Assembly: GCA_965202585.1 (NCBI GenBank)
Contig: OZ241833.1
Coordinates: forward strand, 30,566,001-30,630,000
Direction of reading: 5' to 3'
Source: Thalia democratica
Lineage: Eukaryota
DNA length: 64,000 nt
The notes under the pieces were generated by a model. It worked only from the letters and a program-made list of their open reading frames with translations. It was not told the DNA's origin and made no database searches. Both the position numbers and the translations under genes were made by a program. This document shows positions 1-64,000 of this stretch, in pieces (positions within the stretch are counted from its first letter, which is position 1; each line of letters opens with the position of its first letter).

Positions 1-202
1 GTTAAGATCATAAAGATTAAGCTTTGTAAAAAGAGTTCTCATAGTTATAAGTAGAACTTTAAATAAAAACAAGTTTAGTACTAATTTTAAACTACTTAGC
101 AAAGTTTAGAAAGTGTTTTGAAAAAGGCAAATAAAAAAAAATATTAGTAAAATATTAAAGTTTAAATTGTTTTGTTCAGCGCAATTAAACTAAATAAAGT
201 AA

Positions 203-2046
203 ATGCAAAAAACAAAAATTATAATAGTTTTTACTTTACTCGGAAACTTGGGTTTTTGCCTAGAAGAAAGTACAAATGAAAAAAATGGTGAAGTCGAAAA
301 CAAAAAGATAATTACAAAAAACTTATACCATTTTAATGTGCGTGGTAATACAATTACTACAGAGGACATACACTTCTTTGATAAAAAGACTAAGTTTGCT
401 GATTTGAGTAATAGGTAAGTTAAGTTTCTTGTCAATTTTTAATAATATTATACTTTGGTTAGTAGTCTATTTATCTATTACAGAAAAAAGATAAAAATCA
501 AAGAAAGGTTGTATTTTATAAAACACTAAAGAAATTACTAAGGTAAAAATGTTAAGATTAGTTTAAATGTTTAGTATGGTTAAGTTTATTCAATAAATTT
601 AATTTCGACAGTTTTACTTTTTTATAGTTTTTAGAAAACCATAACTAAGTTTTGAGTACATCAAAAAGTCATAAATAGTCTGTACTTGCTACAACTTGTA
701 TTAAAAGTTTTTTAGCATTAAAGTTTAGTGAGTATTTCTAAATATCATAGTTGCTAACAAACATAAACTAGAATATCTGCTTCTTTGAAAGCAGAATTGA
801 TATAAACAAAAACTCAAAAAAACTTTTACTGTAAAGAGTTTCCTATTTAGGTTTTTTATATTTTACCGTATTTATAAACATGAGAAATAACACTTTTTTT
901 TTGTTTTGGATCAAAGCTGGACAACAGGCGATCTATATGTAAGAAAATGTAGCAATTACAACCGCTAAATTAAGCAAATCTAAAGTAATTGCAACTAACC
1001 TAATAATTAAATCATTTTTGACTAACTTTTATAGAAAGAAGGCATCTGTTATCGGTGAAATTGTCTTTTTTTCTTTAATTGGACTCTTGTCAATTATCGG
1101 AAACATTTTGATAGTAGTGGTCATTCGGAAGACTAAAGAATTTAGAAAAAGTCAATATGTTTTTAAAACTTCCATTGCAGTTTCTGATATTTTTTGGGCG
1201 TTAGTATTATGTTGCGATTCTGCTAGTACTTATTATCGATACTTTATTCCAAGCTATACTATAGAATGTCATCTCTCTTTGGTTGACAAAAACAGCTACG
1301 TAGATTATGAAATTAAACATTTTGACTGTCAAGCGAGAAATTCATTTTATCACTCGATATTTGATGATGTGAGTTTTTATTTATTAACTTTTTTTTTAAG
1401 GAAAATATCGCTTATTGTTTCTTTAATTTCACTTGTTTTTGCTGCGGCTGATAGATATTTTGCAATTGCATTTCCTTTTAAATATAAAAGAAATAACACT
1501 ATTAAAATAGCTAAAGTTTTGTCAATAATAATTTGGATTCTAAGTGTATTTATAACTTTTATAACTTTCATAACTGATTTTGCCGTGTATCACCGAAGAT
1601 CTATATCTACAAGTTCATTTTTTCAACCATCAGGTTGTGAAAACCCAAACCAGATATTTGAATCTGTTTTTATGTTTGTATTATTTGCATTATTGTGGAT
1701 TTTTACATTGTTGACCTTTAAGAGTCTTTACAAAAGTTATAAAAGATCCTTAAAACTAAATCGTGTGGTTAGAAACAATTTTTTAGCAGAAAAACAAATG
1801 TCATTAGTTTTGATTTTAATGGTTGTCGCTTTTACTTTCAGTTTATCAACGACTTTGTATAACCACATTCGTTTTTATATATTGAAATTAAATTACGTAG
1901 AATGCCAAGACGCAGAAATAAGAATTAATACATATATTTCTTTATATTTTTTGTCAACAAACTCAATTTGGAACATTTTAGTGTACAACCTTATAAATAA
2001 AAAGTTTCGTTTAGCTCTTAAAGCTTTGTTTAAAAAGACAAGATGA
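203..2046 (+). CDS. Orphan rhodopsin-like (class A) GPCR, copy 1; two coding exons 203-414 and 1035-2046; 407 aa with signal peptide
   Basis: Exon 1 MQKTKIIIVFTLLGNLGFCLEE... ends AAT AG|gtaagt (phase 2). Acceptor ttttatag|A at 1034 restores the frame into the 7TM ORF (TM1 IGNIL, TM2 AVSD, TM3 ADRYFAI, TM7 NILVY). 212+1012 nt = 408 codons. The ORF-track TTG start at 1018 is intronic. Confidence 0.9.
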
Positions 2047-5046
2047 AAATTATATTAACATTAACCTTGTAGCTTTTGTATACCAGTTGAATTGTTTTTA
2101 TTTGGAAATTTTTATTGTTTGCAAGACTTTTGGCATGTTGATACAATAATATCTACTGTATTGAATAACTATTTTTTTTAATCACGCCATTGACTTACTA
2201 TGAATTTTTTTGTAAATTTTGAAAAATTATTAACTGATTATTTTTGTAAACAATAAAACTTCTTCTTTTTTAAATTTACTTATCCTAAAAAAATTTTTAA
2301 ATAAAATAAGTAAAGAAACAGAATGGAAGTTACTTTTTTTTCAATGAGATATACTTGACAAAGTAATTTATTTTTATTTATTTATAAAATAATAGTATTT
2401 TATGCAAAATTTTGTTATTTTAAATGAATAATTATAATTAGTTTTTTACTTAAAAACTTTAAAGCTTTTGTTAGACCTAAATTAAGTAAAAATTAAACTT
2501 TTTATAAACAAAATTTGTACTTTGGCTAGGTTTTAGTTTTCACATATCTCACATAACATTTTCACTTTACAATAACACCAACTTTTGTTTGAATTATATA
2601 AATGTGAATTTCAATTTTTTTATATGCAAACAAAAAACCGATATTTTTTATAACTTTATTAATTAATTCCATACTTTATTTGAAAATATAATAAAAGTAC
2701 ACTAAGAAATCGTATGATGTTTATTTCATGAACAACTAGCATTCTTATATAAAATTAAACGGATTTTGTTTAATATATGAAGTCGTAAAAAATTTTAATT
2801 TAGTTTATAAACGGTTGATATTCTTGTAAATTCTGTGCTGCTTTTTAAATGGTGTAACATTGGACTTATAATCTAAGTTCAGTATCATTATTATTTTTTA
2901 AACACTCCTTTGCGAACTAGTTTGATATTTAATATGTCCTAAACTATACTAGTATAAAGTTTATTTTTTACATTTCTGGCTTGGCATAATATATTTATAT
3001 CAAAAAGCACAAATTAATTAACATTATTAGTGTTATTTTAAGTCACACTTTTATCTAGTAAAGTAAAATTCAAAAAACTTGTTATAAGTTTAAATTAACA
3101 TAGATTTAATTGCTTAACAAAGATTTTAAACAATAAAGTTAAAAATGTTTTTTGCTGTGCTATAATAGCTTTAATAAAATAGCTACAGCATTTTTAAATG
3201 TTTACAATTTTTTTTAAATTTAAAACACTAAGTTTATACTGTATCGAAATTTTTTTATAAAGTACAAATTTGCTCAACTTAAAAACTATCTTTTTGTGTT
3301 AAAGTTTAGGTAGTTTTGAAAAGTTTTGTTTTATATTATTTGTAAATATATAATTTAAAGGAATAAGAAAAACAAGGTAAATTTTATGTTATGTAAATTA
3401 AATAAAAATTTAAACCAGTCATAAACTTTTTTTTTTGACATCAAACAAAAGCAAAAAGAAAATGTACTTTAATAAAATATGTACGAGCCTTAACTTATCT
3501 GGAGTAGTCATTTTTGGAACTTAAAAAAAACTCAAATCTTTAAAACTTATTATTTCTCCTGTCTCTAAAGCTAATTAGATTTTTTTTTAATTCAAACGAA
3601 CGTTCCTTTGCCAGCCATTCACAATAGTTTTCATAAAATTAAGGTTTGACTATTGATGCAGGGCCCCTTAAAAGTTTTTACAATTTTCCCATGTTTTTTT
3701 TAATGTGAAATAATTGTTTACTATTATTATTTTTAACCTACTTTTATTTGTATGTTTTACAATGTGTTCTATTGTTTTTATCTGACAATTTTTCTTTGAT
3801 ATGCCCAATTCAAGATTTTGAAAAACATTTATTGTATTTTAGAAGTGGCATATTTTATAAATAAATGGATTTGAAAATAACAATACAACACATTGGAACA
3901 CATATAAATATAACTATATTTTTTAAATCAAAAAAACAAATCAAATACTTTTTCAATTATAGAGGTAAAAAAATTATTTCAAAATTTTGAAAAGTTTCAA
4001 TTTTTAGACTTTTATAACTAAAAAATAAGTTCCAATAAAGGCTATTCAAGCTAAGTTACCGCTCGTAATGCATGTGTTTTAAATATAAAAAACTGGTAGT
4101 ATCCAATTTTTTAATCTTAAAAAATGAGTTTAATCTTTTAACTCAAAACCTTTTTTTTAAGCATACACCTAAATATTATATTTAATAAGTTTTAAGCTGT
4201 AAGTTTTATAGTAACATATCGTATTTTCAATTAAAATTCCTTTAAGATCGTGAATTAGTTTTAGTAGAGATAAAGTAAAAAGGCTTCATTAAACAAAGTC
4301 AGTCAGAAAACCGCAGCAACTGTTTTTGTACTAATTAGCAGTTTTTTTTAATCTTATAAAATTATACTTTTAAGGTAGCTCATTAACAAAACTTGTTTAC
4401 ACAGAAACAATTAAAAATTGTTTTCTTTAAACCTCAGAAGATTTTTAACATGTACGTAGTCTTTTACTTGAAAAAAACAGTTTTTAAATAATATCGCAAG
4501 TACACATTTTAATTTGTAGTTAATTTTTTTTAGTTTTTGCAATGTTAAAGTAAAGTGTTATGACTACGTTTAAAAATTAAACTTTAAAAGGTAGTATACG
4601 TAATTTGATATTCAGTTTTTTTTCAATAACTTTGTTTTTGTATTTCTTATTTTTAATTACAAGAACAATAATTTAATTTACTTACAAAATAAAATTATTT
4701 TTTTAACCAAAACATTTTCTAGCTTAATAAAGAACACTTTCTTGTAAATAGTTATGGATACAGACTTAAAGATTATGCTATTGATGTTTAAAAAAATCAC
4801 GTATTTATAATTCGTTTATGTTATACAAAGACTAATTTTAAATGTTACGGTTTTTAAAAATAAAGCTTTATTAACGTTTTAATATTTTTGCAAATCCATT
4901 TAAAGTTTTATTTAAATATTAACGAAATGTTTAAAAATTTCAAACTTTAGCCTTCAAAGGCCTCTTAAAATACATTTAGTTTTACTTTTTACTCGACTAA
5001 CTGTAAGCTGTATAGTTAATTCCAGTTAATATTAATAATTTTACTT

Positions 5047-5188
5047 TACCACAGATGTTCACAGATCTACGGAGTCTCAAAAAGCTCTAAGAATCTTTGA
5101 GACTCCGTAGATCTGTTCTTAAATTTATTTGAGAGCAGTGAAACGCCGTTAGTTGAAATAAAGTTTTAGCACAAGAACATCTGTGGTA
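5047..5188. mobile_element. Small MITE with TA flanks and an internal hairpin
   Basis: Perfect inverted ends TACCACAGATGTTC (5047-5060) / GAACATCTGTGGTA (5175-5188); internal perfect 21-bp stem 5061-5081/5096-5116. Confidence 0.7.
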
Positions 5189-7847
5189 TACATTCCGATA
5201 AGCTTAGCTTATCAGGATCTCCAGGATTTAACGCCTTATAACGTTACATCTTATAATTTTACTCTATTTTTTTTCGAACAAGTTACCATTAGCAACTGCT
5301 AGAAATCTAGTGATTAAATTCTAACCAGAATGATTTGCTTGATCACATTCAACTGCTTTTCATTTAGCTTTTAAATAAATTTTATTTATTATTTTCTTGC
5401 TTAAATAAAATTTGAAGTAGTTTTAACAATTGTTGTAGGTAATTCTTTTTGGTGTACACTTCTGAACTAGTTATTTTTTACCGAACAGAAAAATGTACTT
5501 GTTTTTATGGTAAAAAAAGGAATTACTTCAAATTTTAATGTCTCTAAATCTATTAGATGCTTATGTTTAAGTCTAATCTAATTAGTGTATAGACAAAAAA
5601 GTTAAAAATTTATACTAAAACGTAGATTATGACTTTATTGTCTAAGAAACTAGTTTATTAATTTTTTCTTATCTTCTTTTTAGTGACTTAATAATTTTAT
5701 ATTCATAAAAGAAAGCAAATATGTCAGTATTAATTTAATAGTTTTTTTTATTTACTTAAAGCCAAAGTCTTTAAACATAAATAATAGATAACTAAATTAG
5801 ATTAAACAATAAATAAAGTTTGATTTACAAAAAAATACAGACAATTTTTTTTACTTCATTCTATGTTTTTAATTTTTAATTATAACAAACTACTTTTAAT
5901 ATTTTTTTATATTTCAAATAAACCTATAGAAAAAGTATAACTTATCAACTAGGGGTCGGCAGACTATTATAAGAAACGAACAACGTTTAAAGAAAAAGAC
6001 TTTTTTGGTCATGTGAATAAAGTAATTTACAGTAAAAAAGAATATAAAAGAACATTTTTTAACAAAATAAACATAGAGGAGGCTTTATATTTTTCTAAGA
6101 ACTAAAAAAGAATATATTCGTAAACTTTTAACAAAAAAAAACTTAAACTTGTTTTTACTACACATTAGTTGTTATCTAGTTGAAAATATAACGTGGGCAA
6201 AATAAACTTACTAGGCAGGTTTGCCGATCTCAACTTTACACTAAAATGCAAACATCTTAAAAGTTGCACTTAAAGTTGGATCTGTAAAATATTGTAATCT
6301 TAAAGTGCATTTACAATTAATTGTGCAACTAGAACTTATTATGCCATTGCTTATTTTGCTTGGATTCATCAAGAATGATGTAACAGCTGAAGATAAAAAT
6401 AAACAAGTTACAAAATACATTTACCACTTTCTTTAAGGTACTACCTTTGAAAAAAAAAATGAATTAGTGTGATTTTTATCACTCTCTGTAAGTTTAGTTA
6501 AACTTCCTTTTTTTTCATAATACCAAGAATTGCCTCCATATTTTTTTATATTTCGTCTTGAATTTTGTTCAATATGTTTTTGTGATAATTATCACATGTA
6601 AAATATTTCCAGCCAAAATCTTTAGGTCGTATTTTATGAGTCCCATACAGTTTGCATTAGATTTGTTTTCAGATAATCAACTGGTACCGAGGTGAAAGAT
6701 CCTTAAAATCATCTATTATTTTGCACAGAGTAGTTTTGTTGTATTTGCTAAATGTAAAAAGATAAGCTGAAATCTCAAAGGTCGCCGTATTTATAAGCTC
6801 CCTTATTTATTCTCTACACCTGCTTAAAGAAAAGATATCCTATGTTTTTTTAGTTCGTTTTTATAAGGTTAAGCTTCTAAATAAAATTTTCCGGCAGAAT
6901 AGTTAATTTAAAGAACTATGTATTTCCAATGCTTGTCTCACTTTGTACAAAAAAGATTTTGTTTACAGCCGTTTATAAAGTTATTTTGAAAAAATATGTC
7001 TTACAAAAAGGCGAATTTACTTTGCAGCCTTTGGTGTTTAAGTTTAACGAAGTTCTATAATTTTCGGTAAATTATACATTTTATATAGATATACAATTTA
7101 AAAGAGTCAGTATTCTATCAAGGGATGATAAAAGAAAATTTAAGCTTTAAGTATTTATTCAATAAAAAAATTTGGAAGCTTATAAGAAGTTTTATAAAAA
7201 GTAACTTTGATAAGAACTTTTTGTTGAGCATTTTAATATAAAAAAAAAAACTTTAATGCTAAACATTACATAGTTGTTTTTAACTTCAAGCTTTATAGTT
7301 TACTTTTATAATTTTTTAAGCCATTTGTTTTATATTATCCATTTAGTTTTTTTTATTGTTTTTTAATAACATAAGTTTAATAGTTCTTTAGTTAATTCAA
7401 TTAAAATATATCGTTAGACATAATTAAAAAAAAAACTAAGGTTGTTTTCTTGATTCTGTAAAATAAATAAGTTTTAATTTTACAAAACATCTACAGAAGC
7501 CAATGAAACAGAAAAAACATTAAAATCAAAAATTTTGTTTATTTTTAATCACAATTATAATATTTCATAGTTATATACAATATCCTCATTTTTTTTTTAT
7601 TACTGGTAGTTTTTTTGTATTAAAGACCTACTTATTGTTTTACAGAATTACAGTTTTTCAACCGTTGACTAGCTTGTCAAAAGCCAAAAAAGTATGAATA
7701 TGTGTCTTCTCAAGTGATGTGGCAGCAAAGTAAACTTACAAACAAGTGTATTACTATTGATATGCTCTGTTGCTACAAGCAGTTGATAGTAGAGGGCAAC
7801 ATAACAGAAAAAAAAAGTTGAGGATCTTCTGTAAAGTCTATGATAGT

Positions 7848-8330
7848 TTATGGTTGTTATAAAACTTCAATGAACTTTTTAATATGTACATATTTATTGT
7901 TACAGTCCTTGTTATACATGATGTTAAATTGAAGTTGATTAGTTTTACTTTTGTAACAGTTTGTTTTATTAATAATTTTTTAACTTGTAATTTTTTTATA
8001 ATAATTAATTTTTCTTTACTTGTTAATTTTCAATTCTTATTTTTGTATAGTTATCAAAAAATAAATAACAAAATTTTAGAGGGCAATAGAAAAAATTAGG
8101 TACAATTTTTGCTTATCATTTTACTACTTTAAGGTTATTGAAGGTTATGGTTGTTACAAAACTTCAATAACTCTATACAAGTTAACATAATAATTACTGT
8201 GTATAAATACTTGATTTTTATTTGTGATTTCAAACGTAAATTCATCTGTTTTAAATGTTGTAACAGCTGTTGTAATTAAATTTGGAATTTTAATTTAAAG
8301 TTTTTTTTTAAGTTCGTTTGTCTTTCATAT
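7848..8330. repeat. Diverged direct duplication, period about 297 bp
   Basis: ttatggttgtta(t/c)aaaacttcaat at 7848 and 8145 with weaker similarity downstream. Confidence 0.5.
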
Positions 8331-10844
8331 GAGTGTTAAATTATAATTTTGGTATAGTTTGGAAAGTATGTGGTGTAGAGGTATTAATTACTGCTTTGAA
8401 GGCACTCTGAGTTAACGTTGCAAGATCAAAATTCAGTGGTCCACACAAGTACAAAAAAATATAGTAACAAATAAAATTTTGTCAATCTTACAATGACTCA
8501 GTGAGTTTTCATTATGGTCCCAACTACATTAGGCCACACAAAAGGTCTTACAGTTTACTAAAGTAAATGGTTGATTGAATTTTCATAATTAAGTTTTTAA
8601 ACATGCACAGTATTGTTGTTTTTTGGAAAATTTCAACTAAAAATGCCTTATGAATAGTATTTCTTATTTAGTTCAGGGTTGCCACTTTTTTTCACAAGAT
8701 GATAAAAATTTCATTGAGCTACAAGATGCTATTTACAGATTTAAGGAAATTTAAAATAGTTTTTGAGATATAGCTGGTCAAAGTCAGAGGCAACAATAGG
8801 TTCCTTATGGGAGGCGTAAACTAAAACGGCAAATAACTAAAAATCACCAAAAATCTATCTTCTCCTATGTTTTTGGAGATAACTACCTCAAATTTTCAGG
8901 AAATGTTCCTTGCAATATTTAAAAAATTTTGTTAGAAAGAATTTAGAAAAATAAAAAATTTTATAACAACAAAACAAAAAAAAAAAACTGCATTTTTTGT
9001 TTATTTTCTATAAAAACATTTGATTTTGAATTTTTTAAATCTGAAAAAGCATCTTGTAGCTTAGTAAAAACTATAAAATAAGATCTGATTGTGAAAAAAG
9101 TTTACCTATGCCCTTAAGTTCATTTCTCTCATGAAGTTAGTGAAGTCTTTAATTTTATTTAACTGTCTCTCAAAGTAATTAGTAAGGCACACATAATCTT
9201 AGTTTTGGCAAATTTACTGCACATAGATACTTGTATACTTACTGTTGAGGACCTTTTAAAAACTACTTCTTATATTTTGTCAATCCATTCAGTATATATT
9301 AAGTCACAAATAATTGTTTTTAGGTAAGAGTCCTATTTTTTACAATTTTATTTTTCACATGCAGTTATGAAAACTTGTATACAAGCTATTAAAACCACTT
9401 TTTATTTTTAATTTAAATGATGACATTGCAAGAAAGTCTCATTTGTTTTTAGTCTTATTATTCAATTTAATAAACAAATGATTTTTGTGACATCATAATT
9501 ACTTTTTGATTAACTTAAAATAACTAAGTAATTCCAAAAAGTTTTTTATTTTATATAAACACATTTTCACAACTATAATATGCTGTTAAACTTGCCTAAA
9601 AAAGGGTTCTTAGCTAAAACAAACTTTTGTTATGTCTTTATGACTACTGATTAGATTAACTTGAATTCAGAAGAGGATTTTGAAATATTTTTAGAGTAGG
9701 TGTACAAATTTTCATAAAGATATGTACAATAAGTTTTCTAAGGTTCTTGTTAAAGCTGTCTTTCAAAAGAAGTATAATAAATACTTTATTAGTTTGTCAG
9801 TTTTTATAGAATGTATAAATTTCAATTAACTTTTAAAAAATGGTCATTTTAAATCAAGTTTCTAATACAAACAAACTGCATAGTTTGTCAAACAAAAAAA
9901 GTCATTTAATCCCCTTTTATTGGCTTAATTTAATTATATTTAACACTTTTCAATAAAAAGTGTTCCTTTTTGCAGTTCATACCCATAAAAATATTATTTT
10001 CTAAATTTAAATGACATTGATGTTATTTTGTATTAAAGTTTTGGTTTTGAAATTTTAATAACTGAAATAAGTGAATTATTTATAACAATTAAAAATATTT
10101 AATTTAATTCAAAGCTTATTTTGTAAGTTGTATTCAAAAATATATGTACATAAGAATAACTTTTATTGTGTATATTTATTGGTTAAAGATTAACAGGGTT
10201 GCCACTCCTTTGGGCTTGTTTAAAAGTTATACTAAATGACACAACTTTAAGAATGTAAAACACTTGATGTAATAACCTCTAAATTACATAACGGGCCATA
10301 GGAAGTAGAACAGTTTTCCAAAAATAAATGTTATTTTATTTACATATTTATAATACTAAGCACTGCTTATTTTTTAACTAAGTGATTATTGAGATATGTC
10401 ACTATTTCATTAAAAATCCATTTCTATGTAAAGTTTTTGATGAATAATTGATTAAAAAATAGTAAATTTTTCATAGATTTATTAACTACTTGTCAGAAAG
10501 AAATATTTGTAATCGCAACAATTTTTTTTATAACAAATAAATATACATTTTAAATAGTTTATAACGTAATTTAAAAAACACAATATACAGTTCTACATAC
10601 ACATTGTATAGAACTTTTACTAAGTCTTTAATTTTATACCAAAAGTTTTCACAAAACTGACTTTATGAAAATAAGTTGAATTAAATTTTTATATTGTATA
10701 TAAAGTGTTTTAAAGCAAATATATTTTAAATTCTAAATAAGACCAATTGTTAACTTTTGTAGAAAAAAATATTTAATACCCCTCCCACAAATGAGTTATA
10801 TTTTATATATACAAATTTTGCAAAGCAGTAATAACTTCTTATTA

Positions 10845-11544
10845 CAGTGCTTATTCACTTATTATCAGGACACGTTGGGCAAGATTTTTGTAAAAATGTC
10901 TGGATAACCAAAATTCCGGATAAGTACAAAAATTATTTTTTTATTTAATAATATAACTACTGCATATAATGCAATGCATAATAAAAGTGTTATGGTAAAA
11001 ATAAATACATAGTAATTGTCAGTTATATATAATAAAATGATAAATAATAAAATCAAAAATTAAGGTAATATTTTTTTTTAAGGTAGAAAAACATCAGACT
11101 TACTAACCCTCTGCAACTATATACATTTTTTGAGGGTCAAGCAAGTAAAATTCATCATTTGAAATTCCACCTGCCCTAACTATTAATTTAAATTAAAGAT
11201 TAATTTTTGTTTAAAAGAAAATATAAATTAAATTTATCTTTAAAAACAAAAAAATAATGTAAACCTATCTCTTTATATGAAAAAAAACTTTTTAAACAAA
11301 AACAGACAGAAAGAGAACAAGAAACTTTGTCTAAGTTTAAAGTCAGTTTAAGGAAAACCTATTACTCCTAACAGATTATTGGAAGTTTTAATAAAATAAG
11401 AAATAATAGTTTTTCCCAATTTTTCATCAGAAAACTCAGAATTTAAAAAGTTGTGAAATTTTTGAATTAATTTTTGTATTTACTATTGAAAACTTTTTGA
11501 ATTTTCTTCTGACCGAAACTGTCCGGATAAGTGAATAAGCACTG
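10845..11544. mobile_element. Non-autonomous Tc1/mariner/pogo-type element (700 bp)
   Basis: 18-bp TIR CAGTGCTTATTCACTTAT at both ends, TA on each side, internal CCGGATAA subrepeats; no transposase ORF. Confidence 0.8.
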
Positions 11545-12622
11545 TACTATTTAATTACATTATTTAAATTAAAGTTCTTTTAAATTTTGTTAAAGGTTAG
11601 TTTTTTCTAATAGTTGTATTTAAGGGCATAAGGGCGATCCATCATATATTTTTTTAAATAAATTTAACACTAGCTCTTTTATTTAAGCTAAAAGTATAAT
11701 CTATAAGTCAGTTTTTATATGATATAAAAATGGTTATAATTTTTTGAGCTATAAATGTTTCTAGCAATTAAAAACTTCCTAAACAATTGTATGGACAGCA
11801 TTTTGTTCATTGTCAGTTTTACCAGAACATTTAAAATTCATTAAAAATCTGTCTTCTTTTTAATTTTTTGAACTAGAGACCTCAAATTTTCAGAAAACGC
11901 TTCTTTTATAGTTTAAAACACTTTGAATATATCAGTTTTTTAAATATTATAAATAAAAACTTGAAGATAAAGAAAAAATATATGTTTATTTTAATTAATA
12001 ATTTATTTTTCAAAATTAAGAAAGTTTCTGCATTCAATCTATTTAAATATTAGTAATGACTTTATATGAAAATTTAAAGATTAATTGCTAAAAAATGAAA
12101 GAGAAGATAGAGATTTTGATGAAAGATTTTATTTTTTGCATTTTTGGTTTGAGCCTTCCATTAAAAACCTATTGAGCACACCAACTTTGATGGCTTATAT
12201 CTCAAAAGTTACTTTATTTTTTTAAGCAGTTAAAAATGTCTGACAGCTCAAATAGAACTCTACAAAACAAGATTAACTTTTAAAAAACAAGGTGGACCCT
12301 CCTATGTTCTTAGTTGATATTTTAACTCAAAACTGCTTGTTGAAAAAGGTGTAATAATATAGGTGTAAAATAAATAGTATGCAATCTTAGCTTGTAATAA
12401 CTCATCCTATCTCCCTAATTTTAAATTTGAAAACTCTTTTAGACTTTTTGTTTATTAAATGACATAAGTTTAAATACTTTAAAATACCAAATAAGTAAGG
12501 AAGGGCATGTTAACATTTTAATGTTGCTCATCAATAAAAGCAAAAAAATAGTGCATATCTTAATAATTTTCTATTTTGCTTTCAAACTTTTGTTTTTTTA
12601 GACTTTAAATTAAGAGTGTAGA

Positions 12623-12789
12623 ATGAAGTTTGTACTGTCAATTGTTGCCTTGTTGGCCATTTTCGCCCAGCTTTCAGTTGCTGACGACGTTTCGGCCAAG
12701 TTGCTGCTGATCAAGGAAATTGAAGATGAAATTATCACAGAGGGAAATGAATTGACCGTCAAATACACCCTGTTCAATGTTGGTGACGG
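12623..12789 (+). CDS. SSR2: SSR2 coding exon 1 (signal peptide)
   Basis: ATG at 12623; ends GAC GG|gtgagt, phase 2. Confidence 0.93.
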
Positions 12790-15700
12790 GTGAGTAGATA
12801 TGTTGATTTTTTTAATTTGTTGAATTAAGTAAAAATTGTCTTTGATAGTTTAAGTAAAAAAAGTTGAGATAAGGAAACTGCATGGAGTTTTTTTTTTTTC
12901 ATTATCTGTTTAAATTCTTGCTATAGCTTTACCATGCAGTACATCCTATTCATCCTTGTAAAAAATTGAACTGCTAGTTTAAATAAAGAAAAAAAAATAT
13001 TTCACAGGTTGTATAACTGACTACTTAAAAACTTATAGATAAACCTTTGCAATAGATGTAATTTGTACAATTATAAGTTTTAAAATTGATGCTTGATAAT
13101 TTTCTCATTTTGATCTTTTATTTACCAGAACAATGTAATATTATTTTATTTATGTTTGTCAATTAATTTTGATACAATTATGATACCTATGTTTAAATAA
13201 AATACGTAGCCATAGCTAAATAGTTATTATGATTATTCATTGTTTTTATCTACTTAAAATATATTTATTTTAAACCCAAATTGCAGTGTAAAAATAACGG
13301 GAATTAGCTAAAATTAAATTTGACTACTATGTTTTTTAATACATTAAAACATAGTTGTTATCTAATTTTTGTTAATTATATATTTATATTTTATTTAATA
13401 AAGTTTAAGTTTCTATTGTGAAAAACTAGCAGAATATTAAATGCAAACTATTGTTTTGATGAATTAAATGAAATTAAATGAATGAGTTGTACGGTATTTT
13501 AATTATATTATAACTACAAACGATTAAACCACATAAATATACCAGTATTTAAACATTTTTTATGCATCAAGTGAATAAAAGGTTTTAAACTTCAAATTAT
13601 TTGTATAAGAATACAGGATGTCGATCTAAGAAATAATGAATTTTTAAATAAATTCCAAGTTTCAGTGGGGAAATTTTATAAATTTAAGTTGAAAACTTCA
13701 ACACAAGGCTAAAACTTTTTTATTAGGTTTAATATGTTTTAAAAATGTAACAGCAACTATTCAAAAGTATATTTCCGAAATATTAAAAGCTGAAAGTTAT
13801 ATTTAAAAATATAGTTTGTATACAGTGTATGGTTTTTTAAAATTAAATTGTCAAGTTTAATAGGTTTCTTAAAACAGACTATTTTGTTAACAATAATAAT
13901 AAAACTTAGTTTTTTTTATGGTTATTTATAAACAAATCAAAAAATAGCATCAGGTTAATAATTTACTTTCGAAAAATATCTGGCTAGTTCTATAAGTATA
14001 AATGCCAAGAAAAGTTTAAAAAAAAACTATATTTTTAAAACTTAGATTAAATTTTGAATTTAAATATATAAAAAAGAATTATGGTTTAATTTAGAATAAA
14101 ACTTCTTTAATAAAATATTTTTTATAAAAGCAAACAGATTCTTTAGTCTGTAGTCTGTTTTACATATACTTTATTTTACTTTAAGACTCTAATTTTACCC
14201 CAAAAATTTTTCTTGACTATTTAAATTGATTCTTACATTATAGTTTAAATTTATAATATAACTAAAAGTTTTCTTTGTTTAGAAATACAACTTCATATAG
14301 ATAAAATTTGGCATCTTTATTTAGAATTTTTAGCTGATTTAATATTTGTCAGTATGTAGTCTTATCTCAAATTTAGTTTTTTTTTTATATATATCTTTTC
14401 TTCCTTTTATGAAAAGTTTGTATTTTTAAATGTTAAACTACTTGTTCAATGCATAACTTAAAGTATGTGTTATTTATTATAATTTTATAGACTATTTGTC
14501 TCTGATATATATATACTTTTTTTATTTAAGAAATTCTAACAAAAAAAAGTTTAGTATCAAGAAGATAAAGTGTTTTATGTGTAATAGTTTTCTACAGGTT
14601 TTTTTCATTACTATTTACATTATATTACCAAATGTTTTTTTTAAACTTTTTTGAACAGCTAAAAAGATGAAATCCACATTACATTTATTAATTATCCGTC
14701 TTTTTGCATTTAAAGTTCATACAAAGTTTCAAAGTTTTATAGAAAATTATAAATGTACTTGTTCTTGTTTATTATACTTTATATTCAGTTGAAAAAATTA
14801 TTAATCATAAATCAATGAAGAAAGTTTCACTTTTCCTCGAAGTCTCAATCGTAAAATCAGCTTTTCAATAGTTTCAATTGCAACGCTAAAATAAACCAAC
14901 ACTTATTTCAACTGCCAATGAAAATGAGTTTGGGAAAGTAGCGTTTGTAAAATGAGTCTAAATTGTTGTCAGATTTCAATACCAATGCTGTAAAGTAATT
15001 GTTAACATTTACCCACACTAGTCTCAACAAATTAACCTTTCCACGCAGACTGGCGTTTTTAGTTATTCAAAACAGCTGAAACTAGCAAACTGCTCTACAC
15101 AACACACGACGAGACCAAAAATAATGTATATTTATTTTTTCTTAACATTTTTGCCTCCAATTACAAATCTCAACAAAAGTAATTTCCCAACAGACCAGCA
15201 ACAAACGTGGAGGTGGCCGACTCTGACTTCCACGATTCCGACTTCGAAGCCGTCAGCACCCCCGACATGAAGTTCGAGCGCATCGGTGCCGGCAGCAACG
15301 TTTCGTCCTCGGTCGTGGTGATTCCCCTCAAGTCGACCGCCAACTTCAATTTCACCAGCGCCGTCGTTCAGTACGTCGCCGCCGAAGGCGCGGAACCCAC
15401 TGTGAGTTGTGATTAATTGATATGTGGTCGGAATTGAAATTATTGTATTTAAATATTTTAGCTATTGCTTTTTTATTTTTGGAGTCATATCAGTTTTTAG
15501 TAATGTTTGTTGTAAACATAATTTTTAATTTCTTAATATATTTTTCTTTTTGGTATTTACGTTGAAGTTATTACTCATGCAGTTGACGTTCTCAAACATC
15601 AATAATATGTAAAATGTAGATTTAAAAGTATGTATTTATTTGTTTTAGAATAAGTTTGATTTTCTATTATACTTGAAAGGTTATACTATTTAAAATAAGT

Positions 15701-17259
15701 ATGTGGAGATCTGAAAATGTCAATTTTTTAATGTAATATGCTTTATTTAAAAAACGCCTATACATATTTACAGGGTTGCCACTTTACCTGGAAAAACCTG
15801 GAATTCGACAATTCAGGCAAAAATAACCTGGAAAAACCTGTAATTTGAGAAATTTTGAAAAAAACATGGAAAAACCTGGAAATTTGATTATAAAACCTGG
15901 AAAAACCTGGAATTTTTAATAATTTTAACATTATCAGTAGTAAAATTTCGATTTGACACAACAAATCTATCATATAAATAAGATTTTTTGTCACCATCAA
16001 AAATTTTTTTATTAAAAAACACAATTAAAGTACCTTCACAGTATTTTTTCATTGTTTTTATACTATTTAATACAGTTTCTTATATATAAATTAATCTAAA
16101 ACTAAAATTAAACCCAAAAATGTGTATTTTTAAAAACCTGGAAGAAATTTGGAAAACCTGGAAAAAAATTTGAGAAAACGAGTGGCAACCCTGTATTTAT
16201 ACATGACTCATTTAACACTTAAGTATTTTTATGTACAACCATGCTAGATTTTTATCTTTAATTAATTTAGATCAGATTACAGTAGTAATGGTTAATAGTT
16301 TCAAATTTTAATAGTAAATGGCTTAAATTGTATTTAACTACTTTTAAGAAGTAATTATGATTTAAATACTGTTTAATTTCATTTAAAAGTATTAAAAAAA
16401 ATTAGTTTATTACTATTTGATTAATATATAGTTAAAGTTATACAAAGTTTTTGTATCAATCATTAAGATCAAGTAGAGATTCTTATAGAATATCCAAGAC
16501 AAAAATTGTAAACTTCTGTGCACAGAGAAATATATATTTCATTTGCCAAACAAATAAACTTTCAGTATTTTTATCATGGCTTTGATATTTCAATTCAAGA
16601 TTTAGTAGTTCATCTCTAAACAAATTACTAGTCAGATTTGTAAACACCGTCTTACTAAATATGGTTTAAGTATTTGGTAAATGTTAATCAAACCACCAAC
16701 AGTTCGGATTCAGCAACGAGGTAGGCCAGCATTCAATCATCTCCGCAAAGGAGTACAAGCGCGTACATGCTTCACACAAGGTTGTTGTTTGTTTATTACA
16801 TATTTATAATAAACAAAAACTCTTTTGTAAATGTGTTGGCTCGATACTTTACGAATCAAGTACACTCAGAATACGTATTTCATTATTGTTTTGATTTACC
16901 TTTTAGATTGAACTTGTTGTGTTTGGTATTTTTATGTAACAACGTAAACTTAACTGTAAAAAAATCAGCATACTACTGTTTAGTTTTGAACAACTTTAGT
17001 TTTTACCATTTTATGTTTTTAAATAAATACAGTTGATCAGTCCAGCCAAAAGTAGCGATAAATAATCAACTGTGCTCACACACATTGTATTTATTACATA
17101 GTAAAGTAGCATCTTCATAGAACTACAGTCTGATATTCTAAATTTATACAGATCGAGTGGTTCCTGTTCTGTTTGTGGTGCACACCGTCACTCCTCCTCC
17201 CCTACCTGGTCCACCTAAACAGCAAGAACAAGTACACCGTCAACAAAAAATCCAATTAA
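12623..17259 (+). CDS. SSR2: Translocon-associated protein subunit beta (signal sequence receptor beta); exons 12623-12789, 15194-15401, 16703-16780, 17152-17259; 186 aa
   Basis: Spliced protein MKFVLSIVALL...EGNELTVKYTLFNVGDGPATNVEVAD...KFERIGAGSNVSSSVVVIPLKSTANFNFTSAVVQY...SAKEYKRVHASHKIEWFLF...SKNKYTVNKKSN aligns end to end with TRAP-beta as I recall it (EGRDLTLQYNIYNVG, WDRIAPASNVSHTVVLRP, YFNFTSA, SKRKYD). All introns are GT-AG and phases are consistent (561 nt). Confidence 0.95.
15194..15401 (+). CDS. SSR2: SSR2 coding exon 2
   Basis: cccaacag|A CCA...CCC ACT|gtgagt; contains FNFTSA. Confidence 0.95.
15771..16193. mobile_element. MITE with CAGGGTTGCCACT TIRs (hAT-like terminus) in SSR2 intron 2
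   Basis: Inverted ends at 15771 and 16193, many internal AAAACCTGG subrepeats, flanked by direct TATTTA. Confidence 0.8.
16703..16780 (+). CDS. SSR2: SSR2 coding exon 3
   Basis: caccaacag|TTC GGA...CAC AAG|gttgtt; FGFSNEVGQHSIISAKEYKRVHASHK. Confidence 0.9.
17152..17259 (+). CDS. SSR2: SSR2 terminal exon (TM helix and basic tail)
   Basis: tatacag|ATC GAG TGG...TCC AAT TAA. Confidence 0.92.
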   Translation: MEWFLFCLWCTPSLLLPYLVHLNSKNKYTVNKKSN

Positions 17260-20200
17260 ATATTTTAATATAATTCGTTTTTAAATTTAGTATGTTAAGA
17301 TTACTAGGTGACATTTTTACTTTTTTTTTTATTAGCAACGGTAGCAAGTACTCTTCCGAATAATTTTTAGATTTTTTTTCGTGTACTTTAGAGATACATG
17401 TGAACTAAATGAAGCTTTTCTGATGAAGCTCGAGTTATTTGTTATTCTATTGAAATTTTCCAAGTTTAATTGGTAATTTATGTTAAGTTTTTAAAGGTTG
17501 TGTTTTTAAATAAGTGTACTTGTTTGTTTTTTTTTTTGTGATTATTTTCCAATTAAATTTGAATAAAGATAAACTTTGTAATTTTTAAAAACTAGTAAAA
17601 TAAACTTTTTTTATGTGAACTTTTGTTTGTAAATTAATTTATTTTTACTAGCTATTTTTATGCTTTCTAAATTTTTAATACAAATATATGAAACATACTT
17701 GTTGACATCAAATTAAATTTATTTCAAAATACATCTTAGGTTAAATCTTTTAAACTATAATTTGAATAAACATTTATTTGTCAAACATGTTAATAAACAA
17801 AAGTATATTTATTGCTTTGTAATTATGTAGAATTGTATATAACTCTTAACTAACTGTGCTAATATAAGTTTAGATAAACAAGCAAAATTTACTACTGCTA
17901 AATGAAAATTTAAAGGTGTCTTTTTGGAAAAAAATAACAGTTTTATGAAATATAAGTAAATGTATTTAAAAGTGTCTTTTTGATAAAAAATAACAGTTAT
18001 ATGAAATATAAGTAGTAGTATTAACATATCTACATTTGTAAATTTTATATAAGTTAAATACTATCAGTAAAGTTTAAGATCCACATGCTACATTTTATAT
18101 ATACTTTTCCAGCTAATTTTTAATTTTGAAAAAGATACCATAAAACTGAGAAGGGAAATTATATTTATAGAAACAAATTTATAAACAACTTTTTTTTTGA
18201 ATTTATACCATTATTTTTTGCTTACTTGCAAGAGTTATTTTGCAAATTGACGTAACTCTGAAGCAAAAGTTACCAACCATTAAATATAAATATCATGGTA
18301 CTGTGACTATTCAATTTTTTTAAGTAATGAATTACTCAGCAAAAATTTCTTAAACGAATAGAATTGTCTACTTAATTTTGCATTTACTATTTAAAGGCGT
18401 TTTTTAACGGCTAAAAAACAAGTCCACACTTTTTTTCAACACTGAATTTTATTGAAGCACCTCTAATGTATCAAACATATCCTTTTAAAAGCTTCTGAGA
18501 CAAACATTAAAATAAAGTTTGTACTTAGTAAGGCAACAATAAGCTCTCTACAACTGGTTATAAGTTGAATGTGTACTCCTTCTTACGGTTTCGAGTTAAG
18601 AAAACAAAGCTCAAGTTTTATACAGGTAAATATGAGAGTTGTTTTGTAGTTAAATAGAAAATAAATTTTTATCGACGTGTATAACGTTCACGTCTCAGTT
18701 TTTTCATAAAAATAAATAAAATATGTAAATGCGTTGAAACCGCTGTATTTTTCAATTAAACTTTTACTCTAAAGACCAGTTCTCAGCAATGCAACGTATT
18801 TATTTTTATGTAAACCTGTCATGAACTGCCGTCTCAAAGTTTATCCACAAAAGTACGTAACTTTAAAGTAGTGATCGTAGGTTTCCAGTTTTATTAGTTA
18901 GGATAGTATAAGACGCATTTTGATTTGTTGTAAAGGAATAGGACTAACTGATTTTCAAATAATAGTTTTCAAGGTTTAAAAACTTTGTGCAAGTTTCAGA
19001 CTAAAATTTAAATAAATTTAAAACTTGGTTAACTATTATTGTGAGTCTGCAGTCAATCTCTGTATTAATACTATCTTCACAAACTTAGCTCAAAAGTGGA
19101 CTTATTGGAGAATAAATTCAGACACAGTTTTTAAATCTAAAAAATTATTGTAATAGTTTTTAACATGTTAGTTGGTTATTTGACAGGTGGAAATATGAAA
19201 AAAAATCTTTTTTAAATTTAATTTGTTTAGTGATCACAAAGCTTTGTATGTTATGAACTTTGTGGTTTTTAACACAATTTTTAGAACGATTCTATCTACA
19301 ACTGAAGTTAATTTGTTTGATACTATGTCATAAAACTGATTTTAGCTTCAATAAAGCTTTCTTAATAATCAATTTAGTTGTTTAGTAGATACTAACAATT
19401 AATAACTTTACGTGATTTTTTTTCGAATTGTGCCAGGGACGAGTTAAGAATTTTTTTCAGTAGGGTAGCACTTTTTTTTGTTCAATAATAAAGTATTTTC
19501 TGTAGTAGCTTTTAATTATAAATTTTAGAAACTTACATAACTGTGTACTAAATAACTCTGGAAAAATTCTCAGATACATTAAAAAGTTTAAATCTTAAAC
19601 AATATGAAAATATTAAGTAAAACAGAATGCAAAATCTTCACGAACGGTCCAATTATTTAATTATGAGTAAAATTATTATTAAAATAATTTTTATACAACG
19701 ATTGTTACTTTAGCTAACACTGTTTCTCCTAAAAAAGTTTTTTGAGTAACAATTTAAACATAAACCTTTTAATAATTCAAATCTAAACCTAAGTCCTGTA
19801 ATTATTGACAATGTGAAAACTTTGTCTTGCATTGTGAAACTAACATGTATAAGAAATCTTTTTACATAATAAACTTGAAACGAAGTACTAATCAAGCTTA
19901 TTAATTTATTTGTTTTAATAAAAAAATAAATGTTCAATTATACGTAACTAAAATACTTAGTCAAGCAGTTCCAGTTAAAATAATTTAGCTAAAATCAAAC
20001 TTAAATCAAAAACAAGTTATATTTTTGAAAACATTAATGCATTAACATACTTTTTTAAAGTATATACTTATTTTTAGGCATGAAAAATTTAAAGTTTTAA
20101 CTACAATTTTAGAATTTGAAAAAACACGATGTCAGTTAAACTTAACTTTCTAAAATATTTACACAAAAATTAATCTTGTAACAACATAAACGTAATATTT

Positions 20201-21543
20201 TTAAGTATCAACAGCATAATGTTAAAACTTTATACTTGTTTATGTATAAGAAGTTGTTCTATATCAAACCAAAAAAAAGTTAAAGTAAAAAACAACTAAT
20301 TTTGTTTTGAAAACAAAGTAGAAATTATTAGTATTTAGGTACACCTTATTTAGTTATGTCTGCTTAAATTAGTGTATAATTTTAAATGAGGTTTAATTTT
20401 TTGAAAACAACATCTTTATGCTAAAACTTACAACTTACATTTTATAATGTACTTAAATGTATGGGCTTTCATAAAGTGTTCTTAGTTTAAAAAATTTAAC
20501 TTAAGGTTAAACATTTTAAAGTTAAAACTACGTTTTTATTACACCCTAAGAAACATGCTTCTTTAAAGTACAACTTTTTATTTTTTGTATTTGTTAGAAA
20601 TAATTGATATTTTAATGATCGATTTAAGCTTTTGTTAATTTTACTTTATAGAAAAATTACCATCTGTTTCTTAATCCTTTAGACTTTTGTTTTTACATAT
20701 AACGTAAAACAAAACTTTTAAAACTTGCATAACTTTAAATGTAAAGATTATTTTTGAGTTTAGTAAAATTCTACTTCATAAAAAATAACACTTCATTACA
20801 GCTTTTACTTGATTTCTTAGTAGTATATAAAATTTTCTTACTATTAGGAAAAATTGTATTTATTTTTATTAAAACTATGATAATCACTTTCAAAAATCTT
20901 ATTTTACTTCAATTTTTAAAAACTTTTGTTAAAAATTGAATTGATTTTATTCTTTATTTACACATATAGTATATAAACTACACTTTTATTTAGTAGTTAA
21001 ATGTACAACTTAAAAAAGCAATTGCACTTTTTAGTCAACTATTTTTTAAATTTTAGATTAAACTTGTTATGCTAAAGCTAGATTAGAAAAATAAAGTTAA
21101 CACTGGTATAATTTAGAAAGTATCAAATATTAAATTAGCTAGCAAGACTAGTATCTAAAAAATTAAGTTGCAAAGAAGAATGAAAATGAGTTTAAACTAT
21201 TTTATTACAATAATTTTGTTCTTACTAAAAATTTAAATGTTTACTGTCCGAACGAAAGGGTTAGTAGCATTATCTTGGACACTGGTCATTTTAAACAATT
21301 TAAAATTTACAAAACTAAAAAAGAAGCTCGAGATACGTAGTATTATTGTTTACAAAGATTATCAGGTAACATTTTATTTACAAAAAATTTCATAGAAAAG
21401 GGTTGGCATGAAGTTTTTTAAGAGTTAAAATCAGTGCTTTAGTACTACAGACATAATTGTATCAACATAATAAAAGTCATACAACAATAAAAGTTTAGAG
21501 GTAAAAATAATATTGTATAAATACAAGATTAATGTTTCATATA

Positions 21544-22938
21544 TTAGTTGTTCTTTTTAAACAAAGCTTTAAACCCCGAACGAAACTTCTTGTTAATAAC
21601 GTTGTAAACCAAAATGTTCCATACTGTGTTTGTTGATAAAAAAAGTTTGGGAACAGATACTTGAGAAATAATATGTGCGTTACGGCAACTCAGATACTTT
21701 AATTCAAACACATAGTATCGAATGTGGATATACAAAATTGGTGATAAACTAAAAGTAAAAGCGACAACCATGAAAATCAGAACTAACGACATTTGTTTTT
21801 CTGCTAAAAACTTATTTCTAATCACACGATTCAGTTTTAAAGATTTTTTATAGCTTTTGTAAAGACTCTTAAGAGTTAACACAGTAAATATCCATAGTAA
21901 TGCAAATAATACAAACAACAAAACAGTATCAAAAAACTGGTCCATTTTTGCACAAATAGGAGGTTGCATAAATTCCCTTAGAGGTGACCAAAAACCAGTA
22001 AGCAGAGTTGTAATTGCACTTAGAGTCCATATTATTATTGATAAAATTTTAGCTGTTTTAATAGTGTTAGTCTTTTTATACTTAATTGGAAATTCTATTG
22101 CAAAATATCTATCACCTGCTGAAAGAACAAGTGAAATTAAAGAAACAATAAGTGTTACTTTCATCAAGAGTATATTACTAGTTTTAAGCTTCCTAAGTGT
22201 ACGTGATGAACCAGCATCTAACACGTAGGCGATATACGGTTCGCAACTGAAGATTTTAACTTCGTAAACCAAACTTCTATTAATATTTACCGAGGCAGCT
22301 TCAGGTAACGGATAAGGTTTACAATCCAGTAAATAAGTTGACACGAAGTATTTGTGGCCATTGAAAGCTGCATCAAAGCATAACAGCAGTGCCCAAATGG
22401 TGTCAGAAACTGCAATAGAAGTTTTGAATACATATTGGCTGTGTCTAAACTCTTTAGTCTTCCGAATGACCACTATTACCAAAATGTTTCCGATAATTGA
22501 CAAGAGTCCAATCGAAGTAAAGAGTACATATTCTCCAATAACCAAAGCTATCTGCCTAACAGAAAAACAGTATATAAATTTCTTGTTTAAAATTAAGTTT
22601 GCTTTTTGTTTTTTCAAATTATTAAGCTATTTTTAAGCATTATCTTTACCCAATATAGATGGAAAAACAACCGAAATTTTAAACTTATGTGAATATTATT
22701 TTTTCTTTAAATACATAGACTTCTACCGAACATTGAAATATTTAAACATGTTCCTAATACTAAACGGATTTCTATCCTCTGTAGTAAAGTTAACACCATT
22801 CAACTCAAAATGGTAAAAGGTTTTTGTAATTCTTTTGTTGTTTTGAACCACAGCAGTTGTTTCGTTTGTGCTATGTTCTAAACAAACTCCAAGGTTAGTA
22901 AGTAAATAAATACTAATTATCAGACTTTAAGTTTTCAT
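21544..22938 (-). CDS. Orphan rhodopsin-like GPCR, copy 2; exons 22938-22727 and 22555-21544; nonsense codon at position 4, either pseudogene or N-terminally truncated 344-aa form from ATG 22749
   Basis: Exon 1 MKT*SLIISIYLLTNLGVCLEHSTNE aligns without gaps to GPCR1 exon 1 (both 212 nt). Donor GTT CG|gtagaa, acceptor ttttctgttag|G. Exon 2 is 1012 nt and fully open with GN, AVSD, GDRYFAI and NILVY. Confidence 0.85.
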
Positions 22939-25900
22939 ATTATGTTTTGAGTTTAACTCTGCGGAAGTAAAAATATTTTAAAGTTTAAAATTTTAGCTAC
23001 TTTTCATTAAAGAGCTAGTTATTCTTTTTTTTTAGGTTCTTTATTAATATACTAACAAAGTGCCATACAAGTTTAAAAAAGACTAACTATTATTATCAGA
23101 ATACTTTTGTTCTCTCAAATTTAAATACTTGTTATTACAAATGTTTACCGTAAACAACACAATAAGTTTATAATAGAATTGTAGTGATTAAGTAATGACA
23201 GAAAAAATGTCATATCTTTTGTACTTCAAAAATGATAGTATTAAACGTTTTACTAAATTGCGTTTCAAGAGTTTAAAAGTGCATCTTGTAAGTCTTTAAA
23301 GTCCTATTACTTTTTAAGCAAATTTTTTTCTTTTATGGTTTTTATTTTTATCAAATGTGATAAATTAGCATGATAAACAGCTGTAAGATGTATAGTTTTT
23401 AGCAAGATCGTTAATGCATAAGCCGTTTTGTAATCTTGAGTGATTATGAAATCTTCTAAATTTCAAATTAAATAAAAACTGACAAGTTAAGAGTAACCAA
23501 ACCTTTAAAAAACAGTTTGTTATACTTAATGATATTTTGACCGTTTTTGATGGCAAACATAACTGTTATAGCTTACTGTAGAAAGTATAAAAAGAATGAA
23601 ATAAACAAATAAACAAAAAGAAAAAAACTGATCAATAACTTCATTTTGATTGAAAACTGTTATAAATTATGTACAACATATCTAGCGATTTTAGCTTTAT
23701 AAACTAATTAATAATAAACTCATCAATAAAACAAAGTAAAACATAGGTTTATATACACTTTAATTAACAATACAGCTCGTCCAAATAATAAAGTATAACT
23801 CAAGAACAAACCTTTCAAGCCATATAACTTTTGGAAATGTTAAGAATAAAAAATGTACTTTCCTAAAGTATTACAATTTCAATTTAGCTTCTTAAAAATT
23901 TAAAATTTAAACGTGTCATTTGTAAATATCAATAGCTTAATCTTTAAAACCTTTGATTTAGTAGTTCTATCTGTCTGCTAAAAGCTTGTTTTATTCATTT
24001 GTAAAAATGTAACATATGAAAATTATACTTTTAGACAAAGTTTTAAGCTTCGCTTGTCTTTGTAAATTTACAGGTGCTACTGTAGCGCTATGAAATTTTT
24101 GATTACAAAACAATTTATGTGTCCTTATTAGTTTTAACTTTCATAAACCAAAACTGTTGTGAAAATAATTCAAGTTGTTTGTGATAAAAAAAATTGTTAG
24201 CTGTAACTAAAATTTGTTCAAGTTTATAATAGTTAAACAAAACGAATATTGTCCTACTTAAAAAGTAAAATAGCAGCTATCCTATTCTTTTTAAATTTAA
24301 CATTAAAAATAAATTAAGTCTAAAATACTTTGATACATATTTTTCATAACTAATTTTTTGAATAGTTTGGTTATAAATTGCTAATATTATCAATAACTTA
24401 CATAAAGTTTCAAAAATATATTTTAAAGATCCGAACAAAGTATACGAAATGTTTACTCGATGAAAGTTACGATTATGTATGTTAAAAATTTAAAAATAAT
24501 CTCTATATCAAAAATAAATCATAAAGTTTTCTTAGTCACAATATATTAAACCTATAACTTGAAATTTTGAAGTAAAAAACTTTTTTTTGAATAAATAACA
24601 ATTACTACATGAACATTTTTTCAAGTTTTTTTGAAGTAAGATATAAAATCGTATGATATTAAAATTCGTATATTTCCTAACAACTTTAACTTTGTATAAA
24701 AATTTAATTTTTATTAAAATGTTTGGTATTTTATAATAATGTCATGATATTTTGTTTGCAAATATACACATAATTTACAACAAGTTCTTGAGTTTATAAA
24801 AACTAACTAATGTTTTTTATGAAGAACAATTCATTTAAAGTAAAACCATGTTTTTTATAAATATATAATTTTTTTAGGTCTTTTTAGTTGAATTAAAGTT
24901 TTAAACTCTTACTTAAACATTTAGTTTCTTGTATAAGTAAAATACCTTTTATACAACTAATAAGTAATACAATGAATAGATATTTAATTTCTTCTAAACT
25001 TACTAACACAAAACTATAACCATACTTTAAAAGCTATTTAGTATTCTTTATACATTTATGTTTCCAAAATTGACAAATGAATGTGATCCTTAAACTACAA
25101 TGACTTCATAAAGATATAAACCCAAAGACAACAAAATAGCATATTACTTATAGTACTTTTGATGTATTATGTGTTTATAACTAAATAAATTTTGTTTGTA
25201 AATCAATTTTACATACCATAAGTCATTGTGCAAACCTTTTAATTTGAACTGGTAAGATGTTTTTGTTTATTTGTTTGTAACATATAACTTGAATGACTTT
25301 GAGTAAGTGCGAAAAAACTGTAAGGGAAACTTTATAATTCTAATTCAATATAACCTTTTGAATGCTTCCTTATACATAAGTTGTATTATGTTTAAAGTCA
25401 ACAAATAAAAAACTGTTTTTACATCTAAAGCTTATGGAAGTTAACTAGTTCAAAGCATTTATATTATAATTTGTATTAAAACTGCTATTAAATTGCATTG
25501 TAATATTAAGAACTCTGAACTTAAGGTAATAAAAACATCAATACTGAAAGTATTTTTTTTAAATTACCTAAGAATATTTACGTACCTGTTTTTACATTAC
25601 AAAAAACTTTATTTTTGTTTACAGTTTTGTCCAAAGAAACTTTTCAAGTGAAAAAAAAATTCTATGCAAATATTTCTGATTATCTGTATACAATTATCAT
25701 TTAACAATTAAATATAAGCTACAAATAAAATTAAGAGGTAGTTTAGATAAAAAGTAGTTCCAATAAACATTATCTTTGACTTTTTTTGACGATTATAAAA
25801 GTTTGCAAGCTTACTACGGATTAGACTTGCTGAGTTTGATATTCTTCGCAAGTGAAAAAGAATTTTAGAGTATTAAGGTATATTTTTAAACTTTAGTACC

Positions 25901-26857
25901 AATAAAAGTTGTTATGTTATATTTCTAAAATACAACTGTTTAGTGCGTTTTGAACTAAATTTATTGTGCTAAAAGCAGATTGATCAAAATAAAAAATAAA
26001 AAAAATCAACATCAGTATAGTTTAGAAATTCTCAATTATCAAGAACAGTTCGCAAATGCATTATTAATAAAAAATCTCAAATGCAGAATGACAATGAGTT
26101 ATAAGTTCAATGATATACCGATTAAAAAACAGACTCAGAAGTTAGAACTGTTTGAGCTTTTTTTAAATCTAAGTGATAACAGTTGCAAATTTGTAAACTC
26201 TACAAAAACTGTTGAACTGTAATAAAAATAAATGCTAACAGTTATACAACTTGTAAGCGTACTTTTATTTTATTCAAATAAAGCACAAAAATCAAGAAAA
26301 AATTAACATACTATAGGTGTATTAATAATATAAGCTAGAATCAGCATGGATGTTATTACAATTACAACAAATATTAACGCTTTGTTTCAGAAAATGACCT
26401 GTATCTAAAAATGTTACATTGATATGTAAAAACTAAAAACTTCAGCAAAAGTAAAAATTTTATTTATTTTAAGTTAGGTTTTATAAATTTTTTGGCAAAA
26501 CCAAAGCTTTTTAATTTTTAGGCCAATAGAACTTTTCTAAGTTTAATCAGCTTTTATACAAATAAAAAAAAGTATTGAAATTTAATACTAATTTAGTCTA
26601 TAAATTTGACACAAAAAATTGTCTTTAATTCAAAGATAGTCTATTTGTTAGTTCTTTATTGAACAAAAAATATCTTTTATAAGATTTTTGACTTTGACGG
26701 AGGTTTTTGTAGTTTTCAAAAGTTAGGGTCATGTTTATTTACTTTAGATAAAGTTGTATTACTATAACAAAAGTTCTACAAACAATAACAATTTCCAAAT
26801 AAAAACGACTTTGCAGATATACAGAAGTTATAAAGTTAATGTTTATTTAATACATAT

Positions 26858-28762
26858 TTAGTTTTTCTTTCTAAACAAGGCTTTAAATGCCAAACGAAAC
26901 CTTTTGTTAAGAACACTGTAAACTAAAATGTTCCAAATTGAGTTTGTTGACAAAAAGTATTGAGAAATATATACATTAAGGTAGAACTCTACGGCTTCAC
27001 AGTCAACATAGTCTAATTTTAGTATGTAGTATAAAGTGTGATTGTTCATGTTGGTGACAAACTTATTGTAAAAGCGACAACCATAAAAATCAAAACTAAT
27101 GACATTTGTTTTTCTGCTAAAAGTTTGTTTCTAACCACACGATTTAGTTTTAAGGATCTTTTACAGCTTTTGTAAAGGCTTATAAGGGTTAACAATGTAA
27201 ATATCCACAGTAAAGCGAGTAATACAATCAAAAATATAGCTTTAGATATCTGGTTCGGGTTTTTACTAAAGGAAGGTTGTAAGAATATAAACATATTTTT
27301 CAAAGTTATTGCTCTATAAAAGTCTATAAAAACAGTTTTAAAAGCGCTTAAAATCAATATTACTATTGATAAAACTTTAGCTATTATAATAGTGTTAGTT
27401 TTTTTGAATTTAAAAGGAAGTGCAATTGCAAAATATTTATCAGCCGCAGCCAAAGCAAGTGAAATTAAAGAAACAATAAGCGACATTTTCATTAACAATA
27501 CGTATATCGTTATAAAAGTTACCAGTTCTATTGGGTTTTCTAAAAAATACGGCTCGCAGTAATAATGTTTAATATCATAAGCTGTTAAGTTTTTCTTGTA
27601 AACAGTGAAAGCATCAACATGATGTTTATAAGGTAGACAATCTAGACCATAAGTTGCTATGAAACGATTGAAGAAAATTTAGTTAGCATCCAGCAATAAG
27701 ATAAAAGCCCAAACAATATCAGAAACTGCAATAGAAGTTTTAAAAACATATTGGCTTTTTCTAAATTCTTTAGTCTTCCGAATGACCACTATTACCAAAA
27801 TGTTTCCAATAATTGAAAAGAGTCCAACTGAAGTAAAGAGTGTATATTCTCCAATAACTGTGGTTTTCTGTCTAATAGAAAACACAGTCAAAAACATTTT
27901 AGTTATTAGGTTTATTGTGATCATTTACGTTGTGTTGAATATAGCGGTTGAAAATGATATTTTTACGCTTAGATCGTTTAGTGTCTAACTTTGACGATTT
28001 AGGAGCACAAAAAAAACATAATTTTTTTCCAACGGCTGGAAAGAGGTTCTACTCATATCAACTCTGCTTAGTCACAAGAAATATCCTCGTGAATGTTCGT
28101 TAGCAACTATACTATCAAAATAACAAAAAAAAAAACTTTGTTTTAATGCTGAGTTGATATAAATAAAAACTTTTTCCAGCCGTTGGAAAAATTTGATTTT
28201 TTTTGCTCCTAAATTGTCAAAGTAAGACACTAAACGATCTAAGCGTAAAAACATCTAAAAAAAATATTTGTTTTAAAATTTTTATTTAACAAGTCACGAG
28301 AAACACCCTAGTGAATGTTTGTTAGCAACTATATTATCAAAATAACAAAAAAAAAAATTAACTTGTCAAATAAAAGTTTTAGAACAAATATTTTGTTGAG
28401 ATATTTTTTCTTTTTTAACTTCAGTATGGATTATTAAACTTCTAACCCGTTGCTATATGTAAGAGCTTTTAGATAACTAAGAACTGTTTTTTTATAAAAA
28501 CAAAAATATTGTTCATTATAAAAAGCATTAAAAAACGTAAGTTTTAATGTTTTCTAAAATACAACCATCCTTTTAGCTTTGTCTTTATCCGTAAAGATTA
28601 AAAAATCAACAAGTTTTGCTGCAAAAATTTATACACTTAAATTTTGACACCGACTTCGACTTACCTAGCATTCAATACAGAAAAAAAAGAGTTTTTTTCC
28701 AAAAAATGTATGTTCTCTGTAGTAAATGTACTAGAATCCCATATATTAACGTCGTATAACGT
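26858..28762 (-). pseudogene. Orphan rhodopsin-like GPCR, copy 3 (pseudogene); exon 1 remnant 28762-28665, exon 2 27871-26858
   Basis: Explains three ORF-track fragments. In-frame TAA at 27681-27679 with the frame continuing afterwards; 1-nt deletion near 27050 (CCA ACA TG AAC AAT CAC); DRY changed to DKY; exon 1 homology (TTENIHFLEK...AG|gtaagt) stops at the tandem repeat edge, so the start codon and signal peptide are missing. Confidence 0.88.
27956..28255. repeat. Inverted duplication (arms about 110 bp) in the GPCR3 intron
   Basis: 27956-28067 versus reverse complement of 28148-28255; spacer duplicated directly at about 28293-28358. Confidence 0.85.
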
Positions 28763-29430
28763 CTAAAGTAATAAGGAAATCAAAAACACTTGCAAAGAAG
28801 TTGAAAATATAGCCTTTAATATATTGTGTGTACACATTTAAAGTACAAGATTGAAGTTAATACACTAATACTGTAGGTTGTCCTTAACAAGATATTAAAA
28901 TGTATCAATGGTGTGCGACTCAATAACCGAAAGCTTTTTTCGTGCACCAAGTCTTAGGACAAAATATTTTGTGCTCTTTTTTTTTGTCGTACAATAAACA
29001 ATATATATTTCAAAAGTTGATTTTTTTTATTTAGTTGTCTAAAGTAATAAGGAAGTCAAAAACACTTGCAAAGAAGTTGAAAATATAGCCTTTAATATAT
29101 TGTGTGTACACATTTAAAATACAAGATTGAAGATAATACACTAATACTGTAGGTTGTCCTCAACAAGATATTAAAATGTATCAATGGTGTGCGACTCAAT
29201 AACCGAAAGGTTTTTTTCGTGCACCAAGTCTTAGGACAAAATATTTTGAGTTCTTTTTTTTTGTCGTTCAATAAACAATATATATTACAAAAATTGTTCT
29301 TATTTTTAATTTAGTTGTCTAAAGTAATAAGGAAATCAAAAACACTTGCAAAGAAGTTGAAAATATAGCCTTTAATACATTGTGTGTACACACTTAAAAT
29401 ATGTGGTTGTAGTTAATACAGTTATATTTT
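28761..29430. repeat. Tandem repeat, unit 276-280 bp, about 2.4 copies
   Basis: gtctaaagtaataaggaa(a/g)tcaaaaacacttgcaaagaag recurs at 28761, 29037 and 29317. Confidence 0.9.
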
Positions 29431-29612
29431 AGTTTGTCCTGATTAAAAAATTCAGATCTGTATCCATATTGTATGAAAAAAACTTAGAAAAAGAAATGTT
29501 ATTTATCTATATTTTTAATTGTACATAACTGATTCGTTTTTCAAAGTAGTAATTTATTTTTAGCACAAGTATTTATGTATTATAACAAATTAATTTAATC
29601 TTAAAATAATCT

Positions 29613-29843
29613 TTAAACTATATATTTGACAGTAAAATGACTAATGCTCCCGGTGTTACCGGCGTCCCCAGATTCCTCTGAAGCCAACCCTGTAACAGGT
29701 TCAGCAGCCTCAACAGGAGCTAGATTCGCGGTAGTTCCGGGGCATTCTTCTGAAGTATTCTCGGTTTGCGATAGTACTTCGGTTCTGGATCGAGTTCTTG
29801 GGGGTTTAAGAACCTTTTTTAAGGTTCTTTCAATAGAGGACAT
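29613..29843 (-). CDS. Orphan 76-aa ORF (basic N-terminus, acidic/Pro/Gly-rich remainder), possible micropeptide or first exon
   Basis: GC-enriched island with a true ATG, downstream of a CpG-rich promoter-like region on the same strand; no recognisable domain. Confidence 0.4.
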   Translation of the reverse strand: MSSIERTLKKVLKPPRTRSRTEVLSQTENTSEECPGTTANLAPVEAAEPVTGLASEESGDAGNTGSISHFTVKYIV

Positions 29844-30279
29844 TTAATTAGATTAGATACAATGAGTTTTTTATAGTTTCAGTTTATTATTTACAACAAA
29901 AAATACAAAAAAACAAGTAACACACAAATAACTGCAAAGTTCAGCTAAATTAGGAAAATGAGCAGAAATATGCTTCCTGCTCTGTTTCACTGCGGTGTGA
30001 CGAGTGGTTGTTTTGCTCAGACTCCGTTGATGGTTTACCTCGAAGGGTTGGGCTGGGCACGTTCTCTTGGTCGTGGTCGTTGAATTGTGATCGTGCGATA
30101 AGCGAAATAAAATTTTAATTTACACAAGAAATATTTACAAAATAAATGTACACTATTTTGAGTGTTGGGTTGCTGAACAAAGACTTAATCAGAACAATAC
30201 CACTCGCAATGGTTTCGTTAGGAATTATCTATCAAATGACTTAGCTATACGCTATAATTCTAAAGCAAGTTACAAACTC

Positions 30280-30620
30280 AAGTCGAGTTTGACGCCCCGA
30301 TATTTATAAGTTATGAAATTAAAGACACGCAAACCTCAATTTGAGCTATGCGCCTCGTTGAAGTAATTAAATTAGAATCACTCAAAAAAACGCTTTGAAT
30401 GATTAATTTGAAGTGCTTGTGCGGCCACAATCACTGATTGTGACGTAATGAGATAAGATTTGAGATCTTCGATTGACGTTGTAATTTCAAAATGGCGACT
30501 GTCGCTTCGGACTGAAACTGGCGTAGTGGTGCTTCTTGTTAACGTTGAAATCCAAATGATCTGCCTTCTCGTTCGCTCGGCTCTTTTTATACGCTTTTCT
30601 TACATAACATCACCTGGTCA
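30280..30620 (-). promoter_or_regulatory. CpG-rich promoter island
   Basis: TATAAAAA on - at 30591-30584, YY1-type CAAAATGGCG at 30488-30497, ATF/CRE-like TGACGTAA at 30441-30448, second TATA-like TATTTATAAG at 30301-30310. Confidence 0.6.
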
Positions 30621-31979
30621 AGACATGATTGTATGATGTAACATGCTGATTAAGGCATGAAAACTCGGCGTGATCGGTGGTTGATTCTATATTGAGTTCA
30701 AAACGAAATGCGTCAACTAGCGGTTGTTTAATATTATAATTTAAAGTGGTTTTTATAGAAATGAGTTTTGTGATTTAACAAAACAACGAAATTTTTTAAA
30801 AAATAACTTTAAATGAGTTCAATTTTAAGGCAATCGACGTGAAAGTAATAAGACCTTCACGTTGATGTCCAACATGACAAATCAAGTAACGTTGTTCTTT
30901 AAGCAAGGAAAAAACTCAGTCAGCTATTTAACTTTAATCACTTTTGTTCGATGTTGTTATTAGTATCATTGGTAGTAGTATTAAAGCCTGAAAGTTGTTC
31001 TACCTTTTAGTTTTTTTACTATTCTTTACATTTTAAGTTTTTTTTTTTGAAGCACAGTGTTGATGTTTTCAAACTATTCTAATATTTAAATAGGAACTCA
31101 AAAAGTTATTACTAGAGTTATCTGAAGTACAAATTTACTACTGTTTTAGAAGTTTAAATCCACACAGCTTAATTGTTTTAATACTATTTCAATAGTATTC
31201 GATCAGGTGTCAGATATTTTTACTATTAAAATAACGAATTTTCGCAACATCTATATTAACTTACAGTTTTCATTTGGTTGAAACTATACTTAGTGCATTC
31301 TTACCACTACATTTAGGTTTTTTTAACTACTAATCAGACAACCGTGGTAAAATGACCTGCCATGAAAACAAGTTGAGAAATAAGTAAAATTTTATTTTTA
31401 TTTAAAAAAATATAAAACCGGGTGTGGATTTTTTAATAAACCCAATAAAACTAAGGTTGAAAAATAATTGTCAAGTTGTATTTTTAATTTTAACTCGGAC
31501 TTTGGTATTAGTTTTCCAAATAAAAACAACCCAATTTTTATAGGCTTCTTTGATATTACCTTCACAATCAGCCTGAATAATTAAAATAATAAATACCGAA
31601 ATTCAAGAATATTTATTTTTTCAAGAGATTAAATACAATTTTATTTAATGTTGCAAAAAATTAACTTTCAATCTTTAAGCAAAAGCTAAATGATAACTTT
31701 TTTAATTTAATACGTAATCTTGATACTACTGAAGTACTGAGTCTTTTACTAACATTAAATCGGTACTTCGTTATATATTAAGTCTTGTAAAGTTAGAAAC
31801 AAATCATATGTGGAAAACTGTTTCAGACTAAATTTCAATTATTTTTTTCAATTTTTGTTGTACTGAGCTAACAATTGATAAAATAAGTCAAACTGGAACA
31901 TATTTCCTATTAATTCTAGGGAATCCTTACAGATGTGGAGTAACAGACAGGGTTTCATGTAAATTTCAGATTTGCTTAA

Positions 31980-32180
31980 TTTCTTCCAGGTTTTTAAAAA
32001 ACAATACTTTTGGTCTATTCTTAGTTTAATTTGAAATTAAATAAAAAAAAACTCTTCATTATCATCAAAACATTTTGTTTTGAAATTTCGTTACTTTACA
32101 TGTAAAAATAATTTAAACTTCCATATTTTCAAGATTTTTTTTCAAAATTTCTCAAAACCAAGTTTTTCTGGCAACCCTTA
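31980..32180 (-). mobile_element. Partial reverse copy of the CAGGGTTGCCA MITE family
   Basis: Reverse complement reads agggttgccag...tttgagaaattttgaaaaaaa, matching the 15771 element. Confidence 0.55.
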
Positions 32181-34238
32181 ATAGATCCTAACAGTTTAAC
32201 TAAACTTAAACTAATTACTATTTTTTCTAGTATTTTCAACTTTATTTAAATATTCAACATGATAGTTTAAATATTCTTGTAAACCCAATACCCAACTAAA
32301 ATAGACATTTTTTATAATCAGATTTGTTCATTTTCACACACGAAAATACCTTTATCAGATTTAGAAATGATCAAATCGTTGTCACTTTTAAATTACTTAG
32401 TATTTTTTTGGAGAACTTGAACAAATTTGTTTTATCTGGTTTCGATATAATGTAATTAAAAATTTTGAGACCGCCTTAAGTGATAAGTAAGACATTCCAT
32501 TTAACTTTATTTTGGAGAAACTCTGCAAAACTTTTGAACTTTAGTCTTAAAACATTCTTCTTTCTATGTTCTAAAAGACACCTTCACACTTATTGACAGA
32601 AATATACAGTATAATGTTTATACAGCAGATAAAGTTATTTCTAAGTCACGATACCTCCTTCTTTTCAAAAATTTTAACTGCTAAGTAGGCAATAAAATGT
32701 TAATGGACAAAATTAAGTGATATTTCGTTAATTGAAAAGTTTAATATTTGCTTTTATTTCGAGAGGTAAATTGTGATGATTAAAATTTTTTGAAAAGTGC
32801 TAAAATAGTATGATGTTTTACCAATAAACTAGATATGTAAGCACATATTTCTAAATAAATTGTTAGTGATACTTAAAATTAAGTTATGTGTTATGAAAAC
32901 CAAGTCAATTAAGTGGGATTAAAAACGTACAAGGAACTTATTGCTATTGTGATCTCTAGCACAATACTAACTAAACTACTTCAAGTATTTCGGTTGTTGT
33001 TTTAAAATCTTTATAAGCGTAATTCAAGTAACAAACTTTTACAATAGTGATACAGAATTGCCATAATTGAAGAAATCTCACCACAAGTACTGTTTTGCTT
33101 CACGGATGAACAAATATGGCAGCTTTTCTTTTATTGATTTTCCTTCTGAGACTGTTTCTTGCTATACATGTCTAATGATATAAATGTCTTGCATAAAATT
33201 ATTTTATTATGTACAGTAAAAAGCAAAAGTTTTTTTACGTTCTGTTATCCTGGTAATTCTTAAAAAAATTTGAAAATCATTTTACGTACATGCAGTACAG
33301 AAAATTGTCTAACTGATAGAATATTATGAATTTTGATGTAAAACTATTAAAAGTTATATTTAAACTATAAAAGTTACATTTTCAATCTTAAGCTAAAAAT
33401 AGGTTCGATCAAAGGTAATTATTCTGAAAAGCATGTAATTTTATGAGGGATTTTAAGATCTGAATAAAATAAGATGACAACGTCATCATGTGATAAGTGT
33501 TTAAATATGTTACTTAATAAGTTTACAATTAATTTTTTAATATATCAACAATTGGTCTAGCAGTTATAACTTTTGTATAGACACTAAAACATACTTTATT
33601 AATGTTTAGTTTTCAACAAGATTTAAATTTAAAAAAAAACGTGTTACCTAAACACTTTGAATTGTTAAACTAGAATTAATATGATCTGAAACACACTCGA
33701 TTCAATAAAGTTTATTTTGAACGCTTATTGAGAAAAGGTAATTTAAACAAAAAAGAATGGATGTCAAAACAACACTTTCAATTAGCAGCACGATTTATTA
33801 TCGATCAAGAAACGTTTATCGGAAAGAAAAGTTGTAAGCGTACTTTTGTTAATTTTAATATTTTGAACTCGATAGCTGCAACGGGAGTTGTTAATCAAAA
33901 ATGAAGATTTATCAAAAAAGCTGTACGTAAAATTCTTAAATAAAACATAATTGTTTGAAAGAACGTTAGAAAAAAGTAATTAATAAAAACGATAAGGCCA
34001 AGAAAGGTTTGGAGTTTGCTCACAAACCGAAAAATGTATGTAGAAAAATTTTTTGGAGTGAGCTAATCAAAAGTGTGTAGAAAAAGTAATTAAAATAGAT
34101 TCGCGAAATAATTAAAATTAAAACATCAACTTTGGTCTATTAGCTTCATTTAAAAAACTTATAAAAAAAAACTATTAATAAAAAAGACCTAATTTGTAAA
34201 AAATTTGAAGACGCTAAAAATCCCCTTCATTGAAAAAA

Positions 34239-34629
34239 TTAAGAGGTATTTTCCCTTTTAACCGCGGCGTCGGCAGATTGGTTGCTCGTCGGAGCCTGCT
34301 GGGAGATTTGACCTTGTTGAGGATTTCCAAATTGGGGAAACCCCATAAAGGTGCGAAGGGCCACGGCGTTGTTAGAGAAGTTTGGCGCGAATATCAGGGG
34401 ATTACCCATGTTACCGTTTTGCAGTATCGGGTTGGGGAAAAACCCGCTCATTTGCGGGGGCTGGTTGCGCATGAAGAGGGAGGTGGCTGGGGAGGGAAGC
34501 TGGTAGTCGGCGAACGACGAGTTTCTGGTGATTCCCCCTTGGTTGCCGTGGGGAAGGTGCTCTCCCACGTACGTGGGCGTCAGGTCGTTGCGGTGGTGAC
34601 GACGCCCGATGTGACGCTGGCAGTTATAC
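34239..34629 (-). CDS. Zinc-finger gene terminal exon (end of finger 10; Pro/Gln/Asn-rich tail)
   Basis: cacacag|G TAT AAC TGC CAG CGT CAC completes [22 protein letters not shown]; stop at 34241-34239. Confidence 0.9.
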
Positions 34630-37600
34630 CTGTGTGACGTCATAGTATTGAATTATTTCAAAAACTTTATATTGGTTAAATCGTGCTGAAATTCTTTCTA
34701 TTAGTCAACTTGGTAAAAAATTATATTTTTCATATAAAAAACCTTGATGTTAAATTTAAACATCAGTAAGTAACTATTATAAATATTGAAAAGTTTAAAT
34801 TATAAAAAACAGAGCTTTTAAAAATTTGTAATCAGTAATTTTGTTAATAAATTTACTATTTGCTTAAGTTAAGATTTTTTTTTTTAATTTTCTAATAGCC
34901 TCAACTTGATACTTAAATTGTACAAACTTTTTTTTCAAATTCTAGATCATATTATTATTCATAGTATAACACTACTATGTTTAGTATGAAGTAAATAAAT
35001 AAAAAACATGCAAAAATATTCATGCAAAATTGGAACACGTTTAGAAGAAAACCTTTTAAAATCATGCAAATTTTAATCATGCTTATTTATTAGTTATACA
35101 TGCAGAAAACTTTATCACCAAAAAATGCAAAAAGCAATGACTTAATTGTAAAGCTAGAGAAAAACAATTTTTGGATAAGATCTTATAAAATAGGATTGAT
35201 TTTATCCATACTTGTATATCAAAAATACGTCATTTCGACAAACTTAAATGAAAGTTTTTAATTATACCTCTGTTTCAAGGTTTTTAACCATTTCAACATT
35301 AAAAATCATAAAAATGTGATTTAAAAATTCAAGGTAGCTGCTAGTTTGAGCTAAAATGATGTTTTTTTTAAGTACATAAGTGATTCACAGTCAATATTCA
35401 ATAAAAAAAAATTAAGTGATTTTTTTTTACAAAACAGGAACAATCAAAGTTCTTCAAGTGCTTGAGTTTGATGTCAAAAAAAAAACAATATATCACAGCA
35501 GTAATGAGAAAGTAAATGTCATAACTGAATAAATCATATTAAAAATTTCGACTCTTTGATTTCATCCAAAAAAAAGTATAAATAAGGATTTTGATTTTTC
35601 CAGGCAAAAAATAAATTTTTTGAATATATTTTTTTTGCGAAAAAATTAAATCCACGCAAGTTTTATTTCCTTTTGCAATCTGAGACAAAATAAAACCCAT
35701 TCCAAAAAAAAATATCGAATTCAGATCGAATATTTTCATTCAGGCAGTATAAAGGTCTATGCTGATTAGTCTTTTCAAAAAAAACTTTTCAGGCAAAATA
35801 AAGACTCATGTTTGGTCAGTATCAACAAAAAAAAATCCAGGCAAAAATATTTCAATCTGAGTCTTTTTGTTTTCATTCGAAATTAAAGTCCCTGGTCAAT
35901 TTACTTTGAAGTGAAGGGAGTCTCGCATTGGGGACATTCCCACGGATGCGGTACGTGATGCTCCGGAATGTGATCCTTGAGTGATTGGACGTCGGGAAAC
36001 ACCCGCTTGCAGAAGCCGCACGCGAAAGTTGATTGGTTCTTTAATTGATAGATCACGTGATTCAAGTGTGAAAATATTCGAGCCAATGAGAGAGGTGACA
36101 TGAAAGAAATTGCAGCGTTTCAATAGGATAAAAAAATAATGTTTTGGTTGTCTAAAGTTTTAACGACATTTAATGTGTGCTAAACAACATCAATTTAAAT
36201 TAAAAAATTATGTTAAATAAACGTTTACTAATTATTTAAAAACAGCTTACATTTTAACATAAAACAAAATGTTAAAATTTAAAGATTGCTGAAATAAGCA
36301 GAAAAATGAAGCGAAGCCACAATTCAAGTCGACAACAAAATGATTTTATAAAAAAAACAGATATATTTACAATATAAATTTAACTCTTTAAAAGTTATAT
36401 TACTTTCAAGTACAACATACCTTCTTTTTACTATTTCTCAATTGTTCAGTTGATCTTCGAGTCTGTTTTTTTTTTGTGATTTTTAATAACTTAAAATAAA
36501 CAGTTATATTAAAAATAAAAATGCAATTAAAGCCGCTTTTTGATTGACAAAAACAGTTATATCAAACTGTTGACCAAAGAACTCTGGAATATTGGAATTC
36601 GATACCCACACAGACTCGGACGTAAACATCTTTTAGGCTTAAAACTCGCAAAACAATAATTTAAAAATGAAGCGAAAGCACTGAAACAGCCAAACATGAA
36701 TTTTCGGTCTTGGAAACAGCACGAATACTTTACAATTTCCAGCTTTCAGGCGACATAGATTTTGTTTTGGCAGTCAACACTTTGTTATATCAACGTGTAA
36801 AGTAACCGACATTAAGGTAACTTGATGATGTGAATTCACCAGCTTTTTTACATGTGCAAGATATTAAAAAATGTTAAAAAAAAAAACTAACTTTTTTTTA
36901 AAGTAAACAATATTATTTTTCTGGAGACTAATATACTATTGCAAATCAGATTTAATTTAAAAGCAAACATTTATAACATAAATTCTTATTTTTAGTCAGG
37001 GTGTTTCAGTAAAAAAAAAATTTTTTTTTAAATTTTTGATAAAAAATCTAAAAAGTTTGAAGTTAAAATTAGAAAAAAACCTTAAGTTACTTACAATGAG
37101 TAAAAATGTGTAAACAACGAATTTAAAATACTATATATAGTATATTTACGACCAAGACACACAAAATGAAACAATTTAAGCCATAAGAAAAATAACAACA
37201 TTCAAAACAATAAACAACATTGAACAAGACAATGAACTGATTTTGGAGAGGTAAAGAAAAAAAATTGTTTTTTGATGCTTAAATATAAGCAACTACTCCA
37301 AAATCTACTTCTACAAAAGCAAGAAAGCATTACAAAAGGTTAGTAGTAAATGTTAGTGAAAATTTATACAAAAAAAGGTAATTAATAATAAAAAGTAACC
37401 TCCGAATTAAACATGAGTGTACAATTAATAAGGCAACATACACGAACTAATTAAGTAAATGTTATTAACAAAAAAGTGTTAAAAAACAACAAGCAACTTT
37501 GAATAATCTAGATGAAGCGGTCCACGGGTTGCCACAAAAACATCTCAAGAATTTTACCGAGAACTTTTTGATGTTAACAGAGTTTAAACTTGGGTTATTT

Positions 37601-40600
37601 TTAGAAAACATTTTATTTACGCCTTTTATTTGTTGTCTGTATAGCATATCTGTTTTATTTGCTTATGGGAATATTTATTGAGTTCAAAGAAACTTAAATT
37701 TTTTATTTAATTATTCAGCATGTTTTATTGTAAATATATATATTGCTTTTAGCGAAAATAGTTTTTATTTTTATCTGTTAAAGCAGTAATTTTATAATTT
37801 TTGTCTTAACAACTCTGCGCTTACGTACTCAATTTAATATCAACACAAGTAAAAACTCAAACTAAATATACAAGGCTCTTTGAAAATCTTATGTTACAAT
37901 TAAAACAGTGGCAAGCCTGGAAATAAAACCAAGGTTGCTACTCTTTGTGACAAGAATTTTCAGCCTGAATGACCATAAACTATTCTGAATTGCTTCAAGT
38001 TAGCCTACGTTGGCCTTAGTTTGTTATAAAAATGAAAAAATTGACCCAAAACTTAAAAAAATCACTGTTAACCAAGATGAAACACCTAGAACATAAATTA
38101 ATAACATAATTACATTTTAAAAACACAATTTTTAGAAAAAGAAGTTCTAAAAACTAGCCTGAGTTTCAGCAAAAACATTCAGTTTCACTTTAAAACATTC
38201 GAACAAACCTGAGTCAGCCAGAGTTTAAAGAAAAAAAGTTTTAACTGAATCGTTCTGAGCGTGTGGCAACCCTTGCGGAACAAAACACAAACAACGGAAA
38301 GCTACAACTTCATGCACCACCACACTCGCCACCCACTTTGCTGAACGCCTTCAGGTTTTTCTTCTGTCCGCCGGGTGGCGCCTTGCTCCCGCTTGACGAC
38401 GGGTCGTCGCGGACGATGTGGGGCTTGGACTTGGGTTTTATGGGCACCTTGATGCGCGTCACTATCCTCGGACGGGTCCTCTCCTCCGAAGCTTCCGGCT
38501 ATTTAATTGTGACGTCACAATAAATTCGTTGTCAGACGACGTTACAATAGTACGGAGAGAAATTTTTTAAACCGAGAATTTTTAGCCCGTTTTTATGCGT
38601 TTTGTGGACTTACTAAAGCGCATTGAATATCAATGTGAAAAATACTGGATGCAAATAAAATTTATAATTCATTGGGATGCATCGTCTATTTTTAACTGTG
38701 GTTCAGCGCTCATTTGAAAACAACTAAAAATATTAAAAACACAATGTGAAAGGTCAGAGTTTTATATTTTTCAATAACAGTCACTACAATCTGATAATCT
38801 TGTTATTAAACAGAAAATTAAGTGAAACAATAAATTAAAACTATTTATCATAGAAACACTGCTACACAGATTAAATTATTCGTTATAATGTTTTAGTAAT
38901 AAGTTTATCAATAAAGTAGAACAAAAATTATTACCCAAACACTTTTTGATAATCTATCTAAGTTGTAGTCCTTCAAACCTCTTTTTTTGCTAATTACATT
39001 AAAAGTCGAAATTAAACTGTTAGTCAAAACATTTATTCTTTCTTTTCAAAAGCGTTTCACTTTAATAGTATTATGATAAAAACTCAGACTTTTAATAACT
39101 TTGAATATTTTTTAAACTTAACTCCGCACCTTTCCTACAAAGCAAATTCCCTCCCTTACAACCCTTAAACAACTCGCAACAACCCCCGCCTATCAATAAC
39201 AGCGAAACGCTGCCTAGCAACCGACCTCGTCGTTGTCAGTGGAAACCTGCGAGTCCTCGTCCCCGCTACCGTCGGCCTCCTCCTCCCCGATCTTGCAGAC
39301 GAAGCCGTGCTTGCCGAGCCCCGTGTTCTTGATGTTGTGCTGGTTGCTGACGTGGCGGCACGCGTTGTTGCGCTTCGTGAACTCCATGTTGCATATCTTG
39401 CACTTGTACTCCTGCGCGAAATTTCATAATTAATTTCAACATGCTTTTGTTATAGTTTATTCTTTATGTATATGTTTGTTACCTCATAACATATTTATTT
39501 TTGTATTTTTTTATAAGTTGATGTTGCGTATCTTGTACTCCTGTGTGAAGTTTTATAATTAAGCAAAATAATTTCACTACAGGTTTATTCAAAAATCCAG
39601 GTTTTTCAGGATTCCAGGTTTTTTTTTTGCAGATATACATTTCTATATTGATGTTGTATATCTTGCGCTTGCACTCCTGTGTGCTTTTTATGTTGTGTAC
39701 AAGTAATTTAAAACATGATATTCAACTTTTCTAGACCATCAACATGCTTAGCCTACTACCAACAAAAGATTTTTCTACTTAATATAAATTATACCCTACT
39801 ACGAAACTAACTTTTACCTTTGCCGCCCTCATGTGCGCGGGAACTCCGGGTCCGTGGTACTCCTCCTCAAATTCCTGCTCGTAGCTTCGGTACTTTTTGG
39901 CGGGCGGACCGCTGGAGGGCGTTGCCAGCTTCCTCCTGCCCCTGGCAACCGGTTGCAGGGGCGTGGTCACCTGGTTGTCATGGCTGCTGTTCCTGGTGGT
40001 CCTGGTCGGTGTTGGTAAGGGGGTGGGGTTTTTCAAGGGCTGCCCGCGCTGCTCGGTGACCACCGTCGGGTCGATTTTCACCAGAAGTTGCTGTGGAAAT
40101 TTTTTTAAATAAAAACTGGATGAATGAAAAAGGTTTGATTTTTAAATCAAATCGAAAACATCAGGGATCAGATTGAGGAGCGTTTTGATTTTTATATCAA
40201 AAAATTCAGTATTAGATGTTCTACATTAATTTTACCGAAAAGCCAAGCGGCAATCTTTAACAAGTTTTTACAAAGTCATGAGACGGGTTTACTTTAATTG
40301 ACTTTTATCCGCTTGTAAATAATATTATTTTATTTATTTTAATTATATTTTCCTCACCTTGAAATCGGGGCTGTCCTTGGTGATGTTGTGCTGCTTGGAA
40401 AGGTGCCTGACCACATTGGAGCGGTTTGCAAACGGCACGTTGCATTTTCCGCACAAGTATTTCTGTTGCATAATAGTTTTTAATAATTTAAAGTCGAAAT
40501 CAATTTTAAACAATGCACAAGCATTACTTCCACAATGTTCTTACTGAACTAAAGCAAACTTTGGTATAAAAATAAATAAAAAAAATAAGACTCAATCAAA

Positions 40601-43600
40601 CCTTAACTTTTCCACCAATGGGAGAGGCGAAGGAGTCAAAGAAGGAGCTTGATTGGCTGTTGTCGATTTGGAAGTTCTCGCTCGAGGAACCGTTCTCGTT
40701 TGCGTCCGTTACCGACACGGAGTCCACCTCAGAAGCACTCTCGTCCTGAAATTTTAACATATGAAATAATTTAAAGCTTTAGTACTTTCACAATTAAATA
40801 TTTTATTAGAAACATTAAATCTATAAATAAAAACCATTTTAAAGCAGAATAATCTGTTTATTTTAACTTATTCTGTTTTAAAAGTATAGGAAATTTTGAC
40901 GCCGAGTTGTTTTGTTTTTTATTTGATTTTAATGAAGATTAAATAAATATATATAAATATTGGACTATACACCACATTAATTTCAGTTAGTTTAAAGACA
41001 ATTTTAATATTTAATTGAGAACAACTAAAACAAAAATTTTGTACGGAATACGACAATACGATTAAAAAATAGCAGAAAAAATAATTTCTTATTAAAGCTT
41101 TAATGAAGAAGCTAGGTAAACTAACAAGAACAAAACTGATTACATCTTCTGTATTAGACTATACTTAATGGGTTCAACTTTCAAAATATTATGAAGCTGT
41201 GCTTACAGCTTTTTGTAATAAGCCTAAATCAACAATAAATTTAAAGCTAATTTACGCAAATAACGGCAATTCTTTTGTTTGTCTCGCAACAACGAGAAAC
41301 TGATCAGCTCGAAAAACAAGCAACTGCTTATGCAGACAACACCAGGGGGGTCACTTGGCTTGAAGCTGCAAAGTTAAAAAACAAAGTTATACTTTTAAAG
41401 TTTCTCACAAAACAGCAAACAAAAGTTATGTTTTTGCATGAGGCAAATTAATGACGAAACAACAGTTTATTTTTGATCAGACATTCTTTGAAGAGTTGAT
41501 TGAACAAGTGAGCACAAATACTCGACAAAACAAGCGAGAACGCCCAAAAGCGCAGCAAAATCTCCGGCGCGCACAGAGAGAGCTGTGAAACGAACGCCTC
41601 TGCGAAATTCTCTCTCGTTCGCTGTAAAGATGCTGCTCCTCGCAAACGAAGCGACACCTAGCGGCCAAAAGTGCCAAGAATGTTTTCACGTGGCAGAGGA
41701 GAGAAGCTTCTAGGATATTTGCTTGCGTTCTGCGCAAAACTTCTTTTAAAAACTTATTTAAACTTCTACCTAATTGCACAAACATGATATTCTTTGAAGT
41801 GCTTTAAAATTACTTGTTTCTGAAAATGCATCGATGAGTTACAAAGAGAAATTTTAAAATATAATTTTTTTACCACCGTTTTATTTGACTTGGAAACTTT
41901 TTTTTTTAAGCTTTTCAACTTTAGTTAAGTTTATAACTAAAAGTATTCAAAGGAAAAACCTTACAACTTACACTTGGATGCGTAAAACTAAATGTTTAAA
42001 ATTATTTCTATTATCTTCACACCGCTAATTCATTATTTCTAATTTCAGTAATCTTTTAAGTTAAAAAAAGCATTATTTTAAACTAAAATTAAATTACTTC
42101 TTAAAAAGTTTTTATTTCATACAACCGAGGTTTCTTTAAAATTCAAACTTTTGTCAATTTGTCACCAGGTGTTTTATTTCGTTAACATTTCAACGAACCA
42201 TGTTTTGTTCATCTCGCTAAAACTTATTTGATTGCAAATGCAAAATAAAACTAAGATCTCTTAGAAAATGCTGCTTGAACAAACTGCATTAAACTTGCAG
42301 TGTGTAACTACACGTGGCCGGGTAACTAGTATATGAATACACACAAAAGATGTAAATTATCTATAACTATAAGGTTGGTGTACTAACGTTTCAAAAAAAA
42401 ATCAAAATATAACATACAAAGTTGGGGGACGTACATTCACAAAATTTTCGTATGAATAATTCAAACACTTTCTTACAAGCTGTTACATGCTCGAAGACTT
42501 AACCGTTGAAGTGTATAGTAAAAATAAATTAAGTTTAGTGATTTTTTAATATCAAGTTTTTACATAAATTTTACTTTAAAAAAATGATGTTTTGATACTC
42601 ATTTTAATGGAGTTTAAAATAGAGCTTTATTTAAAAGTGTCTGACTTTTTATTGTATATTTGAAGCCTGTTGATCTTTGAAAACAGTTTTAATTACAATA
42701 ATGCAGTTGGGTTCAAAAAAACACAAACTTATAAAAAAAACAGTATGGTGAAAATATAAAAATACTAGTAAAGTGTACAAAGTGTTAAGCCAAAATAATT
42801 TCATTAATATCATGTTTTTTATACAGTTTCACACCTACCCTATTCAAACTTTAAGTTTATGCTTAACTATTTTTTAGCTTAAAATAACTTTCGTTCAAAT
42901 TTAAGATTACTTTTGCGGGAACTTACTTTTTTTATTTATAAATTACACACTTGCTAAATTGAGCTAACGAAATTGATCAACCCATGCCCCTGGTTAAAAC
43001 AACCAGCGCTGTGAATTTCAACTCAATTGCCTAATTGTGTTTAAACATTGCTTTTATCATGCGATCCATCAAAAAATGAATGTTTTTTTCAACAAAAATT
43101 AATTTTCAAACAAAAACATTTAACAAACCTGCTGGACTTTTCCAACCTCTTCATCATCTTCCGCTTCCTTACCAACCTGATCTTCCTCCCTAGCAACGTC
43201 TTCCTGCTCCATGGCAACCTCGCCTTCTTCCATGGCAACCTGATCTCTTTCCCCCACCAACCTGTCTGCCTCAATCCTAGCCTCCTTCAACTGCCACTGG
43301 ACCTGTGCATTATCATCATTATAATTATTTCAATATTATTTAAATCATGAATTTTGTTAATTTAAACAAAAAATTGTTCTTCAAACTGCACCTCGTCCTG
43401 TGGACACTGCAGTGTTTTAATATCTTGCATCAACGCTTTCAGTTAGTTTATCATGTTTGTGTTTAACAAATGTTCCTCGCGAGCCACAGAACACTCTTTG
43501 TTCGGCGAATAAATTATTGTACAATCATATCAAGATATCTATAAAAAACCTTTAAATGTGCGCCTGTCGCTTTAAATTCCTCGTGTGGAAGATGAATCCG

Positions 43601-46600
43601 TTTTGTTAATTAATTAATCGTTGTGATAATGTAATAAATACAAGTATGACTTACTCATACGTATTATTACCTGTTCCTCGTGCGGGAGATGCACCACACT
43701 GTCAGCTTTGTTCGGCGAGTCCCTCTTAATCTCGTGCTGTTTGTAGGCGTGTCTCAGCAGGTTACTGCGCACCGTGAACCTGCGAACATATGAAATATTG
43801 TGAGTTTATATTTAGTTATTTGTAATTTAAACACGCAGGTGAAACGGTTGGCGTAGTTTAATTTTGAGCTTTGAAAGTTAAAAAAAATTATGTTTGGTAT
43901 GGTAGTTAACAAAAAGCAAAGTTTTTTTTTTTGATACAGAGTCAGCCAACCTATAAGCTTCATTCAGCCACGCTAACTTAGCTGAGATCTATTTGAACTT
44001 TTTAATGAAAAATTTTCACTCTTTCACCAACACATACCGCATTTATACACACAACAGTTATCATAAAAAAACTATACGGTTATTTGTATAAACTAAAAAA
44101 ACTTCTCGATATACCGAAATGCAAACAGCTGTTTAAATAAAAATGAGCAAACTAAACAGTTTATTAACCACCGAAACCTGGCAGGAAATAAAATATTTAA
44201 ATTGCACATTTTTATTTTATTTCTTTTTATAAAAAAAACTCTCACCTAATGTCGCAGTGGGCGCACTTGAACCCGCGCAGCCCCATGTGTCCCTGGATGC
44301 ACTTGACCAGGGCGGACTTGTACCAGTACCTCCGCATGCACTTCAGGCACTTCACCTGCTCGCTCATCCTCCTCTCCCCCGGCGCTCCGACGTCGTCCGT
44401 GACCATGTTGGTCAGTCTGGGGGAAGGCCCTGTTGATGTAGTCACGTGATTGTTACGCTTTAGCGGTTAGGTTAATTGTTCATGTTGTTTTTTGTCAATT
44501 GGGGATGAGTATATGAAAAACTCTGTGACGTCATATAAAAGCGTAAAATGTTTGATAAGAGGAAATGATCATGTGTATTTATTAATTTGACTACGACACG
44601 TTTCATAAAACAATGTTAACGTATCAAAATTGCTCAATTTTTTTGTTGACCCTAGTGGGCTTCTTATATCACACAAATTAAAACAACAACCAAACACTAA
44701 CTTGAGCCCATGTTGATCATAGTGGGCAGGCTGTTTGCCAAAACTTCCTTCATCGAAGTCGCTTTCGTCGGCTTCTTCTCCCTGATTGTATTTTGTTCTT
44801 ATATATTGAACTTTTAAACATAAAACTTTATTAAAATTTTTAACCTTAAGGAAACAAACAATTGTCACTGTACTTCATAGTATTAAGTTTGTTAGACATT
44901 CTTATAATTTTGAATGAAAAAAAGGTTTGATGGATAAACATTATTTTATAAAAAAGTAAATTTATTTTGGTTTTTCCAATTTTTAACTTCTCATGATAAA
45001 TCTAATTAATTAAAATGCAACTTGTAAAAAACAAACAAGTAATTGACAAACTAACTTTTTAGCTGATAAAGTGCTAGACGGTGGTGGCAATATGGCGTCC
45101 ATCGAAGACTGAAATATCAATTACATAATAAGTATATAAACGTTTATACACATGTATACAAAACATTGTTAAGAAAAATAATACTGACTGGCTTCTTGTA
45201 TGAGTTACCATTGAAAATATTTCAATTGAGATTATAATTCTAAAAACTGTACAAACAAATAAGTAAAAACAAATATGTTAAATGTAATTGAAATACCTGA
45301 ATGTAGTTCTGGCTCATGAAACTGCTGTTGTTCAGCTTCTTCAAATCTTCAAGCAAATGTGTAGTACCTTAAAAATTAAAACAACTATAAAAAAATTGCA
45401 CTAATTGTAGCAGTATATCAAACTTAGTTTTGTTTTATTTTATTCAAAGTTAAGCTTTCTTCTTAAATAGATCAGGAGGAAATGCCAGAACGTATTTTTG
45501 CACAAAACTAATTATAACAACTTCTAACTTTTAAAGCTGTTTTTCGCAGTCTGCTTTGGCAATATTGGCGGGTAGCTTTTTTGATTGTTGAAACGAGCAC
45601 CTGTACAAAAATAATATATTTTACTTAATTTTATTTAATATATTTTATAATTTTAAAACTATAAAGAACGTTAATTAGATATCTACTTAAAATTTTAGCT
45701 TTTTTCATTCAAGTTTTCAAAAGGAAGTTTGTTTGACTAACAAGATGTAAAAAAAATCTTTCACAACTTTAATTAAAAGTTATTAACTTTTCACTAAACA
45801 ATTACTAATTTCTAACCCAAACAAATAAACTTACAAAACTTGTGTTCTTAGCTAATTATTTAACTTTAAAGCCAACAGAAAACTTTGGTTCTCTAATTCT
45901 TGTAGAAGTTTTAGGGTCAGTTTTTTATTTTCAAACATTTTTTCTGATAAGACTACTCAAAAACAAAAAGTAAATCAAAAATACCGGCAGACGTGGACGG
46001 AATGCTGTTCCTGTTGTTTCGAACTTCTTGAGTGTGTTTGTTTTGAGTGGATGTTGACAGGTGAGCGTTTGAAGTGAAGTTGAATCCTGTGAATTTTTAA
46101 CCTTTAAACCTACTTTTCAGCTGTTATTGAGTTTTTTAATATATGAAATAAAGCTAAATTGCTTTTTTTGTGTATTATTTCTAACAACTTATAGGTCACT
46201 TGTTAAAACTTTTAGCTCAAATAAACAAAACTTTTTTAACACATATATATATTTTACACGAAATAAAACCAAGCTCAACTGCTTGTTCGACTACCTGATT
46301 GCGGTGTTTTCTTCTTACTACTGCCTCCTTGCGGCTGATTGTTCAAATTTACTTGCTGCACCGCCGCAGCCGTCAGAAGGGAGAAGAGCTTCGACCTCAT
46401 TTGCGCTACATTCTGATTGGCTGAAAATACAAATAAATTGTTATGATTGGCTATTTAAGAAGTTAACAAATGTTTTCCTGCTTTAAATGGCTTTGATGGT
46501 GTAAGATAACAATATTGATTTTAAAATTTGAGTTATTAACAACAATGTGCTAAAAACCTAAACCTTTTCTGCCTGCTTTAGTTTTTGATTGTTTTAAGAT

Positions 46601-49600
46601 TTAGCAAGTTAGCATTTGAAAAATTCTTAGATATCTTTTATAGTTGATAAAAAATTTAAATGGTGAAATATATCAATAAGTAAACTTTTAATTTGGCTTA
46701 TCATTCAATGTATACAAATACATAAAGGTCGTGTAAAGTTGAAGTTTTTTCAATTATTAATATTGAAGACAATTCACATTCACCTTTATTAAAAATTTAC
46801 GCACAAGCAATAAACATGAGGCGTCTAAGGAAGTGGATAATAATTATGTTATCACGTTTGAAAGCATGCGAACATCTTGTTTTACACGTAATCAGATTAG
46901 TCAGGCTTTTGTGTTAATACCAACGCAATACACATCATCATGAAATTTCCATGACACAAAACTAACACATCAGCATGGAAAAAATATTTAAAAATTTTGT
47001 TTTTATTATAGAAAACGCAATAATATTTGCTATATAAAATTTATAAGCCTTTTGTTTTATAATATATTTTGAACAAACTATCACATTTTCTGACCCAAAC
47101 AAGAATAATTTGCACCTGATTTAAATCAAACTTACCCTAGTAACCCCAAAAAGAAAGGAATTCTAACAACAAACTAATTTTAAATACACCTGATGTTTTA
47201 ACATAGGTTGCTGTTACTACTTGAGAAAATCGGACCTTTTAATAATTATTTGTTGTCGAATAACCCAGCATTAAACTTACGGATGCACTTTTTGCCCTTA
47301 AAAAACACAGTTTTATCAAGTATAATAAAGTGCTTTACTTCAGTATGGTCTATTCAAACTCAACATTAACTGTATTTAACATAAAACATACTCAACTTTC
47401 ACACAAACCGTTTTTAACGCAGCCGACGACTTGCGAGTACTCCTTGTCAAACATGCTCCTCATCTGCTTGGTGGCCGCGTTGAACGCGTTTATTTTCTCG
47501 AACGGAATCAGCGGACGGGCTTTCCACAGGTGAACCACCTCCATCATGGTTGCTGATTTCATCGTGTCTTGGTACTGATAATGATTATGATTATTTTGTT
47601 TAAAATTCTCAAGTATTTAAAGTATTATTTTTTGTTAATTTTTTTTATTGTGTCGTGATTCTGATGAATAGTTATTAGGTAAGAATGAACATTCGCTTCT
47701 TTATATAAATTTCTAGAACCAAAATATTTTTATTTAAACGAAATATTTTGATAAAACAGTCTTTTGAAATTCAAAGAAAATGAAAAGTTTTTACAAACAA
47801 CAAAAAATAATTCTGAAATACTTTTGTAATGAATTTTAAACGATTTCGATCATGTAATCAATTCAAACCGACCACATCATTCGTATCCTTGTTGAAGTAA
47901 TTAGCGAGGTGTCCTTCTTTGAGGAACTGATGTTTTCCAAGCAACGATTTGGTGTCTGTTGATATTTTGTCAACTGATTTTCTCAACACCCTGGTGCTTG
48001 ATCTGCTGCTTCTACTTGCCTCTGCTAATAGTAGTTAATAGATATTTAAAAGTTTGTGATGAAAGACGAAAATTTTAAAAGTTTTAGTATAGATACGGGT
48101 GATAAAGTTACTAGGGTTTAAAATAAAACTCAGACTTAAAAAGGCATATAAAACAAAAATTAATGGTTAGCACGGTTTTTTAGTAACTATTTTCACTTTT
48201 TTGTACCTGCACCACACCTTTACTTTTTACTGATAAAAAGTCACTTATCAAAATATTATCAAGCCAACTCAAACACCGTTAACATTTGCCCTAAAAAAAT
48301 ACATATATGACGTCACAAACCGCTATTGTCCTTCCTGGTGTGCATGTGGTGGGTGGAGGGTAATACCCTGACATGGGAATCGACGTCGTTCTCGACCGAG
48401 TGCTCCTGCTTCAAATGCTGCACGAGTTGCTGGTGAGAGGAGAACACTTGATCGCATATGCGGCACTTCGAACTGTGGGGATGTTTTTTTATTTAAATTA
48501 AGTTGAGTTGAGTTGTTTGAATTTAACAAGCTTTGTACTGAAAAACATACTAAACTGTAACCGTAAAAGTTCGAGTTGTTATACCAAGCTTTTAAAAAAA
48601 TATTAAAAATTTGCTTATGTTTAATGTACATCAACCATTTCATCTTATATATACTTATTTTGATAAAAAAATTTCAGCAAACCAATAGTCAAACCTGTAC
48701 GGCCGATGCCTCTGCCTCGGAGTTGTTCCGTTGGGCATGTTAACAATTTCAGGTTTCACCACGTAATGCCCCTCCTTCAATTTGCGAATTTCATCGTGCT
48801 GCTCTGATACCTGCATAGTTGTTGTTGTGAATACTGAATGTTAACAAGTGGCAGATATTAGCTTTGAATTGAATTGTTTGATACAAAAGTTGTTAGTAAT
48901 TGTTGTGGAAATTGAGTATTCAACAGTGGAAAATTTTGGTTTTGCATTAAAAGTTTTGACATCTGAATTAACTTGTTGTGAAAACCGAGCATTTAAAAGT
49001 GTTAACGATCAATGTTAAGATTATAAAATTCTGACATTTGAATGTCAAATAATGTTTAAAAATATCTTAAAGTTTAGTTTCAAATTGTCTCAATGTAATG
49101 TTTACAATTTTTTTATGTAAACTAATAGTCTTTGTTGCAACAGTGTTGTAATAAAAATACCTGCATAAATTTTGTAATGTTTACAAAGCTTAGAAATCTA
49201 TAGAAAAATACTTTAAGTGAGAAATCTATTTTATTTTGCTTCAATTTTTTAAAGTGATAAAATACAGCCTAAAATTTAAAGTAAAAAATCAGGTTAATAA
49301 ATTTTAGTATTTGTAAATCTCAATAAGCTTGCAAGATGTTTTTTTATTAAATAAATATTAGAGAAAAGCCTATGTATGCACCTGAATTTAAAACATTTTG
49401 AGTTAAAAAAGCGGTTAAAAAAAAGAGTCAAAACCGCAAAATACTTTCAACAAAAAAAAATTGTTGAAGAAGATGCGAGAAAGGCCATTGTTCATCCGGA
49501 AGTGACTCATTGTGACGTAATAGTAGCCAGTGCAAGCTGAAAGTCTTTGTGATTCACATTTCATGTTATTAATATTCCACACATACAAATTACAAAAAGT

Positions 49601-52600
49601 TTCGCGATTTAGTCTTTAGGCTTTTGCGGGACAATAAAAAGGTTGCTTTTAAACGAATGAAACAATCATATGCAATATTTGTAATAAAAAGTTTTTAATA
49701 GTTTTTTTGTAGCAATTCTAACAGAACTAAAAGATTTTGTATATTTTTCTCATAGTACTTTCATTTGGAACTTAAAGGAAAATTTTTAATAAGCATTCAT
49801 AAGACCTGTTTAAATGTAGTCTTAATTTTTAGAGTTAAACTAAACACAAGTATTTAAGAACACTATACTGATGTCTGATCATACTCTGTAAAAGTTTTAA
49901 GTTAAGTTTAAATAACCACTGAAGCCTTTTTCTGAAAAAATTCAATGTAGTTTCAAACAGTTACTTTACACGCTTTATTTTAATACAGATGTTATAAACA
50001 TACTGTATAACTTTTTCGACCTTTAAAACCAAACAAAAAGTTAATGATTCGTACAACCCTAAAACTGACATTGAAACTGACTAGATCTTTAGCCCAATTA
50101 TCTTTAATCTAAATAATAATCAATTGAGTTAATAATTGTTTAATTTTATAAGTTGTTTACTTTAGTCAAAAATTATCAATTAAAATATCATGACCAACCA
50201 ATCTTTAACCTAAACAACCAGTCAAGCTTATTTTTAGTCGTTGTATAGTTTATTCGAAGTTTATCAATTATAACGTAACAAACCAGGTCCTTGGCCTGCT
50301 GGCCGGTGCTCTTCAGCACGTCGATGTGCAGCTTCTTGATGTGCCGCTCGCAGTTCGCCTTGGTGGTGAACGGGTAATCGCACATCTTGCACTTGTACGG
50401 CCTGACTCCGGTGTGTGTGCGGTGGTGCCTGAAATAATGTAAAATAATTTTGAACAAGTGATGATGACACTCTTATATTTTAGATGTTTTTATTTTGGGT
50501 AAAAGTAAACGAAACACAGTAAAAAAGTGAAGAAAAATATTTAGCTGACACGTCTCTTTTTTCTTCGCTTTGTATAGTTTTGCGTTTTGTGTTAAGAAAA
50601 TATGCAAACGTAAGCTTTTTATTAAACACCAACAAATCTCCGCAAACATGTTTGCTACACAAATATTGCAACTATTAGTATGTAAAAAAACAGGCTTACT
50701 AAACCTAATTACTATTGTAAAGTAATTTCTAACCTTTGATATGGACTTTCTTACAATGTTTAAAACCAATAAAAACACAAGCAATTTATGTTATTGCGTA
50801 AACAATTTTTTTCTTATAAAAAAACCATTTTTATTAAACTACATACAATTGTTTGTACACTATTATAACAAATCAAAACACAACGCACCTGAGTATGGTG
50901 CTTTTCTCAAAAGACTCGTAGTCGCACACCTGGCAGCAGTAAACTTTTCGGTTGTTCCTTATCACAAGGTTGACGCTGTACTGGGAGAGGTCGGTCGCTT
51001 GCTGGTTCGCAGTGTTCACCGGTGCTGCTGTTATATTTATAATGTATATAACTGAGTCGGAAAATATATATATATAATTATGTCGCAAAACTGCTGTGAT
51101 AATGGGCGTTTTTATTGTTTTTCTATAAGTTTAATATTTTGTACTTTATTATTAATTGAAAAGGTTGATTGCTTGTTTACTAGTGCTGCTGGAAATTGCG
51201 ACAAAATAACAAAGTAAATTTTTAATCTGATACAGTCCAAGTTTTAGTTTCTGGTTTTGAAACAACGGGAGAATGGTAAAAACTAAACGTTTTTGTGGGG
51301 AGAAACTAAACAAAACTTGTGGTTGGGTAAAGCGTCTTACAGTCTACTTTAAACCAATAACATTAAAAATTGTGTTTCTGTGTTAAAACGATTAATAAAA
51401 CTATTTTATAAAAAATGTTGATGTTGAAACCGATTAGTTTCACAAATAAGTGGATGGAACTCATGACAAGTTTAGTTTCCAATTTAAAACTAGCCCGTGA
51501 GAATTTTGTGTTGCAATTCACAAGCAAGATCACGGATTTTAAAGCACCATTAAAAATATCATTAAAAGAGAAAACCCTTTTCTATGTCGCAATTTAGTTA
51601 TAACGCTATAAGATACACGTTTAAAACTATCAATTTAAAGAGAAAACTACCTCTTTTTCAAACATTTGTTCATAACTAATGGTGCCTTTTGCACTTACTA
51701 AAATTAAGCAAACTATTTTGGATTTTTGAAGCAATCACATTTGTTCGTTTAAAACTAATTGATGATAAAAATGTACCCAGTTTTTAAATTATACAAAAAC
51801 GAAATTATTTATACCTTTTTTTGTAGCACGGGATCAAACTAAATGATACTTATTTTAAAAACAAACAAATTTGTCTTACTACATTCAGCTACTTCATTTC
51901 TTCTCTTACCTTTTTTTGCTATTTTGTTTCTGTTCGACCTTCTAGTATACACTTTTGTACAAAAATATAGTTTTAGAATTTGCTTCGACTTACTTTTACT
52001 TTTATAACAAAATTAAACTTTTTGAAAACAAAGATAAATTTTCTTTTTTAAGTTGTACTTGATGCTAAAAAGATTTTAATAATTTTTTAAACTTAAATAA
52101 AAAACACGTATTATAAATGACTAACATTAAAAATCTTTTTTTTTGTAACTTAATAACCAATTAAAATTATTTTTAATAAAGTAATAATACTAATTTGAAC
52201 TCACTTGCACTTGGAGAGATGTATTTCTTTTCTGTTTAAAAAATAATTGTTATTATTTAATTTCTTTCGAGCTTGGTTTAAATTAAACTTTTTTATTTTA
52301 CAAAAAATGTTAATATCTATAAACTTAAAGATGAACAAAACCAAATTCATCCAAAGTGTTTTGAAACATTTTTTTATCATACATAACTTAAAAGAAAAAT
52401 TCTTAGAAACTTTATTTTTCTTTTAAATATAAATTAAAAGACAACGGTTAAGCTTATTAACAGATAAAAGTAGATTTTTGTTGTATAAGGGCAAGAAGTT
52501 TATCAAACAAATATTACATTCATCACAAACATAACTTGTTAACAAAAGAAGAAATTTAGTTTCACATAAACATAAGTATTTAAACAACAACTTTCAACTT

Positions 52601-55600
52601 ATTCACTCACACATACAGACTTAATTGTTAAAGTAATAGAGCTTGCTCACAAAGAAAATTAGATGTTTCTGATACTATTAAGGAAAATTTTTTAATTTTT
52701 ATAAAGTCTAATACACACAAAACTGCTTTTTGATAAAGCCAAAAGTATTTTTTTATCAGAAACAAAACTAATAAAAAGTTTGAATTGTAATACAGCGCCT
52801 GAGCTAATTCCCAAACAAATAGAAAAGCTGAATTTTTCAATTAAGCGTTCAGCAGAAGTTTTCCGTTTTGCACACGCACAAGACTCTAAAACGCTTGAGA
52901 GCGCCAAAGAATTGAGAAACTGTGCCTCTTTTAACTTGCTGCGCGCATGAATATTTAACCTTATAACAGAAGATCACAAAAAGCGATGGCTTGAAGCTGG
53001 CAATATTTTTGAATTTTTCGGGGAATTGTAAAAGTTATACAGTTTTAAGCTTCTGATACCCTTCGAGCCCGGCAACACATCAACAATACGTTTTAAAAGT
53101 TTATCGTGTATCATTTAAATTTATATTCCGTTAAATGTTTCATATAACTTTTAAACTGTAGATATCACTAAAAAGTGGGCTTATTTTTCTTATCAATAAA
53201 CTTAAAAACGAAATTACCCATCATTACCTTGGTTTATTGAGTAAAAGTATAATCAATGTGTTTATTGACCGATAAGTTTTATCTGCTACAAATACAAGCG
53301 TAATATGTAAACTCAAACAATTTTTTTTTAATAAGAGCTTATGAACGCTGCAACAGACTACGCCTAAAGTTTTGAGAAGACATTCAAGTTCTCGCTTCCA
53401 GACTTTGAAAGCGTCGATGAAAAATTGCAGTTCAGCGCTCAAACTTAAAATTATGCTGAACTCAGCAACTTTTAAAATTTGCGTTCAATTCTCAGCATTA
53501 TCACGACAGGTGTGTTTGGATGAAAGTCTCTGCTAATGCCAGTTGCTCTTACTAACTTTTTTCAACTCAAACACAAATTTGTGCTTTTTAAAGCACTTTT
53601 AATACTTGAACGAATATTTTTCTTTTTATTTAATAATATAAACTCGTAGTACACAAAATAAAGTTGTTTTATTTATACATTTAATTATTTATTAACTTCA
53701 ACGTGTTAAAGCTTTAACTTTAGGTTTCACTCAAATATTCAAATATAGCTACACTTATTTTGTAGATGCCAAAGGAATAAGTCATTTTAATCATCGTGAC
53801 ATTTAAAAGCAGAATACATTTCGAATCTATGCTTCTTATTTTTTTTGTATGCGAACTAGATTCTATTAAGTCTTTGTTTATTTTAAATTTAAAGCAAAAG
53901 TAAAATTACAACGTAGACCGGTGTTTCCGAACGAACTCCCAGTGATTTTAAACCAACCAAACCACTAAATTTTATACAAATCCCTACTAAATTCATTACA
54001 ATATTACGCATTTTGTTAAACTTTCTCAAATAACTACCAATCAATTAATCTCATAAAACACAATAAGTTTTAAAAAAATTTTTGTTTAAGAATATTAGAG
54101 TTACAAATACTTCAAAGTAAGAAAATTCTAAATCTTGTAACTCAAGAATGTAAAAAAATTGAGACTCACAAAACAATTTTGTAGCACTAAAAAGAAATCA
54201 AGATACGATCCATCATTTAAAATATACGAGATGAAATTTGCTTCGGGCTATTTAACATCAGGGATGCAGTTTGGTTAGAAGAAAGAAAAATTTGAAAGCA
54301 TTTGTCATCAACGAAGCAATTTTCATTTGCTATACAAAAGAAGTTTAAATACTTTTTTGAATACTTTTTTTTTTTTTTACATTTTTAATCTTTTTACCTG
54401 TATCAAAATTTCACAACTTTTGCTTATCAGGTTTGTATAGTATATATTTAATGTCAAAAAAGAATTCAACCCAACTTAGTTTTTACAGAAGTATAGTCAT
54501 GATCTAACTAGCTTCAAACTACATACAAAATGTTTTATTTATCAACAACCTCATAATTCAAATGATAGTAGCTTAGTAACTTTGAAGAAAAAACACAAAA
54601 GCCAATTAAAAACTGAAATGTGCCTACAATCAGAAGAATTTTATACTGAGCCGTTTTTCTAAGAACTTGCGGTGGCATTATTTCAGACTTAAGATGCTTG
54701 TGTATTTTTTAAACTTAGCACAACAAAGCTCTAATAAGTCCTAGAATTATCAAGTTTGAAAAATCAAATTAACTTTTTGCTAAAACATTATTTAGCGAAC
54801 CTTATTGTTGCTGCTAATTACTTTTTACAGCTTTTTACTGGTTTACAATTTACACGTTATAAAGTACGTCATGCAGTCCAGATTATATTGACCGGGCTGA
54901 TTTTTTAACTAATAATTACTTCAACAAATAATATTTTATATTAACTATGGTTCATAAAAAGCTTATTTTAACAAACCGCAATCTACTCATTGCATCTATT
55001 TAAATTCAATTCATTTACTTTAGTTTTAGTTAACTTATGTATAGTAAAAAATAACCAGGAGCAAAACAATTTATCCGTTCCCAACAAACCAAGCGGTATG
55101 ACTTTAGTAAGTACATAGAAACTAGTAATTAATGTTATTTACTTTTACATAACTTGCCATTTTTCTCTGTTGTACATTTTTTTTACTGAAAATTATAATA
55201 TATACTTTAAGCTGACCAGGTTAAAATTAATTGGTCCATGCACTGTTTATTTATTTTACTTTATTCTTAAAACACCAACTCGTTTCATATATGAAAAGAT
55301 ACATCAAGCTGCATATAATGTCTGGTTGCAACCCGCTATACTTTAATTTTACAGATAACACTCAGGCACACATAAAAATAACTTATCTACTTTTATTAAT
55401 ACAACTTTTAATTATTTTATCAATTAAGTCTTTAACTAGTGGGTCTTCTGGAATTTTTAAACACACTATATCCGTAAAACTTTCAAATCACCTTTTTGAC
55501 TACAGTTTACTATCTGATAAACAATTTGGTTTTGTCCCCAACCGCTCGTCAAATATTCAACTATCAAACTAGGACAATAATGTTAATGATAACACCTACT

Positions 55601-58600
55601 AATAACTTACACCTGCTAATAGCTTAGCTACTTTTGTATAAATTCAAAATACAAACCAGGAACGACAATCTGTCCGTCCTCCTTGTTTCGCATCCACCCG
55701 GGCAACTTGTGGAATCCTGGCGGCGGTGACGTCAGCACGTAGTCGTTGTTGGTGCCGTACCTGATGTCTGCACGCACCGGCTCCACAAAGGTTTCTGTGC
55801 GAATGGAAAGTTGATAAATGTTAAAAAAATCACAAAATTTTATTGGCTCTATTGGTTTTGTATGTATAAAAACAACTTGTTTGTTGAAATTTTACTGTTT
55901 CAGTTGGTTCTGAGTTAATAAACAAAAAGTTAATTAACTAGCTCATGTTAAAATAGCTTGATAACTTAACTTCACTTTGTATGGTTTTAGTTGTGTTGTT
56001 GGTATCGACAAAATAGAGTATAAAGATTGTAAAGAAAATAAAAAAAAATGTGTGTTAGTATAAGATTAAATTTAAATTCAAAAAAATCTATAAGAATTGA
56101 TGTTAAATAAAAATTTAAATAGGAGTGTAAATCTGCGAGCACAAACTGAAAACTTCTCAAAGAAGTGCAAATGAGGTCCAAAAAAGCAAAAGAAACAACA
56201 GCTGTGACCACAACAAAAAAAGGACTTAAATAATCCAAAATCTTATAACAAAAAGACCAATAAGATACTGAGTGAAAATTCTACGAACTTGTGATTAAAT
56301 ATTTGTAACACGAATGAGTCGCTGTTAATTTGCTATACATTTTCATTTAAAAAAACGAATTTTTATTGGTAGCAAATCGTTTTTTCTCGTGACAAGATTG
56401 CGTGCCAAGCTTAGCACGAAGTGAAGATTTTCGAAGAAAAAATCCTTAGCACGCTGACATTTTCTTTGCTTCTTTACAAAACTCGTGATATTTTAGCTCG
56501 TTCGATTTGTCGCGACTTTTTATATTAGTTTTAAGAAGATGTGCAGTAGATTACTTATACAACTTACTAAAAAATTATTCTAATATATCTTTTGTTATTA
56601 GTTATGTAAATTAACACCTAACTTTATTCGGAAACATTTATTAATCAAAAAGAAATTTTAAGAAATAAATAAATGTCATTACACAAACCTTGTTTTAGCA
56701 CAACTTAGACAGCAACTTCATTTATAAGCTATTTAATTATTGACAAGTTATAAATAATTATGTTTTAAAAACAAGAAATCACCAACCTTGTCTCACTTTC
56801 TTCCTCGGCACCAAGCCCAGCAACTTGGCCATCTCCGGCGTCAGGTTCGTGTCTTTCGGAAAACTTTCCTCTTCCTCGCGCTCGACCGTCACCACGGGTT
56901 TCGGGGGCTCGCCGGTGGTGGCGCTGTGGCACAGGGCGGGGTGCTTCAGGTTGAAGTGCTCGTTGAGAGTGGCGAGCGTCGGGAAGTTCAATTCGCATAT
57001 CTTGCATATGAACACGTTGTGGCCGGTCTTGTCCATCAGCAGGTGGGGGTCGTCGGTGCACACGGTCTGTTCGGTCGGTTGATGTAATATATTTACTTAC
57101 TTGATTTTGTTAAATTTTATTTGGTCAACTTCATTTTTCAACTGGTGCACACACCGGTTGTGTATTCCGTTGATAAATTAGAAAAAATTTATGTGTCAAG
57201 AGATCTAAATTCCAAATTTCTTTTTTTTTAATTTTTAATAAAGATGCTAACATAAACGTTCCATAAATTTAATGCAAGCTAAACTGCTGCTGGTTTTGAA
57301 AAACGCTTTGTAAATTTTTTAAGTCAAGCTTATCTTTCGAGATGTTACTTGTGTAGATTAAATACCAATGCCAAACATTGGCCAAGTAGCAGAAGAAGGC
57401 TAGGATTTTTTAATAACTGTGCAAAGTTTCGACTACAAATTAAGATTTAAATACTTTTTAGTAATCTTATAACAAACTAATTACTTTTATTGATAACTAA
57501 GTAAACAAAGAATTAAAACAAGTTAACAATAAGCTACCTTCAAAAATATATATCAATAGCATTTGTTTTTTTAAATTTTCAAATTAGAAATAAAACAAAC
57601 AACCTCGGCCAGCCTGGGAAAGACTTCCGCCGAAAACTCGAAGTCCGCCAGATCTCCGAAACCGTGAATGTAATCCGACTTCTTGTACTTCTTCGGCGCT
57701 ATCTTCGGCAGCTGGAACGCCTTCTCCTGCTTGACGTTTGAAGCGCTCTTATTGGCTGGTTTCTGGTTTTGCACGTTCCGGGTGGTCGCGCTTCGCCTTT
57801 CTCTGGGCACAAACGGCTCTATGGCGTTTATCGTTTCAGTTGTTTCTGCGCCGTTTTCTACGATTTCATTTGTTGTTTCAAAGCTTCCTTGTCTTTGATT
57901 GGCCGCGTCAATGGTCTCTGTACTTTCGTTGGCTGCTTCATTTTGATTATCAGCTTCTTGGCTTGCACCAGCAGTCTCTGTGATTTCTTGGTCAACATCA
58001 TTTATCTCTGGCTTTATATCATCATCATCAAACTCGACTATCTGAAGATCGCCAATCGAATCGTCCAAATTTAAATTTAAATCCAGATCTCCACTTGTGT
58101 TATTTTCTATTTCTCCATATGTGTTATATTCTGTTTGACCATTTGTGTTACTTTCTGTTTCTCTATTTAGATTTAAATCCAGATCTCCATTTGTGTTATT
58201 TTCTATTTCTCCATTTGTGTTACTTTCTGTTTCTCCTCCATTAGTGTTATTTTCTGTTTCTCCATTTGTGTTATTTTCCTCTATGATCAAACTGACTTTT
58301 CTACCGGGTTTGATGTTTCCGTTTTTGTTTGTTTCTTTTACCTGCTCAACTTCTTCATTTGGTTTATCTTCCTCGTTTGTGCTCAATTCTTGGTTTGTGT
58401 TATTTTCTTCAATCATTTCGACTTCTCCGTTTGTTTTGTTTTCTCCACTTGGAACAATTCCAATAACATCACCTGTGGCAGGAACATTTTCTTCTTTTAT
58501 TCTCGTCACAGAAACTTTATCTTTGTTTTCGTTGACATGAAAATTTTCAGTGCTCGTTTTCTCGAATGCCTCTTTTACTATTTCGACATTGGGAATTTTC

Positions 58601-58818
58601 CTTCCGTTCACACCCTCGTCCGTTTCCATGGCAACCACCCCGTTCTCCTTCAGGGGGGCCGGACGCTCCGTGGCGCCATTTTCCTCCCCGACTTCCATTT
58701 TCACTTTGCCAGCCTCTGATTGGTTCATTTGCTCGCTTCTTATTCCTGATTGGTTGTCTTCCGCGGGCGTCATTGTGACGTCATAGGGAAGTTGGTTTGA
58801 CGACAGTTCGTTGCTCAT
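34239..58818 (-). CDS. RREB1: RREB1/Hindsight(pebbled)-like multi-C2H2 zinc-finger transcription factor; 25 coding exons, 4869 nt, about 1622 aa, 10 dispersed fingers
   Basis: All 24 introns are GT-AG with consistent phases. The finger pair [33 protein letters not shown] carries the [10 protein letters not shown] signature I recall from Hindsight/RREB1; related fingers [40 protein letters not shown]. Orthology not tested. Confidence 0.75.
35905..36038 (-). CDS. Zinc-finger gene exon 24 (finger 9 and start of finger 10)
   Basis: attaaag|AAC CAA...TCA AA|gtaaat. Confidence 0.88.
37523..38275. mobile_element. Degenerate element bounded by GGGTTGCCAC inverted ends
   Basis: cacgggttgccac (37523) and gtggcaacccttg (38263-38275); no clear TSD. 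Confidence 0.4.
38337..38498 (-). CDS. Zinc-finger gene exon 23
   Basis: taaatag|CCG GAA...AGC AAA|gtgggt. Confidence 0.82.
39226..39411 (-). CDS. Zinc-finger gene exon 22 (finger 8)
   Basis: cgcgcag|GAG TAC AAG TGC...GAC GAG|gtcggt. Confidence 0.9.
39818..40090 (-). CDS. Zinc-finger gene exon 21 (Pro/Thr-rich, basic patch PPAKKYR)
   Basis: tccacag|CAA CTT...GCA AAG|gtaaaa. Confidence 0.87.
40358..40462 (-). CDS. Zinc-finger gene exon 20 (finger 7)
   Basis: gcaacag|AAA TAC TTG TGC...TTC AAG|gtgagg. Confidence 0.9.
40602..40745 (-). CDS. Zinc-finger gene exon 19 (Ser/Asp-rich)
   Basis: atttcag|GAC GAG...GTT AAG|gtttga. Confidence 0.82.
42305..42330 (+). mobile_element. Possible Helitron 3' terminus
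   Basis: cacgtggccgggtaaCTAGT resembles GC-rich subterminal motif plus CTAG; hairpin weak, no 5' end found. Confidence 0.35.
43129..43302 (-). CDS. Zinc-finger gene exon 18 (acidic, internally repetitive VAMEE units)
   Basis: tgcacag|GTC CAG...CAG CAG|gtttgt; 58 codons. Confidence 0.82.
43671..43779 (-). CDS. Zinc-finger gene exon 17 (end of finger 6, [15 protein letters not shown])
   Basis: ttcgcag|G TTC ACG...GAA CAG|gtaata. Confidence 0.9.
44246..44429 (-). CDS. Zinc-finger gene exon 16 (variant finger 5 and start of finger 6)
   Basis: tcaacag|GG CCT...ATT AG|gtgaga. Confidence 0.87.
44702..44781 (-). CDS. Zinc-finger gene exon 15
   Basis: caatcag|G GAG AAG...TCA A|gttagt. Confidence 0.78.
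45056..45108 (-). CDS. Zinc-finger gene exon 14
   Basis: atttcag|TCT TCG ATG...AAA AA|gttagt. Confidence 0.75.
45297..45367 (-). CDS. Zinc-finger gene exon 13
   Basis: ttttaag|GT ACT...ATT CAG|gtattt. Confidence 0.78.
45529..45600 (-). CDS. Zinc-finger gene exon 12
   Basis: tgtacag|GT GCT...AAA A|gttaga. Confidence 0.75.
45985..46086 (-). CDS. Zinc-finger gene exon 11
   Basis: ttcacag|GA TTC...GCC G|gtattt. Confidence 0.8.
46295..46420 (-). CDS. Zinc-finger gene exon 10
   Basis: ttttcag|CC AAT CAG...TCA G|gtagtc. Confidence 0.8.
47409..47574 (-). CDS. Zinc-finger gene exon 9
   Basis: ttatcag|TAC CAA...AAC G|gtttgt. Confidence 0.82.
47873..48024 (-). CDS. Zinc-finger gene exon 8
   Basis: ctattag|CA GAG...GAT GTG|gtcggt; donor chosen to match phase 0 of the next exon. 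Confidence 0.75.
48321..48472 (-). CDS. Zinc-finger gene exon 7 (finger 4 [22 protein letters not shown])
   Basis: ccccacag|T TCG AAG TGC...AGC G|gtttgt. Confidence 0.9.
48695..48810 (-). CDS. Zinc-finger gene exon 6
   Basis: tatgcag|GTA TCA...TAC AG|gtttga. Confidence 0.82.
49496..49520. promoter_or_regulatory. Intronic ETS + AP-1 + ATF motif cluster
   Basis: CCGGAAGT (49496), TGACTCA (49503) and TGACGTAA (49513) within 25 bp; not a phase-compatible exon. Confidence 0.6.
50284..50428 (-). CDS. Zinc-finger gene exon 5 (TGVRP linker and finger 3)
   Basis: atttcag|G CAC CAC...GAC CTG|gtttgt. Confidence 0.93.
50889..51027 (-). CDS. Zinc-finger gene exon 4 (start of finger 2, [16 protein letters not shown])
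   Basis: ataacag|CA GCA (NAGNAG alternative at 51024)...CTC AG|gtgcgt; phase 1 to 2. Confidence 0.85.
55050..55600 (+). mobile_element. Decayed non-LTR retrotransposon (CR1/L2/Jockey-like) reverse transcriptase fragment
   Basis: [45 protein letters not shown] resembles the LINE RT block PISLTS...L.NHL...LLS..QFGF..GRST..QL; upstream PNKPSG resembles NKSPGPD. Confidence 0.7.
55657..55794 (-). CDS. Zinc-finger gene exon 3
   Basis: cgcacag|AA ACC TTT...CCT G|gtttgt; phase 1 to 1. Confidence 0.85.
56787..57066 (-). CDS. Zinc-finger gene exon 2 (finger 1 [22 protein letters not shown])
   Basis: gaacag|ACC GTG...CAA G|gttggt; phase 0 to 1. Confidence 0.9.
57604..58818 (-). CDS. Zinc-finger gene coding exon 1 (acidic low-complexity N-terminus with NNTNGE repeats)
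   Basis: Acceptor ctcaacag at 58826, ATG 58818, donor GCC GAG|gttgtt; 405 codons. Confidence 0.85.
58070..58290 (-). repeat. Coding tandem repeat (E-x-E-N/S-N-T-N-G units; duplicated [16 protein letters not shown] block)
   Basis: Repeated tttctccatttgtgtta units; atttaaatccagatctcca occurs twice. Confidence 0.85.
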
Positions 58819-60119
58819 CCAATAACTGTTGAGAATTAATTTTTAGTTTTTCACATTACATAGTGCAATAAAGTATTTTCAGGTGAACTAATTGGTTTAA
58901 ATCAGTAGTATATTTATTCTAAGTTGTTGTATATCCTATATTTTATGAATATAACTAACACAACTTGTCCAGCACACACATTTACAAATATATTCATATT
59001 TAATTTTTTTTTATAAATAATAAGTCTTTAGTTAAGCTACAGTTTAAATGTGTAACTTTAACTACTATTTTTTCAATGAGAAGAAATTGTGGGGCTTAAA
59101 AGTTAGAAAGTTGAAATATTTGATCTTGAATTAATTAATTTTTTAATTTAATATCATTTGTACTATATTTAATGATATTGTTTCTAATGCAAAATATGTA
59201 TTATACTTTATGATTAGATGTTCTGTATTTTATTAGGATTCAACCTTAAGTTTAAAATAGATATAACCATATTATATCTTTATCTATAACATTAATTAAT
59301 TGTTAATTTAATTTAGCATGTACCTCTTCTATTCGATCTTACTGGTGTACTGATAAGCTTACAAGTAGAAACTACAATAAAAATCAAACAAACTTTTAGA
59401 AAAGTGAGTGAAAAATAAAGTTATATTACGATAAACGTTTTGAATTAAACTTACAAGCAACTGTGAAAATTACTGTGAAATATTTTTTGTAAAGATTTGA
59501 AGTGAAAAATACAATAATGCCTAAGCTTAAAACAAAAACATTAAGTTTTTATTTTAATTATTAAAACCTTATTCACTTTTGAAGCTTTTTTTCTGTTTTA
59601 TACTTCAGTAACTTTAAGCTTTTTCTTTAACTATTTTTCAAAAAACTTTAGACTTGAAGCTTAGAATTAGAGTTTGCATTTTGGTAAACAACAACATAGT
59701 TATGTAGCATTTTTGTGTTGCTGGTCATTGTTATTTTATTTAAACTTGTTTTAAACAGGACCAAAACAAGCAAGTAAACTGAGAGGCTGCTGACAAATTT
59801 TACAACTTTTTAACTAAGATGTAAAAACAGACTACTGCTTAAAATAGCTTATCAAGTAGTTTGACGAAAGATTTTAGTACTTGTCAAAGTTTAAATGAAC
59901 TTAATATTACGATGTTATTAAAAACAAACGGTAAAAAACATTTAGGTTGGCTTAATTTTATTTTTTAAATCAGACTAAAAGAAATAAAACTTTATTTGGG
60001 AATCGTTTGATGGCCAGTGTCTAAATAAAAAGCATAAAAAAATTTAAAACTTATCAGGAAAACTCGTTTCTTTAAAATCAAATCTTTCAAATTCACTTCA
60101 ATAACTTGTAAAACAAAAT

Positions 60120-60300
60120 CACGGGGAGAGAGGCGAAATTGGGCAACTTTTAATTGAGCGTACACATGCAGTACATATATAAGAAGCCGCGCGCAGAGAG
60201 GAAGTCGTCAGAAGATCTCGCTTCAGTCGTGACGTCACAATGCGAGCAAGCGATGAAGTATTGCCGTGCGGCTCGTCGGGCAGTTTTTTTTTTTTCAGAA
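60120..60300 (+). promoter_or_regulatory. TATA/CRE promoter island inside the zinc-finger gene 5' intron
   Basis: TATATAAG 60176-60183, initiator-like TCAG about 30 nt downstream, TGACGTCA 60230-60237, dense CpG. Confidence 0.6.
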
Positions 60301-61754
60301 AACTTTTGTGAATTTTAAATGCGGCTTTCCCCTTTCCAAAGGTTTATTTCGGTTTGCTGATTTTTAGAAAGCTGGTTTCAGTTCGAAGCGGTTTAGTGTT
60401 CGTGGTGAAACAATTTTTAGACTTTAGGCTTTTACTTGTTTCAAGACTCTCGTTAAAAGTTAACTGGTATTGGCTTGTTAAAATTATTTTTTAAAAAGCT
60501 TTTATATTACTTATTCGTCGGATAAAAAAAGTATAATTTAAATAAATTATTTTTTTATTTCTAGTCTAACAAAATATTTTTTTAATTTATTTTCAGGGCA
60601 CAGTTTTTGCTGAAAAAATCAACATTTTTACATTTAATGTCTGCACTACAAAAGCTCATAAGTTTTTGAATGTCGAACAAAGAGTTTATTAACATAATTA
60701 CTGGGTGATTTTTAACGGAAGCATTCAAAGTATCGAGTTACTGGCAATACAAATACCGCGTACCAGCTATACACACACCTTGCTGTAACTACTGTGCATT
60801 TTTCAATTAAAATATTTGAAACTAAAAATTTTGATGCGATTTTTCTCATATATCCAAAGTTTTTAAATAAGCCGAACTTTGAATACTCTTTTTTCCAATT
60901 AAAGACTTTTAAAGAATTATTTTAAAGTTTTTATGTAAGCGCGCATTAATAAATAAGCTGTTAATGCACTTTTCTGAAACTAATGTGTTAACAATCATTT
61001 CTTAATTGCTTTTCAAGTTTCCAACTGCATAATCTTGTTTTCCGTAGGTTTCAATATTTCAATGCCTAAATGAGCTTTTAAGCATATTTAGCAATGAAGA
61101 TTAGTTGTTAAAAGGTTTCAAAGAAACAAAAGTTTCCACCAAAATTTTGTTGCATAAGAGCTTTAATTTTAAATTTGGAATATGCGAGAAATTTCTGAGA
61201 TCCAAGGCTAATTGACGGTTGCGTTCTTATTTTAAGAACAATTACATATCTTAACTGATAATTTATAAATTATATAGTCTAAATAAAACTACTTATAACA
61301 GTCCGTACTTTATTATCCAAACTGAAAGTAACAAAATATACAATATAACTAAACTATAGGACAGATTAAGTACTTATACATCTACTTGTAAGGACTAGCA
61401 AAGTTCAAAATATTAAAACTTAATTATATGACCCTTATGGCTTAATTATGACTTTTTTTAATATATCTTATCTGTAACACTAAACCAATTATTTAATTTG
61501 AATTGAAATATAAAACTATAATTAAGAAATTAATGTTTTCAAGTACTTTGTCATACAGTCGAACTTATAAATGGACATTTTTTTAAACTACAATTTTTTT
61601 CATAACTTAATTACGCTTGTTATAGTTTAGTTTATAAATAATTTAAACCGTGCTAGTGGGTAAGTATAATAATTACTTTATTTGGTAACTAAAACAAATA
61701 AAAAAAAATTCAATAAGCTAAATAGTTAATGAAAATTGAATAGTTTGAGCTCAC

Positions 61755-61815
61755 CTTTCCAATTGACCGAATGCTTTTGTGCGTCCAAATATTGTTGCTT
61801 TCTACACGCGGTATG
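61755..61815 (-). other. Probable 5'-UTR exon of the zinc-finger gene
   Basis: ttacag| 61 nt |gtgagc; the only frame continuous with the ATG exon contains TAG. Confidence 0.55.
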
Positions 61816-62058
61816 CTGTAATGTTAAAGTTAAAATTAACAAACTTAAATAAAATCAAAAATTTAAGAAAAGTAGCAATTTCTGCAAATTTTTTTTAAAC
61901 ACATAATCAATCGTAAGAGACCTTGTGAGCGGTGCCAAGAAACTGAATTTTGCAGGTTTTTTTGGAAAGGAGAAAAACAATTTACTTAAAAAGCTTATTT
62001 GAGTTCTTGTTTGTACAAAAAAATTATTTGAAGTATAAAAAGTCAATAACAATCTCAC

Positions 62059-62085
62059 CTTGGTTTGTTGTTTGAAGCTGTGTTC
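62059..62085 (-). other. Possible short 5'-UTR exon of the zinc-finger gene
   Basis: Strong donor CAAG|gtgaga at 62058; acceptor ambiguous (exon start 62085 or 62077). Confidence 0.4.
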
Positions 62086-62999
62086 TTTGACAAAAAACTT
62101 TAGTGTTATTTTAAAAGTTTAAAAATCTGAAAAAAAAAGTTTAGTAGATAAATTGCTCATTTTAATTGGTGTTAAACTAAACTAATGGCTTAAATGTTTT
62201 CAATATTTAAGCTAACAAAAGATTTTAAATTTCTTAAGATTAAATGTGTTTAAAAACAGTGTAATTTTACCTAACTTATGTAAGATTAAGAACTAGCAAG
62301 TGCAGAGTATAAATTTAAATTTTTACAACAGCAAAATCTTATAGAAACATAATTCAGGCTGTAGTATTTAAAAACCAAATTTTTAATTTAAATCAATTTG
62401 TTTCCAACTAAAACTATTGAACTCAGTACATATTAAGAGGTACTTCTATTTACTTAAAAATTTAATGTGTACAAAGAAGATAATTTTGTTGTACATAAGG
62501 TACTTAACTTACCACACAAACACAAAGAGTAAAAGTATGTGCTAAAGTATTTAACTATAAAATCTTATATATAAAAATAATTTCAAAAAAAACTTTAGAC
62601 TTTTTTTGGAACAAAAAAGTTAATAAATTTAATCTAATAAATAAAATCGTTTAAAAGAAAGTTAATTTAAACATAAAAAAGTTTACATATTAAACAAACT
62701 AAACTAACAACAAATAAATAAAGTAACAACTTATCAGCTAAATAAAAGTAAACAAACTTGCCAAGCTCTAACAGTCTAACTGAAACTCAATTGAAAATAC
62801 AAACTTTTTAAACAAAACAGCAAGCGCAAACATACACTATGCTTTAAAACGTAATGATAACTTTAAAGAAGACTAAACTAACAAAAAAGAAATCATCTGC
62901 TAATTAAAAACCAAAGCTCTAACTGATTCTAAACAAATCTAACCAAACAAAAAGAACAAACTTTTTAAACAAAGCGCACTGCAAGTATGAAGCAGCAAG

Positions 63000-63230
63000 C
63001 ATGCGATGGGATGAGATCACATACAAACCGGAAATGAAACGTTGAAGAAGCTTCATACTTCTCTCTATGCGAGCTGCACTGCACTGTGCATAACTGCTTG
63101 AGCGAAAACGAGAGAGATGCGTTTCAGAAGATACTCTCGTTTTCAGTGTGAAGATTCTAGAAGTTTATCAACTGCCTACGTGGCAAAGGAATGGCTGTGA
63201 GGAACGCGAACTGCCTCAAAAGTTTCTATT
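63000..63230 (-). promoter_or_regulatory. CpG-rich region, candidate promoter/first exon of the zinc-finger gene
   Basis: CpG-rich patch, ETS-like ACCGGAAAT near 63027, minus-strand donor CCG|gtttgt at 63028. Confidence 0.4.
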
Positions 63231-63359
63231 TGAAAAAGTTGCATCAGCGTAAAATTTTAAAGAGTTTAAAAAATGAAAAACATCAACTGTCGAGTTGGTA
63301 CTGATGCTTCTGCTCCTATTTTAAACTTACAAAGCAAAACAATAAGCACACAAACTAGG

Positions 63360-63640
63360 CATTTTTAAATTGTCTAATTAAGCTTTTTATAGTTTAAACA
63401 TGAGCATCAATATTAAGCTTCACAAGTTATTATTGAGCAAGCAGTATTTGGCTTGAGCGTGAAATTTTTAGTTTTAAATGAAGAAAGCATTATTCATTGA
63501 GTTTTAACCAAAGCTACTGCTCTCTTACTGAGACCTAAAAAGCAAAACAATGCAACCACAAAGAAATCAAAGGCTGTTTTGAGGAATTTTTTAATTTGCT
63601 TAATTAAGCTTTTTTAAACTTAAACAAGAGCATCAATTGG
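63360..63640. repeat. Diverged direct duplication, period about 225 bp
   Basis: taattaagcttttt...aaaca(t/a)gagcatcaat near 63376 and 63601. Confidence 0.55.
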
Positions 63641-64000
63641 AATAAAAAGAGCCACAAAAATTTTAACTGCCTACTTTTCAGATTGTACCTGCTAATAATA
63701 GATGCTCTTTTTTAAATTATAAAATCTGATGAAATAGTGAAATTTGAAGCATTGTGCTGTGTTTTCACCAAACTTTTACTACAGTGTCGAAAACCTAACA
63801 AAAGTGTTGATAAAAGAAAAAGCAATGGATTAAAAAAAATTAACTACTAAAGAAGCAAGATCCAGCCCAATGCGTGGGATTTTGAACGTTGTTACACAAA
63901 AAATTGTTTTTATTTTAAACGTGAATTTAGTTTGAGAGGTTTTTTTTAGTCCATAAGTTTCACTAGTATGTTAGTTTTCTTGAATAAGCTCTTTAAAATT

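What the first reader, a model, noticed from the sequence alone, without database searches (positions are those of the whole stretch)
34629..60237. Palindromic CRE and E-box motifs packed against splice sites of the zinc-finger gene
Seen: I find seven TGACGTCA octamers (34635, 38510, 44526, 48308, 55727, 58776, 60230), all in the zinc-finger locus and none in 1-34 kb, plus TCACGTGA at 36053 and 44442. Five of the nine sit within about 15 nt of a splice site: tatgacgtcacacag| (last exon), ttgtgacgtcacaattaaatag| (exon 23, a 16-bp perfect palindrome ATTGTGACGTCACAAT), tcacgtgatctatcaattaaag| (exon 24), tcacgtgactacatcaacag| (exon 16) and |gtttgtgacgtca (exon 7 donor). They occupy the place of the pyrimidine tract. 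At an assumed 25% GC about 0.3 TGACGTCA is expected per 64 kb. Established: these are CREB/ATF and USF/TFE sites. Inference: either DNA-bound factors mark exon borders (chromatin-splicing coupling, internal promoters for short isoforms), or the motifs act as RNA splice elements. This is my best candidate for an undescribed system.
Basis: partly seen in the sequence, partly recalled or inferred. Interest (0 to 1): 0.75.

Follow-up and report, generated by a model that had tools for sequence, protein, structure and literature searches.

The report
CRE octamer hugging salp exon borders
In this salp zinc-finger gene, and in an unrelated stretch of the same genome, the 8-letter palindrome TGACGTCA sits in the first few intron letters next to exons far more often than composition allows and is kept in related salps, so it is a real, selected signal whose reader (DNA-bound factor or RNA) is still unknown.

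Summary
All nine motif positions are correct. Five lie 5-14 nt from a splice site on the intron side, and two of those acceptors are confirmed by RNA junctions.

- **Not chance:** against 551 composition- and CpG-matched 8-mers in 264 kb, TGACGTCA is about 160x enriched in the 25-nt intron flanks, 17x in exons and 6x elsewhere (p=4e-8). This holds in an independent region (p=3e-5).
- **Specific:** no other GC-rich palindrome behaves this way.
- **Conserved:** the acceptor copy at 34635 is 15/15 identical in a distant salp contig whose neighbouring intron is only 57-69% identical.
- **Not repeats:** the two flanks tested (38510, 48308) are unique in the genome.

- The window is not unusual for this genome (56,755 copies; 4.5 expected per 64 kb).
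- Many copies elsewhere lie in tandem or repeat cassettes, which other scan notes read as snRNA-type promoters.
- The E-box TCACGTGA is not enriched genome-wide.
- The 60230 copy is an ordinary CRE-TATA promoter.
- Under 1% of donors carry the word.
- This species has no pyrimidine tract to replace.

This scan has already found exon-embedded TGACGTCA on other DNA of the same genome. The mechanism is unresolved. I favour a DNA-bound bZIP-type reader (0.4) over an RNA splicing element (0.3).

The parts
34239..60237 (-). Multi-exon C2H2 zinc-finger gene (about 26-27 GC-rich exons in AT-rich introns) that carries all nine motifs
   Evidence: GC-island segmentation and open frames. Pfam zf-C2H2 hits on exon translations; exon 35904-36038 passes the zf-C2H2_4 cut-off. 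RNA junctions.
60230..60237 (.). TGACGTCA in a promoter-like position, 48 nt upstream of a TATA-like box
   Evidence: Sequence read on the minus strand. Its role as a promoter is an inference; no RNA data were laid here.
60175..60181 (-). TATATAT box downstream of the 60230 CRE
   Evidence: CRE at index 63, TATATAT at index 119 of the minus-strand stretch that starts at 60300.
58776..58783 (.). TGACGTCA inside exon 2, 42 nt after the acceptor at 58826/58825. It reads Tyr-Asp-Val-Thr if the ATG at 58818 is used.
58717..58753 (-). Two NF-Y-like RRCCAATCAG boxes 30 nt apart, just downstream of the 58776 CRE. They may be an alternative promoter module or coding Asn-Gln-Ser repeats.
55727..55734 (.). 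TGACGTCA inside a coding exon (Leu-Thr-Ser), about 60 nt from either edge
48308..48315 (.). TGACGTCA at intron position +6 of a donor (exon ...AGCG|GTTTG-TGACGTCA-TATATG)
   Evidence: The flank 48130-48319 is unique in the genome.
44526..44533 (.). Intronic TGACGTCA 96 nt upstream of the acceptor at 44430/44429, abutted by TATAAAAG on the + strand
44442..44449 (.). TCACGTGA 12 nt upstream of the acceptor (ctacatcaacag|GGCC)
38506..38521 (.). 16-bp perfect palindrome containing TGACGTCA (38510-38517), ending 11 nt before the RNA-verified acceptor. The exon starts at 38498.
   Evidence: Junction 39226>38498. The flank 38499-38680 is unique in the genome.
38337..38498 (-). Exon defined by two RNA junctions
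36053..36060 (.). TCACGTGA 14 nt upstream of the acceptor of a cassette exon, flanked by CCAAT boxes. It is kept in the 90%-identical Tara contig L051 while the 3 nt next to it differ.
35905..36038 (-). Cassette exon coding a C2H2 finger. Skipping it joins 38337 to 34629 and gives an immediate stop.
34635..34642 (.). TGACGTCA ending 5 nt before the RNA-verified acceptor of the last exon (TATGACGTCACACAG|GT). It is conserved in two other salp-like contigs.
34239..34629 (-). Coding part of the last exon

Best explanation
TGACGTCA is a sequence-specific, selected cis-element of this salp genome that is read as double-stranded DNA by a dimeric CREB/ATF-type bZIP factor.

At 60230 it works in the ordinary way, as an upstream promoter element next to a TATA box. 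The same word marks many tandem or repeat cassettes elsewhere in the genome. In this zinc-finger gene, further copies are kept by selection inside exons and, preferentially, in the first 5-14 intron letters next to exons.

I infer that a factor bound there acts during transcription. It could work as an intragenic enhancer or internal promoter, or as a roadblock that slows RNA polymerase at the exon border and so helps exon recognition. That might matter in a genome whose introns are 75% A+T, whose donors read GTTTG, and whose acceptors lack a pyrimidine tract.

Shown here:
- the positions of the motifs;
- their enrichment at exon borders beyond composition;
- the specificity of the effect to this one word;
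- conservation of one copy across salps;
- that the two flanks tested are not repeats.

Inferred, not shown:
- that binding affects transcription or splicing.
For: - **Palindrome and flanks.** The word is an exact 8-bp palindrome. On its free (intron) side it prefers TA (9 of 11, p=5e-7), giving TATGACGTCA. From my own knowledge this resembles the ATGACGTCAT optimum of ATF/CREB dimers.
- **Perfect copies dominate.** The perfect palindrome (24 copies) outnumbers every one-mismatch variant (at most 15). This fits selection for a full dimer site.
- **Promoter use.** The 60230 copy has classic CRE-to-TATA geometry. Large tandem or repeat families each keep the octamer amid diverged flanks. Other agents of this scan read such families as U1/U6-type promoter cassettes (s1-281708, s1-291863; AI notes, only partly checked here).
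- **Clusters.** Full sites occur with half-site variants such as TGACGTAA/TTACGTCA, and pairs of copies lie 25-30 bp apart. This is the look of homotypic factor-site clusters.
- **Reader present.** bZIP genes are encoded: 11 PF00170 matches at E<=0.001, all over the curated cut-off.
- **Sequence-specific.** No other GC-rich palindrome is enriched at exon borders: 2 hits among the other palindromes with at least 4 G/C, against 8 for TGACGTCA. Recognition is therefore by sequence, not by 'any RNA stem'.
- **No RNA structure.** There is no significant local RNA structure (z from -1.8 to +2.1).
- **Selection.** TATGACGTCACACAG is 15/15 identical in L052, where the adjacent intron is 57-69% identical.
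Against: - A DNA-bound activator gives no obvious reason for nucleotide-scale hugging of splice sites (donor +6 to +9; acceptor -5 to -14). That geometry is what one expects of RNA splicing signals.
- No occupancy, accessibility or transcription-start data exist.
- Conservation next to an acceptor could partly reflect the 3' splice signal itself.
- Only a small share of donors genome-wide carries the word: 656 GGTTTG-plus-motif hits. Any role in exon recognition is therefore not general.
- The local sample is small (24 copies in 264 kb), and one of its two regions was chosen because of this very finding.
Confidence: 0.4

Rival explanations
1. The border copies act in the pre-mRNA as intronic/exonic splicing enhancers or silencers. 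UGACGUCA next to the 5' or 3' splice site would be bound by an RNA-binding protein, or would pair with a near-copy in the neighbouring exon, and so tune use of that site. Its identity with the promoter CRE would then be coincidental or secondary.
For: - Enrichment peaks in the 25-nt intron flanks (about 160x) and is also present in exons (about 17x). This is the distribution typical of splicing regulatory elements.
- The spacing is tight: donors +6/+8, with manual readings of two further C1 donors at +7/+9; acceptors 5-14 nt.
- Genome-wide, 23 of 100 listed GGTTTG-N(0-30)-motif hits have gap 0, against 3 expected (p=1e-13; 5e-6 after collapsing tandem copies).
- The acceptors concerned are in alternative use: exon 35905-36038 is skipped in one RNA form.
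- This genome lacks a pyrimidine tract and has weak GTTTG donors, so auxiliary signals are plausible.
- At 34635 and 36053 the predicted folds pair the motif with a near-copy in the exon, looping the 3' splice site.
Against: - An RNA-binding protein has no reason to need an exact DNA palindrome.
- Other palindromes are not enriched, which argues against a purely structural stem.
- The folds are not better than shuffles.
- Most motif-bearing introns have a single copy, so bridging the two intron ends is not general.
- Many genomic copies lie in tandem or repeat cassettes away from exons, where a splice signal has no obvious role.
Confidence: 0.3
2. The border position has no function of its own. 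The word is simply frequent in and around the GC-rich, selected parts of some genes, through exon duplication that carries flanks along, coding Asp-Val/Thr-Ser codon pairs, or a local mutational or conversion bias. The few intronic copies would be spill-over. The two E-boxes would be chance.
For: - The window's count is ordinary for this genome (P=0.17).
- Motif counts on the exon side and the intron side of GGTTTG are similar (540 against 656). As a share of all copies of the word, both are close to the same share for the reversed control.
- The two donor copies in the C1 thrombospondin-repeat gene lie on neighbouring paralogous exons.
- The E-box is not enriched genome-wide.
- Most of the roughly 30 paralogous exons of that gene have no trace of the word.
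Against: - Matched control words put 2.3% of their copies in flanks, against 33% for TGACGTCA (p=4e-8). This still holds in the independent region with the paralogous pair counted once (p=4e-4).
- A 50%-GC, CpG-containing word sitting on the AT-rich side of the border is the opposite of compositional spill-over.
- There is cross-species conservation of 15/15.
- The gap-0 peak at donors is sharp.
Confidence: 0.2
3. The border copies are relics of mobile elements. They could be terminal inverted repeats of intron-generating transposons (the donor GTTTGTGACGTCATA mirrors the acceptor TATGACGTCACACAG), or palindromic excision footprints of the form TA-TGAC|GTCA-TA.
For: - The intron-side flank is TA at both intron ends, so intron termini look like inverted repeats.
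- The word is a conserved core of many repeat families.
- Tandem motif-bearing sub-repeats begin some introns (L019-L021, L026-L027).
- MITE-derived introns are known in another tunicate, Fritillaria. This rests on my own knowledge; the one paper I opened (PMC13326754) only mentions introner transposons.
Against: - The flanks of the 38510 and 48308 copies are unique in the 802-Mb genome.
- No local similarity exists between motif flanks apart from paralogous exons.
- Spacing to the splice site varies (+6 to +9; -5 to -14).
- Introns usually carry the word at one end only.
- Footprints cannot explain in-frame exonic copies or promoter copies.
Confidence: 0.05

Closest known systems
cAMP-response element (CRE) bound by CREB/ATF bZIP dimers
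   Same: The 8-bp palindrome is identical. One copy (60230) sits upstream of a TATA box as in textbook CRE promoters. Clusters with half-sites occur, and bZIP genes are present.
   Different: Most copies in this gene are not at a promoter. They lie inside exons or within 5-14 nt of splice junctions. Perfect palindromes outnumber the variants. No binding data exist.
Intronic and exonic splicing enhancers, for example G-triplets just downstream of vertebrate 5' splice sites
   Same: The word is concentrated in exons and in the first tens of intron nucleotides at both splice sites. It is found at a minority of sites and next to weak or alternative sites.
   Different: Known elements are single-stranded RNA words, degenerate and not palindromic. 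Here there is one exact DNA palindrome that is also a promoter word in the same genome.
DNA-bound roadblocks that promote exon inclusion (CTCF at CD45 exon 5)
   Same: In concept, a sequence-specific DNA-binding protein near an exon border could couple transcription to splicing.
   Different: This is only an analogy. A different factor and motif are involved, and there is no evidence for pausing here.
Transposon-derived introns (introners; MITE introns of the tunicate Fritillaria)
   Same: A tunicate genome in which intron ends show mirror-image sequence.
   Different: The flanks are single-copy. There is no fixed distance to the junction, no target-site duplication, and usually only one end carries the word.
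MiT/TFE-USF E-box (TCACGTGA, CLEAR-like)
   Same: The palindrome is exact. Two copies lie 12 and 14 nt upstream of acceptors, one of them flanked by CCAAT boxes.
   Different: It is not over-represented in this genome (0.8x of its reversed control). Only two sites exist, so no system can be claimed.

Membership tests
CRE / CREB-ATF binding site | Exact or near TGACGTCA palindrome | tested here: met
   Seven exact copies. The free-side flank prefers TA, giving TATGACGTCA.
CRE / CREB-ATF binding site | Position within roughly 150 bp upstream of a transcription start, often near a TATA box | tested here: inconclusive
   Met by sequence for 60230 (48 nt upstream of TATATAT), but no start-site data exist. 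Not met for the six other copies, which are exonic or at splice borders.
CRE / CREB-ATF binding site | A cognate bZIP factor is encoded by the genome | tested here: met
   11 PF00170 matches at E<=0.001, all over the curated cut-off. Which one is a CREB/ATF orthologue was not determined.
CRE / CREB-ATF binding site | Occupancy by the factor and cAMP/stress-responsive transcription | not testable with these tools
   No ChIP, ATAC or CAGE data for this animal.
Splicing enhancer/silencer (ISE/ESE) | Positional enrichment near splice sites beyond composition | tested here: met
   8 of 24 copies lie in 25-nt flanks, against 2.3% for 551 matched words (p=4e-8). The independent region gives p=3e-5. 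There is a gap-0 peak at GGTTTG donors.
Splicing enhancer/silencer (ISE/ESE) | Acts on the sense RNA strand only | not testable with these tools
   The word is its own reverse complement, so strand cannot be read from the sequence.
Splicing enhancer/silencer (ISE/ESE) | Mutation changes splice-site use | not testable with these tools
   This needs a minigene or a natural variant with RNA data.
Introner / transposon-derived intron | Many similar copies of the intron or its ends in the genome | tested here: not met
   The flanks of 38510 and 48308 match only themselves in 802 Mb. No similarity was found among local motif flanks.
Introner / transposon-derived intron | Terminal inverted repeats at both intron ends at a fixed distance, with target-site duplication | tested here: not met
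   Usually one end only, with variable spacing.
E-box (USF/MiT-TFE) as part of the same system | Over-representation and border association like that of TGACGTCA | tested here: not met
   3,680 genomic copies against 4,813 for the reversed control. The only other E-box inside the 264-kb sample (C1a position 195393) is not near a splice site.

The most novel reading that the evidence does not exclude
In salps one exact octamer, TGACGTCA, may be an exon-border and exon-body mark laid over the genetic code and over splice signals. It is the same word that other notes of this scan place at snRNA-type promoters. It would be read co-transcriptionally, on DNA or on nascent RNA, to help define GC-rich exons in a 75% A+T genome that lacks pyrimidine tracts and has GTTTG donors. 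This would be a second, sequence-specific layer of exon definition not described in any animal.
Probability: 0.25. Interest if true: 0.85.

Novelty: new variant of a known kind. Interest (0 to 1): 0.66.

Why it matters
If the border copies are functional, a classical transcription-factor word is being used, under selection, at the exact places where exons begin and end. That would give a concrete, mutable handle on how transcription and splicing are coupled. It would also bear on how exons are recognised in an extremely AT-rich chordate genome with unusual splice signals.

It also cautions annotators. In this genome TGACGTCA is a common, multi-purpose word found at promoters, in repeat cassettes, in exons and at exon borders. 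Raw counts against a random model overstate how special any one locus is.

Tried and rejected
- **Chance or composition.** Rejected by matched-word controls.
- **Any palindrome / RNA stem.** Rejected. Other GC-rich palindromes are not enriched, and local folds are no better than shuffles.
- **Repeat or transposon copy.** Rejected for the two flanks tested and by local BLAST.
- **Hidden small-RNA genes next to the motifs.** No Rfam family was found in the window or in 150 kb of C1.
- **Pairing of copies at both ends of one intron.** Not seen in the short introns inspected.
- **Branch-point reading (UGAC).** It could fit acceptors but not the donor copies.
- **More cross-species tests.** Protein searches with exon 16 and with the exon 2 N-terminus found nothing. 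A JGI metagenome scan found no relative.
- **A larger genome sample.** U1 loci could not be cut out for the same reason, so I could not read the U1 5' end against the GTTTG donor consensus.
- **Literature.** The Salpa genome paper PMC10686999 has no mention of TGACGTCA, CREB or palindromes. PMC13326754 has nothing on salps. A full-text search listed no paper pairing TGACGTCA with the splice-site terms among those shown.
Full report
**Observation.** The window holds seven TGACGTCA, at 34635, 38510, 44526, 48308, 55727, 58776 and 60230. Shuffles expect 0.34, and none lie in 1-34 kb. It also holds two TCACGTGA at 36053 and 44442, with 0.32 expected and 4 of 100 shuffles reaching two. The region is about 25-31% G+C, with sharp GC-rich islands that are exons. 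All nine motifs lie in a minus-strand, multi-exon C2H2 zinc-finger gene.

**Where each copy sits.** On the gene's strand:
- 34635 ends 5 nt before the last exon.
- 38510 lies inside a perfect 16-bp palindrome and ends 11 nt before an exon.
- The two E-boxes end 14 and 12 nt before exons.
- 48308 starts at intron position +6 of a G|GTTTG donor.
- 44526 is 96 nt upstream of an acceptor.
- 55727 and 58776 are in coding exons.
- 60230 lies 48 nt upstream of a TATATAT box, the textbook CRE-promoter layout.

**RNA check.** Marine metatranscriptome contigs laid on 34201-40200 give GT..AG junctions 38337>34629, 39226>38498 and about 39817>39410, plus a contig over 35902-36041. The acceptors next to 34635 and 38510 are therefore real, and the one next to 36053 is consistent with the RNA. 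Exon 35905-36038 is a cassette exon. Skipping it gives an immediate stop, while including it restores the C-terminal fingers.

**Is the border position more than chance?** Inside the gene, five of nine motifs fall in a zone that is 3% of the span (P=3e-6). For a wider test I segmented the window plus an unrelated 200 kb (C1:100001-300000) into 96 exons with refined splice sites.

| Class | Copies of TGACGTCA (of 24) | Enrichment per word vs 551 matched 8-mers |
|---|---|---|
| 25-nt intron flanks of splice sites | 8 | about 160x |
| Exons | 6 | about 17x |
| Elsewhere | 10 | about 6x |

- The 551 control 8-mers have the same base composition and one CpG. They place only 2.3% of their 1,190 copies in flanks (p=3.7e-8).
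- The independent region alone gives p=3e-5, or 4e-4 with a paralogous exon pair counted once.
- By eye the sites read as exon|GTTTG-, |GTTAG- or |GTATTA-TGACGTCA-TAAT at donors, and TTA-TGACGTCA-N(3-12)-AG| at acceptors.
- Among all palindromic 8-mers with at least four G/C, the others together have 2 flank hits. The effect is therefore specific to this word.
- Genome-wide, GGTTTG followed within 30 nt by the word occurs 656 times. 23 of the 100 listed hits have gap 0, against 3 expected.

**Putting the count in proportion.**
- The genome (802 Mb; other notes of this scan call it a salp) has 56,755 copies, against about 4,500 from base composition and 9,487 for the reversed word.
- TCACGTGA, with identical composition, has 3,680 copies. 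The CRE word is therefore about 15x commoner, and the E-box is not enriched at all.
- At 0.071 copies per kb, 4.5 copies are expected in any 64 kb, so the window is ordinary (P=0.17) and the gene mildly rich (P=0.003).
- A listing of 100 copies along 3 Mb of C1 shows that, outside the gene-rich start, most belong to tandem or dispersed repeat families that keep the octamer amid diverged flanks.
- Earlier agents of this scan describe such arrays as U1/U6-type promoter mini-genes (s1-281708, s1-291863). Others report the word packed into coding exons of large secreted-protein genes (s1-291890, s1-311170, s1-311194, s1-281717). First readers noted it at lamc1 acceptors and elsewhere (s1-274458, s1-317368). 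The phenomenon has thus been found before on other DNA of this genome.
- Motif counts on the exon side (540) and intron side (656) of GGTTTG are similar and small. Well under 1% of donors carry the word, so it is sporadic and concentrated in some genes.

**Selection and origin.**
- A Tara Oceans contig (L051, 90% identical over 3.2 kb) keeps both the 34635 CRE and the 36053 E-box, although the three bases beside the E-box differ.
- A more distant contig (L052, protein 69% identical) keeps TATGACGTCACACAG 15/15. The 60 columns before it are 57% identical, and the whole aligned intron is 69% identical. P is 2e-4 to 4e-3, with the caveat that acceptor-proximal bases are often constrained.
- The intron flanks of 38510 and 48308 match nothing else in the genome, and local motif flanks share no similarity apart from paralogous exons. 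They are not transposon copies.
- In a C1 gene with about 30 paralogous thrombospondin-type exons, only a few borders carry the word and the rest show no decayed trace. This argues for sporadic gain or retention, not inheritance from a repeat unit.

**Mechanism.** Two readings remain open.
- *A DNA reader of CREB/ATF bZIP type.* This is favoured by several points. The word is an exact palindrome with a TA preference on its free side. Perfect copies dominate over variants. Promoter use is clear at 60230 and in the repeat cassettes. Clusters with half-sites occur. bZIP genes are present. Other palindromes show no such effect, and no significant RNA structure is predicted.
- *An RNA reading.* This is favoured by the nucleotide-scale spacing to both kinds of splice site and by the exon-plus-flank distribution. 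The alternative use of the neighbouring exon also fits. So do this animal's weak core signals: donors AAG|GTTTGT, and acceptors with A/T-rich, G-poor upstream sequence instead of a pyrimidine tract.

I put DNA-level reading at 0.4, an RNA element at 0.3, no border-specific function at 0.2 and a mobile-element relic at 0.05. The two E-boxes may belong to local promoter-like modules, since CCAAT boxes flank 36053 and two NF-Y-like boxes follow 58776. With two sites and no genomic enrichment they cannot be tied to the CRE phenomenon.

**Verdict.** This is a CRE-identical word in an unprecedented, selected position at exon borders. It is part of a genome-wide salp peculiarity that I found reported in none of the papers I searched or opened.

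Noticed in passing
window 34000-60400 and L031-L050 (96 predicted exons): The 5' splice-site consensus is AAG|GT(T>A)(T>A)G(T), with GTTTGT the commonest form instead of GTAAGT/GTRAGT.
   Followed up: partly
window and L031-L050, acceptor positions -20..-5: Acceptors have no polypyrimidine tract. The composition is about A 42%, T 36%, C 12%, G 6%, with CAG| at the junction and often a short C/G-rich run just before it.
   Followed up: partly
window 35982, 36030, 40650, 46414, 46444, 57896, 58717, 58747: Eight of the nine CCAATCA heptamers in the window are on the gene's sense strand and inside the zinc-finger gene, several right at exon starts (for example cag|CCAATCAG at 46414). They could be NF-Y boxes or Asn-Gln-Ser / Ala-Asn-Gln coding.
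   Followed up: no
window 35905-36038 and junction 38337>34629: A cassette exon codes a C2H2 finger. The skipped form seen in metatranscriptome contigs runs into a stop two codons into the last exon, giving a truncated isoform.
   Followed up: partly
G000:C1:0.7-3.3 Mb (listing only): Several abundant repeat or tandem families (units of about 1.1-1.5 kb in places) each keep TGACGTCA within otherwise diverged sequence, often followed 10-12 nt later by an AAT(C/T)GCAAT-like block.
   Followed up: no
G000 genome-wide; many hits at C1:98.3-99.1 Mb: The 14-mer palindrome TTGTGACGTCACAA occurs 395 times, against 2 for its reversed control, with a dense cluster on C1.
   Followed up: no
L046-L050 (C1:258-285 kb, minus strand): A gene with about 30 consecutive 135-138-nt thrombospondin-type-1-like exons (C-x-D-C ... 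W-S-x-W). Several of its donors and acceptors carry the octamer or one-mismatch variants such as TTACGTCA-CAG|.
   Followed up: partly
L019-L021 and L026-L027 (C1:302.5 kb, 333.0 kb): Some introns begin with short tandem arrays (units of about 13-60 nt) that each contain TGACGTCA or its CpG-decayed forms TGACATCA/TGATGTCA, directly after a GTTAG donor.
   Followed up: no
window 44526-44541 (+ strand): The intronic CRE is directly abutted by a perfect TATAAAAG on the + strand, antisense to the gene, 76 nt from the E-box. This could be an antisense or internal promoter module.
   Followed up: no
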